Shown here one piece after another: positions 1 through 32,000 of a stretch of 32,000 nt of DNA (positions are counted from its first letter, which is position 1; each line of letters starts with the position of its first letter). The notes under the pieces are model-generated. The model did not search any database. It was given only the letters and a program-made list of their open reading frames with translations, and had not been told where the DNA came from. This DNA comes from Ktedonobacterales bacterium (GTDB lineage: Bacteria; Chloroflexota; Ktedonobacteria; Ktedonobacterales; JADMIN01), in the NCBI GenBank assembly GCA_030167145.1, contig CP126532.1, positions 2,640,001 through 2,672,000 on the forward strand. The letters run 5' to 3'. The position numbers and the translations under genes were made by a program.

Positions 1-63
1 GTGCGCCCGCCGCTGATCTCATGCCGTAGCGTATCACATGGCGGCGCGGGGGCAGACGCCCGA

Positions 64-3000
64 CTATGGCGCGACGCCCAGCCGCCGCAGCGCCCCGCGC
101 ACATCTTCGGCGTCGGGGGATTCGACCTGCACGAAGCGGCGCAGCGCCTCGCGGTAGTGCGCGATGGCGCCGCTGCGGTTGCGGGCATCTTCGTCGAGCA
201 CAGCAAGAAACCGATGACAATAGCCGATCCCCTGAATGTCGCTCAGGCGCTCGCAGATGCTGAGGCTTTGCTCGATCATGGCGCTGCCTCGCTCTGGCTC
301 GCCTTGCTTGCGAGCCAGGAATACGCCGAAATTGCGTAGCTCATTGGATTCAGCGGCGGGATCATTGAGTTGCCGCGCTAACTCAATGGCACGCTCGTAC
401 ATCGTTCGCGCTTCGCTGAGGCGACCCTCTTGCGAGTTCAGCACCGCCAGTTCATGCACCTCGGCACGCTCCGCCGCCGGGTCGCCCAACTGTTGGGCCA
501 GCGCCAGCGCCCGCGCGTAGCCCGCCCGCGCCTCGGCCAGCCGTCCAGTCTTGCTGTCGAGCACCGCCAGTTCATGCACCTCGGCACGCTCCGCCGCCGG
601 GTCGCCCAACTGTTGGGCCAGCGCCAGCGCCCGCGCGTAGCCCGCCCGCGCCTCGGCCAGCCGTCCGGTTTGCGCGTCGAGCACCGCCAGTTCATGCACC
701 TCGGCACGCTCCGCCGCCGGGTCGCCCAACTGTTGGGCCAGCGCCAGCGCCCGCGCGTAGCCCGCCCGCGCCTCGGCCAGCCGTCCGGTTTGCGCGTCGA
801 GCACCGCCAGGGCATGCACCTCGGCTTGCTCCGCCGCCGGGTCGCCCAACTGTTGGGCCAGCGCCAGCGCCCGCGCGTAGCCCGCCCGCGCCTCGGCCAG
901 CCGTCCGGTTTGCGCGTCGAGCACCGCCAGCCCATGCACCTCGGCTTGCTCCGCCGCCGGGTCGCCCAACTGTTGGGCCAGCGCCAGCGCCCGCGCGAAG
1001 CCCGCCCGCGCCTCGGCCAGCCGTCCAGTCTTGCTGTCGAGCACCGCCAGCCCATGCACCTCGGCTTGCTCCGCCGCCGGGTCGCCCAACTGTTGGGCCA
1101 GCGCCAGCGCCCGCGCGTAGCCCGCCCGCGCCTCGGCCAGCCGTCCAGTCTTGCTGTCGAGCACCGCCAGCCCATGCACCTCGGCTTGCTCCGCCGCCGG
1201 GTCGCCCAACTGTTGGGCCAGCGCCAGCGCCCGCGCGTAGCCCGCCCGCGCCTCGGCCAGCCGGCCTAATCGCCCTAGAGTTATCGCGCGACTATGCTCC
1301 ATATATTGGACTTCCGCCTTATCGTCCAATGATTGTGCCGCTTCCAGCGCCAGCGTATCTATGTGGAGTTCCTCGTCTCGTCGTCCTCGTGTGTCCCATG
1401 CTCGTCCCAAGGTCTTCGCCAGTGCTAGCACGTCGCGGTGGCGGGCGTGGTCGTGTGCCCAGGTGAGCGCGCCCATCAGGCCGGGCGCTTCGGCTTCGAG
1501 CGCGTCCATGCCGTCGTAGCCGGGATGCGCGCGGGCGTAGGCGAGCCAGTAGGCGATGAGGGTGTCGCCGAGACGGTCAGCGGTGGGGGTGGGGAGTTGG
1601 CGCAGGCGGGCGGCGGCGTACTCGCGCAGCAGTGGATGCAGGCGCAGGCGCGGGCCGGTGGCGCTGGCGAGCGGCTCGACCAAGCGCAGGGTGACGAGCG
1701 CGGCGACGGCGGCTTCGGCGTCAGCGGCAGTAGTGGGCACGGGCGGCGACGGGTCTGGCTGGTCCGGCTGGCCTGGTATGTCCAGGGTGGCGAGGGCGAG
1801 CGCGGCGGCGCGGGGGAAGCTGGGGCCGCTGATGAGCGCGAGACCGGCGAAGAGGCGCTGCTGCGCAGGAGTGAGCACATCCCAGGAGCGGTCGAAGCGC
1901 GAGACGATGGCCTTGCGGGGATTGCTCTTGAAGGCGGCGGCGTTGATGCCGTCGCGGGCATGCTGTGCGCGGATGTCGGGCAGGGAGAGACCTTGCACAC
2001 CGGCATAGGCGGCGGTCAGCTCGATGGCCAGCGGCAGACCGCCCAACTCTTCGACGATGGCGTCTAGCTCTGGGCGCTCCTCGGCGGTGGGGCGTGCGCC
2101 CTCGGTGTTCTGCGCGAGGATACGGGCGAACATCTCGGCGGCGGGCACATCGTCCAAGGGGGAGAGCACGAGCGGCGTGAGGCGGGCATCGGGGATGGCG
2201 TCGCGGGCGGTGAGCAGCAGGGCGACGTGGCCGGGGACGGCGAGGGCATCGAGCAGCGCGGCGGCGGGCAGCGCAGGCTCGACGTTATCGAGGGCGATGA
2301 GGGTGCGCGGGCGTTCGGCGAGCGCGTCGGTGAGGGCGACCCGGCGGGTGTCGGGGTCGGCCACTTCGGCGATCTGGCGGAGTTGTAGTTCTTCGGCGAC
2401 GCGCCGCCAGAGTTCGGCGAGGCCGCTGGCTCCGGCGAGGTCTTCGCAGGAGATCCAGGCGAAGCCGCCGGGGAAGTCATCGGCATGGGATTCGGCGAGG
2501 CGGGCGACGGCTTCGGCGGCGAGGGCGGTCTTGCCGACACCGGCGATACCCTCGATGGCGAAGACGCCAACGGGGGCGCTGGCGGCGGTAAGCGCGGTGG
2601 CGAGCTTCTCTAGCTTGTCGTCGCGGCCCAGGAGTCCGGCGGCGCGAGGCAGGCCGGAGCGCGCGGCGATGATGCTGGGGACGGCGGGTGCGCTGGGCTG
2701 CGGCAGGTGGCGGAGGAGATAACTGGTGATGGCGGAGACGACCTGTTTGGCGAGGTTATCGGGCGTGGTGAAATAGCCGGGGGTATGGAGATCGGGATTG
2801 GCGAGGTGCGCGCGGAAGGCGTGGAGTTGCGCGGCGTGTTCGTGGTCGCGCAGGGCGACGGGGAAGAGGCTGTAGTTCTCTTCGGTGGCGGAATCGGCGA
2901 GGAAGACGAAGATGGGCTTTTTCAGTCGTACCGCCTCCTCGTATTCCTGGTGAGTGATGGAACGGGTCTCGCCAGGGGGAATAGTGGGGATGGAGCCGTA

Positions 3001-3693
3001 GCGCCAGGCGACGATGAGCACGACATACTCGGCTGAGTCGAGTTTGTCAGTGGAGACGGTGGCGGCGGCTTCGCCGGCGGCGAACTGAGCCATATCCACG
3101 ACGTACTGTTCGGTGCTTTCGAGGCTGTCATGCACGACACGGCGGTATTCGATGAGATCTATATACGTGGAACTGAGGAAGATGCGGCGGGTGATGCTGG
3201 TAGGCTGCGGGACGACGGGCGCAGGCGCGGGTAGCGTGTCGCGCACGGCCTTGGCGGTGGCGGCAGGGATGTCGGCAATATCGGCGCGCATGGCGGCGTT
3301 CTGGCCTTCGATACGCGCGACGCCCGTCTGAGTAGCGGCCCCCTGGTCTTCGATGCGGTCCAGCGCGGCGGGGATGCCAGCGTTGGCGGCGAGCTGCGAT
3401 TGTCTGGCGCGGAAGGCGAGCAGGGTGAGCCAGCCCATGAAGATCAGCAGCAGCGATTCGAGCGCGACGCAGGCGGCCTGGAGCAACGGCGATTGCTGGC
3501 GCAGCCAGTCGAAGAAGCTGGGGAGAGCGGAGAGCAGCGGCGGGGCGGCGTGCGCGCCGAGATACTGGGCCGCGCCAAAGGCAAAGTAGACGGCGAAGGT
3601 CCACCAGAGCAGCAGCAGCGCCCGCGCGAGCCAGTGGGCTAGGCCGGTGGGAGCGCGGGTGGCCGGTCGGGTTTCGGTCTGGATGGTGGTCAT
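64..3693 (-). CDS. Membrane-anchored STAND/NLR-like NTPase: 2 N-terminal TM helices + DUF4062 (TIR-like fold) + NB-ARC-type P-loop NTPase + C-terminal TPR array
   Basis: 1209-aa ORF with GAGGAGGG RBS just upstream of the ATG at 3693. Hydrophobic helices LLLLWWTFAVYFAFGAA and LESLLLIFMGWLTLLAF. DUF4062-like block RRIFLSSTYIDLIEYRRVV...YVVLIVAWRYGSIP...THQEYEEAVRLKKPIFVFL. Walker A GIAGVGKTALA and Walker B-like TLIALDNVE. Then about 9 TPR-like 40-aa repeats. Confidence 0.85.
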   Translation of the reverse strand: MTTIQTETRPATRAPTGLAHWLARALLLLWWTFAVYFAFGAAQYLGAHAAPPLLSALPSFFDWLRQQSPLLQAACVALESLLLIFMGWLTLLAFRARQSQLAANAGIPAALDRIEDQGAATQTGVARIEGQNAAMRADIADIPAATAKAVRDTLPAPAPVVPQPTSITRRIFLSSTYIDLIEYRRVVHDSLESTEQYVVDMAQFAAGEAAATVSTDKLDSAEYVVLIVAWRYGSIPTIPPGETRSITHQEYEEAVRLKKPIFVFLADSATEENYSLFPVALRDHEHAAQLHAFRAHLANPDLHTPGYFTTPDNLAKQVVSAITSYLLRHLPQPSAPAVPSIIAARSGLPRAAGLLGRDDKLEKLATALTAASAPVGVFAIEGIAGVGKTALAAEAVARLAESHADDFPGGFAWISCEDLAGASGLAELWRRVAEELQLRQIAEVADPDTRRVALTDALAERPRTLIALDNVEPALPAAALLDALAVPGHVALLLTARDAIPDARLTPLVLSPLDDVPAAEMFARILAQNTEGARPTAEERPELDAIVEELGGLPLAIELTAAYAGVQGLSLPDIRAQHARDGINAAAFKSNPRKAIVSRFDRSWDVLTPAQQRLFAGLALISGPSFPRAAALALATLDIPGQPDQPDPSPPVPTTAADAEAAVAALVTLRLVEPLASATGPRLRLHPLLREYAAARLRQLPTPTADRLGDTLIAYWLAYARAHPGYDGMDALEAEAPGLMGALTWAHDHARHRDVLALAKTLGRAWDTRGRRDEELHIDTLALEAAQSLDDKAEVQYMEHSRAITLGRLGRLAEARAGYARALALAQQLGDPAAEQAEVHGLAVLDSKTGRLAEARAGYARALALAQQLGDPAAEQAEVHGLAVLDSKTGRLAEARAGFARALALAQQLGDPAAEQAEVHGLAVLDAQTGRLAEARAGYARALALAQQLGDPAAEQAEVHALAVLDAQTGRLAEARAGYARALALAQQLGDPAAERAEVHELAVLDAQTGRLAEARAGYARALALAQQLGDPAAERAEVHELAVLDSKTGRLAEARAGYARALALAQQLGDPAAERAEVHELAVLNSQEGRLSEARTMYERAIELARQLNDPAAESNELRNFGVFLARKQGEPERGSAMIEQSLSICERLSDIQGIGYCHRFLAVLDEDARNRSGAIAHYREALRRFVQVESPDAEDVRGALRRLGVAP
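430..1265. repeat. Seven head-to-tail, near-identical 120-bp tandem repeats (coding, in frame; 40-aa TPR-like units of the STAND protein)
   Basis: Direct reading: the 60-nt half-unit gtcgcccaactgttgggccagcgccagcgcccgcgcgtagcccgcccgcgcctcggccag recurs at 481, 601, 721, 841, 961, 1081 and 1201, with one substitution in the 961 copy. The other half-unit differs only in three small patches. Confidence 0.95.
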
Positions 3694-3808
3694 GCCGCCC
3701 TCCTCACACTCTGGGTGGATGCCGCGTCTGGTTGACGCAGGCTTGCGGGCAGGATAACAGATTCTAGCGAGAATCGCAAGTACGGGCAGGTGAATGTAAC
3801 GACAAAAC

Positions 3809-3832
3809 GGGCATCCGCCGGACGCCCCTACG
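3809..3832. repeat. REP-like hairpin element (gggcatcc-gcc-ggacgccc-ctacg), inverted copy of the family seen at 10067-10091
   Basis: 8-nt arms with 3-nt loop followed by CTACG. Reverse complement is cgtag-gggcgtcc-ggc-ggatgccc, near identical to 10068-10091. Confidence 0.6.
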
Positions 3833-3962
3833 CATGGTGGTGATCGTGGAATCCGCTGTCGCGGGTTGGGGCCGCCGAGACGGCGGCGGCATATGGGTGC
3901 GCTGCTTGCCCAGCGCCGGTATACTGGTGACGGTGCCGATCAGCGAGGAGGGAGTGTCAGCG

Positions 3963-5531
3963 ATGCCCGAAGAGACGGCTGAAGATCCAGCGTTGCCCGC
4001 GCGGCCTGCCAGCGACGACCGCGATGGATGGGCGGCGTATTGGCAGGAGCAGGGGCAGCCCTGGCGTACCGAGCCAGAGATTGACGGCGAGCGGCAGCGG
4101 GTGCTCGCGGCGCGGCGCGATCAGCCACACGGCAACACGGCGGCTGCGCCCTTCGCGGGCATCGAGCCAGGGTTGACGCGAGCGGACATCGAATGGCTGC
4201 TGGCGGCGCACGAGGATGGACGCGGGCCGGTGGACTGGCGCGACGAGCGCCAGCGCACACGCGCGGGGCTGGACCTGCGCGGCGCGCAGCTTGCGGGCGC
4301 GCATCTGGCGGGGCTGCCACTGGCGCGGCTGCGCGCGGGGCTGACCTCGGATGAATGGCGCAACGCCAGCGCGCGGCGCATGGAAGGCGCGGCGGGCCAT
4401 TTCGAGCGCGCGGACCTGACCGGCGCGCAGCTAGAGGGCGCGGTGCTGGAAGGCGTGCATTTGGAGGGCGCGCGGCTGCGTGGCGCGGCGCTGGAACAGG
4501 CGAACCTCAGCTTCGTCTTGCTCGAAGGCGCGACACTCTCCGAGGCGAATCTGGAGCGCGCGGACCTGACCGGCGCGCATATGGACGGCGCGATGCTCCC
4601 CGATGCGCGGCTGGCGGGGGCGACGCTGACCCGCGCGATGCTGGCGGGCGCGGATCTCTCCGACGCGCACCTGGAGGGCGCGCGGTTGGTGGCGGCGCGG
4701 CTCGGCGGGCGCACGCTGGAGGACGCGGCGCTGGCGCGGATTCGGCGCGGCTGGCCCGATGCGCCCGCAACGCTCCCTGGCGCGAACCTCTGCGGCGCAT
4801 TCTTCGACAACGCCACCGCGCTGGATGAAGCGGCGCTGGGCGACGAGACGGCGGAGGGTGGTGTGGCGCTGGCGGATCTGCGCTGGGGCGGCGCGAATCT
4901 GGCGGTGATAGATTGGGCGCTGCTGAAGACGCTGGGCGACGAACGCGAGGCCCGCGAAGCCGCGCACACCGGCAATAAGCCGAAGGATGACGCGCTGCGC
5001 CTCGCCGAATATCGCACCGCCGTCCGCGCGAATCGCCAGCTTGCCGTCGCGCTGCGCGAGCAGGGGCTGAACGAAGAGGCCGACCGCTTCGCTTATCGCG
5101 CGCATACCTTGCAACGCGCGGTGTATCTGCGCCAGGCGCTGCGGTCCAGCGCTCCGCGTGGGCGGCCGGGGGCGCGGCGCAGCGAGATCGGCCAGCGGCT
5201 GCTGCGCTTCGGCCAGTATGTGTTCTCGCTCTTCCTCGACGCGCTGGCTGGCTATGGCTATCGCCCCGGACGCAGCCTCGTGGCGTACATCGGATCGCTA
5301 GTGGTCTTCGCCGCGCTCTACTACGTCGTCGGGCAGCATACCGGCGCGCGGCTGGATGCCGTCGAAGCGATCTCGCTCAGCATCAACTCGTTTCATGGGC
5401 GCGGCTTCTTCCCCGGCACCGTGACGCCCAGCGACGCGGTGACCCTGCTGACGGCGGTGCAGGCGATCCTGGGGCTGGTGATCGAAATCAGCTTCATCGC
5501 CACCTTCACGCAGCGGTTCTTCGGGCGCTGA
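3963..5531 (+). CDS. Pentapeptide-repeat protein with C-terminal 2-TM pore-loop-like membrane domain
   Basis: ATG at 3963 preceded by GAGGAGGGAG RBS. The longer ORF from 3834 overlaps the REP-like element and reads as non-protein-like. Long run of A(D/N)LxG-type pentapeptides (ADLTGAQLEGAVLEGVHLEGARLRGAALEQANLSFVLLEGATLSEANLERADLTGAHMDGAML...). C-terminus has two hydrophobic helices flanking SINSFHGRGFFPG. Confidence 0.8.
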   Translation: MPEETAEDPALPARPASDDRDGWAAYWQEQGQPWRTEPEIDGERQRVLAARRDQPHGNTAAAPFAGIEPGLTRADIEWLLAAHEDGRGPVDWRDERQRTRAGLDLRGAQLAGAHLAGLPLARLRAGLTSDEWRNASARRMEGAAGHFERADLTGAQLEGAVLEGVHLEGARLRGAALEQANLSFVLLEGATLSEANLERADLTGAHMDGAMLPDARLAGATLTRAMLAGADLSDAHLEGARLVAARLGGRTLEDAALARIRRGWPDAPATLPGANLCGAFFDNATALDEAALGDETAEGGVALADLRWGGANLAVIDWALLKTLGDEREAREAAHTGNKPKDDALRLAEYRTAVRANRQLAVALREQGLNEEADRFAYRAHTLQRAVYLRQALRSSAPRGRPGARRSEIGQRLLRFGQYVFSLFLDALAGYGYRPGRSLVAYIGSLVVFAALYYVVGQHTGARLDAVEAISLSINSFHGRGFFPGTVTPSDAVTLLTAVQAILGLVIEISFIATFTQRFFGR

Positions 5532-5584
5532 GGCATAATGAGAGCAACACGCCTTCACCTCGCAATGGAAGAGCAGGGAATACC

Positions 5585-5899
5585 ATGGCCTATTCGATCA
5601 CCTTGACGGACGCAGAATACGCGGCGCTGGCGGCTGAGTCGGCGGCGCGCGGCACAACGATAGACGCGCTGGTGCATCAGACGCTGGCCGAACGCGCCAG
5701 CGCGCCCACCCCAGCTAAACAACCGATGACCGATGACGAATTCGAGCAACTGCTGTTTCGCAAGGGCATCATCGTGGCTATTCCAACAGGCGAACTAGAC
5801 TCGCCAGACGAAGAGGATGAGCTTGATGAGATAGCTCAGCGCGTTGGGCCAGGTAAGCCAGCTTCGGAAATGATAATCGAAGATCGGGGGCCGCGTTGA
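5585..5899 (+). CDS. Small RHH/antitoxin-like protein
   Basis: 104 aa. N-terminus MAYSITLTDAEYAALAAESAARGTTIDALVHQTL resembles a ribbon-helix-helix beta-strand plus helices. Acidic middle and C-terminal ...PASEMIIEDRGPR tail are typical of VapB-style antitoxins. Stop TGA overlaps the next ATG (TGATG). Confidence 0.55.
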   Translation: MAYSITLTDAEYAALAAESAARGTTIDALVHQTLAERASAPTPAKQPMTDDEFEQLLFRKGIIVAIPTGELDSPDEEDELDEIAQRVGPGKPASEMIIEDRGPR

Positions 5900-6579
5900 T
5901 GGCGAACACCCCTGCGAATCAGCCAGCCAGCAAAGCGCCATTTCATCTGAAAGAACCGGGGCCCAGCGTCACCCAGATACTCATTGCTACCGCCGGCACG
6001 CTGCTGATCGGCGTGCTGTATTACGTGCTGCCTGATTCCATTCGACTGGGGCCGCCGTGGCTGCTGTTGGTGTTGCTGGCGCTGCTGGCGATTCCGCCAG
6101 CAGTCTGGGTGCTCGTCCGGCGGCAGCGGATGCCGTATCGCACGGCGCGGACGCTGGCGATTGCGCTGCTGGTGGTGCTGACCGTCGCGCTGATCGGCTC
6201 GGTGGAGCAACTGCTGCGCTTCCTGCCAAACGCCACCGCCGCCCAGCTCTTGCGGCCGGGCGCGCTGCTCTGGATCAGCAATATATTGGTCTTCGCGGTG
6301 TGGTACTGGGAGACCGACGGCGGCGGACCTGGGAAGCGTCACCATCGCGGCCACCGGGCGGTTGACTTCCAATTTCCGCAGCAGGCCGACGGCAACACCA
6401 CGCATTGGGCCTCCGGCTTTGTTGACTACCTCTTCCTCGCCTTCTGCACGGCCACCGCGTTCAGCCCTACCGATACCATGCCGCTCACGCACCGCGCCAA
6501 GCTGCTGATGATGATCCAATCCGTCATCTCGCTGCTGATCCTCGGCGTGCTGATCGCCCGCACCGTCAATATCATCTGA
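5899..6579 (+). CDS. DUF1345-like polytopic membrane protein
   Basis: About 226 aa with 4-5 hydrophobic helices. C-terminal FVDYLFLAFCTATAFSPTDTMPLTHRAKLLMMIQSVISLLILGVLIARTVNII resembles the DUF1345 signature as I recall it. ATG at 5899 overlaps the upstream stop by 1 nt. Confidence 0.65.
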   Translation: MANTPANQPASKAPFHLKEPGPSVTQILIATAGTLLIGVLYYVLPDSIRLGPPWLLLVLLALLAIPPAVWVLVRRQRMPYRTARTLAIALLVVLTVALIGSVEQLLRFLPNATAAQLLRPGALLWISNILVFAVWYWETDGGGPGKRHHRGHRAVDFQFPQQADGNTTHWASGFVDYLFLAFCTATAFSPTDTMPLTHRAKLLMMIQSVISLLILGVLIARTVNII

Positions 6580-6717
6580 TACGTGCCCACCACTGCCATG
6601 CACTCTTGTCACGCCGTGCTATGCTTATAATGCTTCCCATAGTGAAGCATTGCGGCGTGCGCGGGATTTTCCGTCGCGCGCAAGTGACAATCGTGTGGAA
6701 TGCAGGTGAGGGAACGC

Positions 6718-7320
6718 ATGGCTATTTCGTCGGAACGCTTCGCGCAGGGCATGACGGTAGATCAATATAAGGAACAGATGACGCGCAACCGCGAGCAATT
6801 CGCGGAGAATGAGCGCCGCGTGGCGCTGCGCCCAGAGGATCGCGCGTTCTTCGCGCAACTGCGCCAGCCGCTGAATATCGCGGTGATCACCGAAGATTGG
6901 TGCGGCGATGCGCTGGCCAATGTGCCCGTGCTGGCGCGCGTGGCCCAGGAAACCGGCAAGCTCAACCTACGGCTCTTCCTGCGCGACCAGAATCTCGACC
7001 TGATTGACCAGTATCTCAAAGAGGGCAAATACCGCTCGATTCCCGTCTTCGTCATCCTCGACGAGCAGATGAACGATCTGGGCCACTTCATCGAACGCCC
7101 CGCCCGCGCCACCGCCGAAATGGCTGCTCTTCGCACGCGCCTCGCCGTCGAACATCCCGAGCTACCCGACCTGAGCGGCCCCTCCGACGACATGAGCGAG
7201 CAGGCGCGCACGCTCTACTTCGATGCGCTCAAGGCGCTCCGCGCGGAACGCCGCGACGCCTGGAACGCGATGCTGCTCGACGACATCCGCACGCTGCTGG
7301 CCGTTGCCGTCACGCGCTAA
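6718..7320 (+). CDS. Thioredoxin-fold family protein (Thioredoxin_9-like, WCGD motif)
   Basis: ATG at 6718 preceded by GGTGAGGGAA. VITEDWCGDALANVPVLARV redox-motif context; IPVFVILDE; about 200 aa. Confidence 0.8.
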   Translation: MAISSERFAQGMTVDQYKEQMTRNREQFAENERRVALRPEDRAFFAQLRQPLNIAVITEDWCGDALANVPVLARVAQETGKLNLRLFLRDQNLDLIDQYLKEGKYRSIPVFVILDEQMNDLGHFIERPARATAEMAALRTRLAVEHPELPDLSGPSDDMSEQARTLYFDALKALRAERRDAWNAMLLDDIRTLLAVAVTR

Positions 7321-7354
7321 CGCCCATACCGCGTATACAACGCACATAGCGCCG

Positions 7355-7393
7355 CCCCCGCGCCCTGGCCGCAGGGCGCGGGGGTGTATGTTG
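7355..7393 (+). terminator. Putative intrinsic terminator after the thioredoxin-like gene
   Basis: Perfect 12-bp stem CCCCCGCGCCCT (7355-7366) / AGGGCGCGGGGG (7373-7384) with 6-nt loop, followed by tgtatgttg (only a weak U tract). Confidence 0.5.
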
Positions 7394-7874
7394 CCCCCGC
7401 GCACGCTCGTCCACAGACATCACCACCATTGGATACACAATTTATACGTTGACGTGCGCCCAAACGTCTGGTAAAACGTGACAGGATTGGACATAACGTT
7501 TGCAGGTCAACCGCCTTGTGGAGGATTGAGGCGGAGAGAACCAGTGGCATGGAGGGATTCTATGCCGATAGCGCTGGTAGCGTGGGGCCATCGCGTCTCT
7601 GGCAGCGGCCAGGTTTCACCTTCCGCCCCGCGCACCTGGCCAGTAACCTGACGTTGCTGCTGGCGCGAAAGTTGCCGCATGTCATGTGGCCTCTTTCATG
7701 CTTCTGTGTCTGTTGAGTCACAAGCGCGACGTACAACTGGATACATCGTGCGCGCGACGAACCACGCGCAACACATCGGGCAGCGTATTTATGTACGCCA
7801 ACTTGTTGCTACTATCGCCTCGTTACACCGCGTAGATATTCCGCTATTTTCGTGCGAGAGGAGATATATAGGGA

Positions 7875-8612
7875 ATGGACAGCGTAGAGTATAGCGCGCC
7901 GACGCCCGTGCCGCTGGATTTCACCCACAGCATCGGCGTTCCGATTGGTGAGCCGGAACGAAGCCCTGCTCATCGCATCCGGGTGCTCGCGCTCGAAGAT
8001 CATCCGCTCTATCTGGATGGTCTGCACGCGCTTCTAGATGCCGATGGCGCATTTCTGCTCGTCGCCCACGCGGATAACGGCTCGCTGGCGCTGGCGCTGG
8101 CACGCCAATATCAGCCCGATCTGCTGCTCATAGATATTGGCCTGCCAGATGCGAACGGACTGGATCTGGTGCATCAACTGCGCCGGGTCGCTCCCGATGC
8201 CAGGATCGCCGTACTCACCGGGCACGAAAACCATGATGATGTGATACGCGCGTCGCGCCTCGGCGTAGATGGCTTCCTGCGCAAAGATACTCCCGGCCAC
8301 GAAATCATCAGTTCTCTCCATGCCATCATGCGCGGCGAGCGAATCATCGGCGATCCACGCGCGCTAACCATCGTGCTCAAAGAGTACACGCAGGTGATGC
8401 GTGAACGTGAACGTGATCGCTCCGGATTGACCCTGGAAGAGGTCGAGATGCTGCGTCTGGCGGCGATGGGGCTGAACAATAAAGACATCGGCGCTCACCA
8501 ATTCTGGAGTGAGATCACCGTCAAGCGCAAGATGCAGGAAGTCTATCGCAAGCTGGGGGTGAAGAGTCGCGCGCAGGCAGTAGCCGAAGCGATACGCCTT
8601 GGCCATATATAA
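7875..8612 (+). CDS. Response regulator, NarL/FixJ (LuxR-type HTH) family
   Basis: GAGAGGAG RBS. Receiver motifs RVLALEDHPLYLDGL..., DLLLIDIGLPDANGL. C-terminal LuxR HTH LTLEEVEMLRLAAMGLNNKDIGAHQFWSEITVKRKMQEVYRKLGV. Confidence 0.9.
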   Translation: MDSVEYSAPTPVPLDFTHSIGVPIGEPERSPAHRIRVLALEDHPLYLDGLHALLDADGAFLLVAHADNGSLALALARQYQPDLLLIDIGLPDANGLDLVHQLRRVAPDARIAVLTGHENHDDVIRASRLGVDGFLRKDTPGHEIISSLHAIMRGERIIGDPRALTIVLKEYTQVMRERERDRSGLTLEEVEMLRLAAMGLNNKDIGAHQFWSEITVKRKMQEVYRKLGVKSRAQAVAEAIRLGHI

Positions 8613-8754
8613 CGAAGTCCGGTCCGTCCGCCGGACGAGAACACCGCGAGTTGTGCGCCTTTCGTATGGAGGCGTATGGGGGCGCCAGCGCGGCGCCTCC
8701 ATCGTGGAGGTTCTCTGGCGGACGTGGCCTGGCTGTGAGGAGGGTGCGAGGGTG

Positions 8755-9993
8755 ATGGGCAGGGGCGCTCTAGTGGGACACTCAGCGGGAACGAGCGCGC
8801 GTACCGCTCAGCCGACGATCCAGGCGATTCTCGCGCAGTGTGTGATGACGACATCGCTGGACTACGTCGTTCTGGCGGTGTTGCGCCCGCGCCGTGGCAG
8901 CCAGCGTCTCTCGGTGCTGGGCAGATACCCATACGAAGAGCATCCCCGGCGCATCCCGCGCACGCTCTCCACGCTGACCCGCAACGCCACCGATCTGACC
9001 CGTGCGCTGCTCGTGGTCCGGCGGCTCGCCAGCCCGCGCGCAGGCGGCCAGGGCGAGGCGCTCGTCGCCGCGCCGGTGCTGTTGCCCGATCAGCAGATGT
9101 GGGGCGTTCTGGCGGGCATTGGACCGTTCGCCGGATTCCGCGCGCTCACCCTCGACATCATGGAACGCGCCGCGCGGGAAGTCGCTCAGGCGCTCTTTGC
9201 TAGCGTGCCGCCCACCACGGCTCCTGCGGTGGCCAGCGGCGTCAACGCATTGAGCCATCAGGGCGAGCGCGATGCGCGCGATGCACGCGATGAAGATGCG
9301 CAGTTGCTCGCCGAAGCGCCACACGACGTGCTCGTCCACCAGATACGCACCCCACTCAGCGCGGCGGACTACGCGCTCGAATTGCTGCTGCGCGCCAAAG
9401 CGCCCGTGAACATCGCCACAGCCGACAGCGAACAAGCGCGCCTGCTGCGTGTCGCGTGGCTGGGCGTCGCCGAGGCTCAGCGCACGCTGGATTGGTATGG
9501 GCAGCTCACCAGCCTGGGCATGACCATCCCCACCATCACCGCCGTCTCGCCGTATGAGATCGTGGGCCGCGCCGCCGCTCTGCTGCCGGAGGCCGCCACG
9601 CGCATCCACCTGCACATCGCCGCCGATGCGCCCCAGGTCGCGGCGGACGAGTTTTGGCTGCTGCACGTCCTGACCAACCTGCTCAACAACGCAGTCGAGC
9701 ATGCGCCAGCCTCTAGCGCCATCGAGATTCTGAGCCAGTTTCTGCCACCCGATCACCTGTTGATCTCCGTGCTGACCACTGGCGCAGGCATCCCGCCACA
9801 CGAGCGCGAGGCAATCTTTCGCCCCTATATGCGCGGCGCGGCGCCCGACGACCCCGAACACCACGGCCTGGGCCTGACCGTCGCGCGCTACTTTGTCACG
9901 CGGATGGGTGGCAACATCTGGGCCGAGAGCGACGGCGCCACCTGGACGCGCTTCGTCGTCTCGCTGCCACTCGCGGGCCAGCCGGTAACGTGA
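8755..9993 (+). CDS. Soluble sensor histidine kinase with N-terminal GAF-like domain
   Basis: ATG 8755 preceded by GAGGAGGGTGCGAGGGTG. The TTG-initiated extension from 8599 is Arg-rich and overlaps the regulator gene. H-box HDVLVHQIRTPLSAA, N-box LTNLLNNAVEHAP, G-box HHGLGLTVARYFV. No TM helix seen. Confidence 0.85.
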   Translation: MGRGALVGHSAGTSARTAQPTIQAILAQCVMTTSLDYVVLAVLRPRRGSQRLSVLGRYPYEEHPRRIPRTLSTLTRNATDLTRALLVVRRLASPRAGGQGEALVAAPVLLPDQQMWGVLAGIGPFAGFRALTLDIMERAAREVAQALFASVPPTTAPAVASGVNALSHQGERDARDARDEDAQLLAEAPHDVLVHQIRTPLSAADYALELLLRAKAPVNIATADSEQARLLRVAWLGVAEAQRTLDWYGQLTSLGMTIPTITAVSPYEIVGRAAALLPEAATRIHLHIAADAPQVAADEFWLLHVLTNLLNNAVEHAPASSAIEILSQFLPPDHLLISVLTTGAGIPPHEREAIFRPYMRGAAPDDPEHHGLGLTVARYFVTRMGGNIWAESDGATWTRFVVSLPLAGQPVT

Positions 9994-10028
9994 TGTGCTA
10001 GCGGCACGCGGCTTGCACGCACCAGTCT

Positions 10029-10091
10029 CCGTAGGGGCGAGGCCTGCCTCGCCCAGCTCAGCCAGCCCGTAGGGGCGTCCGGCGGACGCCC
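10029..10091. repeat. Two direct copies of a REP-like hairpin element (ccgtag-gggcgagg-cctg-cctcgccc and ccgtag-gggcgtcc-ggc-ggacgccc)
   Basis: Both start with CCGTAGGGGCG and fold into perfect 8-bp stems. They are intergenic, between the kinase and the zinc-ribbon ORF. Confidence 0.7.
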
Positions 10092-10172
10092 AGCACGCGA
10101 CCCATGCGCTCCATGTGGCCGCCAGTTCCAACGTTGGCGCGTCACCAATGTTGGCGAAGGAGAATACCGACT

Positions 10173-10448
10173 ATGCAATGCCCACAATGTGGCGCTGAAA
10201 CGCCAGACGACCAGTGGAACTGCGTTTCCTGCCGCATCAACCTCTATTGGGCAAGCCAGCACTACGCTGAGCTAGCCGCGATGCGCGCCAAGGCGGGACT
10301 CGATACCCAGACCCACACCCCGCCATTCCTGGTAAACGTCAGCAAGCGCGAACTGGGCGAGCGCGACCAGCGCGGCGGTCCCACGATGAACAAAGTCCGC
10401 GAGATCGCGCGGCGGGTCATGCGCGGCGAGTCAGCAGAACAGCCGTGA
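10173..10448 (+). CDS. Small zinc-ribbon protein (unknown function)
   Basis: GAAGGAGA RBS 9 nt before the ATG at 10173. MQCPQCGAE...WNCVSCRINLYW gives a CxxC...CxxC knuckle pair. 91 aa. Confidence 0.6.
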   Translation: MQCPQCGAETPDDQWNCVSCRINLYWASQHYAELAAMRAKAGLDTQTHTPPFLVNVSKRELGERDQRGGPTMNKVREIARRVMRGESAEQP

Positions 10449-10501
10449 GGCGTCCCCATAGCCACATGCGCGCGAACAAAATAACACCTACACATACCTG
10501 C

Positions 10502-11599
10502 ATGCGCCCTGGCGTCTCACACGCCACCGCGTTCCTCTGCCGCGCGCTGTTGCTGCTGGTACTAAGCGCGCTTGCCGCGTGCGCCGGGCCGCCCGAAGTC
10601 GTCGAGCCGCTCCCCGCCACGCCAACGGGTTCGCCCACCACCGCGACCCCTGGCGGTACGCCTGGCGGCACGCCCGGTGGCACGCCTGGTGGTACGCCTG
10701 GTGGCGTCGCTTCACCGACCCCCACGCCCAAGCCATTGTCCCCCTTGTTGGTCTATGGCACCAACATGGCGCTGTATGATACCGGCGATCAGATCGCCAA
10801 CAAACCAGCCACCCAGCAAACGCTCAAGCAGCATGGCATTCCAATCATGCGCGTGCCCTCGCGCTTCACGCTTGCCGATGCCGACATGGTGCGGGCGCTG
10901 CAAGCCGTCAAGACTATCGGTGCGCTGCCGCTCTTCATCGTTCATGGCCCCACAGACAGCAACGCGCTCGCCGACGACAAACATCTGATCTCACTGGCGC
11001 AGGGTGTCTTTGGCGCCAGCACCGTCTATATCGAATACGGCAATGAATCGGACCTCGCGGGCATCAACGCGACGGACTATACCGCAAGCTGGAACGCGGT
11101 CGTTCCTCAGCTCAAGGCGATGGCCCCGACCTATAAGTTCATCGGGCCGGTCACATTTCAGTCCGATCCCACCTATATCTCCACCTTCGATAAGAATGCC
11201 AATCCCCGTCCAGACTTCAATAGCTGGCATGAATACGCCTGCCACCCCGGCGACTCCGATGCCCACTGCACCGCGCAGCTCGCCACCTGGACCGAGCACA
11301 TCCAGCAGACCAACGACGCCGTGCGCGCCGCCATCGGCACGACCATTCCGATCATGATTACTGAGTGGAATCTCGACGCCGAGCCAGACGCGCGCTACCA
11401 CAACGCCGCGTATATTCGCCAGTGGACCACCGACGCGCTGCATACCCTCGCCAGCAACGTACCCCACGGGCTGGCCGCCGCCATGCAATATGTCGCCACC
11501 AATAACCCGAATTTCAGCCTGCTCGACGGCGCGAATCAGCCGACGCTCCAGGGCGCGGCGTTCTTCCAGGCGCTGGCCATTGCCAAGGGCGACCCGTAA
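10502..11599 (+). CDS. Secreted lipoprotein, clan GH-A (TIM-barrel) glycoside hydrolase-like
   Basis: Signal peptide plus lipobox LSALAAC. (TPGG)x5 linker. Candidate acid/base YIEYGNESD and nucleophile IMITEWNLD, the NE...E(W) pattern of GH5/GH39-like enzymes. Confidence 0.8.
   Translation: MRPGVSHATAFLCRALLLLVLSALAACAGPPEVVEPLPATPTGSPTTATPGGTPGGTPGGTPGGTPGGVASPTPTPKPLSPLLVYGTNMALYDTGDQIANKPATQQTLKQHGIPIMRVPSRFTLADADMVRALQAVKTIGALPLFIVHGPTDSNALADDKHLISLAQGVFGASTVYIEYGNESDLAGINATDYTASWNAVVPQLKAMAPTYKFIGPVTFQSDPTYISTFDKNANPRPDFNSWHEYACHPGDSDAHCTAQLATWTEHIQQTNDAVRAAIGTTIPIMITEWNLDAEPDARYHNAAYIRQWTTDALHTLASNVPHGLAAAMQYVATNNPNFSLLDGANQPTLQGAAFFQALAIAKGDP
10646..10705 (+). repeat. 5 x 12-bp in-frame tandem repeat encoding (T-P-G-G)5 linker
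   Basis: acccctggcggt/acgcctggcggc/acgcccggtggc/acgcctggtggt/acgcctggtggc read directly. Confidence 0.9.
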
Positions 11600-13287
11600 G
11601 GCACGTCGGCCTGCGGATACAACGCCTGTAGGCCCGACGACGGGCGCTCGCCGAACGCCCCTACAGATGGAGTGAAGGGCACGAAGCCGTTTGGGCCTGC
11701 GGGCGCGGGTGGCGGGCCGCCGCCCTGATCGCCGCTAGGCGCGGCTCCCGCGACCACGTGTTTGCGCCAGATCATCGTGTACGCTGCCCCATACACATTC
11801 TGGACAAACACTTTCGCTGCCAGATCATACTGCTTGCCACTGAGCAGTTCTGGCTGGAGCGCAAAGTCCAGCGGGGCGGCGACACCGTAGCTCATCTCGA
11901 TCACATCGAAGAACCCATCGGCGACGGCGGCTTTATAGGCATCCACCCCCGCGAAATATTGCCCCTGCTTACTGGTGTACTCGAACCAGAACGGGCCAAC
12001 CCACTGCCAGTCCTCGGTCACGTCCCGCAAGTAGTAGCGTGCGACCTCCATATCCTCGGCCAGATAGTGCCCACCCGTCGGACGCACCAGCGAGCGCATC
12101 ACCTGCACCATACCGCTGCTATCGCTCCAGGTGTGAAACATCCAGTGGCCCTGTTGCGCGCCCAGCAGAAAGACGATCAGGCACAGCGCCAGCGCCGCCA
12201 GCCAGCTACGGCTCGCCACCACCAGCGTGCGCCCCGCGCCAGCCAGCCGTGTGACGGCATAGCCCGCCAGCGGCGCCGCGAAGAACATCGCGTAGGCGAT
12301 GTGTTTATCCAGCGAGACTGGCTCAGCTTTGTAGAGGTGATAGGCCGGCGCGAGCAGCGCCGAACCAAAGAGGATCAGCGCGATCATGCGCCGCTTGCGC
12401 CCCGCGAAGAGCAGCCCCAGAAAGCCCAGCGTCAGGCCGATGCCACCCAGCGCCACTACCTCCCAGATCAGGCCGGGCCGGGGCGCGGGCTGGGTGATGG
12501 CGCGGCTGGTGGTGCTGCCCGCCACCGCATGCAGAAAGCTGTGATCCAGTACCGCCAGCGCCAGCGCCGCGCTTGCGGCTATCGAGATCAGCGCCAGCAC
12601 CACACGCAGCAGCGCCTGGAACCATCCCCGCGCGCCGAGCGTCTGCCACGCCAGGATTGCCAGCGTCGAAGGCGCCCAGAGCATCGCCGCGTATTTGTTC
12701 AGCGTCGCCAGCACCAGCAGCGGACCCAGCGCCAGCGCCAGCAGCGGCGCACGCGCCGTGCTCGCACGGAACGCCACCACCACCGCCAGCGCCAGCAGCA
12801 TCAGGCACATGGCATCGTAGGTCGCCAGTCGCGCCAGAAACAGCACTGGCCCCTGGAAAGCGAAGATGGCGGCGGCGAAGATCGCGCTCTCACGGCTGAA
12901 GAGATGCCCTGCCACCCAATACACACAGATGGTGACGACGAGCATCGCCACCAGGCTCAGCACCCGCGCCGCCTCCACGCCGCCCCAAGCGTCGAAGATG
13001 CCCGCCAGCAGCGGATAGAAGTAGGGATTGCCCGACATGTACGAGGCAAATGGGTCTATCTCGGGCACACCAGTGCGGATCGAAGTCATCAACTGCCGCC
13101 CGGCATAGAGATACAACGCCTCATCCTGGAAGGCGGTATTGCGCAGCGTCAGCACCGCGACACCCGCTTGCAGCGTCAGGATACAGGCGAGCGGCAGATA
13201 CGACCACCGCGCGAGCGCGCGCGCCCATGCGCTGGCGCGGGTTGTCTGCGGCGCAGTCTGCGCCCGGCCTCTCAGGGTGACGCTCAT
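11536..13287 (-). CDS. GT-C fold membrane glycosyltransferase #1 (GT39/GT83, ArnT/PMT_2-like)
   Basis: 583 aa, more than 10 hydrophobic helices. First-loop acidic motif NTAFQDEALYLYAGRQL. Soluble C-terminal domain. GGAGGAAGG RBS before the ATG at 13287. The last ~60 codons overlap the convergent GH gene and REP-like elements. Confidence 0.8.
   Translation of the reverse strand: MSVTLRGRAQTAPQTTRASAWARALARWSYLPLACILTLQAGVAVLTLRNTAFQDEALYLYAGRQLMTSIRTGVPEIDPFASYMSGNPYFYPLLAGIFDAWGGVEAARVLSLVAMLVVTICVYWVAGHLFSRESAIFAAAIFAFQGPVLFLARLATYDAMCLMLLALAVVVAFRASTARAPLLALALGPLLVLATLNKYAAMLWAPSTLAILAWQTLGARGWFQALLRVVLALISIAASAALALAVLDHSFLHAVAGSTTSRAITQPAPRPGLIWEVVALGGIGLTLGFLGLLFAGRKRRMIALILFGSALLAPAYHLYKAEPVSLDKHIAYAMFFAAPLAGYAVTRLAGAGRTLVVASRSWLAALALCLIVFLLGAQQGHWMFHTWSDSSGMVQVMRSLVRPTGGHYLAEDMEVARYYLRDVTEDWQWVGPFWFEYTSKQGQYFAGVDAYKAAVADGFFDVIEMSYGVAAPLDFALQPELLSGKQYDLAAKVFVQNVYGAAYTMIWRKHVVAGAAPSGDQGGGPPPAPAGPNGFVPFTPSVGAFGERPSSGLQALYPQADVPYGSPLAMASAWKNAAPWSVG
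11625..11666. repeat. Composite REP-like element (cctgtag-gcccg-acga-cgggc + gggcgctc-gcc-gaacgccc-ctacag)
   Basis: Flanked by the inverted CCTGTAGG / CCCTACAG ends. The second half has the same 8-3-8 + CTAC architecture as 3809-3832. Confidence 0.6.
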
Positions 13288-13311
13288 CGCCTTCCTCCTA
13301 TCAAGTACGAG

Positions 13312-13344
13312 TTATCCACAGGGTTATCCACAAGATTATCCACA
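13312..13344. promoter_or_regulatory. Three perfect DnaA-box consensus nonamers (TTATCCACA) in a 12-bp tandem array
   Basis: TTATCCACA at 13312-13320, 13324-13332 and 13336-13344. The array lies 25-57 nt upstream of the GT-C #1 start codon (13287, minus strand) and overlaps the TAA stop (13336-13338) of the upstream synthase gene. Confidence 0.9.
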
Positions 13345-16300
13345 GGTTGACGCTTTCCCCGGCGGCAACAGCGCACGCCAGTCCGCTACTGCCTGCCGCG
13401 AGAGCGGGTCGGATTCCAGCGACCATTGCAGATCGTCCGCTTGCGTCGCATGCACATCCGGCGCGCCCTCGTGGTAGAGCAGCGCGTACACATGCGCGTC
13501 CGCTTTTGCCGCGCTCTCGGTCTGCTCCAGCCACGCCGCTTTATCCTGCGGATCGCCCGACGCGCTGACCTCCAGGAAGATCGGCTTGCCGGGATGTCGC
13601 GCCTCCACGGCGCTTAGCACGGCGCTGGGATCGGGCCAGGGGGTATTGGGGTAGCGGATCATGCTCTGCAACACCACATCAATCGTCGTGTCCGGCGGCG
13701 CATATTGTTGATCGTGCGCCGGGTCGGCGGGCGACCAGACCCATGCGACATTGGTCGCGCCCGCCGCCGCGAAGACCGCCTGCACATGCTCCCAGGCGCG
13801 CGGCACATCCTGCGGAATGCCGCCATTAGCCACAGCGGAAGAGAGCGCCCAGTTGCGGTCCACGTGCAGCAGAATTGTCAGGTAGATCGGCTTGCCATAC
13901 ACCGCAATTTCGCGCGCCCAGCGTTGCAGCGCGGTATCGTCCACGCCGTTGGCGATGGCAGGCAGCCCAGCGGAGAGCGGCGGCTCTCCATCCGCGCCGA
14001 ACTCGCCGAATTGCAGCGTAACCCACGGGCGCTGCTGATGTGCGGCAAGCTGGTTGGCCCAGGCGATGTCGAACGAATCGGTAAGGTCTTGCGTGCGCCC
14101 GATGATTGTGAACGGCAGGCAAAGCTGCTGCGCGAGTTGCGTGGGGCGCGTCTTCAGCCACTCGACCCGCACCGATAGCCCCAGGTACGGCGCGCCGTGG
14201 TACGCGGCGGGCACGAAGCGCGCGGGTGGCTGCGCATCCACCAGCCGCGACGTGATGAAAGCGCCCGTACACAGCACCAGCAGCCCACTCAGCAGCGCTC
14301 CTCGCGCCCTCGTCGCGGCCCATCCCCATGCCGAGTACACTCCCTGCGTCGCGACGCGCTGCGGCGCACGCGCCACATGAATCGCGACGCGGTGCGCAGC
14401 CGCCCACGCCTGCATGCGCGCCCACACGCTCTGGCGCTGCCGCGCTTCGCCGTAGCGCAGGTCGCGCACGCCCAGCCACAAGACGCTGCCCAACAGGCCG
14501 ATGTCGTAGATCACCCACAACACACTAACAATCACCGAATCGCGGTGCGCGTGTGGCACGACGAACGCCACAACGATGCCGGCAAAGCAGGCGACAACAG
14601 CCACCAGATAGACGACGAGATGGCTCCATGCGCTCGTCGTGCGCCGCTGCTTGGATGTGACCATGAAGCCCGTGCGCCCACCAGTGATGACCGTCCACAA
14701 CGCCTGAATCAACACCGGAAAGCTGCCGAAGCCGATGATGATGCCGCGAATGCCGGTCTCGCGGCGACTGGCGTACCAGAACGCCCCCTGCGCGGCGATC
14801 CAGTATGGCACAAAGTGCCACAGGAAGAGCGCCAGCGTCGCACCGCGCACCGCCGGAATGCCGGTAAACAGGAAGGCCAGCGGCGCTACCAGGTAGATCA
14901 GGTCGCGCACGCCGCAGAGATAGTGCGTGCAGGCCAGCGCATATTGCAGCCGCTGCCCCACATGCAGGCCGCCGCGCCGGGGCAGCCAGATCGCGCGCCA
15001 GTGTGTGCGCAGCACACCCAGCGTGCCAATTGCCCAGCGGCGCTGCTGCTTCAGGTATGCGGGCAGGTCCATCGGCCCCAGGCCCGTCGCCAGCACATCC
15101 GTCAGGAAGACACTGCGCCAGATGGGATGCAGCGCGATAGATGCGGCGAAATCTTCCGTCACCGAATCCTGTGGCAGCCCGCCAATCTCATCCAGCGCCG
15201 TCGCCCGCAACACCACATTCGTGCCGCAGATGAACGCGGCATTGAGCGCCGCCTTGCCGGGGCAGAGTATGCGATAGAACAACGCCTGCTGATCGTTGGC
15301 CCAATGCGCTACCGGCTGCTCCAGGTTAGTATAGTATTGCCCCGTCTGCACCCAGCCGATGGTGGGGTCCGCGAACGGCGGCACGGTCTTCAGCAGAAAG
15401 TCTGGCCGGGCGAGCTGGTCGGCGTCGAAGATCGCCACCAGCGCATCGCCGGTCGCGCCCACCTGCTGGCGCGCGTGCTCGATATTGCCCGCCTTCGCGC
15501 CGCCACCTGCCGTGCGAGTGACACATTGCACGCCCATCCGCTCCGCCAGGCTTTCCACTTCGCGCCAGCAGGGCGCGTTGGCGACGCGCCCATCATTGCA
15601 GAGCACGATGGCGACCTGCCCCTGCGGATACGCGCGCAGATAGCGGCGGCGCGCTTCCAGCGCCGCCTTGAGGGTCGGCGCGAGCACCCCAGCGCCTTCA
15701 TTCACCGTGGGAATGAAGATGAAGACCGGGCGGCGCGCGGGATCTTCGGAGGGGACGATGCGCGGCCTGGACCACGGCCAGACGGTATATTGCAGCCCCA
15801 GCGTATGCACCGCGCCAAACGCCTCGGCGGCGAGCAGCGGCACGGCAATCCACCAGGCTGCCCAGTTCGAGACTTCCAGCCGCCACGTCAGATAGTCAAT
15901 CGTCGTCACGCCCACCGTCGCGGCCAGCAGAATCGTCAGCAGCTTCCGGCTATCCGCTCCACCACGCAGCGCGATGCTCACCCCCAGCGCCAGCGTCGCC
16001 AGCATCACCCAGCCACCTGGTAGCAGCAGCACGATACAGGCAAGCGCGACGACGATCAACGCTGCTGAGATCAACGTCATCGCCTGCTCGCGGCGCTGCG
16101 GAAGCCCGCTCCGCTCATGCCGCTCATGCTGCTCATGCTGCTCGCGTTCCGCCTCCGCCTCCGTGACCACCTCGAAGTCGGCTCCGCTCTCCGGCATTGC
16201 CGTGCATGGCGCCGTCACCACGAAGTCACGCGCATTGGTTGCGCTCGCCTCTGGCGCGCCGTCCACATGCGCGCCGTTGGAGTGCTTGCCCTTGGCATGC

Positions 16301-16614
16301 TTGTTCTTGGCATGCTTGTTCTTGGCATGCGGTTGCGCCGCGTGGACGCCGTCCGCATGTGCGCCGTTGGGGTGTGGCTGCGCCTCCTGGGCGGGCAAGC
16401 GCGCGATAGCGAAGCGCGCGATGGTGAAGGGCGCGATGGTGAAGGGCGCGAGACGCGAGACGACAAACGCATTCTTCAAGCCTCCCGCCGCTGGGTGGCG
16501 CGCCGACGCGGTGGGCGCTGAAGAAATAAGTGATGAAGCAGCGGGCGGCGACCTCTGTGACGATGCCGCTTCTTCGCGCTCCGGTGGGTCAGCAACGGTA
16601 TTTTGATGCGTCAT
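13336..16614 (-). CDS. Processive GT2 glycan synthase (BcsA/PgaC-like, QxxRW) fused to a repeat-rich N-terminus and a C-terminal extracytoplasmic glycoside-hydrolase-like domain
   Basis: GT2 motifs VFIFIPTVNE, LCNDG, AKAGNIEHA, AIFDADQ, VTEDFAASIALH, LKQQRRWAIGT, flanked by multiple TM helices. The C-terminal ~300 aa (…RWAREIAVYGKPIYLTILLHVDRNW…NVAWVWSP…KPIFLEVSASG) reads like a GH26/GH5-type barrel. Start uncertain: 16614 (MTHQNT) or 16653. Confidence 0.85.
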   Translation of the reverse strand: MTHQNTVADPPEREEAASSQRSPPAASSLISSAPTASARHPAAGGLKNAFVVSRLAPFTIAPFTIARFAIARLPAQEAQPHPNGAHADGVHAAQPHAKNKHAKNKHAKGKHSNGAHVDGAPEASATNARDFVVTAPCTAMPESGADFEVVTEAEAEREQHEQHERHERSGLPQRREQAMTLISAALIVVALACIVLLLPGGWVMLATLALGVSIALRGGADSRKLLTILLAATVGVTTIDYLTWRLEVSNWAAWWIAVPLLAAEAFGAVHTLGLQYTVWPWSRPRIVPSEDPARRPVFIFIPTVNEGAGVLAPTLKAALEARRRYLRAYPQGQVAIVLCNDGRVANAPCWREVESLAERMGVQCVTRTAGGGAKAGNIEHARQQVGATGDALVAIFDADQLARPDFLLKTVPPFADPTIGWVQTGQYYTNLEQPVAHWANDQQALFYRILCPGKAALNAAFICGTNVVLRATALDEIGGLPQDSVTEDFAASIALHPIWRSVFLTDVLATGLGPMDLPAYLKQQRRWAIGTLGVLRTHWRAIWLPRRGGLHVGQRLQYALACTHYLCGVRDLIYLVAPLAFLFTGIPAVRGATLALFLWHFVPYWIAAQGAFWYASRRETGIRGIIIGFGSFPVLIQALWTVITGGRTGFMVTSKQRRTTSAWSHLVVYLVAVVACFAGIVVAFVVPHAHRDSVIVSVLWVIYDIGLLGSVLWLGVRDLRYGEARQRQSVWARMQAWAAAHRVAIHVARAPQRVATQGVYSAWGWAATRARGALLSGLLVLCTGAFITSRLVDAQPPARFVPAAYHGAPYLGLSVRVEWLKTRPTQLAQQLCLPFTIIGRTQDLTDSFDIAWANQLAAHQQRPWVTLQFGEFGADGEPPLSAGLPAIANGVDDTALQRWAREIAVYGKPIYLTILLHVDRNWALSSAVANGGIPQDVPRAWEHVQAVFAAAGATNVAWVWSPADPAHDQQYAPPDTTIDVVLQSMIRYPNTPWPDPSAVLSAVEARHPGKPIFLEVSASGDPQDKAAWLEQTESAAKADAHVYALLYHEGAPDVHATQADDLQWSLESDPLSRQAVADWRALLPPGKASTCG
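16112..16460. repeat. Cluster of short in-frame tandem repeats in the 5' part of the synthase gene (9-bp x3-4, 6-bp, 15-bp x2.7, 15-bp x4)
   Basis: ccgctcatg/ccgctcatg/ctgctcatg (EQHEQHERHE). cttggcatgcttgtt x2.7 at 16291-16330 (HAKNKHAKNKHAKGKH). gcgcgatggtgaagg-type units at 16401-16460 (FTIAPFTIARFAIARL). Confidence 0.85.
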
Positions 16615-16759
16615 GCGGATGCTAAGCCCCTGCCTACGCCAGAACGTAGGCAATCTGCGCGCGTCTTGCGCGCGTGTTCGTCTCTATGCTTCTGTGAGTG
16701 TGTACGTGCATCTTTGCGCCCCACACTGTATAGGCCCTGCGCCTCCGCACCCAAGTTCG

Positions 16760-16789
16760 TGGGTATCACCACGAACCTACTTCGGTATC
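16760..16789 (-). promoter_or_regulatory. Bipartite GATACC element, copy A (minus-sense GATACCGAAGTA-N9-TGATACCCA)
   Basis: Plus-strand tgggtatcaccacgaacctacttcggtatc. It matches the box halves and N9 spacing of 22941-22970 exactly. On the gene strand it is followed by TTGGGT-N16-TATACA (16754-16727). It lies 146-175 nt upstream of the synthase ATG at 16614. Confidence 0.6.
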
Positions 16790-16875
16790 GCTCCGCTAGA
16801 GCGCGAGCGCAGCGCATCGCCTTCCCGCGCGCCATCCCATGCCCCGCTGCCTCGCTTGCGCCACGCGATCCGCGA

Positions 16876-18690
16876 TCAGCCACCCTGGCCGCTGCCGCCG
16901 TGTGGTGTGGCAGTGGTGGGCTGCGCGGCTGGGGTCGCGGATGCTGGGCGGCTGATTTGCTCGGCAATCGTCGGCTGCGTCAGATCGTTCGCGCCGATGT
17001 GTTGCACTTGATAGATCGCGACCCAGAACAGCTTATTCTGGAATTTCTTGATGAGTGTCGCATGATCGAGGGCATTCAGAATCAGCGTCATATTGAAGTT
17101 TTTGGCATCGGTGAGCAGATCGCTATCCGCCATGATGTAATCCACGTTGTTCCAGTCGTTGTGGAAGATGCCAGTGCCCACCGCCGGGTCCGTCGCCACC
17201 ACCCAGTACATTTCCACATGCGCGAACGGCGCGCCGTTGCCCGCGCCAATGCCGCCGGGCGTGCGCATATCCACATAGTTGTAGTGGTTGGCGATAATCA
17301 TCGCCGAGCGCGGCACATGCGCGCTCATCCACTCCATCGCCTGAATCTGCGGGCCAGTCTCATTCGCCGTCAGATTCTTCGTGTTCATGCGCGCTTCATA
17401 GGGCGCGAGCACCGTCAGGATGCCCACCACCACGAGCAGCAGCGCCGCCTGCAACACACGTGCGCGCGGAACCGACGCCAGCCGCCGCGCCCACGGCGGC
17501 GCGCTCAACCACTGGCCAGCGCGCTGCGGCATTCGGGTGTGTTCTGGCAGCCAGATGATGATAAACCTGAGCGCATAGTAGAGGAAGATGGCCACGTTTA
17601 GGGCCAGGAATGGCAGCAACGGGATGATATAGTAGGCGAAGGTGACGCCGCCACGCGCCAGGAACAGCAGATAGATCAGCGGCAAGAGCGGCACGATACG
17701 TATCCGTGGCTGCCAGCGACTCACCAGCAGATTGCCAGCGATAGCCACCATTCCGCCGAGCAGCAGCAATCCATCGTCTTTGCGCCAAGCGTCCCATTGC
17801 TCCAGAAATGAGCCGCCGTTGCTGCCACGTCCCGCCTGTTGCAGGTAGGTGGTAATCATGCTCACATGCGGATTCGTTCCACCCAGCAACGTTCCCGTCG
17901 GAAAGAGTTCGTTTTTCAGCAACGCCAGCAACACATAGGATGAGACCAGCGCCAGGGCGAGATAGCAGAACAGCACTACCGCATAGCGGCGCTGAAACTT
18001 GGAGGACACGAGCCAAACGCCGTAGATGAACACCGGCAACAGAATCACCGCTGTCTCTTTCGAGAGAAACGCCAGCCCGAACGCGAGCGCGCTGCCCAGG
18101 ATGTAGCGCATGCGGCTCTCGCTTGCCACCAGCAGGTACAGCGCCAGCATGACCCAGAAGGTCGCGATATTATCGAGCAATACCTCGCGCTGGTAGTTGA
18201 TGCTCAACGGCGAGAGCGAGAAGAGCGCCATCGCCAGCAGCGCAATCCAAATATTGCCCGTGAGTTTGCGCGCGGTGAGGTACACGAAGAGCGACGCGAG
18301 GGCGTCGAGAAATAGAATGAAGACACGCCCGCTGTTGATAGCCGTGCCAAACGTAAAGAAACCACCGGTGAGCTGGCACCAGACGCCGATCATCGCCCAG
18401 CCCAGCGGCGGATGACCATAGCTGTAGGTGTAGGGGAAGACATTGCCGTGCATCACCGACCACGCCGCCGCCACATACACGCCCTCATCGCCCTGATAGC
18501 GTGGGAAGTTGAAGAGATTCCACGCGTGCGCCACCACACCCACGCCCAGCAGCGCGCCCACCAGCAGCGCCTCGAAGATCCAGGCGCGGGCGAGCGCAGC
18601 GCGGCGGGCGCGCATCAGCAGCGCGTGTGCGCCCATGCGCGGTGGATGTGTGGCAGTTGGGGGCAGCGCGAGAGCATCACGGGCGTTCAT
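16876..18690 (-). CDS. GT-C fold membrane glycosyltransferase #2 (GT39/PMT_2-like)
   Basis: Start taken at ATG 18690 (MNARDAL...) with GAGGGAAG RBS and an ATGA overlap with the stop of the upstream GT2. First-loop motif FPRYQGDEGVYVAAAW. More than 10 TM helices plus a C-terminal soluble domain. Confidence 0.85.
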   Translation of the reverse strand: MNARDALALPPTATHPPRMGAHALLMRARRAALARAWIFEALLVGALLGVGVVAHAWNLFNFPRYQGDEGVYVAAAWSVMHGNVFPYTYSYGHPPLGWAMIGVWCQLTGGFFTFGTAINSGRVFILFLDALASLFVYLTARKLTGNIWIALLAMALFSLSPLSINYQREVLLDNIATFWVMLALYLLVASESRMRYILGSALAFGLAFLSKETAVILLPVFIYGVWLVSSKFQRRYAVVLFCYLALALVSSYVLLALLKNELFPTGTLLGGTNPHVSMITTYLQQAGRGSNGGSFLEQWDAWRKDDGLLLLGGMVAIAGNLLVSRWQPRIRIVPLLPLIYLLFLARGGVTFAYYIIPLLPFLALNVAIFLYYALRFIIIWLPEHTRMPQRAGQWLSAPPWARRLASVPRARVLQAALLLVVVGILTVLAPYEARMNTKNLTANETGPQIQAMEWMSAHVPRSAMIIANHYNYVDMRTPGGIGAGNGAPFAHVEMYWVVATDPAVGTGIFHNDWNNVDYIMADSDLLTDAKNFNMTLILNALDHATLIKKFQNKLFWVAIYQVQHIGANDLTQPTIAEQISRPASATPAAQPTTATPHGGSGQGG

Positions 18691-19967
18691 GCGACTTCCC
18701 TCACCTTTCTGTGCGCGCCCACATGCGCGGTTTTCTCCCAGTTCGTCTGCTTCCGCGCCTGGCGCAGAATCGCCCGCACGGCGGAGACCGCGAGCAACCA
18801 TTGATAAGGGAAGAAGCCCAGCACGCTCAGCACGAACACACGCGGCGAGTAGCCACGATGCTGGGCGCGGATGAATTCGGCGAGCGCCACCACATTGAGG
18901 ACCAACTGCGCGCCAAAGACGTAGAGTGGTAGGAAGGTGAACAAGGCGAGCCACACCGGCAATTTCACGAACACCATCATCGCCAGCGAGACAGGTAACA
19001 TCAGCGCGAAGATCCCCTGGATGAATGGAATTGCCAGCAGATACGCCGCCAGCAGCCGCTGCGACAGCGTGGGCAGGCGCAGCCAATCGCCTTTCAGCAA
19101 CACCTGCAAGAATCCCTGATGCCAGCGCGTGCGTTGCTTGACCAGCGCCCGCACGTTATCAGGCGTCTCTTCGCGCGTGACGTGGTCATCGTCGCAGAGG
19201 ATGCGGATGCGCGCGCCAGCGGCGCTCAGCCGGATGCCAATTTCAGCGTCTTCGGTCAGGCACTGTTCGTCCCAGCCGCCAGCGGCTAGCAAGGTCGCGC
19301 GTTTGACGAAAACCGTATTGCCGCCGAGGGGCACAATGCCCGACCAGCCAAAATAGTGCAGGGTGGACTTGAACCAGAAATAGTATTCGAGCACATTGAG
19401 CGCGCTGAACCAGTAGGTGTCGTAGTTCATCAGCCGCACGCCCCCCTGCACCACCTCCACATCCTCCTGGGCCAGTGTCGTGTTGATGATCTGAAAGATG
19501 TCTTCATGCGGCTCGTCTTCGGCGTCAAAGATCGTCACCACATCCATCGCCGCCGCCTGCAATCCCTTGTTCAACCCATGCGGCTTGTTGATCGGCGTAT
19601 CGCTGAAGACGATCAACCGCACATGCTCCTTGCCTGGCTCTGCCAGCTTCGCATGCACCGTGTTGATCGTGCCGATGTCGCCCGCCTCGCAGATCACCAG
19701 CACCTGCAGCAGGTCGCGCGGATAGTTCGCCCGGCAGATTTTCTCGATGGTTGCCCCGATCACGGCTTCCTCGTGGCGGGCGGGCAACAGCACCGTGAAC
19801 GAAATCTTCGGCTCGGCAAACGCCACCGGCGGCTGATTGAACAGCGCGCGGCGTGGCTCCCCCCAGATGAAGAGCTGCATCCGCAGGTTGAACAGGCTCT
19901 GGAGCGCCATCAGGCAGATGATGAGCAGATAGATCGCCAGGGCGATGCTCGATAGGCTCGTGAGCAC
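18687..19967 (-). CDS. Processive GT2 synthase (NodC/IcaA/PgaC/HAS-size, QxxRW)
   Basis: 426 aa, GTG start. N-terminal TM helix, FTVLLPARHEE, VICEAGD, VTIFDAEDEP, CLTEDAEIGIRLS, VKQRTRWHQGFLQV, C-terminal TM helices. Confidence 0.9.
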   Translation of the reverse strand: MLTSLSSIALAIYLLIICLMALQSLFNLRMQLFIWGEPRRALFNQPPVAFAEPKISFTVLLPARHEEAVIGATIEKICRANYPRDLLQVLVICEAGDIGTINTVHAKLAEPGKEHVRLIVFSDTPINKPHGLNKGLQAAAMDVVTIFDAEDEPHEDIFQIINTTLAQEDVEVVQGGVRLMNYDTYWFSALNVLEYYFWFKSTLHYFGWSGIVPLGGNTVFVKRATLLAAGGWDEQCLTEDAEIGIRLSAAGARIRILCDDDHVTREETPDNVRALVKQRTRWHQGFLQVLLKGDWLRLPTLSQRLLAAYLLAIPFIQGIFALMLPVSLAMMVFVKLPVWLALFTFLPLYVFGAQLVLNVVALAEFIRAQHRGYSPRVFVLSVLGFFPYQWLLAVSAVRAILRQARKQTNWEKTAHVGAHRKVREVA

Positions 19968-20128
19968 GGTATCCTCATCTCAATAGGTGGCTTCATGGCT
20001 TATGGGTCGCGAATATGGGTGGCTAGTGACCAGATAGGAGTGACAGAGCGTGTATTGAAGGCATTGCAGTGTGTCTGTAGGCGTGCCTAGAAATACAAGG
20101 TTGCCGGGTCAATGCCGAAGGCGCTGCT

Positions 20129-21199
20129 TCAGCCGCTGCGCACATTCACCGAATCTATGAAGATTGGACCGGTATAGGGCAATGCGCCTTGCGCGCTGAC
20201 GAACATGATGCCTAGCTCGCGTATCGGTGTGGGCAGGGTAGGCGGAAGATGAAAGACAATCGCCGTCCACTGGCCGGGGGTTAAGGCAGGAAAGGGGCTA
20301 TTGTGCCAGAGCCAAGCGCCGTCGAGCGTATAGAGCGCCGCGACCACCTCCTGTGCGCCGGTTGGAATGTAGATATGAGCGGTGATTGTGCTGCCAGGTT
20401 TGACCTCCGCCGGATTGGCAATGTAGACAAAGGCCTGGCGTGCCTGGGTGATCTGCGTGGCCTGCACCTCCAGCGCGCCCTGGCCCGCGAAGACGCGCAG
20501 ATTGTTACTGACGGCATTCGCCGCCGCGCCACGAGCCATCCAGCCGTCGGCGTCCTGCTCAAAGTTATAGGTGGCCGTGTCGCGTGCGGCGGTCTGCCCT
20601 GGTGGGCGCAGTCCTGATATCGGAATCGTCACCGCACCGACGAACAGCGCGAAATTCAGCAGGCTGACCAGCAACGCCGCAAGGCTGAACGCCAGCACCA
20701 GCGCATAGCGCCAGCCAAAGGCGTGGCGCACAATTCGCATGCTGCCACCAACACCGGCATCAGCATTGGGTATGCTCACGGGCGGTTTCGCCTCAGCGTC
20801 CTCTGCTGCCAGCGTGCCAGCGCCAGAAGGCTCAGCCAAGGCAGCAGCACCGGGCGGCTCAGCCAGGGCATCGTCGCCATTGCCGCCATCGCTGGCGGAT
20901 GTCGTCTCGTCCGTGGTCTCGCCCGTGGTCTCGTCTTCCGGCTCTCCTGGCTCTTCCTCATCCTCATCTATCTCCACGGACGGCAGCAGCACCGCCGAGT
21001 GCGGTGGTTCAGGAAACCGGTCGAACACTGGCGCGGCGCGCTCTGGCGTCGCGGGCGTAGGGGCATCGTCATCCGGGGCATCAGTGGCGGCCTCCGTGGC
21101 GGCCTCTGTTGGAGAGTTCGTCGTGGTCTCCGCTGGCTGCCCCTTCCGCAGGGCGATGAAGGGAAAGTTCTTATGGTGCGTGTTGTGTGTGCTGGTCAT
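20129..21199 (-). CDS. Single-pass membrane protein: acidic low-complexity N-terminus + extracytoplasmic beta-sandwich/CBM-like domain
   Basis: GGAAGGAG RBS. D/E/T/P-rich first ~150 aa, then TM helix YALVLAFSLAALLVSLLNFALFVGAV. The C-terminal ~150 aa starts YNFEQDADGWMARG..., a CBM4/9- or CBM11-like opening. Confidence 0.65.
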   Translation of the reverse strand: MTSTHNTHHKNFPFIALRKGQPAETTTNSPTEAATEAATDAPDDDAPTPATPERAAPVFDRFPEPPHSAVLLPSVEIDEDEEEPGEPEDETTGETTDETTSASDGGNGDDALAEPPGAAALAEPSGAGTLAAEDAEAKPPVSIPNADAGVGGSMRIVRHAFGWRYALVLAFSLAALLVSLLNFALFVGAVTIPISGLRPPGQTAARDTATYNFEQDADGWMARGAAANAVSNNLRVFAGQGALEVQATQITQARQAFVYIANPAEVKPGSTITAHIYIPTGAQEVVAALYTLDGAWLWHNSPFPALTPGQWTAIVFHLPPTLPTPIRELGIMFVSAQGALPYTGPIFIDSVNVRSG

Positions 21200-21246
21200 A
21201 GCAGGTGACTCCTTCCGCGATCAGCGAGGGAGCGATACGGTCGCCT

Positions 21247-22848
21247 TCACTGTGGCAGAGGAAATGTTCGGATGATGCCAGATTGGCCAGACGCCAGAAT
21301 CTGCGCCGTTGGCGCAAAGAGGAAGTAGCGTCCCGCGCTGTTGCGATGCAGTTCCACGCACACGACACCATACGGCGGCACCGTGACGCTTGCCGCATGC
21401 CAGGCGCTAAACGGCCCGGACGGCGTGATGCTGACCGCCGCGTCAGCGGCGGTGCTATTCACGAAGAACAACGTCGCGATGCTACGGTCGGCGTTGGTGG
21501 CGGCATACAGGCTCACTGGGCCGGAGGTGCCGCCCACCGGGATGACCTCCGGCTGCATGTGCTGGTACATCTGCACCACATGCAAGAGCGGCGTCTCATC
21601 GCCCGCGCCCGTCAACATCCCGTAGGGTTGATCTATGCCGCGCAGCGCGAAGAAATCCACGTATTCCGTCTGTTCTTCGAGCAACGTGCCCAGGGTATCC
21701 GCCCACCACAGCGCCGTCGCCATCGGGCTGGTGGTGGTGCCGCCCAGCGGACTGGTGTTGACCTCGGTGATCGCGAGGGGCAGCGCCGTCCCCATGATGC
21801 GCTGGATCTCCTGGCGCAGCGGCGGCAGCGAGTAACGCCATTCGCTCGCCGACGCGAAAAGCAGGCCCGTCGAGCTGATCGCCTGATTGAACGGATAGCG
21901 ATGGAACGAAACAGCGTCGAGCAGGTGGACATGATGCGCCTGTTGATAGGTGGCGATGCCGCTCAGAAATCCGGTCAGCCACGGTGCGCCCGTCGCGTCG
22001 GCGGGCAGCGTGAGACTGTCATACTGGCTGATCTCCGGGCCGAAAATCTGGATCGTTGGGTCAGCCGCTTTCATCGCCGTGGCAAAGGCGATGAAGTCAC
22101 GCACGTAGTCCGCCACGGTGTAGCTGGGTCCGATGAGATCCGGCTCGTTGCCAATCACCCAATACCGCACCGGCACATCGGGCACATTCGGCGTGTTCAG
22201 CCGGTTGGGGTCGCTGGGGATATTGCAGAAGCGCACCAGCGCCGCCGCTTGTGCGGGCGAGCCGTTTTTGAGCCGCACCTGCATCAGTGGCGTGGTGTGG
22301 GTCTGCTGCGCCAGACGCAAGTACGCGGCAACCTGCTCGAACGACGCGGTATGGTCCTCGCCCCAATTGCCACCGGGGAACCGCAGCATCGTGAAGCCTG
22401 CGCTGGTGATGCCCGTGACGGTTTTCGCATCATACGGCATGAAGCCATAGGCCCCGTCGAGCGCCTGCGACCCCTCGACCGGAAACACATTGACCCCGAA
22501 GACATAGGGGCTGCGCGGAAAAGCCGTCCGCAGGTCCACCGTGACCGGCTGCTGGTCCTCGATACGGACCGTCAGCGCGTCATCAGCGCCGATGCGCGCC
22601 GACAGCGCCCGCGTGCCCACGACGATTGCCACCACCGCCAGCGTCACCGCCACGAGCCGCCACGCATACCACCGCCACGACCGCCGTTGACGCCGATAGA
22701 CGCTGCTGCCGGTATAGCGTTTCTCGCGTTTCTCGCGACGGGGCGTATCTCTGGCGAGTGCTTCGGCCTGCGATGCTTCGGCCTGGGACGGCTCAGAAGC
22801 GCCTAAGGTATCAGGGGTATCGGGGGTATCGGAGGTATCAGTGCGCAT
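21247..22848 (-). CDS. Membrane-anchored clan GH-A glycoside hydrolase
   Basis: Start taken at ATG 22848 (MRTDTSDTPDTPDT...). TM anchor WRLVAVTLAVVAIVVG. MLRFPGGNWGEDH, YWVIGNEPDL (acid/base), LAITEVNTSP (nucleophile). Confidence 0.8.
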   Translation of the reverse strand: MRTDTSDTPDTPDTLGASEPSQAEASQAEALARDTPRREKREKRYTGSSVYRRQRRSWRWYAWRLVAVTLAVVAIVVGTRALSARIGADDALTVRIEDQQPVTVDLRTAFPRSPYVFGVNVFPVEGSQALDGAYGFMPYDAKTVTGITSAGFTMLRFPGGNWGEDHTASFEQVAAYLRLAQQTHTTPLMQVRLKNGSPAQAAALVRFCNIPSDPNRLNTPNVPDVPVRYWVIGNEPDLIGPSYTVADYVRDFIAFATAMKAADPTIQIFGPEISQYDSLTLPADATGAPWLTGFLSGIATYQQAHHVHLLDAVSFHRYPFNQAISSTGLLFASASEWRYSLPPLRQEIQRIMGTALPLAITEVNTSPLGGTTTSPMATALWWADTLGTLLEEQTEYVDFFALRGIDQPYGMLTGAGDETPLLHVVQMYQHMQPEVIPVGGTSGPVSLYAATNADRSIATLFFVNSTAADAAVSITPSGPFSAWHAASVTVPPYGVVCVELHRNSAGRYFLFAPTAQILASGQSGIIRTFPLPQ

Positions 22849-22940
22849 GGGTGTTCCATTCGTAGATGGCGGGCAGTGTCGGCGGCTTGCGTCCTTACTC
22901 ATGAATGGTATGCACTTCCGTTTCCAGCCCTCACACCCTC

Positions 22941-22970
22941 TGGGTATCATCCCGCATGTACTTCGGTATC
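22941..22970 (-). promoter_or_regulatory. Bipartite GATACC element, copy B (minus-sense GATACCGAAGTA-N9-TGATACCCA)
   Basis: Plus-strand tgggtatcatcccgcatgtacttcggtatc. It lies in the divergent intergenic region, 93-122 nt upstream of the GH ATG at 22848. Confidence 0.6.
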
Positions 22971-23117
22971 CGTCTCCAGGGAAGCTCGCGCAAAGGCTGA
23001 TTTCTTGGCCCCTCACGCTGTCGCGAATCTGCATAGCGCCCGCCTGCCATCGCCCCGTTCGCGCGTATCATTGTGACAGGCTCTTACGCACTGCGCTGGT
23101 TGGGGGTCCGCTACGCT

Positions 23118-24695
23118 ATGTCGAACGCCTCGAATGTGACACGCCCGCCGGCGATTCTCGCCTTCCCCAGGGCGAAAACGCCGCCATCCACCACTACCTC
23201 GCGCTGGCGTTGGCCGCTGGCGCTAGCGGCGCTGCTGGTGGTGGGGGCGGCGCTGCGCCTGGTGGGCATGGCGCGCCAGAGCCTCTGGCTAGACGAAGCC
23301 TTCAGCGTCTATCTGGCGGCCCACCGCTTCCCAGACATCCTCAGCTTCGTCGTCAGCTCAGACGCGCACCCACCGCTCTACTATCTGTTGCTGCACCTCT
23401 GGCTGATCTTCGGCGTATCCGAGCTGGCGGTGCGATCGCTCTCCGCGCTCGCGAGCATCGCCGCGCTGGCGGTCGTCTATCTCCTGGGGCGCCAGCTAGC
23501 GCATCCGCGCGTGGGGCTGATCGCCGCCGCGCTCATGGCCACCTCAGCGTTTCAGATCTGGTACGCGCAGGAAGCGCGCATGTATGCGCTCACCTCGCTG
23601 GCGGTGCTGCTGGCCGCCTACGGCCTCGTGCGCGCGTGGCAGCACGGCGGCGCGGGCGCGTGGACGCTCTTCGCGAGCGCGATGCTCGTTGCGTTGTATC
23701 TGGACTACAGCGCCTTCTATGTGTTTACCGCCTTTCTCCTCTGGTTCCTGCGTGTGGGGCGGCGCGAGCGCCAGATGCGGCGGCCATTTTTGCTCTGTTG
23801 CGGGTTGATCGTGCTGGGCTACCTGCCCTGGATGCCCGCCTTCTGGCGGCAGGCTATCGCGCTGGGCGGCCTCACCAACTGGATCAGCGGCGCGAACGGC
23901 TCCGGCTTCTTCGGCTCGCTGAGCGATCTGCTCTTCAACCGCAGCAACCTTGGCCTGCCCGGCGATGGACCGCTGGCTATCCTTTTCGGCGCATGCAGCC
24001 TGCTCTTGCTGCTGCTCGCCTTCTGGCTGCCGCGCCGCACGCCCGCCTATCCCTTGCTGGCCTACTGGCTGGGCTGGCCCTGCCTGCTCGCCTTCGCCGC
24101 CGACCTCATGAACCGCCCCATCGTCATCGCCCGCACCCTTATGGTGGTGCAGCCCGCGCTCTTCCTGCTGCTGGCGCTGGCCGCCGACATCACCCTCACC
24201 GCCTGGGCCGCGCGTCGGCGACAGCGCATCAGCTTCTTCCTGCTCACCGGCTGCCTCGCCGTGCTGCTGATCGCCAATCTTGCCGCGCTGACAACGACCT
24301 GGCGTGCGCCGGTAAAAGAAGACTGGCGCGCCGCCGCCACGTTCGTCGCTACCCACGAGCATCCAGGCGCACTAATTCTCTTCAACGCCTACTTCACGCA
24401 GATGCCTTTTGACTACTACTACTCGCAGCAGCCCACATCCGCCGCTGGCGTGGTCGAACGCGGATACAACACCCAGGAGTCGCTGCTCTTTGCGGATCCC
24501 GCGCAGACAAGCCTTCCCATACGCCCTGGCCCCGACACGTCGGGCTATGAACAGGTCTGGCTGGTGCTAAGCCATACCGGCACATCCGACGATGCCGCGA
24601 CCCCGCCGTGGCTCTTCAGCCAGTATCGTCTCGCGGGCACATGGCATTACACTGGCGGTGTCACCATCCGCCTCTTCCAGACGCCCACCACCTGA
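23118..24695 (+). CDS. GT-C fold membrane glycosyltransferase #3 (GT39/ArnT-like)
   Basis: QSLWLDEAFSVYLAAH and DAHPPLYYLLLHLW motifs, more than 10 TM helices, soluble C-terminal domain. Start at ATG 23118 or GTG 23073. Confidence 0.85.
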   Translation: MSNASNVTRPPAILAFPRAKTPPSTTTSRWRWPLALAALLVVGAALRLVGMARQSLWLDEAFSVYLAAHRFPDILSFVVSSDAHPPLYYLLLHLWLIFGVSELAVRSLSALASIAALAVVYLLGRQLAHPRVGLIAAALMATSAFQIWYAQEARMYALTSLAVLLAAYGLVRAWQHGGAGAWTLFASAMLVALYLDYSAFYVFTAFLLWFLRVGRRERQMRRPFLLCCGLIVLGYLPWMPAFWRQAIALGGLTNWISGANGSGFFGSLSDLLFNRSNLGLPGDGPLAILFGACSLLLLLLAFWLPRRTPAYPLLAYWLGWPCLLAFAADLMNRPIVIARTLMVVQPALFLLLALAADITLTAWAARRRQRISFFLLTGCLAVLLIANLAALTTTWRAPVKEDWRAAATFVATHEHPGALILFNAYFTQMPFDYYYSQQPTSAAGVVERGYNTQESLLFADPAQTSLPIRPGPDTSGYEQVWLVLSHTGTSDDAATPPWLFSQYRLAGTWHYTGGVTIRLFQTPTT

Positions 24696-24735
24696 CACGC
24701 TGACGGCCATACCGACCCTCTGCGAGATCCCCCTG

Positions 24736-24766
24736 TGATACCCAAGGCACATCATCGTGATACCCT
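24736..24766 (+). promoter_or_regulatory. GATACCC direct repeat, copy C (TGATACCCA-N13-TGATACCCT; 22-bp phasing)
   Basis: tgatacccaaggcacatcatcgtgataccct read directly. It sits immediately upstream of the -35-like hexamer of the GT2/radical SAM operon. Confidence 0.6.
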
Positions 24767-24773
24767 CCGTGCC

Positions 24774-24801
24774 TTGTGAGTGACGCGCGCATCTTCATAA
24801 T
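24774..24801 (+). promoter_or_regulatory. Putative sigma-70-like promoter (TTGTGA-N16-CATAAT) of the small ORF/GT2/radical SAM operon
   Basis: -35-like TTGTGA at 24774-24779, 16-nt spacer, -10-like CATAAT at 24796-24801. It is about 90 nt upstream of the ATG at 24890. Confidence 0.4.
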
Positions 24802-24889
24802 TGGTCGTATACCCGCGACAAGACATCAAGCACCCGACGTGGCATGCCGGGCAACGGCAATGGACTACGGTCGCTGGGGAGAGACACCT

Positions 24890-25210
24890 ATGAGCACGTC
24901 GTCAACTGGAGGGCCGCCTGCAAGCGCCGCCACCCAGCCCGTCCCCGAACGGGACATCGCCTTCCAACTGCTGCTGTTGCAGCAGAAGCTCGGCGCGCTG
25001 GACCGGCTCTACAACGAAGAAGTTGGGGCGCTGCATCACGACCTGACACAGCTCAAGGCTGAGTATGTGCGCCAGGTGCAGGCACAGCGAGAAGGAGCGC
25101 CCTCCAAGCCATCGCGCCAGGAGAAGAAAACGGCGAAAGGCTCGCGCCGCAAGTCTTCGCCAGGCGAGACGGGTAAGCCGTCGCCGCGCAACGCGGGAGC
25201 AGCCTCCTGA
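24890..25210 (+). CDS. Small coiled-coil protein with basic, Ser/Pro/Lys-rich tail (unknown function)
   Basis: GGGGAGAGA RBS. 106 aa. Heptad-like DIAFQLLLLQQKLGALDRLYNEEVGALHHDLTQLKAEYVRQVQAQ. Its stop lies 13 nt before the next gene. Confidence 0.5.
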   Translation: MSTSSTGGPPASAATQPVPERDIAFQLLLLQQKLGALDRLYNEEVGALHHDLTQLKAEYVRQVQAQREGAPSKPSRQEKKTAKGSRRKSSPGETGKPSPRNAGAAS

Positions 25211-25223
25211 GAGGAATGCAGAC

Positions 25224-26570
25224 ATGGCAAAGGAAAGCGGTTTCGCGCAAGGTACGCCAATTGCGCCGGGGATCTCGTGCAGCGCGGGCGTCATGGCGTA
25301 CAACGAGGCAGGCAACATCGCCAGCGCCATCGCCAGTATCCTCAACCAACCACTGGAAACCGGCTGCATCGCCGAGGTGATCGTCGTCGCCAGCGGCTGC
25401 ACCGACGACACCGTGCCCATCGTGCGCGGCATCTGCCAGCGCGACCCACGGGTGCGGCTGATCGTGCAGGAGCGCCGCGAGGGCAAGGCGTCGGCCATCA
25501 ACCTGTTCCTCAGCGCCGCCACCGCGCCAATCCTGCTGATGGTCAGTGCCGATGTCATCATCAAGGATGGCTCGCTCGACGCGCTGCTGCGCCCCTTCGG
25601 CGATCCGCGCATCGGCATGGTGGGCGCGCATCCCATCCCGGTCAACGACGAGCAGCGGTTCCTTGGCCACGCGGTACACCTGCTATGGAGCCTGCACGAC
25701 CGCATCGCCCGCCAGTCACCCAAGCTGGGCGAGGTGGTCGCCTTCCGCAATGTCGTGCCGAGCATCCCGCCCGATACACCGGTGGATGAGATCTCGATCC
25801 AGGCGCTGGTCGTGCAGTTGGGCTATGAGTTGCTCTACGAGCCGCGCGCCATTGTCTACAATCGCGGCCCCGAAACCATCGGCGACTTCCTGCGCCAGCG
25901 CCGCCGCATCTACAGCGGCCACCTGCGCATCCAGCGCCAGCAACAGTATTCCGCCGCGACGATGAGCGTGCCGCGCATCACCCGCGCCCTACTGGCCGAG
26001 CATCCCTTCGCCACGCCGCGCGCCGCCTGCTGGACCTGCGGCACAGTTGGCCTGGAAGCGCTGGCGCGTGCGCTGGGCAGCTACGACCAGATGCGCCGCC
26101 GTCAACATCAGGTGTGGCAGATGGCCGGCACCACCAAAGCGCGAATCGCCGAAGCCGCCACCGCGCACAGCCTCGAAAGCGTGCTGGTCTTCCATATCGC
26201 GGGCTTCCACCAGCACGAGCTAGAGCTGGGCAGCCGCAACGCGCGGCGTCTACTTGAGGCCGTGACCGAGCGGCTGCGCCAGGAGTTGCGCGCCTACAAC
26301 GGCAATGTCGCCGCCGAGCGCAATGGCACGATCATCGCCCAACTTCCGGTAGATCGCGCCGAGGCGGAACGGCTGGCGCAGCAGGTAATCCCGGCGGTGG
26401 CACGCGCGCCGCTGCGGATCGCGGGCAGCCGCGAGACCGCGCCGGTGCGGTTGGCCTGCGGCATCATCGAATTCGCGCGTGAAGGCGGAGGTAGTAGTGC
26501 GTTCGCCACCTCCGTGCCGGAGTCGGCATGGAGCGCTCAAGAGCAGAGTCCAGCGGTGGAGGCAGTTTAG
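25224..26570 (+). CDS. Soluble GT2 glycosyltransferase fused to a C-terminal degenerate GGDEF-like (nucleotidyl-cyclase fold) domain
   Basis: GAGAGGA RBS. GT2 N-terminus GVMAYNEAGNIASAIASILNQ, VVASGCTDDT, LLMVSADV, FLRQRRRIYSGH. C-terminal SVLVFHIAGFHQHELELGSRNARRLLEAVTERLRQELRAYNGNVAAERNGTIIAQLPVDRAEAERLAQQV follows the GGDEF-domain spacing pattern but lacks GG(D/E)EF. Confidence 0.8.
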   Translation: MAKESGFAQGTPIAPGISCSAGVMAYNEAGNIASAIASILNQPLETGCIAEVIVVASGCTDDTVPIVRGICQRDPRVRLIVQERREGKASAINLFLSAATAPILLMVSADVIIKDGSLDALLRPFGDPRIGMVGAHPIPVNDEQRFLGHAVHLLWSLHDRIARQSPKLGEVVAFRNVVPSIPPDTPVDEISIQALVVQLGYELLYEPRAIVYNRGPETIGDFLRQRRRIYSGHLRIQRQQQYSAATMSVPRITRALLAEHPFATPRAACWTCGTVGLEALARALGSYDQMRRRQHQVWQMAGTTKARIAEAATAHSLESVLVFHIAGFHQHELELGSRNARRLLEAVTERLRQELRAYNGNVAAERNGTIIAQLPVDRAEAERLAQQVIPAVARAPLRIAGSRETAPVRLACGIIEFAREGGGSSAFATSVPESAWSAQEQSPAVEAV

Positions 26571-26584
26571 GAGGCAGTGTAACT

Positions 26585-27742
26585 ATGGGTATGCGAAAAG
26601 TGCTTACACGGATTCCTGTGCTTCAGGCGTCCTATCTCACCGGGCATCCGATGGGGTTGCCCGTCAACATCACCATCAGCACGAGCTACCGCTGTAACTC
26701 GCGCTGCAAGACCTGCAACGTCTGGCTCTTGCCTAATGACGACTTCACCCTGGAAGAGTGGGATCGCACCTTCCAATCGCTGGGCAAAGCGCCGTACTGG
26801 TTCACCTTCAGTGGCGGCGAGCCGACCCTGCGCAAAGACCTGCCGGAGATGGTGGAGAGCGCCTATCGTCACTGCAAGCCAGGCATCATCAACATCCCCA
26901 CCAACGGCATTCAGGATAAGATCATCCCTGGGCGCGTCGAGCGCGTGCTGCAAGCCTGCCCAGAGAGCGAGGTCATCATCAACGTCTCGCTAGATGGCGT
27001 GGGCCTGAAGCATGATACCGTGCGCGGCGTGCGCGGCAACTTCGAGCGGGCGATGCGCACCTACGCCGCGCTCAAAGACCTGAAGACGAAGTACCAGAAC
27101 TTCACCCTGGGCGTCCACTCGGTCATTTCCAACTTCACTGTAGATAGCTTCCCCGAACTCTGCGAATTCGTGCAGACGGAACTGAAGCCCGACCAGTACA
27201 TCACCGAGATTGCCGAGGAGCGCGTCGAGTTGGATACCGTCGGCCTGGGCATCACGCCGCCGGTCGAGAAATACAGCGTCGCCATCAATACACTCGTAGA
27301 GAGTCTCCACGACCAGAAGCTGACCGGCATCTCCGCTGTGACACAGGCGTTCCGGTTGCAATACTACGAGATCGTCAAGAAGACGCTCCGCGAGCATCGC
27401 CAGGTGATTCCGTGCATGGCGGGCGTCGCCTCGGCGCAGATCGCCCCCAACGGCGACGTGTGGACCTGCTGCATCCGCGCGCAATCTATGGGCAACCTGC
27501 GCGAGTATGGCTACGACTTTGGCAAGGTCTGGCGCACGGCGCGGGCCGACGAGCTACGCCACAGCATCAAGGCGGGCGAATGCTATTGCCCGCTGGCGAA
27601 CGCTTCGTACACCAACATGCTGATGCACCCGCCCACGCTGGCGAAAGTCTCCGCGACGGTGCTGCGCGAGCGACGACAAGCCGCCAAGGCAGGCCAGGGC
27701 GCGCCGCAGCCCGCGCTGCCCATCCCCGCCGCCGAGGCTTAG
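26585..27742 (+). CDS. Radical SAM enzyme with C-terminal SPASM/twitch-like Cys cluster
   Basis: AGGAGG RBS overlapping the upstream stop. CxxxCxxC = STSYRCNSRCKTCNV. SAM-binding FTFSGGEPTL. C-terminal cysteines PCMAG...WTCCIRAQ...GECYCPLAN. Confidence 0.9.
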   Translation: MGMRKVLTRIPVLQASYLTGHPMGLPVNITISTSYRCNSRCKTCNVWLLPNDDFTLEEWDRTFQSLGKAPYWFTFSGGEPTLRKDLPEMVESAYRHCKPGIINIPTNGIQDKIIPGRVERVLQACPESEVIINVSLDGVGLKHDTVRGVRGNFERAMRTYAALKDLKTKYQNFTLGVHSVISNFTVDSFPELCEFVQTELKPDQYITEIAEERVELDTVGLGITPPVEKYSVAINTLVESLHDQKLTGISAVTQAFRLQYYEIVKKTLREHRQVIPCMAGVASAQIAPNGDVWTCCIRAQSMGNLREYGYDFGKVWRTARADELRHSIKAGECYCPLANASYTNMLMHPPTLAKVSATVLRERRQAAKAGQGAPQPALPIPAAEA

Positions 27743-27770
27743 CAGCAACGCCCTGCTTCCCCAACCACAA

Positions 27771-27812
27771 CCCCTCCTCTGCTGCTGCGGCGGGGGAGGG
27801 GCTATTTCTTTG
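27771..27812 (+). terminator. Putative intrinsic terminator of the GT2/radical SAM operon
   Basis: Stem CCCCTCCTC (27771-27779) / GGGGAGGGG (27793-27801), 9 bp with one G-U pair, followed by ctatttctttg. Confidence 0.65.
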
Positions 27813-28034
27813 CGCGAGGAAAAGGTGGGAGCGAGGGGGGTGGACGCGGCATGAATGCCCATAGTCATCGTGACCCCTCAGTACGTATCATGGATGCGTT
27901 CTGCCAATGGCGGGCTACGCTAATAGCCTGTTTAATAGTAGAATGGTTGGCAGTGTCCGCTGCCAGTCACGCTCTCAGGTAGACGGGCGACGCGAACGGG
28001 CAGATCTGGATGAGTTGCCAGAAAGGCTAGGAGC

Positions 28035-29216
28035 ATGAGCGCACAGTCACCTTCCCCTTCCAACTATGGAATGCAGCGACAGCTTGAGGTCTACATGGCG
28101 GGGCTGGCGGGACAACATCCGGTGCTACCGGTGGACTCGGCGGCACTGGAGCATGCCGCCAACGCGGCGATGACTCCTGAGGCGAGCGGCTACCTGGACG
28201 GCATGGCCGATAGCATGCGTGCCAATCTCGCAGCGTTCCGGCGCTGGCGTATCGTCCCGCGGATGCTGCGCAACGTTGCCGAGCGCGACCTGGGCGTTGA
28301 GTTGTTTGGCAAGCGCTACGCGACGCCTCTGCTGTTGGCGCCGATCGGTGTACAGTCTATCGTGCATGCCGAGGGTGAACTGGCGCCAGCGCGCGTCGCG
28401 GCTTCGCTCGGCATCCCTATGATCTTCAGCAGCGCCTCTACCGCCCCGCTGGAACAAGTCGCGGAGGCAATGGGATCTGCGCCTCGCTGGTTCCAACTCT
28501 ATTGGAGCAAGGACCCCGAATTCAACGCCAGCATCGTGGCACGGGCCGAGCGCGCCGGTTGCGAGGCGATTGTCGTCACGCTAGACACCTTTCTGCTGGC
28601 ATGGCGCCCGCTCGACATCCAGAACGCCTATTTGCCGTTCCTCTTGGGTCAGGGCGTCGGCAACTATTTCAGTGATCCCGCCTTCCGCAAGTCGCTCAGC
28701 AAGACGCCGGAGGAAGATCCACAGAGCGCGATCATGCGTTTCATCCAGATCTTCACTAATCCCTCGCTCACGTGGGCTGATCTCGCCACATTGCGCGATC
28801 AAACAAAACTGCCGATTCTGCTCAAGGGCATCTTGCATCCTGACGACGCGCACAAGGCGCTGGAAGCCGGAATAGACGGCGTCATTGTCTCGAATCACGG
28901 GGGACGGCAGGTGGAGGGAGCCATCGCTGCGCTGGATGCCCTTCCAGCGGTTGTCGAGGCAGTGGCTGGGCGCATGCCGGTGCTCTTTGACAGCGGCATC
29001 CGGCGCGCGTCCGACGTGCTGAAAGCGGTGGCGCTGGGGGCGCGAGCGGTGCTGCTGGGGCGACCGTACATGTGGGGGCTGGCGCTCGGCGGGGAGCAGG
29101 GCGTGCGCGAGGTGTTGCGAAACCTGTTGGCGGACCTCGATCTCACGCTGGCCCTCAGTGGCTATACTTCTTTCGCGGACCTGAATCCGTCGTCGCTGGT
29201 GCGCGAGCCGGTGTAG
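28035..29216 (+). CDS. FMN-dependent alpha-hydroxy-acid oxidising enzyme (lactate 2-monooxygenase / L-lactate oxidase family)
   Basis: 393 aa. TPLLLAPIG, WFQLYW, VVTLDT, ILLKGI, IVSNHGGRQ, VLFDSGIRR and GRPYMWGLA motifs typical of the glycolate oxidase/LldD family. Confidence 0.9.
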   Translation: MSAQSPSPSNYGMQRQLEVYMAGLAGQHPVLPVDSAALEHAANAAMTPEASGYLDGMADSMRANLAAFRRWRIVPRMLRNVAERDLGVELFGKRYATPLLLAPIGVQSIVHAEGELAPARVAASLGIPMIFSSASTAPLEQVAEAMGSAPRWFQLYWSKDPEFNASIVARAERAGCEAIVVTLDTFLLAWRPLDIQNAYLPFLLGQGVGNYFSDPAFRKSLSKTPEEDPQSAIMRFIQIFTNPSLTWADLATLRDQTKLPILLKGILHPDDAHKALEAGIDGVIVSNHGGRQVEGAIAALDALPAVVEAVAGRMPVLFDSGIRRASDVLKAVALGARAVLLGRPYMWGLALGGEQGVREVLRNLLADLDLTLALSGYTSFADLNPSSLVREPV

Positions 29217-29247
29217 GGCATCATCCCCGAATCGAATCAGGTCAGTA

Positions 29248-30693
29248 TCACGTGCGGCGCTGCCAGCTCGCGAAGCGCAGCGCCATTCCCACCGCCATCA
29301 CCGCGAGTCCCGCGCCAATGCCGACCCACGTCCACAGATACGTGGCTGGCGGCGCATCGCTTGGCGCTGGCGGCGCTGGCGATGCCGAGGCGATAGGCGA
29401 GGGATTCGCTGGCGTAGCGCGTGAGACGGGCGCAGGCGCCGTGGCCGCAACGCTGGGCGGCGCGGCAGGCATGGTGCGCGGCGTGTCGGCAGGCGCTTGC
29501 GCTTGGAGTTGCGGCGCATCGCTGGGCGTAGAGGTAGAAGATGCGGGCGCATCGGCGGGCGGCGCGCTCATGCTCATCTTCAGTGTCGAACGCAGGTTCA
29601 GGCCCATCGCGCTCAGGCAGAGCAGGCCAGAGCAGGTCATCAGCAGCGCCGTCCACGGGTGCGAGAAGAGGAACATCGCCGCCACCCCCGGCGCGCTCAC
29701 CCCGAAGAGTCCGGAAAATATCAGCAGCCCGATCACCTCATTGCTGCCGATCTGCCCTGGCGGCGTGGGCAGGATGTACCCCAGGTTATAGAGCGTGTAA
29801 CCGAAGAGCGCCACCGGGAAGACCACCCCCACCCCCACCGCCTGGAACGCCAGGAAGGCGAAGAGCGCATCCAGCGCCACCGCCACCGCCGTATACCCCG
29901 CCGCGACGATCAGCCGTCGTGGATTCGCCAGCAGCGCCAGCAGCACCTCGATGAAGCGCATCATGAACGGCTCAACCACATTCCGCATGCGCGCGGGCAG
30001 ACGATCCAGCGGGATACGCAGCAATGCGAACGCCCGCTCGCGCCGCCACGCCGCCAGCCCCAGAAAGGTGAAGCCGATACACAGCACCACCAGCACCGAC
30101 AGCAGCAAGAACCACAGCGGTCCACTCAGCCGGAACGGCAAGAACGGCAGGATAATCACCAGCACCACCGCTGGCAGCAGATCCATCATCTTATCCGCAG
30201 CCACCGTGGGCAGCGAATCGCTCATCGGGATCTCGTCCAGCCGCTTGAGCAGCAGCCCCTTGACGATCTCGCCGCCCCGCAGCGGCAACAGCCAGTTCAC
30301 GAACGTAGCGACCTGATAGATCAGAATCACCTGCACCACGCCCACCGGATGCGGCTTCAAGAAGACACGCCAGCGCAGCGCCCGCACCACATACGCCGCC
30401 AGGAAGACCACGCCGCAGAGCAGCGCCAGCGGAATGTTGAGATGTTCGAGATGCACGAACGCGCCCCGCAGGCTCACCACCCGGCTGAACGTAGCGACCA
30501 GCACCACCGCCGCGAACGCGCCAATGATAATGCGGATCACCTGGCCGTTCAGTCGCCGCGACCGCTTCTTTCTCGCCGTGATAACCCCATCCGGCGCGGA
30601 AAGCGCCTGTAGGGGCGCACGGCGGGCGCACGTCCGGGCGCACGCGCCATCTGCAGGCGTGTATGCGGTCTGCCCACCCATCTCCTGATCCAT
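29248..30693 (-). CDS. Flippase-like polytopic membrane protein (MprF/LPG_synthase_TM, UPF0104 family) with long Pro/Ala-rich C-terminal extension and terminal TM helix
   Basis: ATG 30693 preceded by GGAGGG. YVVRALRWRVFLKP...YQVATFVNWLLPLRGGEIVKGLLLKR signature. About 8 TM helices. C-terminal ~130 aa are low complexity (PADAPASSTSTPSDAPQLQAQAPADTP...) ending in WTWVGIGAGLAVMAVGMALRFASWQRRT. Confidence 0.75.
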   Translation of the reverse strand: MDQEMGGQTAYTPADGACARTCARRAPLQALSAPDGVITARKKRSRRLNGQVIRIIIGAFAAVVLVATFSRVVSLRGAFVHLEHLNIPLALLCGVVFLAAYVVRALRWRVFLKPHPVGVVQVILIYQVATFVNWLLPLRGGEIVKGLLLKRLDEIPMSDSLPTVAADKMMDLLPAVVLVIILPFLPFRLSGPLWFLLLSVLVVLCIGFTFLGLAAWRRERAFALLRIPLDRLPARMRNVVEPFMMRFIEVLLALLANPRRLIVAAGYTAVAVALDALFAFLAFQAVGVGVVFPVALFGYTLYNLGYILPTPPGQIGSNEVIGLLIFSGLFGVSAPGVAAMFLFSHPWTALLMTCSGLLCLSAMGLNLRSTLKMSMSAPPADAPASSTSTPSDAPQLQAQAPADTPRTMPAAPPSVAATAPAPVSRATPANPSPIASASPAPPAPSDAPPATYLWTWVGIGAGLAVMAVGMALRFASWQRRT

Positions 30694-30727
30694 GTGCTGG
30701 TATCCCTCCTGGTATCCTTCCACGCTG

Positions 30728-31297
30728 CTATGCCGCCGCGATGCCGAGCGCGCCATGCGCGCCGGGTGCGATGATGCCGCCCTCCTGAGCATGCGCCTGT
30801 TCGTGGCAGACGCCGCAGAGGCTGATAAAGTGCTCCACGCGATACGACGGCAGCAGCGGCGGCTGCCGCCACAAATGCGCCACCACCGTGCGGTCGCGTG
30901 CGCCGCAGCGCTGACACGTGTAGGCGTCGCGTGCTAGCGCTGCCTTGCGTGCGGCGCGCGTGCGGTGCGTATGGAAGGCATCCAGCGCCACATGGAACGC
31001 GAAGCCCAGCAGGGTCAGCCGCGCCCAGCGCCAGCGCAACCCCAGCAGGCCCAGCGCCGCCAGGGCTTCAGGACTATGCAGGCAGCGGATGCCGTCGTGC
31101 TGCGGTGGCATCGCCTGCGCGAAGAAGCGCACCGCGCCACGTGGGCTAAGCTGGCGCTGCTTTACGCAGTACCAGGCGTAGTGGTCAACATCTATCAGCA
31201 GGCTCGCCGCCCACGGTGCCAGCGCCGCGCGCCCCATGCGGGGGGCCAGCAGCGTCGCCGTCGCGCTCGAAAGCAGCAGATGATCGCGGATTCTCAC
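30728..31297 (-). CDS. Membrane-associated DUF457/YdjM-like N-terminus fused to an HNH-type zinc-finger nuclease motif
   Basis: GTG 31297 preceded by GAAGGAGG at 7-nt spacing. LLIDVDHYAWY. C-terminal CQRCGARD...VAHL...HFISLCGVCHEQAH (CxxC...H...CxxCH...H). Confidence 0.6.
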   Translation of the reverse strand: MRIRDHLLLSSATATLLAPRMGRAALAPWAASLLIDVDHYAWYCVKQRQLSPRGAVRFFAQAMPPQHDGIRCLHSPEALAALGLLGLRWRWARLTLLGFAFHVALDAFHTHRTRAARKAALARDAYTCQRCGARDRTVVAHLWRQPPLLPSYRVEHFISLCGVCHEQAHAQEGGIIAPGAHGALGIAAA

Positions 31298-31309
31298 CCC
31301 GGCGCCTCC

Positions 31310-31360
31310 TTCGCGCACTCAACTTCGCGCACTCAACTTCGCGCACTCAACTTCGCGCGA
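31310..31360. repeat. 3.6 copies of a 14-bp tandem repeat (ttcgcgcactcaac)
   Basis: Copies at 31310-31323, 31324-31337 and 31338-31351, then a partial ttcgcgcga. The array spans the epimerase stop codon (31347-31349) and abuts the RBS of the HNH gene. Confidence 0.9.
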
Positions 31361-32000
31361 GCGCCTGTGGCGCTTCGCTCACTCGCGCGGGCGGCAGATA
31401 CCCCTCCGCGCGATACCAGTCCGCCGCGCGCCCGATGCCCACAGCCAGCGGCGTATCGGCGCTGAAGTCGAGCCGCTCGCGCGCTTTGGCCACGCTATAC
31501 ACACGGCTATGCGTCAGAAAATCGAGCCGGCTGCTGGTCAGCGGCGCGGACTGGCGCAGCCGCGCGGGCAGCGCATCGCAGGCCGTCGCCACGGCGCGTG
31601 CGGCGGGCAGCGGAATGTGGCCGCGCGGTGGCGGCACATCCAGCGCACCAGCGATAGTCGCGGCCAGCGTGTCAATGGTCACCGGCTCACGTCCCGCGAT
31701 GTGAAAGCACTCGCCCACGGCGCGCGGATCGCTGCCGCACCGCACGAACGCCTCGATCATGTCGTCCACATAGATTGGGTGGAACCACACCGTCTCGCGC
31801 CCAATCGGGCGGAACAGCCGCCGCTGGATCGCCTTGAAGAAGCCCAGCAGGTGCAGATCCCCCGGCCCGTAGACCAGCCCCGGCCGTACAATCACCGCCG
31901 GAAAGCCGTTCCAGGCCTCCTCGCGCACCAGCACTTCCGCGTCGCGCTTGGTCGCCTCGTAGGCGTTGGTCGGCGCGTAGGGCGCGACTTCCGCCGCTGG
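31347..32000 (-). CDS. NAD-dependent epimerase/dehydratase (extended SDR), C-terminal part; 5' end lies outside the window
   Basis: The frame is open to the window edge. Translating 31935-32000 by hand gives ...PTNAYEATKRDAE (YxxxK catalytic motif), then VIVRPGLVYGPGD and FHIAG. Confidence 0.85.
   Translation of the reverse strand, partial: PAAEVAPYAPTNAYEATKRDAEVLVREEAWNGFPAVIVRPGLVYGPGDLHLLGFFKAIQRRLFRPIGRETVWFHPIYVDDMIEAFVRCGSDPRAVGECFHIAGREPVTIDTLAATIAGALDVPPPRGHIPLPAARAVATACDALPARLRQSAPLTSSRLDFLTHSRVYSVAKARERLDFSADTPLAVGIGRAADWYRAEGYLPPARVSEAPQALARS

Follow-up and report, generated by a model that had tools for sequence, protein, structure and literature searches.

WIG59789.1, a predicted membrane-tethered, NLR-like STAND protein with a DUF4062 TIR-like domain and a TPR array from a Ktedonobacterales bacterium

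The window analysed here, a stretch of 32,000 nucleotides from the MAG of a Ktedonobacterales bacterium of soil, contains at positions 64..3693 of the minus strand (on which all the features described below also lie) a gene for a protein of 1209 amino acids, whose ORF is intact and begins with an ATG in the ORF list. Exactly the same product is called in the JGI and NCBI records, as WIG59789.1, a 'hypothetical protein' of Ktedonobacterales bacterium, and its architecture, which joins two transmembrane (TM) helices, a linker, a DUF4062 domain, an NB-ARC NTPase and TPRs, is confirmed as it was first described. A Shine-Dalgarno sequence, GAGGAGG (3699..3705), precedes the ATG at 3693 with a spacing of 5 nt, and the GC content at the three codon positions of residues 1-165 (0.71/0.55/0.855) matches the pattern of the remainder of the gene; both features indicate that the N-terminal extension is translated, rather than being the over-extension of an ORF in GC-rich DNA. 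The protein is a singleton at the level of 90% clusters, and the adjacent genes have close relatives elsewhere.

Membrane attachment is predicted for the N-terminus (MTTIQTETRPATRAP), in which the hydrophobic run begins at about residue 21. As the initial annotation had proposed, hydropathy reveals two hydrophobic stretches: TM helix 1 (aa 25-47; 3553..3621), uncharged by charge count and containing a WW pair, and TM helix 2 (aa 70-94; 3412..3486), with a hydropathy peak of 2.11 and a single Glu, followed by R-A-R. The AlphaFold2 (AF2) model places the helices of this predicted hairpin at residues 18-67 and 69-105 (block pLDDT 70-92), and the K+R counts of the N-terminal tail, the loop and the segment after helix 2 (3, 1 and 3, respectively) fit an N-in/C-in hairpin. 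What had been described as a short coiled segment corresponds to a linker with a Pro/Ala-rich end (aa 95-167; 3193..3411), where short helices are indeed modelled, but at low confidence (pLDDT 44-73). Similarity to the paralogue P0001 starts only at residue 155, and comparable TM N-termini are present in the homologues P0002, P0004, P0005, P0052, P0071 and P0085, and also in the Ktedonobacterales loci L008 and L009.

Behind the linker lies the DUF4062 domain (aa ~168-330; 2704..3192), whose core (aa 170-254) is matched by the full-length PF13271 model of Pfam above its gathering score (E=1.2e-14; 54.7 bits against a cut-off of 24.7), in accordance with the original assignment. Its AF2 model consists of five strands (170-175, 197-200, 223-228, 261-266 and 306-308) and five helices at a pLDDT of ~90-97, and Foldseek pairs this model with the TIR domains of SARM1, RUN1, RPS4/RRS1 and TIR-STING, as well as with N-deoxyribosyltransferase/N-glycosidase folds, all in the same range (E=4e-4 to 6e-3), so that both of the fold classes suggested beforehand for comparison were matched. 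A profile of the domain also matches the structure of KpSwz (E=3.4e-20) and the TIR-like domain of TEP1 (E=8.3e-6). Within T-H-Q-E-Y, residue E250 (codon 2944..2946) is invariant across 15 aligned DUF4062 domains, forms the 'E-Y' motif with Y251 and aligns with the Ala of the deposited KpSwz E97A chain 10wc (with a chain-to-residue offset of +13, checked against R18 and D71, which are named in the paper); it is the predicted catalytic Glu, a role played by E97 in KpSwz and by E1008 in TEP1. Preprints from 2026 on Swarozyc, Evangelion and human TEP1 describe DUF4062 as a TIR-like NADase and abortive-infection effector that requires its catalytic Glu, and all the bacterial DUF4062 proteins examined to date function in phage defence (10.64898/2026.05.01.722283; 10.64898/2026.06.25.731849). 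The products of the characterised enzymes are ADP-ribose and nicotinamide, with the consequent depletion of NAD+ (10.64898/2026.05.01.722283). Since NADase activity is shown in these preprints, E250 is kept and a TIR-like fold is predicted, the early proposal of DUF4062 as the effector or signalling module is supported, and the domain of WIG59789.1 can be regarded as a predicted NAD+ hydrolase and putative killing module.

The central part of the protein, its predicted ATP-driven switch, is an NB-ARC NTPase (aa 358-561; 2011..2622), matched over these residues by PF00931 (E=6.2e-12; 45.7 bits against a cut-off of 23.5) and followed by the winged-helix/helical arm of the STAND module (aa 562-700; 1594..2010), recognised in the motif scan and the AF2 model. 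All the canonical NB-ARC motifs are kept, i.e., Walker A (GIAGVGKT, aa 382-389; 2527-2550), Walker B (LIALDN, aa 465-470), which opens LIALDNVE (aa 465-472; 2278-2301), the sensor-1 Arg in LLLTAR at residue 492, GLPL (GGLPLA) at residue 551 and the MHD-like His in RLRLHPLL (aa 682-689; 1627-1650). The Pfam match and the intact motifs bear out the NB-ARC-like P-loop of the initial annotation, whose quoted motifs were all located where it had placed them (RIFLSS at 170, WRYG at 230, KPIFVFL at 259, GIAGVGKT at 382 and LIALDNVE at 465). The best sequence matches of the NTPase in the PDB are AfsR (E=5.5e-9) and Apaf-1, and the best Foldseek match of the STAND module is the STAND-TPR protein 6mfv (E=1.5e-13), plant NLR NB-ARCs and Apaf-1 being further fold matches.

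The C-terminus (aa ~770-1209; 67..1386) is a TPR solenoid, presumed to be the ligand sensor, in which TPR_12 matches eight stretches (E=1.5e-24) and the AF2 model has continuous, regular helix pairs (pLDDT 90-97), similar to the TPR domains of LGN/Pins according to Foldseek. With it, both the TPR array and the tripartite layout read at first (N-terminal effector, STAND and repeat sensor) hold. Seven of its TPR-like units, of 40 aa (120 bp) each, are near-identical (aa 810-1089; 427..1266) and were delimited by TRF (period 120, 6.9 copies, 97% matches); 31 of the 40 codons are identical at the DNA level in all copies, and the variable positions (10, 27, 32 and 37-40) differ mostly by nonsynonymous changes in a mosaic arrangement.

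Regarding the genomic context, the neighbours of WIG59789.1 are a pentapeptide-repeat membrane protein, a VapBC-like pair, an ArsR-type HTH protein and envelope-glycosylation genes, for which the PADLOC defence models yield generic HTH similarity only; this neighbourhood is not a defence island. Neither a tRNA nor flanking repeats marking an island were found at the locus, the search of viral contigs yielded no relatives, and no conserved synteny was found among the homologues, whose distribution is patchy. WIG59789.1 itself matches in PADLOC-DB 2.0.0 only the generic model PDLC01169 'TPR' and no Avs-type model, which agrees with the previous view that no named defence family fits. The paralogue P0001 is encoded directly downstream of a KAP NTPase matching PDC-S20/PifA/QatA, with transposases and a terminase beside it; P0004 lies among two TIR_2 genes and Cas1, MazG-like, HNH and Bro-N genes, and P0002 adjoins TnpB and two TIR_2 genes. 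P0006, P0007 and P0085 are found in housekeeping contexts. Near-identical repeats with mosaic hypervariable codons, a singleton cluster and a lack of synteny are features typical of conflict genes, and an immune role is what we infer, by analogy, for WIG59789.1.

How does this protein compare with the systems already described? Swarozyc (KpSwz) and Evangelion share with it the PF13271 effector, with its TIR-like fold and catalytic Glu/'E-Y' motif, and the encoding in a single gene of an N-terminal effector and a C-terminal sensing part. However, they are soluble proteins of ~300-450 aa with a small auxiliary (AUX) sensing domain, which in KpSwz has an HTH/winged fold and binds the phage portal (2026 preprints), whereas WIG59789.1 has ~900 aa of NB-ARC-TPR and a 2-TM N-terminus. 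Membership in Swarozyc/Evangelion was rejected, the C-terminal part being NB-ARC plus TPR in a protein of 1209 aa. In TEP1, NWD1, NWD2, NPHP3 and the bacterial 'TEP1-like' proteins, DUF4062 is directly N-terminal to the STAND module and repeats follow, as in WIG59789.1, and the DUF4062 of TEP1 is an active NADase (2026 preprints). Unlike WIG59789.1, with its NB-ARC and TPR_12-type units, these proteins contain NACHT and WD40 or other repeats, TEP1 includes TROVE, and the TM hairpin is absent from all of them. DUF4062-STAND-repeat fusions are widespread and had already been noted for human TEP1, NWD1, NWD2 and NPHP3 and for bacterial TEP1-like proteins; because of this, the layout is less novel than first thought, and the membrane hairpin is the less ordinary part of the architecture.

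The tripartite logic is also that of Avs and other bacterial NLR-like STANDs with TIR, SIR2 or TM effectors, and both NAD+-depleting and TM effectors are known on antiviral STANDs (PMC13581612; bNACHT preprint). In contrast to Avs, the NTPase of WIG59789.1 groups with the AfsR, Apaf-1 and plant NB-ARC type, there is no PADLOC Avs match, and two potential effector-type modules, first the 2-TM and then DUF4062, are arranged in series. The closest solved relatives of its NB-ARC-TPR chassis are AfsR-type regulators and the archaeal 6mfv, but AfsR has a SARP DNA-binding domain at its N-terminus and controls transcription, whereas WIG59789.1 has a membrane hairpin and a predicted NADase, and no DNA-binding domain. 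An N-terminal hydrophobic helical module on an NLR-like protein is likewise characteristic of the Bell/HeLo/CC type. Bell occurs on NB-ARC/TPR NLR-like proteins of filamentous bacteria, with a proposed function in cell-death execution; its ~100 aa form a bundle of five helices, of which the hydrophobic one begins at residue 1-3 and has an acidic residue at position 2-3 (10.1101/2020.01.06.895854). WIG59789.1 instead has a basic 20-aa tail, two long hydrophobic helices and a coil. Given the hydrophobic run from about residue 21 and a model without a bundle, Bell/HeLo-like membership was rejected, and no sequence relationship of the hairpin to Bell/HeLo/CC domains was detected.

The reading that we favour, although we regard it as evenly poised, is that of a single-gene, membrane-tethered NLR-like (STAND) receptor with the DUF4062 TIR-like NADase as its killing module, acting through steps proposed on the example of Avs/NLR proteins, KpSwz and TEP1. 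The N-in/C-in hairpin would place the remaining domains at the cytoplasmic surface of the membrane, where, at rest, the TPR arm and the ADP-bound NB-ARC would hold the protein monomeric, with the NADase off. The binding of a foreign protein, most likely phage-derived, to the TPR surface would lead to nucleotide exchange and then to NB-ARC oligomerisation, and the hairpin would confine this assembly to the plane of the membrane, besides possibly contributing a membrane-perturbing activity.

The contribution of the hairpin deserves closer attention, since it had been taken as the effector's 'own' tether. A family of STAND-associated N-terminal 2-TM+coil modules was delineated in this analysis by means of a module profile, which matched 46 cluster representatives among 1.84 billion proteins. 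NB-ARC, NACHT or AAA_16 is matched in 18 of the 20 long members (at least 447 aa), the remaining two having DUF7779 and TPR, and DUF4062 is present in only three of the 20. No Pfam family was found for the module, whose alignment conserves the polar and aromatic motifs WW, PLAQG, WWxGVQSQ and YP. WIG59789.1 shares the layout of the module (basic tail, TM1 with WW, short Trp loop, TM2, basic stretch and coil, then STAND), and its hairpin matches weakly (8.0 bits) the family profile built without it, a score that 2 of 1000 full shuffles and 5 of 1000 layout-preserving (block) shuffles also attain (p about 0.005). A single BLASTP comparison of the hairpin with P0006 gives 25 bits (E=3e-4), and close chassis relatives are clear module members (P0004 with 124 bits and P0002 with 36-40 bits). 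In a rough tree of the NB-ARC region, which carries no support values, WIG59789.1 and P0001 are nested among TM-only STANDs. As judged from sequence, the hairpin is probably more than the anchor of DUF4062: similar 2-TM modules head STANDs without this domain.

As most members lack DUF4062, the module may be an effector in its own right. The corresponding alternative, which we treat as tentative, is that the 2-TM+coil would be an execution domain whose hairpins, clustered by NB-ARC oligomerisation, would permeabilise the membrane, DUF4062 being either the second half of a dual effector or a later accessory. Such a domain has been likened here to plant CC-NLR resistosomes, fungal HeLo domains and bacterial TM effectors. 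The module is rare and STAND-linked, its DUF4062-less bearers have it at the usual STAND effector position with no space for a further domain, its polar/aromatic motifs exceed the needs of a generic anchor, the placement in the tree is among TM-only proteins, and TM effectors are an accepted STAND category (PMC13581612; bNACHT preprint). Nonetheless, the hairpin of WIG59789.1 fits the family poorly when the profile is built without it, no member of this family, which has no Pfam entry, is known to form pores, the helices are long and strongly hydrophobic, like constitutive anchors, and the tree lacks support values. In its strongest form, which we consider rather doubtful, the module would be an undescribed, STAND-specific membrane execution domain, a constitutive TM-hairpin counterpart of the CC/HeLo funnel, with the DUF4062 NADase stacked behind it.

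Is the function antiviral at all? WIG59789.1 could instead be a STAND switch that governs signalling or cell fate in a bacterium with filaments and differentiation, its output being NAD+ hydrolysis, which we find improbable. Mycelial self/non-self recognition, developmental programmed death and stress signalling would all be covered by such a switch. NB-ARC/TPR NLR-like proteins whose internal repeats are highly conserved typify multicellular bacteria and the incompatibility systems of fungi (10.1101/2020.01.06.895854), and the neighbourhoods of WIG59789.1, P0006, P0007 and P0085 are of the housekeeping kind. Among characterised bacterial proteins, the NTPase is closest to AfsR, which regulates transcription rather than acting in immunity, a point that counts against the immune reading. 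However, Pfam detected no DNA-binding or other regulatory output domain, all the bacterial DUF4062 proteins tested so far act in phage defence, the paralogue and several homologues adjoin defence or mobile genes, and the distribution is patchy and without synteny.

Many TIR domains produce signalling nucleotides, as in Thoeris and plant TIRs, and TIR_2 genes lie near P0002 and P0004; DUF4062 might accordingly generate a signal as a TIR-like enzyme, or serve as an adaptor without catalysis, and in either case switch on a separate effector instead of depleting NAD+, but this is very unlikely considering that the characterised DUF4062 enzymes convert NAD+ into ADP-ribose and nicotinamide, that no conserved partner gene was found beside WIG59789.1 or its homologues and that the catalytic Glu is intact. 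Finally, the idea that the first 165 residues were annotated wrongly because GC-rich DNA leaves a long frame open, the true start lying just before DUF4062 (where P0001, the closest relative, and most DUF4062 proteins begin, in a window full of long spurious ORFs), can hardly be sustained against the strong, correctly spaced Shine-Dalgarno sequence before the ATG, the in-frame GC3 of 0.855, the independent homologues with comparable TM extensions and the gap of ~600 nt without a called gene that the alternative initiation would leave.

By analogy with these systems, WIG59789.1 would be an immune receptor of a type recognised only recently in bacteria, here in a membrane-tethered form. If, in addition, the 2-TM+coil module were an execution domain, the protein would be a dual-effector NLR, in which membrane damage and NAD+ drain would proceed from one oligomeric platform assembled at the membrane.

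The open reading frame at window 64-3693 on the reverse strand is uninterrupted, begins with ATG and encodes 1209 amino acids, and the identical product has been called by JGI and NCBI as a 'hypothetical protein' (WIG59789.1, OJF49_002536) of a Ktedonobacterales bacterium MAG whose contig spans 5.07 Mb. Since spurious long ORFs are frequent in the window, whose G+C content is 60-74%, the translation of the N-terminal 165 residues, where TM helices had been claimed, was checked. A Shine-Dalgarno sequence (GAGGAGG) lies 5 nt 5' of the ATG at 3693, and the codon-position GC of residues 1-165 (0.71/0.55/0.855) follows the pattern of the remaining gene and of the neighbouring genes; on these grounds, on the GC3 being in frame and on independent homologues, an over-extended ORF was rejected, and an annotation artefact is unlikely. 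Pfam places DUF4062 at residues 170-254 (54.7 bits, cut-off 24.7, E=1.2e-14) and NB-ARC at residues 358-561 (45.7 bits, cut-off 23.5, E=6.2e-12), followed by TPR_12 in eight stretches (E=1.5e-24). ORF, Pfam and motif scan thus confirm the single protein, with its order of domains, that the initial annotation had read from the sequence. NCBIfam returned nothing above its cut-offs, only partial AfsR-like similarity, and PADLOC only a generic TPR model.

The STAND chassis carries the complete set of canonical NB-ARC motifs, i.e., a Walker A (GIAGVGKT, residue 382), a Walker B (LIALDN, residue 465), a sensor-1 (LLLTAR, residue 492), a GLPL (residue 551) and an MHD-like motif (RLRLHPLL, residue 682). 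The solved sequences closest to the NTPase are AfsR (E=5.5e-9) and Apaf-1 (E=6.2e-7), whereas the closest fold to the model of residues 160-1209 (pLDDT 85) is that of the archaeal STAND-TPR protein 6mfv (E=1.5e-13), followed, in this order, by LGN/Pins TPR domains, plant NLR NB-ARC domains and Apaf-1. Within the TPR array, seven units of 40 residues (residues 810-1089, window 427-1266, reverse strand) have 97% DNA identity and the same codon at 31 of their 40 positions. The differences cluster at positions 10, 27, 32 and 37-40, are mostly nonsynonymous and often multi-nucleotide, and form a mosaic, suggesting exchange between units. Such internally conserved repeats are known to be characteristic of the NLR-like proteins of fungi and bacteria (10.1101/2020.01.06.895854).

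DUF4062 has recently been described as a TIR-like NADase that yields ADP-ribose and nicotinamide, underlying the portal-activated abortive-infection system Swarozyc (whose protein KpSwz has the catalytic residue E97) and active as well in human TEP1 (catalytic E1008); in human TEP1, NWD1, NWD2 and NPHP3 it adjoins a NACHT NTPase (Osinski et al., 10.64898/2026.05.01.722283). The Evangelion family has a DUF4062 with a catalytic 'E-Y' motif, and bacterial TEP1-like DUF4062-NACHT-WD40 proteins are mentioned in the same work (Ibarra-Chavez et al., 10.64898/2026.06.25.731849). In WIG59789.1, E250-Y251 (within T-H-Q-E-Y) is unchanged across 15 aligned homologues, and a profile of these domains finds both the solved chain of KpSwz (E=3.4e-20) and the TIR-like domain of TEP1 (E=8.3e-6). 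The invariant Glu aligns with an Ala in the deposited KpSwz chain, which is that of the E97A mutant (10.64898/2026.05.01.722283); adding 13 to the chain index gives R18 and D71 as named in that paper, so that the Ala is position 97. The domain is modelled with five strands and five helices (pLDDT ~90-97), helix C beginning at E250, and Foldseek relates it to the TIR domains of SARM1, RUN1, RPS4/RRS1 and TIR-STING and also to N-deoxyribosyltransferase/N-glycosidase folds, the two kinds of fold against which comparison had been proposed. The profile matches, E250 and the modelled fold thus place the domain in this family on all the criteria open to computation. The 2026 preprints, the retained E250 and the TIR-like fold also lend support to the earlier proposal that DUF4062 is the effector or signalling module, while the novelty of DUF4062 as an NLR-like effector has been overtaken by the same 2026 studies, which cover DUF4062 NADases together with their human, STAND-linked relatives. 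Moreover, the term counts of a preprint on the domain under another name, NIR, indicate a discussion of STAND and Avs proteins (STAND 8, Avs 10, NLR 6, TPR 2, membrane 1, transmembrane 0), and DUF4062-STAND fusions may already be described in it (10.64898/2026.09.04.749371). What remains unusual is the membrane hairpin N-terminal to the NADase and a small family of 2-TM modules, found almost exclusively in STAND proteins and absent from Pfam.

Regarding the hairpin, hydropathy and charge count reveal two hydrophobic stretches, at residues 25-47 (uncharged) and 70-94 (with one Glu), and AlphaFold2 models helices at residues 18-67 and 69-105 (block pLDDT 70-92), in agreement with the two TM helices of the initial annotation; the short coiled segment that it placed after them did not hold as well, the linker at residues 106-165 being modelled as poorly ordered (pLDDT 44-73). 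Three Lys or Arg residues in the basic tail, one in the loop and an R-A-R directly after TM2 predict, by the positive-inside rule, an N-in/C-in hairpin, which would leave DUF4062, NB-ARC and TPR in the cytoplasm. The closest relative, P0001, a paralogue on the same contig (71% identity over residues 155-1075), has no TM region, its similarity beginning exactly at the linker/DUF4062 junction. Three homologues with 44-50% identity (P0002, P0004 and P0005) have two hydrophobic helices and a linker before DUF4062. In another three (P0006, P0007 and P0009), with 49-57% identity to WIG59789.1 in the NB-ARC region, a similar 2-TM module with a coil is joined straight to NB-ARC-TPR without DUF4062, and P0008 instead carries a zinc ribbon together with a TIR domain.

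A profile of this module matched just 46 proteins at E<=1e-3 among 1.84 billion cluster representatives. NB-ARC, NACHT or AAA_16 is found in 18 of the 20 matches of at least 447 aa, the other two carrying DUF7779 and TPR, and in three of the 20 DUF4062 lies between the module and the NTPase; most of the short matches appear to be truncated versions of this architecture, and four continue into a P-loop. The conserved motifs of the family are WW, PLAQG, WWxGVQSQ and YP. Pfam scans of seven modules returned no family, only transporter noise and DUF4231 at E=0.37, and no relationship to SLATT or Bell was demonstrable from them; in addition, the family is at odds with the Bell domain as published (10.1101/2020.01.06.895854). 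The hairpin of WIG59789.1 was initially taken as a clear member, a claim that was downgraded once a leave-one-out comparison showed the match to be largely circular: against a profile built without it, its N-terminus scores 8.0 bits, a value attained in 2 of 1000 full shuffles and in 5 of 1000 that preserve the TM layout, and BLASTP against P0006 gives 25 bits (E=3e-4). Hairpin and family have in common their position, their layout and a weak colinear similarity, and on sequence grounds membership is probable but not demonstrable, homology not being proven. In a rough NJ tree of the NB-ARC regions (without support values), WIG59789.1 and P0001 fall among the TM-only STANDs, which would fit common descent and a later loss of the TM module in P0001. 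The family is thus a candidate new effector or anchor domain. Were the module itself an execution domain, WIG59789.1 would be a dual-effector receptor; this is the main alternative to a NADase receptor whose hairpin is a tether, and we regard it as somewhat unlikely.

Word-indexed homologue searches gave four matches for the DUF4062 domain alone and three for the 2-TM profile. Scanning a collection of species-representative genomes with an alignment of five closer sequences yielded 56 DUF4062 loci, in 53 of which at most ~120 residues of the open frame precede the domain (usually it begins at residue 1), and about a third of the 56 have a P-loop 3' of it. The exceptions are L015, with an open frame of 1409 aa upstream of DUF4062, and two DUF4062-NTPase-TPR proteins from Ktedonobacterales MAGs (L008:1906-4851 and L009:5011-7872), whose N-termini consist of 2-3 hydrophobic helices and a Pro/Ala-rich linker of ~110-140 aa, differ from that of WIG59789.1 and do not match the 2-TM profile; they reflect either independent acquisition or divergence beyond detection. 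Tethering of the chassis to the membrane may have several origins, or this region may diverge fast. The eight loci scanned with Pfam include NACHT-TPR, NACHT-HEAT(-TIR_2) and TPR_10/12 forms. From this survey, the DUF4062-STAND-repeat layout is widespread, and its membrane tethering is rare, being limited in this sample to Ktedonobacterales. Among the loci there are also actinomycete giants of ~1800-2300 aa (L020:7995-13325 and L030:7875-14303, with similar ones at L034-L038, L041, L045 and L046); L030 carries DUF4062, NACHT and HEAT repeats, and L020 has, beyond these, another STAND-like NTPase (nSTAND3) as well as TIR_2 at its C-terminus, and hence two TIR-type domains in a single protein.

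The genes around WIG59789.1 showed nothing but generic HTH similarity to defence models. A divergent gene for a 565-aa pentapeptide-repeat membrane protein with a hydrophobic, channel-like C-terminal region (window 3834-5531, forward strand; 522 aa in the shorter NCBI version) is followed on the same strand by those for an acidic protein of 104 aa (5585-5899) and a multi-TM protein of 227 aa weakly similar to DUF1345 (5896-6579), the latter two with a 4-bp start/stop overlap. Further neighbours are thioredoxin-like genes, two-component genes and a large envelope-glycosylation set; the region at window ~10400-31000, mostly devoted to the cell envelope (three PMT_2 mannosyltransferase-like proteins, several GT2 glycosyltransferases, a GH44-like protein and an LPG-synthase TM protein, with a radical-SAM protein and an FMN-dependent dehydrogenase likewise present), is not a defence island. 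Just outside the window, downstream of WIG59789.1, lie a VapBC-like pair (a 79-aa gene overlapping a 149-aa PIN-domain gene, L002:13737-14413 in the extended locus) and an ArsR-type HTH gene. No tRNA genes were found in the window or in loci L001 and L002, no direct repeats flanking the gene, no sigma-70-like promoter in its 5' intergenic region and no relatives in a viral-contig scan. The 5' intergenic region holds, ~115 nt upstream of the start codon, a GC-rich hairpin that resembles a terminator and has a T-rich tail (window 3809-3827, reverse strand; two overlapping sites against 0.1 expected in shuffles), which could be an insulator, an attenuator or due to chance. The 90% cluster of WIG59789.1 is a singleton, and the neighbouring proteins have relatives of at least 90% identity in other samples, the sole contig with these genes stopping short of the locus.

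As for the homologues, P0001 (L001:8205-12868, record ~331.9-354.8 kb) lies immediately downstream of the gene for a KAP NTPase of 559 aa, which has hydrophobic helices at its N-terminus and matches PADLOC PDC-S20, PifA and QatA (E=6e-34 to 1e-28), with DDE transposases and a terminase gene nearby; an alternative GTG start of P0001 overlaps the stop codon of the KAP gene, so that both may belong to one operon, with the membrane component supplied in trans. P0004 is surrounded by two TIR_2 genes and by Cas1, MazG-like, HNH and Bro-N genes, P0002 adjoins TnpB with two TIR_2 genes near, P0052 adjoins a P22 antirepressor-like gene, and P0006, P0007 and P0085 are in housekeeping neighbourhoods. The conserved housekeeping synteny that would speak against a conflict role was not seen, the neighbourhoods being mutually unrelated, some housekeeping and some resembling defence or mobile elements; the lack of synteny, the patchy distribution and the paralogy fit a conflict gene, though as indirect evidence. 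A role other than antiviral, in cell fate or allorecognition within this filamentous lineage, would sit easily with the housekeeping surroundings of WIG59789.1 and less so with those of P0001 and P0004, and is quite improbable. At L062:7414-11051 (P0006), the STAND gene shares 4 bp at its start with an uncharacterised gene of 196 aa, a possible partner.

Domains, motifs, fold and the DUF4062 NADase literature thus uphold the reading as an NLR-like conflict or immune candidate. Sequence and models show in WIG59789.1 a TIR-like NADase domain with its catalytic equipment and an intact NB-ARC switch, preceded by the predicted membrane hairpin and followed by a C-terminal TPR solenoid bearing hypervariable positions. 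Avs/NLR proteins, KpSwz and the proposed TEP1 model suggest, by analogy, a membrane-tethered receptor in which a ligand on the TPR would release autoinhibition, the NB-ARC would then oligomerise, the DUF4062 domains would adopt an active geometry on the cytoplasmic side of the membrane, and NAD+ depletion would lead to abortive infection or compartment death, a scheme that we consider about equally likely to be right or wrong. Signalling by DUF4062 instead of NAD+ depletion, which the initial wording of effector or signalling module also covered, is unlikely, E250 being retained.

Taking the tethered receptor as the working reading, what is the hairpin for: does it localise an NLR, for example to the envelope where phage entry or assembly could be sensed, or is it a second means of killing the cell? 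The 2-TM family is a reasonable candidate for defence-gene catalogues. The DUF4062 NADase has newly been shown to be common to phage-defence proteins and the human vault protein TEP1; human DUF4062 always adjoins a STAND NTPase, whereas the bacterial systems tested to date are small and NTPase-less. This makes a compact DUF4062-NB-ARC-TPR protein a tractable model for the switching of a NADase by STAND oligomerisation, which is what was speculated for TEP1, NWD1 and NWD2.

Follow-up and report, generated by a model that had tools for sequence, protein, structure and literature searches.

Seven near-identical TPR units with few variable, predicted groove-facing positions in an NLR-like DUF4062/NB-ARC protein of a Ktedonobacterales bacterium

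The analysed window, a stretch of 32,000 nucleotides from a 5.07-Mb MAG contig, begins with a minus-strand gene whose ORF is open across 3.6 kb. The encoded protein of 1209 amino acids is identical in sequence to the NCBI entry [quoted passage not shown]. From the N- to the C-terminus it comprises a hydrophobic N-terminus, a DUF4062 domain, an NB-ARC domain and an array of 40-residue TPRs of the LGN/Pins type, which are located in the window as follows:

64..3693, minus strand: whole gene, NLR-like single-chain STAND protein, 1209 aa (ORF and translation, Pfam)
3406..3636, minus strand: hydrophobic N-terminal region, aa 20-96 (Kyte-Doolittle)
2932..3186, minus strand: DUF4062 domain, putative TIR-like effector of the NADase type, aa 170-254 (Pfam, E = 1.2e-14)
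2011..2622, minus strand: NB-ARC nucleotide-binding domain, aa 358-561 (Pfam NB-ARC, E = 6.2e-12)
1267..1386, minus strand: degenerate N-terminal flanking unit, aa 770-809 (~50% nucleotide identity to the core units)
427..1266, minus strand: seven highly internally conserved 40-aa TPR units, aa 810-1089 (register, TRF, AF2)
1147-1266, minus strand: unit U1
1027-1146, minus strand: unit U2
907-1026, minus strand: unit U3
787-906, minus strand: unit U4
667-786, minus strand: unit U5
547-666, minus strand: unit U6
427-546, minus strand: unit U7
307..426, minus strand: degenerate C-terminal flanking TPR unit, aa 1090-1129 (~50% nucleotide identity)
67..306, minus strand: C-terminal capping helical repeats, aa 1130-1209 (conserved across the subfamily)

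Two further ORFs across the array, one on the plus strand (430-1269, 279 aa) and one out of frame on the minus strand (438-1175), were rejected as coding frames and are by-products of the repeat; the domain matches all lie in the 1209-aa minus-strand frame. With a central NB-ARC harboring a P-loop, C-terminal superstructure-forming repeats and an N-terminal effector domain, the protein shows the domain features expected of NLR-like STAND proteins. The initial annotation had taken the array for the sensor of such a protein, and this is borne out by Pfam matches to DUF4062, NB-ARC and TPR_12 as well as by predicted folds that resemble NLRs/Apaf-1 and LGN/Pins TPRs. For the NB-ARC part, the top Foldseek matches of the predicted fold are the plant NLRs NRC and RPP1, Apaf-1 and CED-4. 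Its Walker A motif (GVGKT) is encoded at 2527-2541 and the Walker B region reads LIALDNVE (aa 464-472); G385-T389, D469 and N470 are invariant in the family alignment. The Walker B motif is thus D-N instead of D-D/E, which we count against the interpretation preferred below. The hydrophobic N-terminus contains two candidate membrane-spanning segments according to Kyte-Doolittle values, at about aa 22-40 (19-mer mean 1.58) and at aa 68-96 (up to 2.1), and a comparable region is found in the homologues P0003, P0004, P0006, P0007 and P0009, so that this part of the protein may be inserted in the membrane.

Experiments have identified DUF4062 as an NADase that takes part in anti-phage defence (bioRxiv 10.64898/2026.05.01.722283). 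The family profile matches the solved DUF4062 chain of KpSwz (10wc_A) with E = 6e-17, and the match stops at the end of DUF4062. The putative catalytic glutamate, E250 (2944-2946), is invariant in the alignment and is aligned with an alanine in the deposited KpSwz chain; the solved protein is an E97A mutant (bioRxiv 10.64898/2026.05.01.722283), and we infer that E250 is probably the equivalent of KpSwz E97. In the DUF4062 subfamily found here, the first glutamate of the usual T-E-x-E motif is replaced by histidine. The neighboring genes have housekeeping functions (a pentapeptide protein, a thioredoxin-like protein, a two-component system and glycosyltransferases), and no defence island was found around the gene. 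A search for known defence systems (PADLOC-DB 2.0.0, 2023) returned a generic "TPR repeats containing protein" model as the sole match. The NCBIfam families HaaT, AfsR and FimS gave partial, sub-threshold matches, of which that to AfsR spans the NB-ARC and the TPR part and stays far under the cutoff.

TRF detects a single array (440-1263) with a period of 120, 6.9 copies, 97% matches and zero indels, i.e. the units follow each other in frame, are 120 bp long each and are 97% identical to the consensus. Pairwise identities of the units are 88-99% at the nucleotide level and 85-100% (mean 92%) at the amino-acid level, which is lower than the ~98-100% given initially. The 60-nt half-unit described in the initial annotation was recovered in seven minus-strand copies (starting at 481, 601, 721, 841, 961, 1081 and 1201), six of them exact and one (961-1020) with one mismatch, compared to zero matches in 100 shuffles. 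Outside the array, the repeat unit is absent. With seven units along 280 aa, the array falls within the published definition of highly internally conserved (HIC) repeats, an identity above 85% along a stretch of 100 aa or longer (PMC4986451, Dyrka 2014). The flanking units differ from the core units at 58-63 positions per 120 nt, and the homogenised tract ends sharply at the C-terminal flanking unit (307..426).

Amino-acid variation within the units is limited to codons 10, 27, 32 and 37-40. The 16 variable nucleotide columns are spread over just 9 codons (P = 1e-4), with 14 located within nucleotides 79-120 of the unit (P < 1e-5); the clustering of variants within the unit is non-random. The variable codons noted initially are all seen in the coding register: codon 27 is CAA or CGT (Gln/Arg), codon 32 is GGG, GCC or GAA (Gly/Ala/Glu), the third patch at codons 38-40 reads either AGC AAG ACT (Ser-Lys-Thr) or GCG CAA ACC (Ala-Gln-Thr), and the change from Tyr to Phe corresponds to a single occurrence of TTC instead of TAC at codon 10. 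The claim that all differences lie in these three patches and the Tyr/Phe codon applies to the inner five units, which differ solely at codons 10, 27, 32 and 38-40, but not to the ends of the array, where the first unit has GGC at codon 1 and the last unit carries CTG (codon 36), Asn (codon 37) and Ser-Gln-Glu (codons 38-40). Codons 27 and 32 and the 38-40 patch carry 2-6 nucleotide changes each, and codon 10 carries one; the sole synonymous difference in the inner five units, ACT/ACC, is fully linked to the SK/AQ patch. The alleles had also been described as a mosaic along the array. Codons 27 (QQQQRRR) and 32 (GGGAEEE) are arranged in plain blocks instead, but the 38-40 patch (SK, SK, AQ, AQ, AQ, SK, SQE) does break the block order.

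The repeat region is recognised by Pfam TPR_12 with E = 1.5e-24, and the AF2 model of the TPR part consists of 22 paired, regular helices with a mean pLDDT of 96.6, in which unit positions 3-20 form helix B and positions 23-39 helix A. The closest fold is the TPR domain of LGN/Pins (TM 0.82-0.90, rmsd 2.1-3.0 Å), which is also matched by sequence (1e-13). With the exception of the one Tyr/Phe exchange in helix B, all replacement variation lies in helix A or in the turn after it. A Pfam TPR_2 match at aa 1081-1107, covering profile positions 6-32, places unit position 32 at TPR position 6, and therefore the variable positions correspond to TPR positions 1, 6, 12, 13 and 14; unit positions 27, 32, 38 and 39, i.e. 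canonical TPR positions 1, 6, 12 and 13, are those on helix A. In HOP, TPR positions 2, 5, 6, 9, 12 and 13 touch the ligand, and the hypervariable positions of the concave TPR face are 2, 5, 9, 12, 13, 33 and 34 (PMC1261162). Unit position 35 aligns with the asparagine of the Leu-Gly-Asn triplets of LGN/Pins, which hydrogen-bonds peptides in the inner groove (PMC3438535). On a helical wheel, positions 27, 32, 38 and 39 are at most 80 degrees away from position 35, and the packing positions 26, 30, 33 and 37, which are conserved, lie at 140-180 degrees. Pfam numbering, the alignment with LGN/Pins and helical periodicity all suggest that unit positions 27, 32, 38 and 39 face the ligand groove. 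The mapping of the variable positions on a TPR, as proposed in the initial annotation, hence points to the concave, ligand-contacting face, as judged by homology and periodicity.

Related genes indicate how old the variants and how young the uniformity of the units are likely to be. The paralogue P0002 of the same genome (71% identity) has four or five units between equivalent flanks, which are diverged (51-70% nucleotide identity to each other); the homogenisation is therefore specific to the gene of the 1209-aa protein and recent. Homologue P0007 has two units that are 88% identical, and the number of central units per homologue varies from 2 to 7. Arrays with a 120-bp unit occur in 54 of 168 related loci with 67-89% matches; the seven-unit array, at 97%, is the extreme. 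The codon pairs AGC-AAG (SK) and GCG-CAA/CAG (AQ) and the codon GAA (E32) recur at matching positions in P0002, P0003, P0007 and L004, as do Q/R at position 27 and Y/F at position 10. The variant patches accordingly look like inherited haplotype blocks that are common to homologues, and not like new mutations. Gene neighborhoods differ among the homologues. A second strain or allele was not found: clustering at 90% identity left the protein in a cluster of its own, encoded on one contig, an exact search with a 42-mer from the unit had 0 matches in the metagenome collection, and profile scans of genome and metagenome contigs retrieved only relatives with 49% identity or less. Another gene carrying this unit, which could have acted as a donor for inter-locus conversion, was searched for and not found, P0002 with its diverged units being the sole paralogue found in the genome; the exchange therefore appears to be intragenic only.

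All four allele combinations of codon 27 and codons 38-40 are present, so the four-gamete test demands at least one recombination or conversion event. The idea of a recombination-driven shuffling, as put forward initially, stands to this extent, but approximately one event could explain the shuffling of alleles. Exact in-phase identity tracts between units are 76-145 nt long and thus provide ample substrate for intragenic recombination. Since the variant codons differ by several nucleotides, no other synonymous change is present in the inner five units and the alleles are common to distant homologues, the repeats are likely to have been homogenised by intragenic recombination after the differences arose. 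A diversity-generating retroelement was also considered and rejected: the scanned ORFs of the window and the flanking genes contain no reverse transcriptase, no template is located outside the array, and the changes are not adenine-specific (they include G>C, C>G and T>C).

Concerning selection, the initial statement that nearly all differences are replacements is correct per codon (7 replacement, 2 synonymous-only), but pN/pS by Nei-Gojobori over all unit pairs is 0.67 and not above 1, so the seven-unit array itself (about 5 informative sites, 7 units) gives no formal sign of positive selection. In 14 other 120-bp arrays of related genes, which were pooled using a cyclic BLOSUM register (L001 and L124 were left out due to a wrong open frame), unit positions 28, 31, 35, 38 and 39, corresponding to TPR positions 2, 5, 9, 12 and 13, have pN/pS values of 1.2-2.8, compared to 0.47 overall. 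The strongest of these positions, 28, 31 and 35, are invariant in the seven-unit array, and positions 27 and 32 are not among the strongest ones.

Taken together, the array is probably the TPR solenoid with which an NLR-like STAND NTPase, made as a single polypeptide, senses its ligand; recombination has probably homogenised the framework of the repeats, and retained groove residues would set the specificity. Repeated intragenic unequal crossing-over or gene conversion would have homogenised the framework, while older states of groove-facing residues (27 Q/R, 32 G/A/E, 38-39 SK/AQ) would have been kept and re-assorted. The outcome would be a series of modules that are identical in structure but vary in their inner-groove residues, which set the binding specificity, and further slippage could add, remove or re-order modules. 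A ligand in the groove would then release the autoinhibition of the NB-ARC and lead to oligomerisation, and the oligomerised protein would activate the N-terminal DUF4062 for NAD+ hydrolysis, resulting in abortive infection or cell death, in a role that may be anti-phage or may concern other non-self or stress signals. The activation and NAD+ hydrolysis steps of this scheme are modelled on TIR-NLRs, Swarozyc and Evangelion.

A bolder version, which we put forward as a tentative speculation, would have these states (27 Q/R, 32 G/A/E, 38-39 SK/AQ, together with 10 Y/F) form a small, ancient, cross-species groove "alphabet" that is re-assorted by RecA-type intragenic recombination over a fully homogenised scaffold, with a clonal population continually yielding variants in unit number and order. 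If true, this would represent a prokaryotic, germline-free counterpart of the het-e/het-d shuffling of fungi, coupled to a TIR-like NADase death effector.

The array could alternatively be the product of a neutral and very recent tandem amplification of two or three ancestral units by slippage, the differences being leftovers that are irrelevant to specificity in a gene that is perhaps drifting. A pN/pS below 1 in the array is in line with this, as are the simple blocks of codons 27 and 32, which are expected of block duplication, the behavior of the variant patches as linked haplotypes from ancestral unit types, and the fact that one recombination event is strictly enough. However, the ancestral units in relatives differ along their full length, synonymous sites included (identities in P0007 and P0002, see above), whereas the inner five units show no framework difference and yet differ by 2-6 nucleotides at codons 27, 32 and 38-40 (P = 1e-4 for the clustering), from which we conclude that homogenisation spared a few helix-A codons. 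The spared codons are located on the predicted ligand-contacting face, it is on this face that pN/pS exceeds 1 in 14 independent arrays, and the 3.6-kb ORF is intact with all of the catalytic motifs present. We therefore regard a purely neutral origin as unlikely.

It is more improbable still that the protein acts outside immunity, as a STAND regulator or scaffold comparable to AfsR, MalT or LGN, with an array that is a spacer or the binding site of an endogenous partner and whose internal identity is selected for a uniform rigid rod. The housekeeping neighbors, the partial AfsR matches far under the cutoff, the absence of a defence model match in PADLOC and the scaffold function of the closest solved TPRs, LGN and Pins, would fit such a role. 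DUF4062, on the other hand, is the sole output domain, without any DNA-binding one, and belongs to a family with experimentally established NADase activity in anti-phage defence; it is replaced by TIR in homologue P0005, where TIR domains are found at the place that DUF4062 occupies in the others. The neighborhoods of the homologues are unconserved, as expected of stand-alone immune sensors, and a selection for uniformity would not keep multi-nucleotide differences exactly at groove positions.

The least probable explanation is an artefact of MAG assembly or polishing, in which the assembler or mis-mapping made the copy number or the variant order of the 840-bp array: there is one assembly only (the NCBI and JGI versions share one 5.07-Mb contig) and highly repeated arrays are hard to reconstruct (PMC12222747), but the period of 120 nt is exact, indels are absent, the reading frame is open, a single 5-Mb contig suggests long reads, which would span the array, and the variants sit on codons and reproduce alleles, and some codons, found at the corresponding repeat positions of independent homologues in other samples, which errors are not expected to do.

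The combination of internally conserved repeats and few hypervariable groove positions is a hallmark of the fast-evolving NLR receptors of fungi; bacterial cases have so far been noted only in passing. With seven units and a 97% consensus match, the present locus is unusually clean and supplies defined candidate specificity positions, and its effector family, DUF4062, has been reported as a phage-defence NADase in preprints dated 2026. It is thus a convenient test case for whether repeat shuffling is a means of sensor diversification in bacterial NLRs and for what such a TPR groove recognises.

Among the systems to which the protein can be compared, the TPR domain of LGN/Pins (GPSM2) shares the 40-residue period and the superhelix, and that of LGN binds extended peptides in its inner groove. 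The repeats of LGN are mutually diverged with a conserved Leu-Gly-Asn triplet, whereas the present array consists of near-identical units in which the triplet is Leu-Ala-Val; the likeness is one of fold and repeat type only, not of function.

With Swarozyc (KpSwz) and Evangelion (bioRxiv 10.64898/2026.05.01.722283; 10.64898/2026.06.25.731849) the protein has an N-terminal DUF4062 with an invariant glutamate in common. KpSwz and Eva01 contain small auxiliary (AUX) sensor domains, whereas DUF4062 is followed by NB-ARC and TPRs in the present protein, which, judged by its domains, carries the Swarozyc/Evangelion effector and is not a member of those systems. DUF4062-STAND proteins are also found in eukaryotes (TEP1, NWD1, NWD2 and NPHP3), and in TEP1, NWD1 and NWD2 the DUF4062 is likewise located ahead of repeats and a STAND NTPase. 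For internally conserved TPR or WD repeats of bacterial NLR-like proteins, Dyrka et al. 2020 cite Marold et al. 2015 ("42PR") together with Hu et al. 2017. An assignment to the 42PR class, whose unit has 42 residues according to the title of Marold et al. 2015, was rejected, the present unit having exactly 40 residues (120 nt); no 42PR structure is among the PDB sequence matches at E <= 1e-3.

The precedent invoked in the initial annotation for conserved repeats with hypervariable positions is found in both fungal and bacterial NLRs. Fungal NLRs contain highly internally conserved TPR, WD and ANK repeats with repeat-number polymorphism and positive selection on the concave face (PMC4986451), and the same repeat feature was noted in bacterial NLRs (bioRxiv 10.1101/2020.01.06.895854). 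Like the fungal HIC NLRs (Podospora het-e/het-d/nwd, NB-ARC-TPR; Paoletti et al. 2007; Dyrka et al. 2014, PMC4986451), the present protein is a STAND/NLR with NB-ARC and TPRs. Its units share over 85% identity along a stretch longer than 100 aa, the few variable positions are predicted to lie on the concave TPR face, the units appear to have recombined with each other, and the unit number varies between related genes. It differs in its host, a bacterium (Ktedonobacterales) instead of a fungus, in its effector, which is DUF4062 together with a hydrophobic N-terminus, and in its 40-aa, LGN/Pins-like unit, the fungal example having been modelled on kinesin light chain. Moreover, in Podospora the number of repeats is documented to vary between strains and individual sites to be under positive selection, whereas the present array stems from one strain and has a pN/pS of 0.67. 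The bacterial NLR-like proteins (Dyrka et al. 2020, bioRxiv 10.1101/2020.01.06.895854) are similar in their NB-ARC and TPRs, in their occurrence in filamentous, multicellular lineages including Chloroflexi, in an internal identity of 80-90% or higher and in the rapid diversification regime proposed for them, but the present gene has no partner gene with a Bell domain or an amyloid motif. From these comparisons we conclude that the array belongs to the known class of highly internally conserved NLR repeats and is no new kind of system; what the present analysis adds to the reports on bacterial NLRs is the position-by-position analysis, the alleles common to homologues and the DUF4062 effector.

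Tandem Repeats Finder (TRF) detected a single strong array in the window (440-1263; period 120, 6.9 copies, 97% matches, 0 indels), which lies inside a minus-strand ORF of 1209 codons (64-3693), here referred to as the NLR-like gene. Read in the frame of this ORF, the array consists of seven units with 40 residues each (aa 810-1089, window 427-1266). As described in the initial annotation, a 60-nt half-unit recurs in all seven copies at a spacing of 120 nt, six of them being exact and the copy at 961-1020 carrying one mismatch, while none of 100 shuffles yielded a match. The identity of 98-100% claimed for the repeats was too high, since pairwise comparison of the units gave 88-99%. The flanking units show only ~50% nucleotide identity, from which we conclude that the array is a homogenised tract with sharp ends. 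The proposed confinement of the differences to a few codons could be validated: nine codons take all 16 variable columns (P = 1e-4), and 14 of these columns are located in the final 42 nt of a unit (P < 1e-5).

Variable codons of the 40-residue units (codon within the unit, alleles, residues)
Codon 10: TAC/TTC, Tyr/Phe, once
Codon 27: CAA/CGT, Gln/Arg
Codon 32: GGG/GCC/GAA, Gly/Ala/Glu
Codons 38-40: AGC AAG ACT / GCG CAA ACC, Ser-Lys-Thr / Ala-Gln-Thr

At the array edges, unit 1 additionally contains a synonymous GGC and unit 7 CTG, Asn and Ser-Gln-Glu. Differences at codons 10, 27, 32 and 38-39 change the residue, as had been stated for nearly all differences, but the Nei-Gojobori pN/pS ratio across all unit pairs is 0.67. 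Similarly, the alleles of codon 27 and codons 38-40 occur in all four combinations in either register, which implies that recombination or conversion took place at least once, but the shuffled mosaic is limited, with the alleles of codons 27 and 32 arranged in blocks along the array. Because the codon clustering is borne out, we regard the earlier description as confirmed with these three corrections to identity, mosaic and pN/pS.

A Ktedonobacterales MAG (5.07-Mb contig) contains a hypothetical protein identical to the encoded one, whose first 100 residues include one or two strongly hydrophobic segments. Pfam domains were assigned as follows.

Pfam domains of the NLR-like protein
aa 170-254, minus strand: DUF4062 (1.2e-14)
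aa 358-561, minus strand: NB-ARC (6.2e-12)
Repeat region, minus strand: TPR_12 (1.5e-24)

In the AlphaFold2 model, the repeat region forms a regular stack of helix pairs (mean pLDDT 96.6), with helix B at unit positions 3-20 and helix A at 23-39. The nearest solved structures, both by fold (TM 0.82-0.90, rmsd 2.1-3.0 Å) and by sequence (1e-13), are the 40-residue TPRs of LGN/Pins. The DUF4062/NB-ARC part (pLDDT 83.5) most closely resembles the NLRs NRC and RPP1 of plants, together with Apaf-1 and CED-4. The Walker B region (LIALDNVEP; window 2275-2310, minus strand; aa 462-473) has Asp-Asn instead of the Asp-Asp/Glu usual for NB-ARC, and D469, N470 and E472 are invariant in the subfamily; judged from the sequence, ATP hydrolysis could be slow or altered as a result.

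According to the Pfam TPR_2 and TPR_8 matches, aa 1081 (unit position 32) aligns with canonical TPR position 6, so that subtracting 26 from the unit position gives the canonical one. On this numbering, the variable residues of helix A and the subsequent turn are TPR 1, 6, 12, 13 and 14. Hypervariable TPR positions of the concave face are 2, 5, 9, 12, 13, 33 and 34 (Magliery and Regan; PMC1261162), and ligand contacts in HOP involve 2, 5, 6, 9, 12 and 13 (PMC1261162). Leu-Ala-Val at unit positions 33-35 aligns with the Leu-Gly-Asn triplet of Pins/LGN, whose Asn hydrogen-bonds peptides in the inner groove (PMC3438535). On a helical wheel relative to position 35, positions 27, 32, 38 and 39 lie at -80, +60, -60 and +40 degrees, and the conserved packing residues 26, 30, 33 and 37 at 140-180 degrees. 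Since TPR numbering, LGN/Pins alignment and helical wheel agree, positions 27, 32, 38 and 39 are predicted by homology to face the groove, i.e. the concave inner face. This supports the earlier proposal of variable positions on the groove face, except for the Tyr/Phe dimorphism, which falls on TPR 24 in helix B.

In the inner five units, the 34 codons outside 10, 27, 32 and 38-40 are identical in all copies. Alleles differ by 2-6 nt at codons 27 and 32 and in the 38-40 patch and by a single nucleotide at codon 10, and ACT/ACC at codon 40, the sole synonymous difference, is fully linked to the Ser-Lys/Ala-Gln patch. Multi-nucleotide alleles on an identical framework indicate that the differences at 27, 32 and 38-40 predate framework identity. 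Indeed, relatives carry the same states at matching repeat positions, sometimes with identical codons: AGC-AAG in P0007 (a homologous protein) and L004 (a related NB-ARC-TPR locus), GCG-CAA in unit 1 of P0002 (a paralogue in the same genome), GCG-CAG in the homologues P0003 and P0007, and GAA at position 32 in four homologues; Gln/Arg at position 27 and Tyr/Phe at position 10 also occur. In P0003, a 61% identical homologue, the adjacent units 4 and 5 (L003 8296-8535) share 98% DNA identity and differ in a single residue, Tyr/Phe at repeat position 10, the dimorphism of array unit 3. P0002 has four or five units between equivalent flanking units, and as these four or five units are still diverged (51-70% identical), homogenisation is recent and private to the NLR-like gene. 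Copies within the array share in-phase exact tracts of 76-145 nt, which offer homologous recombination ample substrate. The most economical reading of this sequence pattern is concerted evolution, in which intragenic unequal crossing-over or conversion would have homogenised the repeat framework, sparing a few groove-position residue states that would then have been re-assorted among units. Beyond this pattern, we infer groove binding, oligomerisation and NAD+ depletion as mechanistic steps.

A TRF survey of 168 related NB-ARC-TPR loci from genome and metagenome collections revealed a tandem array of ~120 bp (exactly 120 in all except a few cases) in 54 loci, where 2-15 copies show 67-89% matches. 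At 97%, the array of the NLR-like gene is the extreme of this survey, and such arrays are probably under-represented in short-read assemblies. Within-array comparisons pooled from 14 of the 54 arrays gave an overall pN/pS of 0.47, with values of 1.72, 1.66, 2.76, 1.24 and 1.66 at unit positions 28, 31, 35, 38 and 39, which are exactly TPR 2, 5, 9, 12 and 13. From these ratios above 1 we conclude that the wider family as such diversifies its groove face. In the present array, 38 and 39 are the only ones of these positions that vary, 27 and 32 being their helix neighbours. Distant soil-metagenome relatives (L089, 4249-6048; L128, L118 and L116) contain 7-15 units with a 120-bp period and 79-89% identity, hypervariable at positions 28, 31, 32, 35, 38 and 39, and would lend themselves to a family-wide study of selection.

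Preprints dated 2026 describe DUF4062 as a TIR-like NADase of the anti-phage systems Swarozyc and Evangelion (bioRxiv 10.64898/2026.05.01.722283; 10.64898/2026.06.25.731849) and locate it N-terminally in the eukaryotic STAND proteins TEP1, NWD1 and NWD2. The profile of the subfamily's DUF4062 region matched the solved KpSwz DUF4062 chain with E = 6e-17. The alignment-invariant E250 (window 2944-2946) aligns with an Ala of the deposited chain, and since the solved protein is an E97A mutant (bioRxiv 10.64898/2026.05.01.722283), E250 is the putative catalytic equivalent of E97. The T-E-x-E of KpSwz and more distant DUF4062 proteins is T-H-x-E in the subfamily (aa 247-250, window 2944-2955, minus strand; P0002-P0013), His replacing the first Glu and the second being kept. 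In place of DUF4062, the homologue P0005 has zinc-ribbon and TIR domains; such module swapping at the effector position, here within one subfamily, is typical of NLRs. P0003, P0007 and P0009 have a hydrophobic N-terminus alone before NB-ARC (loci of these three and P0005 include L003 and L084), so that this membrane-type region may in its own right serve for output or anchoring.

PADLOC recognised no known defence system, genes called in the window and flanks formed no defence island, and compared gene neighbourhoods of homologues were not conserved. Neighbours encode a pentapeptide-repeat protein, a thioredoxin-like protein, a LuxR-type two-component pair and glycosyltransferase/PMT_2 proteins.

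Further features around the NLR-like gene
3834-5531, plus strand: pentapeptide-repeat protein (565 aa; Pfam Pentapeptide 3.3e-25), divergent from and 140 bp upstream of the NLR-like gene, not conserved beside homologues of the NLR-like gene; DNA with 15- and 30-bp periodic repeats (TRF arrays 4276-4736)
L001 11737-12413, beyond window position 1: 79-aa ORF, then PIN-domain protein, directly downstream of the NLR-like gene, resembling a VapBC-type toxin-antitoxin pair
11536-26570: envelope-glycosylation cluster with three PMT_2-type glycosyltransferases, several GT2 enzymes including a 1105-aa cellulose-synthase-like protein, and a GH44-like protein, followed by a radical SAM enzyme and an FMN-dependent dehydrogenase; appears unrelated to the repeat array
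31309-31358: perfect 14-bp tandem repeat CTTCGCGCACTCAA (3.6 copies, 100% match) at the junction of two minus-strand ORFs, where it covers a few codons at the start of one (30728-31318) and at the end of the other (31347-31934)

With regard to known systems, the array was rejected as a target of a diversity-generating retroelement, since scanned ORFs of the window and called genes of the flanks include no reverse transcriptase, the unit has no copy outside the array and the substitutions are not adenine-specific; the 40-aa unit excludes a 42PR protein (42-residue TPR-like repeats), and the different sensor module excludes membership in Swarozyc or Evangelion. WD, ANK and TPR repeats of fungal NLRs are highly internally conserved, polymorphic in repeat number and under positive selection on the concave face (PMC4986451). 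TPR/WD repeats with 80-90% internal identity are known from bacterial NLRs including Chloroflexi, for which a fungal-like regime was proposed (Dyrka et al., bioRxiv 10.1101/2020.01.06.895854). The present array resembles the fungal repeats in its internal identity and, based on homology, in the surface mapping of its variable residues. The array is real and exemplifies an already known phenomenon cleanly, in a lineage and with an effector combination that had no prior detailed study.

Follow-up and report, generated by a model that had tools for sequence, protein, structure and literature searches.

Three-component glycosylation systems in which auxiliary epimerases act on the lipid-linked donor are established (PMC11127046). 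Members of the UPF0104 family, predicted to act as flippases, occur in archaea beside AglD-like GT2 and PMT/STT3-like GT-C enzymes (PMC5898192). A UPF0104 protein is also encoded in the glycolipid operon gpgSDF, of which hexSDF has been named an analogue (PMC12713373). The island described here, from a soil Ktedonobacteria genome, is built of parts that are all known, but their combination has not previously been described as one system. A literature search found no named system matching this gene combination, in agreement with a sequence-only reading of the same DNA. The gene set recurs across genomes, yet it is uncharacterised. We read the island as a modular envelope or exopolysaccharide system that joins synthase-dependent glycan production to outer-face glycosylation of the three-component type, and give this reading an even chance. 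Its likely product is one or two secreted sugar polymers, which would be decorated outside the membrane.

The window is the whole stretch of DNA analysed, 32,000 nucleotides long. Coding sequences were called from GC3-guided open reading frames together with gene models on an identical Logan contig, which gave 15 CDSs in 10502-32000 (Table 1), not the 16 counted earlier. The gene inventory of the sequence-only reading was otherwise confirmed, and almost all of its domain calls were verified by profile or structure matches. It had called 14 of its 16 genes carbohydrate-related; 12 are glycan-related by direct homology, I and N are linked by co-conservation only, and L is unlinked. Its borders were off, as the system reaches left to about 7.9 kb and right beyond the window edge. 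Family profile searches of the window CDSs gave no match to Wzx/Wzy, Wza, ABC-exporter or WbaP/WecA families, whose absence it had noted. Domain identities, motifs, fold similarities, gene order, co-localisation statistics and domain fusions were all directly observed.

Table 1. Features of the island, in window coordinates.
Feature	Position	Strand	Description	Evidence
RR	7875..8612	+	LuxR-type response regulator, probable system regulator	Response_reg + GerE
HK	8599..9993	+	GAF-domain histidine kinase	HATPase_c, HisKA, GAF
Zn	10104..10448	+	Small Zn-ribbon protein, co-conserved supply-set member	Weak zinc-ribbon matches
A	10502..11599	+	Lipoprotein with Thr/Pro-rich linker and clan GH-A (GH39-like) hydrolase domain	Lipobox LSALAAC
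B	11536..13287	-	GT-C (PMT_2) paired with synthase C	PMT_2 40.3 bits (cutoff 26.1)
C	13336..16479	-	BcsA-like processive GT2 synthase without PilZ, then TM helix and extracytoplasmic GH26-like domain	
D	16876..18690	-	GT-C (PMT/PMT_2)	PMT_2 51.6 bits (26.1); PMT (PF02366) 38.1 bits (22.7)
E	18687..19967	-	Membrane synthase-type GT2	Glyco_tranf_2_3 132.7 bits
F	20129..21199	-	Single-pass membrane protein, acidic N-terminus, outward CBM-like (Mann_GBD_bact) domain	
G	21247..22848	-	Membrane-anchored clan GH-A hydrolase (GH44/GH39-like)	GH44 29.7 bits (25.1)
H	23118..24695	+	Third GT-C (PMT_2)	PMT_2 49.4 bits (26.1)
I	24890..25210	+	Small predicted coiled-coil protein	No family match
J	25224..26570	+	Soluble synthase-like GT2 with degenerate GGDEF-like C-terminal domain	Pfam, family alignment, AF2
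K	26585..27742	+	Radical SAM/SPASM enzyme, fixed J partner	Radical_SAM + SPASM, CxxxCxxC motif
Hairpin	27771..27801	+	Terminator-like, closing H-I-J-K unit	14-bp stem, 10 G-C pairs, T-rich tail
L	28095-29216		FMN-dependent 2-hydroxyacid dehydrogenase	
M	29248..30693	-	UPF0104 / LPG_synthase_TM flippase-like membrane protein	PF03706 114.6 bits
N	30728..31318	-	Uncharacterised protein	Weak YdjM-like N-terminus, Cys-rich C-terminus; no significant family match
O	31347..32000	-	C-terminal part of extended SDR (epimerase/dehydratase/reductase type), window-edge fragment	

The two synthase-type GT2s reported earlier, C and E, are borne out by their TED and QxxRW motifs and by likeness to BcsA, PcManGT and HAS. 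C (motifs DAD, TED and QQRRW; a family of 484 members) matches solved cellulose synthases (BcsA) at 1e-39 to 1e-37 over residues 119-690, which span the catalytic and TM region. It scores 238.7 bits with the CelA model, under the equivalog cutoff of 699. An alternative start of C is possible up to 16653. For the C-terminal domain, a search with the sequence alone reached the GH26 lichenase CtLic26A at 5e-5 and one with the family profile at 2e-9; the domain lacks the canonical acid/base Glu (HVDRNW, not HExNGxW) and so may not hydrolyse. B, separated from C by 48 nt, has about 10 TM helices. A GT-C appears to follow C in all four contexts examined. In L086 and L087 the gene is B-like (45% and 42% identity) with a PMT_2 match, and the candidate on the P0249 contig, a 566-aa gene in the B position after the C homologue, has no Pfam match. 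A, which is convergent with the C-B unit, has no Pfam match even at E<=1. Its family profile matches GH39 (best, 1.7e-7), GH44 and GH79 structures, the NE, HxY and TEWN residues are invariant in the family, and a 51% identical homologue follows C-B in L087. A (GH39-like), G (GH44) and the GH26-like domain of C correspond to the three GH-like modules that had been proposed.

E has one N-terminal and three C-terminal TM helices and the motifs DAED, TED and QRTRW, and reaches 69.5 bits with the PgaC model (cutoff 422). Foldseek searches with its AF2 model (pTM 0.82) returned BcsA (TM-score 0.60-0.67, query), PcManGT (0.73, target) and HAS (0.64), with no DPMS, GtrB or ArnC in the top 50. With only four TM helices and as much resemblance to the non-channel PcManGT as to BcsA, E may not export polymer alone. 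The start of D overlaps the stop of E (ATGA; read directly), and D follows E in 70 of 71 testable loci. G carries NEP and ITEVN motifs and a TM helix at residues 127-145 of the 595-aa ORF translation, and lies upstream of E in 54/71 loci. F, with a TM helix at residues 167-185, is borderline for Mann_GBD_bact (26.9 bits against a cutoff of 27); an F-like protein of a relative matches this family at E at most 1e-5. F lies between G and E in the closest relatives only (L002-L007 and the P0249 contig). H is divergent from G in L002 and L004-L007, downstream of D instead in L003, and on the same strand as J-K in the L088 context. The three GT-C genes noted earlier, B, D and H, all exceed the PMT_2 gathering score, and each carries a D-E pair just past TM1 (FQDEALY, immediately after it, QGDEGVY and WLDEAFS, respectively). 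The idea that they are interchangeable recent paralogues did not hold, as BLASTP detected no similarity between any pair and two of them are tied to one synthase each.

J displays SAD, VDE and QRRRI motifs and has no TM helix. Its GGDEF match is only 18 bits in the window protein, but 20 of 31 family members match (best 5e-9), and the AF2 model (pLDDT 78.8) has a beta-alpha-alpha-beta-beta-alpha-beta arrangement at 318-417. Foldseek placed PcManGT first (3.7e-14), then HAS and BcsA, with ArnC at rank 21, and an NCBIfam search gave no match to ArnC, PpgS or AglJ. J was therefore rejected as a DPMS/GtrB/ArnC-type enzyme, and with it the earlier proposal that this GT2 charges a polyprenyl-phosphate sugar. 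The I-J gap is 13 nt, and I homologues lie upstream of J in L005, L083 and L084 (67% identity over 39 aa). K lies directly 3' of J in L070, L082-L085, L088 and L089 and is 69-81% identical across two phyla; its closest solved relative is BlsE (9e-7). Family matches also uphold the radical SAM, flippase-like and SDR identities given to K, M and O. M scores 72.7-72.9 bits with TIGR00374, and this match and PF03706 are both above cutoff. The O fragment gives weak Epimerase and 3Beta_HSD matches, and its full-length L006 orthologue matches Epimerase at 3.5e-42. N homologues (36-59% identity) lie between O and M, as in the window, in L002, L005, L006, L083 and L085; those of L003, L082 and L087 occupy other positions within the cluster.

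Synteny was read from three independent anchors, E, J and C. In Chloroflexota/Ktedonobacteria and Candidatus Dormibacterota, the three recover overlapping gene sets in differing order, which supports the functional linkage proposed earlier and shows modules that shuffle yet are found together again and again in both lineages. Next to each synthase lies a GT-C of its own (D with E, B with C), and usually also a GH. A hydrolase within the operon is usual for synthase-dependent systems, as with G near E and A near C-B. A distinct group of genes (Zn-ribbon, J-K, DUF362/Fer4, SDR, N, M) accompanies one or the other synthase/GT-C pair. Downstream of E-D are found O in 36/59 loci, DUF362/Fer4 in 35/59 and M in 28/57. 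J-K adjoins SDR, N and M in L083 and L085. In L087 (Dormibacterota), M shares with C-B a co-directional array of 10 genes, J-N-C-B-A-X-O-SDR-M-K, with homologues of nine window genes. Domain fusions join further parts. P0293 combines a PpgS/AglJ/ArnC-type GT2, GtrA_DPMS_TM and a CelA-like core, P0335 combines GtrA_DPMS_TM with a CelA-like core, an 837-aa protein of L087 fuses an ArnC/AglJ-type GT2 to J, and a 1371-aa protein of L085 brings together GT2 and PMT_2. In L082, an AglJ/PpgS-type GT2 lies beside Zn-J-K.

From these associations we infer the functions of the island genes, and with them each step of the biochemistry, which polymer is made, which sugar is donated, and what is flipped and in which direction. 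Two production units of one type, G-F-E-D and C-B with convergent A, would each comprise a synthase-type GT2, its own GT-C and a hydrolase. The membrane-embedded C and E would polymerise and extrude a beta-glycan, which for C is probably a beta-glucan. B and D would add sugars to the emerging polymers of C and E, respectively, outside the membrane from a lipid-phosphate-linked donor, with H as an extra GT-C beyond the synthase-paired ones. A, G, the GH26-like domain of C and the CBM-like anchor F may trim, release or hold the polymer. The supply set (Zn-ribbon, I-J-K, O-N-M and DUF362/Fer4 past the window) would make, tailor and flip the lipid-linked donor. Within it, J probably acts at the surface of the membrane, redox or radical chemistry by K, the SDR(s) and DUF362/Fer4 may modify the sugar, and the MprF-flippase-like M would flip the donor. 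The fusion of PpgS/ArnC-type GT2 and GtrA/DPMS modules to a C-type synthase in relatives supports such three-component decoration. Together with the fusion of an ArnC/AglJ-type GT2 to J, it also backs the earlier logic of a lipid-linked sugar passing through a flippase to outward-facing GT-Cs acting on a synthase polymer, apart from the role given to J. The window itself holds no polyprenyl-P-sugar synthase-type gene, which counts against this explanation. Relatives carry the enzyme that would first charge polyprenyl phosphate (PpgS/AglJ/ArnC-type) as a fusion or a neighbouring gene; in this genome it must lie at another locus. A further point against it is that, to our knowledge, no synthase-dependent polymer is glycosylated by a GT-C.

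The same parts could serve a glycolipid or lipoglycan pathway comparable to gpgSDF, hexSDF or the hopanoid hpnA/I/J/L genes. Here a membrane glycolipid headgroup would be made, tailored and flipped by J, K, the SDR(s), DUF362/Fer4 and M, the GT-Cs would lengthen it to a lipoglycan on the outside, and E and C would either produce a polymer apart from it or, like PcManGT, use lipid-linked acceptors. We consider this unlikely. The literature found on the MprF/GpgF family, of which M is a member, names only membrane lipids (phospholipids and glycolipids) as substrates, not polyprenyl-P-sugars, a point that also weighs against polymer decoration. The combination of SDR, GT2, radical SAM and UPF0104 mirrors the composition of hopanoid side-chain clusters, and there are weak HpnA, HpnI and HpnB matches; however, all Hpn scores lie far under cutoff and HpnL was not matched. 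The J and E models are as near to the lipid-linked-glycan enzyme PcManGT as to polymer synthases, and J, itself without a TM helix, has long amphipathic-looking helices after QRRRI, whereas C matches BcsA over the channel-forming TM region. Unlike gpgSDF and hexSDF, the island has no deacetylase, and the fusions in relatives bring together polyprenyl-phosphate-type GT2 and GtrA/DPMS modules, not diacylglycerol/phospholipid enzymes.

Two other accounts are less probable still. The modules may be independent and merely clustered: two exopolysaccharide synthases with no relation to each other, and GT-Cs and a small-molecule or sugar-nucleotide pathway (J-K-SDR) equally unconnected, all brought into a generic glycan island by rearrangement. 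Each lineage has a different gene order, C, B and A are missing from 80/80 E-anchored species loci and J and K from at least 77, J-K stands alone in L089 with no other module within 10 kb, and the clearly unrelated L lies inside the island. Association is loose in many genomes, which also counts against our main reading: only 3/80 species-level loci have J-K within +/-10 kb of E, and no more than about half to 60% have the O, M and X genes. In the closest relatives, however, J-K lies about 13 kb from E, just past these flanks. The overlapping sets from three anchors in two phyla, including the L087 array, and the fusions between modules make chance clustering distinctly improbable. Alternatively, the GT-Cs may be Pmt-type protein O-glycosyltransferases whose targets are not the polymers but Thr/Pro-rich linkers in secreted or anchored proteins, among them A, F and G. 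Such linkers are typical Pmt substrates in actinobacteria. The linker of A reads (GGTP)n / TPTPKP, G contains TDTSDTPDTPDT, long stretches rich in Thr, Pro and Ala occur in F and M, and D exceeds the PMT (PF02366) gathering score. Yet the genes that D and B accompany are those of synthases, not of hydrolases, and the synthase is also the protein to which DPMS/GtrA modules are fused. Moreover, the GT-Cs gave no sequence-level match to solved Pmt1/2 or ArnT structures and no NCBIfam Pmt-type model above cutoff, which leaves this account very doubtful.

At the left border, conserved position indicates that the Zn-ribbon gene is a member of the set, with homologues immediately 5' of J-K in L082 (58% identity) and L085 (48%). 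The RR/HK pair (7875-9993), whose genes overlap by 14 nt, is probably a member as well. Among relatives whose sequence extends to this point, the four closest (L002, L004-L006) have RR-HK-Zn between D and a DUF362-SDR-N-M group. RR homologues there are 52-54% identical and the co-located HK homologues 26-28%; the Zn homologue falls between HK and the SDR group and, in L006, where this was checked, upstream of the DUF362/Fer4 gene. Association of RR-HK with the system is seen in the closest relatives only. The DUF362/Fer4 gene (DUF362 plus two [4Fe-4S]) precedes the SDR in relatives and here must thus sit beyond base 32000. L is probably unrelated to the system, since the strong terminator-like hairpin separates it from H-I-J-K and it is not co-conserved. 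The hairpin lies 29 nt 3' of the K stop and is followed by a promoter-like site at 27862-27891.

Open reading frames in the GC-rich window (61-71%) were chosen with GC3 guidance and are consistent with the gene calls of an identical public contig, L001 (see table). The glycan island proposed by the sequence-only reading is confirmed as an observation, whereas its interpretation as an envelope or exopolysaccharide pathway is supported in part only. All of its domain calls were reproduced or backed by a more sensitive test, and no Wzx/Wzy, Wza, ABC exporter or priming phosphoglycosyltransferase appeared among the family matches of the CDSs, as it had reported. By homology, L (a 2-hydroxyacid dehydrogenase) and N (uncharacterised) are not glycan enzymes. 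Many genes are closely spaced, with gaps of 47 nt (G-F), 48 nt (C-B), 13 and 14 nt (I-J-K), and 28 and 34 nt (O-N-M), and E and D overlap by ATGA. At Rfam gathering thresholds, no riboswitch or other RNA regulator was matched. The 3' ends of the convergent genes A (+) and B (-) share 64 nt (11536-11599).

Genes of the island and its left border, with window coordinates
Gene	Coordinates	Strand	Assignment
RR	7875-8612	+	LuxR-type response regulator
HK	8599-9993	+	GAF histidine kinase
Zn	10104-10448	+	Zn-ribbon protein
A	10502-11599	+	GH39-like hydrolase, clan GH-A
B	11536-13287	-	GT-C, PMT_2
C	13336-16479	-	BcsA-like GT2 + GH26-like domain
D	16876-18690	-	GT-C, PMT_2 and PMT
E	18687-19967	-	membrane GT2, 426 aa
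F	20129-21199	-	Mann_GBD_bact, borderline
G	21247-22848	-	TM-anchored, GH44/GH39 type
H	23118-24695	+	GT-C, PMT_2
I	24890-25210	+	small ORF before J
J	25224-26570	+	GT2 + degenerate GGDEF-like domain
K	26585-27742	+	radical SAM + SPASM
L	28095-29216	+	FMN-dependent 2-hydroxyacid dehydrogenase
M	29248-30693	-	UPF0104, PF03706/TIGR00374
N	30728-31318	-	uncharacterised
O	31347-32000 (truncated by window edge)	-	extended SDR, C-terminal part

The comparison of synteny across related genomes that the sequence-only reading had called for reveals a modular island, whose modules are reshuffled yet repeatedly co-localised in two phyla, with L as the exception. The system occurs in Ktedonobacteria and Dormibacterota; among culturable relatives, Ktedonobacter racemifer and Dictyobacter spp. 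carry E-D and/or C-B. An E-alignment scan with one genome per species yielded 80 loci with flanks of up to 10 kb per side. The GT-C gene D lies directly downstream of the synthase-type gene E in 70 of 71 testable loci, and the hydrolase gene G lies upstream in 54 of 71. Further downstream genes on the same strand are O (36/59), M (28/57), and a gene for a DUF362 protein with two [4Fe-4S] clusters, referred to here as X (35/59). X is conserved with E-D as well as O and M are. It lies immediately before the SDR gene (L020:13347-14510, L006:16521-17711, L083, L087), is weakly similar to the Npun_F2552 family, and should have its window counterpart just past base 32000; we found no literature on its function. 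The six closest relatives have F; H diverges from G in all of them except L003, where it lies downstream of D. RR-HK-Zn is located between D and the SDR group in all four close relatives whose flanks extend that far.

Within the flanks of the 80 E-anchored loci, C, B, and A were never found, and J and K occurred in three. An unrelated mosaic was therefore suspected at first, with C-B-A and I-J-K-L as insertions, a reading overturned by the contexts anchored on J and C and by gene fusions. K follows J in every J-anchored context, and J is preceded by a small ORF that is either I-like or homologous to the window Zn-ribbon protein (58% and 48% identity). J-K adjoins O, N, and M in L083 and L085, together with X in L083. 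In a Dormibacteraeota locus (L082), the neighbours of J-K are N, a PMT_2 gene, and several SDR genes. The source MAG of L006 carries J-K and E on one contig, about 13 kb apart and thus just past the fetched E flanks. Homologues of C are followed by a PMT_2 gene in L086 and L087, and on the contig of the C-family protein P0249 by a 566-aa gene without a Pfam match. A relative at 66% identity also has C-B-A beside G-F-E-D, but arranged in another order. Candidatus Nephthysia (Dormibacterota, L087) carries the contiguous co-directional array [GT2-J]-N-C-B-A-X-O-SDR-M-K, whose proteins are 36-69% identical to those of the window.

L remains the sole exclusion because it is not co-conserved with the island and because a terminator-like hairpin (14-bp stem, 27771-27801), followed by a promoter-like site, separates it from K. 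Located between the K and M modules, L forms its own transcription unit. Its product, a dehydrogenase or oxidase, matches FMN_dh at 1.4e-123 and is L-lactate oxidase/LldD-like, falling under every equivalog cutoff. L083 has a RibD_C gene at the corresponding position.

The synthase-type GT2 C aligns with solved BcsA structures over residues 119-690 (1e-39 to 1e-37) and contains the motifs DAD, TED, and QQRRW. It scores 238.7 bits with the CelA model, whose equivalog cutoff is 699.1, and 178.8 with PRK11498 (cutoff 992). Judged by its sequence, C is thus a BcsA homologue but not an equivalog. The family of BcsA-like proteins fused to GH26 to which C belongs has at least 484 members. Past a further TM helix, the C-terminal domain (13336-14256) has a sole match, the GH26 lichenase CtLic26A, at 5e-5 with the single sequence and 2e-9 with the family profile. 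The nucleophile Glu (LEVS) is invariant in the alignment. At the acid/base position, where GH26 enzymes have HExNGxW, the family has an invariant HVDRNW; thus, the domain may serve for non-canonical hydrolysis, for transglycosylation, or for binding. Because the only match of the domain is a lichenase-type GH26 and C resembles BcsA, there is a weak hint that the backbone made by C could be a beta-glucan. The second synthase, E, contains DAED, TED, and QRTRW. The nearest structures to its AlphaFold model (pTM 0.82) are BcsA (TM-score 0.60-0.67 on the query), the mannosyltransferase PcManGT (0.73 on the target), and hyaluronan synthases, with no DPMS, GtrB, or ArnC among the top 50 structure matches.

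The three GT-Cs score above the PMT_2 gathering cutoff of 26.1 bits (B, 40.3; D, 51.6; H, 49.4). All three contain 9-12 hydrophobic segments, and TM1 is immediately followed by a D-E pair (FQDEALY in B, QGDEGVY in D, WLDEAFS in H), that is, an acidic motif in the first extracytoplasmic loop of a multi-TM GT-C. The hydrolase G is a GH44/GH39-type enzyme anchored by a TM helix. The second hydrolase, A, has no Pfam match even at E<=1; its family profile matches structures from GH39, GH44, and GH79, and the family shows invariant NE, HxY, and TEWN. F scores 26.9 with Mann_GBD_bact, just under the cutoff of 27.

The sequence-only reading proposed J as a polyprenyl-phosphate-sugar synthase of the DPMS/GtrB/ArnC type, a proposal that is not borne out. 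J has no TM helix and no match to ArnC, PpgS, AglJ, or DPMS models in NCBIfam. Its AlphaFold model (pLDDT 78.8) comprises a GT-A core, an invariant QRRRI with three long helices behind it, and a C-terminal domain with the topology beta-alpha-alpha-beta-beta-alpha-beta. The best structural match (3.7e-14) is the crenarchaeal PcManGT (PDB 6yv7), a mannosyltransferase of the membrane whose cellulose-synthase-like fold is minimal, followed by HAS and BcsA; ArnC appears at rank 21. Unlike PcManGT, to which its sequence identity is merely 18-22%, J lacks TM helices and carries a GGDEF-like domain. This domain is a genuine, if degenerate, GGDEF homologue: its topology fits, and PF00990 is matched in 20 of 31 family members (best 5e-9). 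The GGDEF motif position reads R-x-G-T-I and is not preceded by a conserved RxxD, so the domain has neither the intact GG(D/E)EF site nor the RxxD I-site of a diguanylate cyclase. Sensing of c-di-GMP by J was considered and is unsupported for the same reason. Because the model resembles PcManGT, HAS, and BcsA, with ArnC only at rank 21, J is a synthase-type GT2 stripped of its TM helices.

A polyprenyl-phosphate-sugar synthase (GtrB/DPMS/ArnC/PpgS-type GT2) is not found among the window CDSs, and no hidden GtrA or DPMS gene was found in the intergenic gaps or the scanned left flank. In relatives, true polyprenyl-phosphate-sugar synthase domains are part of the system. For example, the CelA-like core of the C-family protein P0293 is preceded by a fused PpgS/AglJ/ArnC-type GT2 and GtrA_DPMS_TM domain, and in P0335 a GtrA_DPMS_TM domain is fused with such a core; fusions of these types are 1079-1335 aa long, with the GH26-like domain at the C-terminus. 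An 837-aa protein of L087 joins an ArnC/AglJ/PgfS-type GT2 to J, an AglJ/PpgS-type GT2 adjoins Zn-J-K in L082, and a 1371-aa protein of L085 (L085:20285-21395) combines GT2 and PMT_2 domains in one polypeptide. The fusions connect the synthases, J, and the GT-Cs with the chemistry of lipid-phosphate-linked sugars.

The nearest solved relative of the radical SAM/SPASM protein K is the sugar-modifying radical SAM enzyme BlsE, at just 9e-7 and over the generic core only. Between Ktedonobacteria and Dormibacterota, K retains 69-81% identity (compared with L082-L085 and L087), whereas its neighbours are far less conserved (J, 45-66%; M, 44-61%; N, 36-58%). This reflects either unusually strong constraint or recent transfer. 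A glycosylated RiPP system made of J, K, and I was set aside, as I lacks Cys and leader-like features and its conservation is confined to close relatives.

We consider it an even chance that the island encodes two synthase/GT-C/hydrolase units fed by one lipid-linked-sugar supply set. Each unit, G-F-E-D or C-B with A, would comprise a hydrolase and a processive GT2 with a GT-C dedicated to it. The supply set (Zn, I-J-K, and X-O-N-M) would make a lipid-linked sugar, tailor it by redox and radical chemistry, and flip it, and the GT-Cs would add it to the polymers outside the membrane. All of these biochemical steps are inferred from comparative genomics, on observed identities, motifs, folds, gene order, statistics, and fusions. 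A more specific version is plausible but less likely than not: E-D and C-B may be obligate one-to-one co-synthase pairs, in which the GT-C glycosylates the emerging backbone or completes the translocation path, using a lipid-linked sugar tailored by the radical SAM enzyme, the SDRs, and DUF362/ferredoxin and then flipped by the UPF0104 protein.

Among described mechanisms, three-component extracytoplasmic glycosylation comes nearest; it relies on a polyprenyl-phosphate-sugar synthase, a flippase, and a GT-C, and epimerases that act on the lipid-linked donor are optional (PMC11127046). Its examples include GtrA/B/C, ArnC/E-F/T, mycobacterial DPA with Emb/Aft, and the Citrobacter GT136 pentofuranose system (PMC11127046). 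The island shares with these the GT-C whose TM1 is followed by an acidic motif, a flippase candidate, and, fused or adjacent in its relatives, PpgS/AglJ/ArnC-type GT2 and GtrA_DPMS_TM domains. Its SDR and redox enzymes could tailor a lipid-linked donor in the manner of DprE1/E2 or ORF13. However, its acceptors would be made by synthase-type GT2s in fixed one-to-one pairs with GT-Cs, instead of Wzx/Wzy or ABC-transporter pathways (PMC11127046). The candidate flippase belongs to UPF0104, outside the established donor flippases GtrA, SMR, and MATE. The island also adds a radical SAM/SPASM protein, DUF362/Fer4, and a soluble, synthase-like GT2 whose GGDEF domain is dead, and the charging GT2 is missing from the window.

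The island was also compared with the bacterial cellulose synthase system BcsA/B/Z(/C) and the actinobacterial CslA-GlxA-CslZ hyphal-tip glycan system. As common features, C aligns with BcsA over the GT and channel-forming TM region, with D, DxD, TED, and QxxRW present, a glycoside hydrolase is encoded alongside the synthase, and the host is mycelial and actinomycete-like. Among the differences, C has no PilZ domain, a GH26-like domain replacing the region after the TM core. No window CDS matches PilZ, BcsB, BcsC, or GH8, and GlxA is likewise absent from the window. In place of GH8 or GH6 there are a GH26-like hydrolase domain, which is part of the synthase itself, and GH39/GH44-like hydrolases, and a GT-C is the invariant synthase partner. 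With the PgaC/IcaA model of the PNAG system PgaABCD/IcaADBC, E and J score 69.5 and 65.3 against an equivalog cutoff of 422.3, and no polysaccharide deacetylase is present in the window.

Two other clusters with comparable parts were considered and rejected. The mycofactocin cluster combines a GT2, a radical SAM/SPASM enzyme, and an FMN dehydrogenase; the scores are 48.3 against 280 for MftF, 46.6 against 265 for MftC, and 239.4 against 470.85 for MftD, and no MftA/B-like ORF is found in the window. The hopanoid side-chain genes hpnA/hpnB/hpnI/hpnJ/hpnL resemble the island in composition, since both include a UPF0104 membrane protein, a radical SAM enzyme, GT2s, and an SDR. HpnI scores 40.9 (E) and 15.9 (J) against 310, HpnB 30.7 against 379, and HpnA, on the partial O, 35 against 368; matches to HpnL, HpnJ, and HpnH are absent, and no squalene-hopene cyclase context is seen at the island.

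The candidate flippase M scores above the PF03706 and TIGR00374 cutoffs, is a bona fide UPF0104 member, and is co-conserved with the island. UPF0104 proteins are predicted glycosylation flippases and are found in archaea beside an AglD-like GT2 and a PMT/STT3-like GT-C (PMC5898192). One is encoded in the glycolipid operon gpgSDF, for which C. difficile hexSDF was named as an analogue (PMC12713373). The MprF flippase domain, the AglD C-terminal domain, GpgF, and HexF also belong to UPF0104 (PMC5898192; PMC12713373; bioRxiv 10.1101/2022.03.11.483950). Like the archaeal proteins and the one of gpgSDF, M lies among glycosyltransferases. Unlike in these neighbourhoods, M is not fused to a synthase domain, and its partners include synthase-type GT2s, radical SAM, and DUF362/Fer4. 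The deacetylase of gpgSDF/hexSDF (PMC12713373) is absent, and the operon partners of M are N and an SDR.

Among rival explanations, a glycolipid or lipoglycan pathway centred on M, like gpgSDF and hexSDF, appears unlikely. It is improbable that the modules are functionally independent and merely clustered: they do shuffle, and their repeated co-localisation extends to two phyla. It is about as improbable that the GT-Cs are Pmt-like protein O-glycosyltransferases acting on the Thr/Pro-rich linkers of A, F, and G. D scores 38.1 with PMT (PF02366; cutoff 22.7) and has the loop-1 DE pair; solved Pmt1/2 structures are not matched at E<0.01, and no Ppm1-type gene lies within the window.

If E-D and C-B are obligate co-synthase pairs as in the more specific version, no earlier synthase-dependent polysaccharide pathway of bacteria would have had glycosyl branching built in, and the J-K-DUF362 set would receive its first assigned role. 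The parts are of known kinds, combined in a new variant. Searches of the literature for a synthase with a GT-C, for DUF362 with glycosyltransferases, and for Ktedonobacteria cell-wall glycans returned nothing specific, and they turned up no account of the combination. To our knowledge, post-polymerisation changes to synthase-dependent polysaccharides (cellulose, PNAG, alginate, Pel, and hyaluronan) are limited to small groups or epimerisation, and the GT-C side-chain systems we know of have products of Wzx/Wzy or ABC transporters as their targets. A synthase/GT-C pair that is conserved and coupled in translation would join both areas and would predict that branched polymers can arise with no lipid-linked repeat unit. 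Several widespread families that so far have no role would also gain a testable one: stand-alone UPF0104, DUF362/Fer4, the K-type radical SAM protein, and the soluble GT2 whose GGDEF domain is dead. Ktedonobacteria and Dormibacterota are known mostly through soil metagenomes, with few isolates, and the system bears on their almost unstudied cell envelope.

Left of the island, the window encodes a 1209-aa STAND-type NTPase with DUF4062, NB-ARC, and TPR domains (64-3693, -) and, divergent from it, a 565-aa pentapeptide-repeat protein (3834-5531, +). In L089, a BTAD/AAA/TPR regulator of a size similar to the window NTPase lies just upstream of a stand-alone J-K; this resemblance may be coincidence.

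Several short in-frame tandem repeats with periods of 9 and 15 occur in the N-terminal region of C (16100-16460), encoding low-complexity HAKNKHAKNKHAKGKH, FTIAPFTIARFAIARL, and EQHEQHERHER before the first TM helix; the start of C, at 16479 or 16653, is uncertain. In the C-B spacer (13311-13346), the last codons and stop of C (TGT GGA TAA) are present three times in tandem before AGGAGG and the ATG of B. The + strand there has three perfect 9-mers of the DnaA-box consensus, TTATCCACA, at 12-bp spacing. With one mismatch allowed, this 9-mer has 6 matches in the window, whereas shuffled sequences average 1.87 and none of 100 attains 6. The triple repeat was looked for in relatives and is absent from all, being present only in the identical contig L001. 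The O-N spacer (31309-31358) contains a perfect 14-nt tandem repeat, GTGCGCGAAGTTGA on the - strand, in 3.6 copies, with the O stop codon inside each copy and AGGAGG and the GTG start of N after it. The two spacers thus have a common pattern, in which the gene end and stop codon are triplicated.

Follow-up and report, generated by a model that had tools for sequence, protein, structure and literature searches.

Paired GATAC boxes upstream of glycan operons in uncultured Ktedonobacterales: a candidate operator linked to a NarL-family response regulator

INTRODUCTION

The genome stretch analysed here, 32,000 nucleotides from a bacterium of the order Ktedonobacterales (hereafter the window), carries two short direct repeats at a fixed spacing in front of several glycan operons. 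The locus raises a simple question: what reads these repeats, and at which step of gene expression? They could be two halves of a DNA operator, the core promoter of an alternative sigma factor, part of a leader RNA, or chance similarity. A preliminary description, made from the letters of the window, had proposed a regulon operator and had pointed to a neighboring response regulator as its reader. We compared the element with sites in related genomes, with the likely promoters beside it and with the genes that accompany it. Gene calls of the source are those with locus tags OJF49_ (JGI 3300045419).

RESULTS

Three spaced direct repeats precede glycan operons

We read the three sites directly from the sequence. 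On the minus strand, positions 22970-22941 read GATACCGAAGTA-catgcggga-TGATACCCA (site A) and positions 16789-16760 read GATACCGAAGTA-ggttcgtgg-TGATACCCA (site B), while on the plus strand positions 24736-24766 read TGATACCCA-N13-TGATACCCT (site C). Each of the three has its GATACC cores at a start-to-start distance of 22 bp, and all are intergenic and oriented toward the downstream gene (Table 1). Site A lies between the GH44-like operon, which is its downstream operon, and the divergent PMT_2 gene, and its 3′ end is 92 nt from the ATG at 22848. Site B is upstream of the cellulose-synthase-like GT2/PMT_2 operon and ends 145 nt before the ATG at 16614, or 280 nt before the gene-caller start at 16479. 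Site C is upstream of the operon of the 106-aa, GT2 and radical-SAM genes and ends 123 nt before the ATG at 24890, which belongs to the 106-aa gene that the preliminary description had left unnamed. On re-reading, all sequence statements of that description were correct, including the three copies, their spacing, their coordinates and their intergenic placement in sense orientation.

Table 1. Positions of the sites, predicted promoters, operons and regulatory genes, numbered from the first letter of the window
Feature	Position	Strand	Matrix score (bits)	Details
Site A	22941-22970	minus	25.4	box 1 GATACC 22970-22965; box 2 TGATACC 22949-22943
Site B	16760-16789	minus	32.5	box 1 16789-16784; box 2 TGATACC 16768-16762
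Site C	24737-24764	plus	33.0	box 1 24737-24742; box 2 TGATACC 24758-24764
Site D	33739-33712 (L110 6955-6982)	minus	33.2	beyond the window edge
Predicted core promoter, GH44 operon	22905-22935	minus		-35-like TGTGAG 22935-22930, 7 nt past box 2; -10-like TACCAT 22910-22905
Predicted core promoter, synthase operon	16725-16754	minus		TTGGGT 16754-16749; TACAGT 16730-16725
Predicted core promoter, 106-aa/GT2/radical-SAM operon	24774-24801	plus		TTGTGA-16 nt-CATAAT; -10 starts 32 nt past box 2
Operon of site A	16876-22848	minus		GH44-like hydrolase, galactose-binding-like domain protein, GT2, PMT/PMT_2 glycosyltransferase
GH44-like hydrolase	22848-21247	minus		Pfam and stored gene calls
Divergent PMT_2	23118-24695	plus		Pfam and stored gene calls
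Operon of site B	11536-16614	minus		1047-1092-aa cellulose-synthase-like GT2, then PMT_2
Operon of site C	24890-27742	plus		106-aa coiled-coil-like protein, PgaC-like GT2, radical SAM/SPASM enzyme
106-aa protein	24890-25210	plus		first gene after site C
Fourth operon, distal part	29248-32000	minus		epimerase 31347-32000 (partial), 189-aa protein 30728-31297, LPG_synthase_TM 29248-30693
Candidate regulator, NarL/FixJ family	7875-8612	plus		receiver domain and GerE helix-turn-helix (Pfam)
Partner histidine kinase	8599-9993	plus		GAF, weak HisKA match, HATPase_c; without clear transmembrane segment
Zinc-ribbon protein, 91 aa	10173-10448	plus		follows the kinase in all relatives

The counts confirm that the motif is real and far beyond chance. 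Exact TGATACCCA occurs three times in the window versus 0.09 expected, in line with the expectation of about 0.1 given in the preliminary description, and none of 100 dinucleotide-preserving shuffles reaches three copies. Allowing up to one mismatch, the pattern GATAC-N16-TGATAC has three matches in the window, all of them with zero mismatches, versus 0.16 expected. Using a weight matrix built from related sites, we found that sites A, B and C score between 25.4 and 33.0 bits; no other position of the 32-kb window exceeds 7.5 bits, and 30 shuffles peak at 13.3 bits. Loci that were left out of matrix building score between 21.8 and 33.2 bits. Control DNA, 1.30 Mb from the surroundings of 72 unrelated NarL-family regulators, peaks at 16.4 bits, with no position at 18 bits or more.

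The GATACC hexamer alone is present 24 times in the window versus 7.2 expected, and four of the 24 copies form a 9-bp coding repeat. This run, at 22839-22807, encodes T-D-T-S-D-T-P-D-T-P-D-T. Orthologues do not preserve the repeat, and its codon use is ordinary (GAT 110, GAC 114).

The element is kept at orthologous positions in nine other genomes

We found 24 sites in 10 Ktedonobacterales genomes (the window's and nine relatives), among which the orthologous sites are not statistically independent. All 24 sites are intergenic and in sense orientation toward the downstream gene, and 23 of them contain GATAC-N17-GATAC; the exception, at position 5384 of locus L113, has N16 and hence a 21-bp spacing. 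The consensus is rGATACsGAAGy-N10-yTGATACy, with GATAC-N17-GATAC and the T before box 2 as its invariant core. After TAC, the sites read CCA, CCT, CAA, CAG, TAG, GAG, GTT, CTT, TTT or ATT, and these positions carry only about 0.3-0.6 bits. Consequently, the 9-mer singled out in the preliminary description holds in its GATAC/TGATAC part, which is invariant across relatives, and fails in its trailing CCA, which is variable.

Orthologues of site A are found at seven loci (L003, L005, L007, L009, L011, L012 and L099), and the motif is conserved at eight GH44 loci overall. When four GH44 upstream regions were aligned (alignment A2; loci fetched via GH44 homologues, with GH44 proteins 53-62% identical to the window's), the sole long conserved block was GATACsGAAGT-N10-ATGATACy. 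Near the GH44-type site of the relatives, the other-strand TATAAT of the divergent PMT_2 promoter is likewise conserved. The synthase-orthologue locus L109 has a site at position 9789 (21.8 bits), and site C has orthologues at L112 (4449), L114 (5550) and L113 (5384, the site with the 21-bp spacing). Phylogenetic footprinting of orthologous islands was among the checks that the preliminary description had named, and nine other genomes do keep the element at the orthologous promoters. The organisms are all uncultured and known as metagenome-assembled genomes.

An exact scan of metagenome contigs other than the source contig for GATACCGAAGT-N10-TGATACC returned 21 loci. Relatives among them are L098 and L099 only; the others are unrelated low-GC sequence or 11-nt tandem repeats.

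Could the boxes still be a chance similarity, or a functionless remnant of duplicated or mobile sequence? In favour of this, the window itself has just three copies, and GATACC is also present in a 9-bp coding repeat. However, the shuffle statistics oppose this reading, the motif is kept at orthologous positions between genomes whose proteins are about 50-60% identical and whose flanking DNA is scrambled, and the strict pattern is nearly absent outside this gene context in 241 million metagenome records. We give this explanation next to no credence, and the comparative data have effectively refuted it.

The same operon classes carry the site across genomes

Five gene classes are found downstream of the sites: GH44, synthase, the 106-aa gene, DUF362 and epimerase. 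Sites at GH44 operons are present in eight genomes, and those at operons of DUF362-ferredoxin and NAD-epimerase genes occur at L003, L005, L007, L009, L011, L012 and L113. Synthase-operon sites are found in the window and at L109, and 106-aa-operon sites in the window and at L112, L114 and L113 (the latter with 21-bp spacing). The operons themselves are conserved to a similar extent: the gene order of the GH44 operon, with the divergent PMT_2 beside it, is kept at L003, L005, L007, L009-L012 and L098; the synthase-PMT_2 pair is conserved; and the trio of 106-aa, GT2 and radical-SAM genes also occurs at L112, L113 and L114.

Because relatives carry sites at their DUF362 operons, a site was predicted at the DUF362 operon of the source genome as well. 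We extended the source sequence by about 8.7 kb past the window's right edge to look for it, and the predicted fourth site (site D) was found upstream of an operon of DUF362, epimerase, 189-aa and LPG_synthase_TM genes. Site D ends 96 nt before the DUF362 start codon, and the DUF362 gene, like the site, is beyond the window edge. The sites delimit a small regulon, conserved between genomes, whose genes concern envelope or extracellular glycans; the source genome has four of its operons within about 17 kb. The regulon in that genome may be larger than these four operons, or global. The proposal of a regulon operator is supported by the same operon classes carrying the site across up to 10 genomes, and by a site that was predicted and then found.

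The boxes stand at a fixed distance upstream of a predicted promoter

We examined 21 sites for promoter-like hexamers at a constant offset. The start of an nAnnnT hexamer falls at +32 after box 2 in 13 sites and at +33 in the other 8, while other offsets give counts between 0 and 3. In all 21 sites, therefore, the distance from the end of box 2 to the -10-like hexamer (typically TAsACT, CATAAT or GACACT) is 31-32 nt. A -35-like hexamer follows box 2 by 7-9 nt in all three window sites and in most sites of the GH44 type, where it is TTGAG-like and 7 nt away. For site C, a promoter scan tool independently calls exactly the interval given in Table 1. Beyond the -10, the leaders are unconserved and between 50 and 500 nt long.

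Since the -10-like hexamer is fixed at 31-32 nt downstream, the boxes are upstream of the likely transcript start. The in silico positions of the two boxes, about -50/-44 and -71/-66 with respect to the predicted start, would correspond to what is the classic activator position. With this geometry, transcripts would be expected to start near 22898 and 16718 on the minus strand and near 24808 on the plus strand. An operator upstream of the -35 is what the preliminary description had envisaged, and the fixed distance in 21 of 21 sites agrees with it.

The same geometry bears on two other readings of the element. If the element were a cis-regulatory leader RNA (riboswitch-like, an attenuator, or the site of an RNA-binding protein), its constant sense orientation, 90-280 nt before start codons, would be accounted for, and a hairpin around box 2 is possible in sites B and C. 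However, the stem of site A has 3 bp, the folding z-scores are +0.69 for A, -1.85 for B and -0.05 for C, and RNAalifold on the 21 aligned sites returns 0 pairs and 0 kcal/mol. The sites match no Rfam family, either at the gathering threshold, where there were no matches, or at E-values up to 10, where nothing relevant fell on them. In addition, the fixed -10-like hexamer would place the boxes before the likely start, and the leaders past the -10 share neither sequence nor length. We therefore consider a leader RNA most improbable, and the evidence favours an element that would act at the DNA level rather than as RNA. A hairpin as the common feature was set aside, with stems of 11 bp in B and 8 bp in C but 3 bp in A and no consensus fold in 21 sites. 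A sub-threshold match to PAGEV was seen on the opposite strand at 24562-24764 (18.6 bits versus a gathering score of 61.1), and a search for tRNA and tmRNA genes found none.

Alternatively, the boxes could themselves be the core-promoter elements, -35 and -10 or extended -10, of an alternative sigma factor. With 16 nt between them, the GATACC hexamers are spaced much like a -35 and a -10, and TGATAC superficially looks like an extended -10 (TGn). However, separate sigma domains recognise the -35 and the -10, so one would not expect identical direct repeats in these two roles. The sequence after TAC varies between sites, also at the final position that is key to a -10, and a separate -10-like hexamer is present downstream in every one of the 21 sites, with TTGAG at the -35 in most GH44-type sites. 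No sigma factor gene is linked to the element. Together, these observations make a sigma-factor promoter very unlikely. A cryptic middle repeat at +11, as in an OmpR-like 11-bp period, was also considered and rejected, as no similarity was seen there in any site.

A response regulator, a kinase and a zinc-ribbon protein accompany the element

The candidate regulator, a protein of 245 aa whose conserved receiver Asp is D87 in alignment A3, has NarL (1a04) as its best PDB match, and it scores 134 bits against the NCBIfam NarL model. The equivalog cutoff of this model is 250 bits and the protein is therefore a member of the NarL family rather than a NarL orthologue. Its helix-turn-helix is nearly invariant in four orthologues that are otherwise 52-63% identical, an invariance that parallels that of the boxes. 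The partner kinase contains a GAF domain but lacks a clear membrane segment, which makes an intracellular signal probable. The 91-aa zinc-ribbon protein is 64-69% identical across its alignment (A4), in which CPQCG...CVSC is invariant.

We found that this three-gene module is linked to motif-bearing operons in eight genomes, and is within a few kilobases of them at the loci fetched via GH44. It adjoins such operons in the window and at L003, L005/L098, L007/L010, L009, L011 and L012; at L014, the regulator and kinase are present, followed by a site. We also scanned 185,579 species genomes with the regulator alignment, which yielded six orthologue loci (48-54% identity), from Ktedonobacterales or 'Chloroflexia' genomes, and 73 generic NarL-family loci (at most 40% identity). 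Five of the six orthologue loci hold one or two perfect GATAC-N17-GATAC sites. By comparison, the 73 generic loci (1.32 Mb) hold three perfect-pattern sites versus about 2.5 expected by chance. One of these three, at L015, looks genuine.

Based on this gene linkage and on its co-occurrence with the motif, the regulator at 7875-8612 is the candidate reader, and the element is most likely read by it. The preliminary description had named the same neighboring protein, and the motif does travel with the regulator, kinase and zinc-ribbon module, which suggests binding by way of genome context. In the window, no matrix site is found upstream of the regulator gene, where the best score outside sites A, B and C is 7.5 bits; accordingly, there is no sign of direct autoregulation. 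Autoregulation was rejected, as the window's regulator gene is without a site and a palindromic GATAC site in front of the regulator region is found at L013 alone.

A real operator could also be read by another transcription factor encoded elsewhere, for example a global envelope or developmental regulator, with the two-component system being just a member of the island or a co-regulator. The link between protein and DNA drawn here is one of gene context, the L109 site has no regulator gene within 10 kb, an XRE-type helix-turn-helix gene adjoins in L003 and L005, and a direct-repeat layout is atypical for GerE domains. Conversely, the sole DNA-binding candidate that recurs at every one of these loci is the regulator-kinase-zinc-ribbon module, and neither the window nor L007 has the XRE gene. 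In five of six loci the motif is found together with a regulator orthologue, compared to the background rate around 72 other NarL-family regulators, and the boxes repeat at 22 bp, as do the sites of a NarL-family regulator. We consider a different factor rather unlikely.

DISCUSSION

The arrangement of sites, promoters and genes makes it probable, in our judgement, that the two GATAC boxes form a DNA operator of the activator type, read by the neighboring response regulator at weak promoters of glycan operons. The operator would be double-stranded DNA with two direct GATAC half-sites 22 bp apart, or about two helical turns, situated directly upstream of weak sigma-70-type core promoters. The GAF-domain kinase (8599-9993), which is apparently soluble, would phosphorylate the regulator (7875-8612), and two regulator dimers would then bind next to each other on the same DNA face, each anchored at its own box by a single strong GATAC half-site. 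The dimer nearer the promoter would abut the -35 region and recruit RNA polymerase, leading to activation. We propose two dimers because a 22-bp period has been measured for BvgA, another NarL-family regulator.

The identity of the binding protein, its stoichiometry, the sign of regulation and the signal sensed are inferred from the arrangement of sites and genes. The stoichiometry in particular is a guess, because one half-site per 22-bp unit is conserved while GerE-type regulators usually read inverted repeats. Inverted half-sites do occur. At locus L109, four GATAC boxes alternate in orientation (GATAC-N5-GTATC), and upstream of the regulator region of L013 there is a perfect palindrome of 21 bp, GGTGATACC-ttt-GGTATCACC. 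These two arrangements fit a dimeric helix-turn-helix reader and may lend it some support; they are also the only convincing inverted partner half-sites. Elsewhere, no clear partner half can be recognised, and the matches are partial and unevenly spaced (GTA at N4 of box 1 in GH44-type sites and TTATC at N3 of some box 2 copies).

The boxes might instead be read in a way that is new to the NarL family, either by one monomer or dimer per direct-repeat box or by the regulator together with the 91-aa zinc-ribbon protein, so that the three genes form a module that switches an envelope-glycan pathway. We regard this as doubtful. If it were true, the module would turn on an as yet uncharacterised pathway for envelope glycans in filamentous Ktedonobacterales, made up of PMT_2, GT2, DUF362-ferredoxin, radical-SAM and LPG_synthase_TM proteins.

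Under the preferred reading, a two-component activator acting at paired boxes, the architecture follows a known scheme and is a conventional type of bacterial regulation. The operator and its regulon, from an uncultured lineage, are well supported and, as far as the literature search reached, previously undescribed. A full-text literature search found no paper joining Ktedonobacteria, 'response regulator' and 'binding site', and on that basis we found no transcription-factor motif or regulon described for Ktedonobacteria; nor did titles and abstracts yield a described direct-repeat TGATAC operator for a response regulator. The analysis supplies a precise 28-bp operator, a promoter geometry pointing to -35-like and -10-like elements close to TTGAG and TAsACT in these organisms, and a glycan regulon of four to five operons tied to one two-component system.

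The regulon also groups obscure genes with glycosyltransferases, namely those for the DUF362-ferredoxin, the radical SAM/SPASM enzyme, the 91-aa zinc ribbon, the 106-aa coiled-coil protein and the LPG_synthase_TM-like protein. Their grouping as one co-regulated pathway is a concrete lead to their function. The proposed pair of regulator and operator can be tested in vitro without culturing the organism.

Several known systems resemble the element in part. The Chloroflexi-1 RNA motif is a 5′-UTR element near glycosyltransferase genes in Chloroflexus, and shares with the element its phylum, its location upstream of cell-envelope glycan genes and its sense orientation. Unlike that RNA, the element matches no Rfam model, has no conserved hairpins and is located upstream of the predicted -10. 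A second resemblance is to the boxes of OmpR/PhoB-type regulators (the Pho box, or GTnAC-n6-GTnAC in actinomycetes), which are direct repeats every 10-11 bp read by winged-helix proteins. Here, too, short direct repeats in helical phase are found near the -35 and a dedicated regulon is predicted to be activated, but the period is 22 bp, there is no middle repeat and the linked regulator has a GerE helix-turn-helix.

Closer in family are NarL and NarP of Escherichia coli. NarL acts from sites upstream of the -35, no solved and named relative stands closer to the candidate regulator, and TAC is present in the boxes. The preliminary description had gone further and likened TACCCA(N) to the NarL heptamer TACYYMT. 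This likeness did not survive comparison: only TAC is common to both, positions 4-7 are variable in the boxes, and the conserved GA lies outside the heptamer. In contrast to the inverted pair of TACYYMT heptamers at NarL/NarP sites, the boxes form a direct repeat at 22 bp. A 7-2-7 layout was rejected, as no inverted partner is found at that spacing.

The closest likeness in geometry is to BvgA, a NarL-family regulator that binds the Bordetella promoters Pfha and Pptx as head-to-head dimers spaced 22 bp from center to center on one helix face, with the proximal dimer abutting the -35 (PMC7250471). BvgA units consist of inverted TTTCCTA heptads and number three to six, whereas the present element would have two units with a single direct GATAC half-site each, and the sequence specificity of the GATAC boxes is unrelated to that of BvgA. 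What the two systems have in common are units of 22 bp, a proximal unit that abuts the -35, weak core promoters and a regulator of the same family.

Half-site arrangements beyond the canonical operator

We found that the half-site of the operator, whose canonical form is two direct GATAC boxes 22 bp apart, recurs in other layouts in loci from other genomes. The L013 locus holds it as a perfect palindrome, about 0.8 kb upstream of that locus's regulator orthologue, and the L109 locus as a cluster of four boxes. Among all sites seen, the only variation in spacing is in L113, where the boxes upstream of a 106-aa-like gene lie 21 bp apart instead of 22.

A perfect site with a tail of the DUF362 type was also found in L015, on a contig labelled 'Proteobacteria bacterium'. 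It is followed by a cluster of short-chain dehydrogenase and E1 dehydrogenase genes and by a two-component system other than the window's, consisting of a HisKA_3 kinase and a regulator with only 37% identity to the window's regulator. This contig may be mis-binned or may represent a distant branch of the regulon.

Part of the window's GATACC excess is due to four tandem copies inside the GH44-like gene, across which the N-terminus reads M-R-T-D-T-S-D-T-P-D-T-P-D-T-L. This repeat showed no conservation in orthologues, and its codon usage is ordinary. In LPG_synthase_TM, whose ATG is at 30693, the ribosome-binding region overlaps with a further GATACC pair, GGATACCaggaggGATACC. The two copies of this pair are 12 bp apart, an architecture that is not that of the operator, and the pair is probably a coincidence.

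Features accompanying the operator and the island
Feature	Location	Strand	Description
Palindromic half-site	L013 8968-8988		perfect, 21 bp, GGTGATACC-ttt-GGTATCACC
Four-box half-site	L109 9778-9816		alternately oriented GATAC boxes, ahead of synthase orthologue
Spacing variant	L113 5384-5410		
DUF362-type site	L015 4617-4643		GATAC-N16-TGATAC, tail TGATACCgtttgccgct
Tandem GATACC	window 22807-22839	minus	9-bp period, within first 15 codons of GH44-like gene
GGATACCaggaggGATACC	window 30699-30716	minus	two GATACC copies
PMT_2 promoter	window 23044-23071	plus	tool call CTGCCA-16-TATCAT
PMT_2 promoter, relatives	L003 about 9815-9824; L005 about 9807-9816		
CTACGAAyrG block	window 22852-22866	minus	
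CTACGAAyrG block, relatives	L003 about 9982-9996; L005 about 9982-9996		
Small-protein gene	window 24890-25210	plus	
Small-protein gene, relatives	L112 4531-4800; L113 5605-5922; L114 5720-5950		
STAND-type protein	window 64-3693	minus	1209 aa; DUF4062, NB-ARC, TPR
Pentapeptide-repeat protein	window 3834-5531	plus	565 aa
Zinc-ribbon protein	window 10173-10448	plus	91 aa, CPQCG...CVSC
Zinc-ribbon protein, relatives	L003 16140-16445; L005 15817-16092; L007 18661-18936		
Kinase	window 8599-9993	plus	

Conserved sequences and genes of the island

Around site A, the operator copy between the GH44-like operon and the divergent PMT_2 gene, two further sequences recur. In the relatives, a perfect TATAAT of the PMT_2 promoter (GATTATAGCA on the GH44 strand) is kept some 60 nt away on the upstream side of box 1. 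The short CTACGAAyrG block, kept in three genomes, stands 5-10 nt ahead of the GH44 start codon and is unlike a Shine-Dalgarno sequence.

A gene for a small protein of 76-106 aa always precedes a PgaC-like GT2 gene and a radical SAM/SPASM gene, both in the window and in L112, L113 and L114. Its product has the conserved core DIAFRLL.LQQ.L.A.DRLYNEE...L..D...LKA.Y.RQ, and no Pfam or NCBIfam model matched it. The island's left side is bordered by genes for a STAND-type protein and a pentapeptide-repeat protein, which have no relation to the operator finding.

The zinc-ribbon protein is 64-69% identical among the window, L003, L005 and L007, with its gene always after that of the kinase; on one further contig, the gene lies within the glycan cluster, where it adjoins genes for radical SAM and epimerase proteins and has no regulator gene close by. 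The window's kinase, which is paired with the NarL-family regulator, showed neither a clear transmembrane segment nor a HisKA_3 domain, and it has a GAF domain and a weak HisKA match. The usual companion of NarL-type regulators is the HisKA_3 domain.
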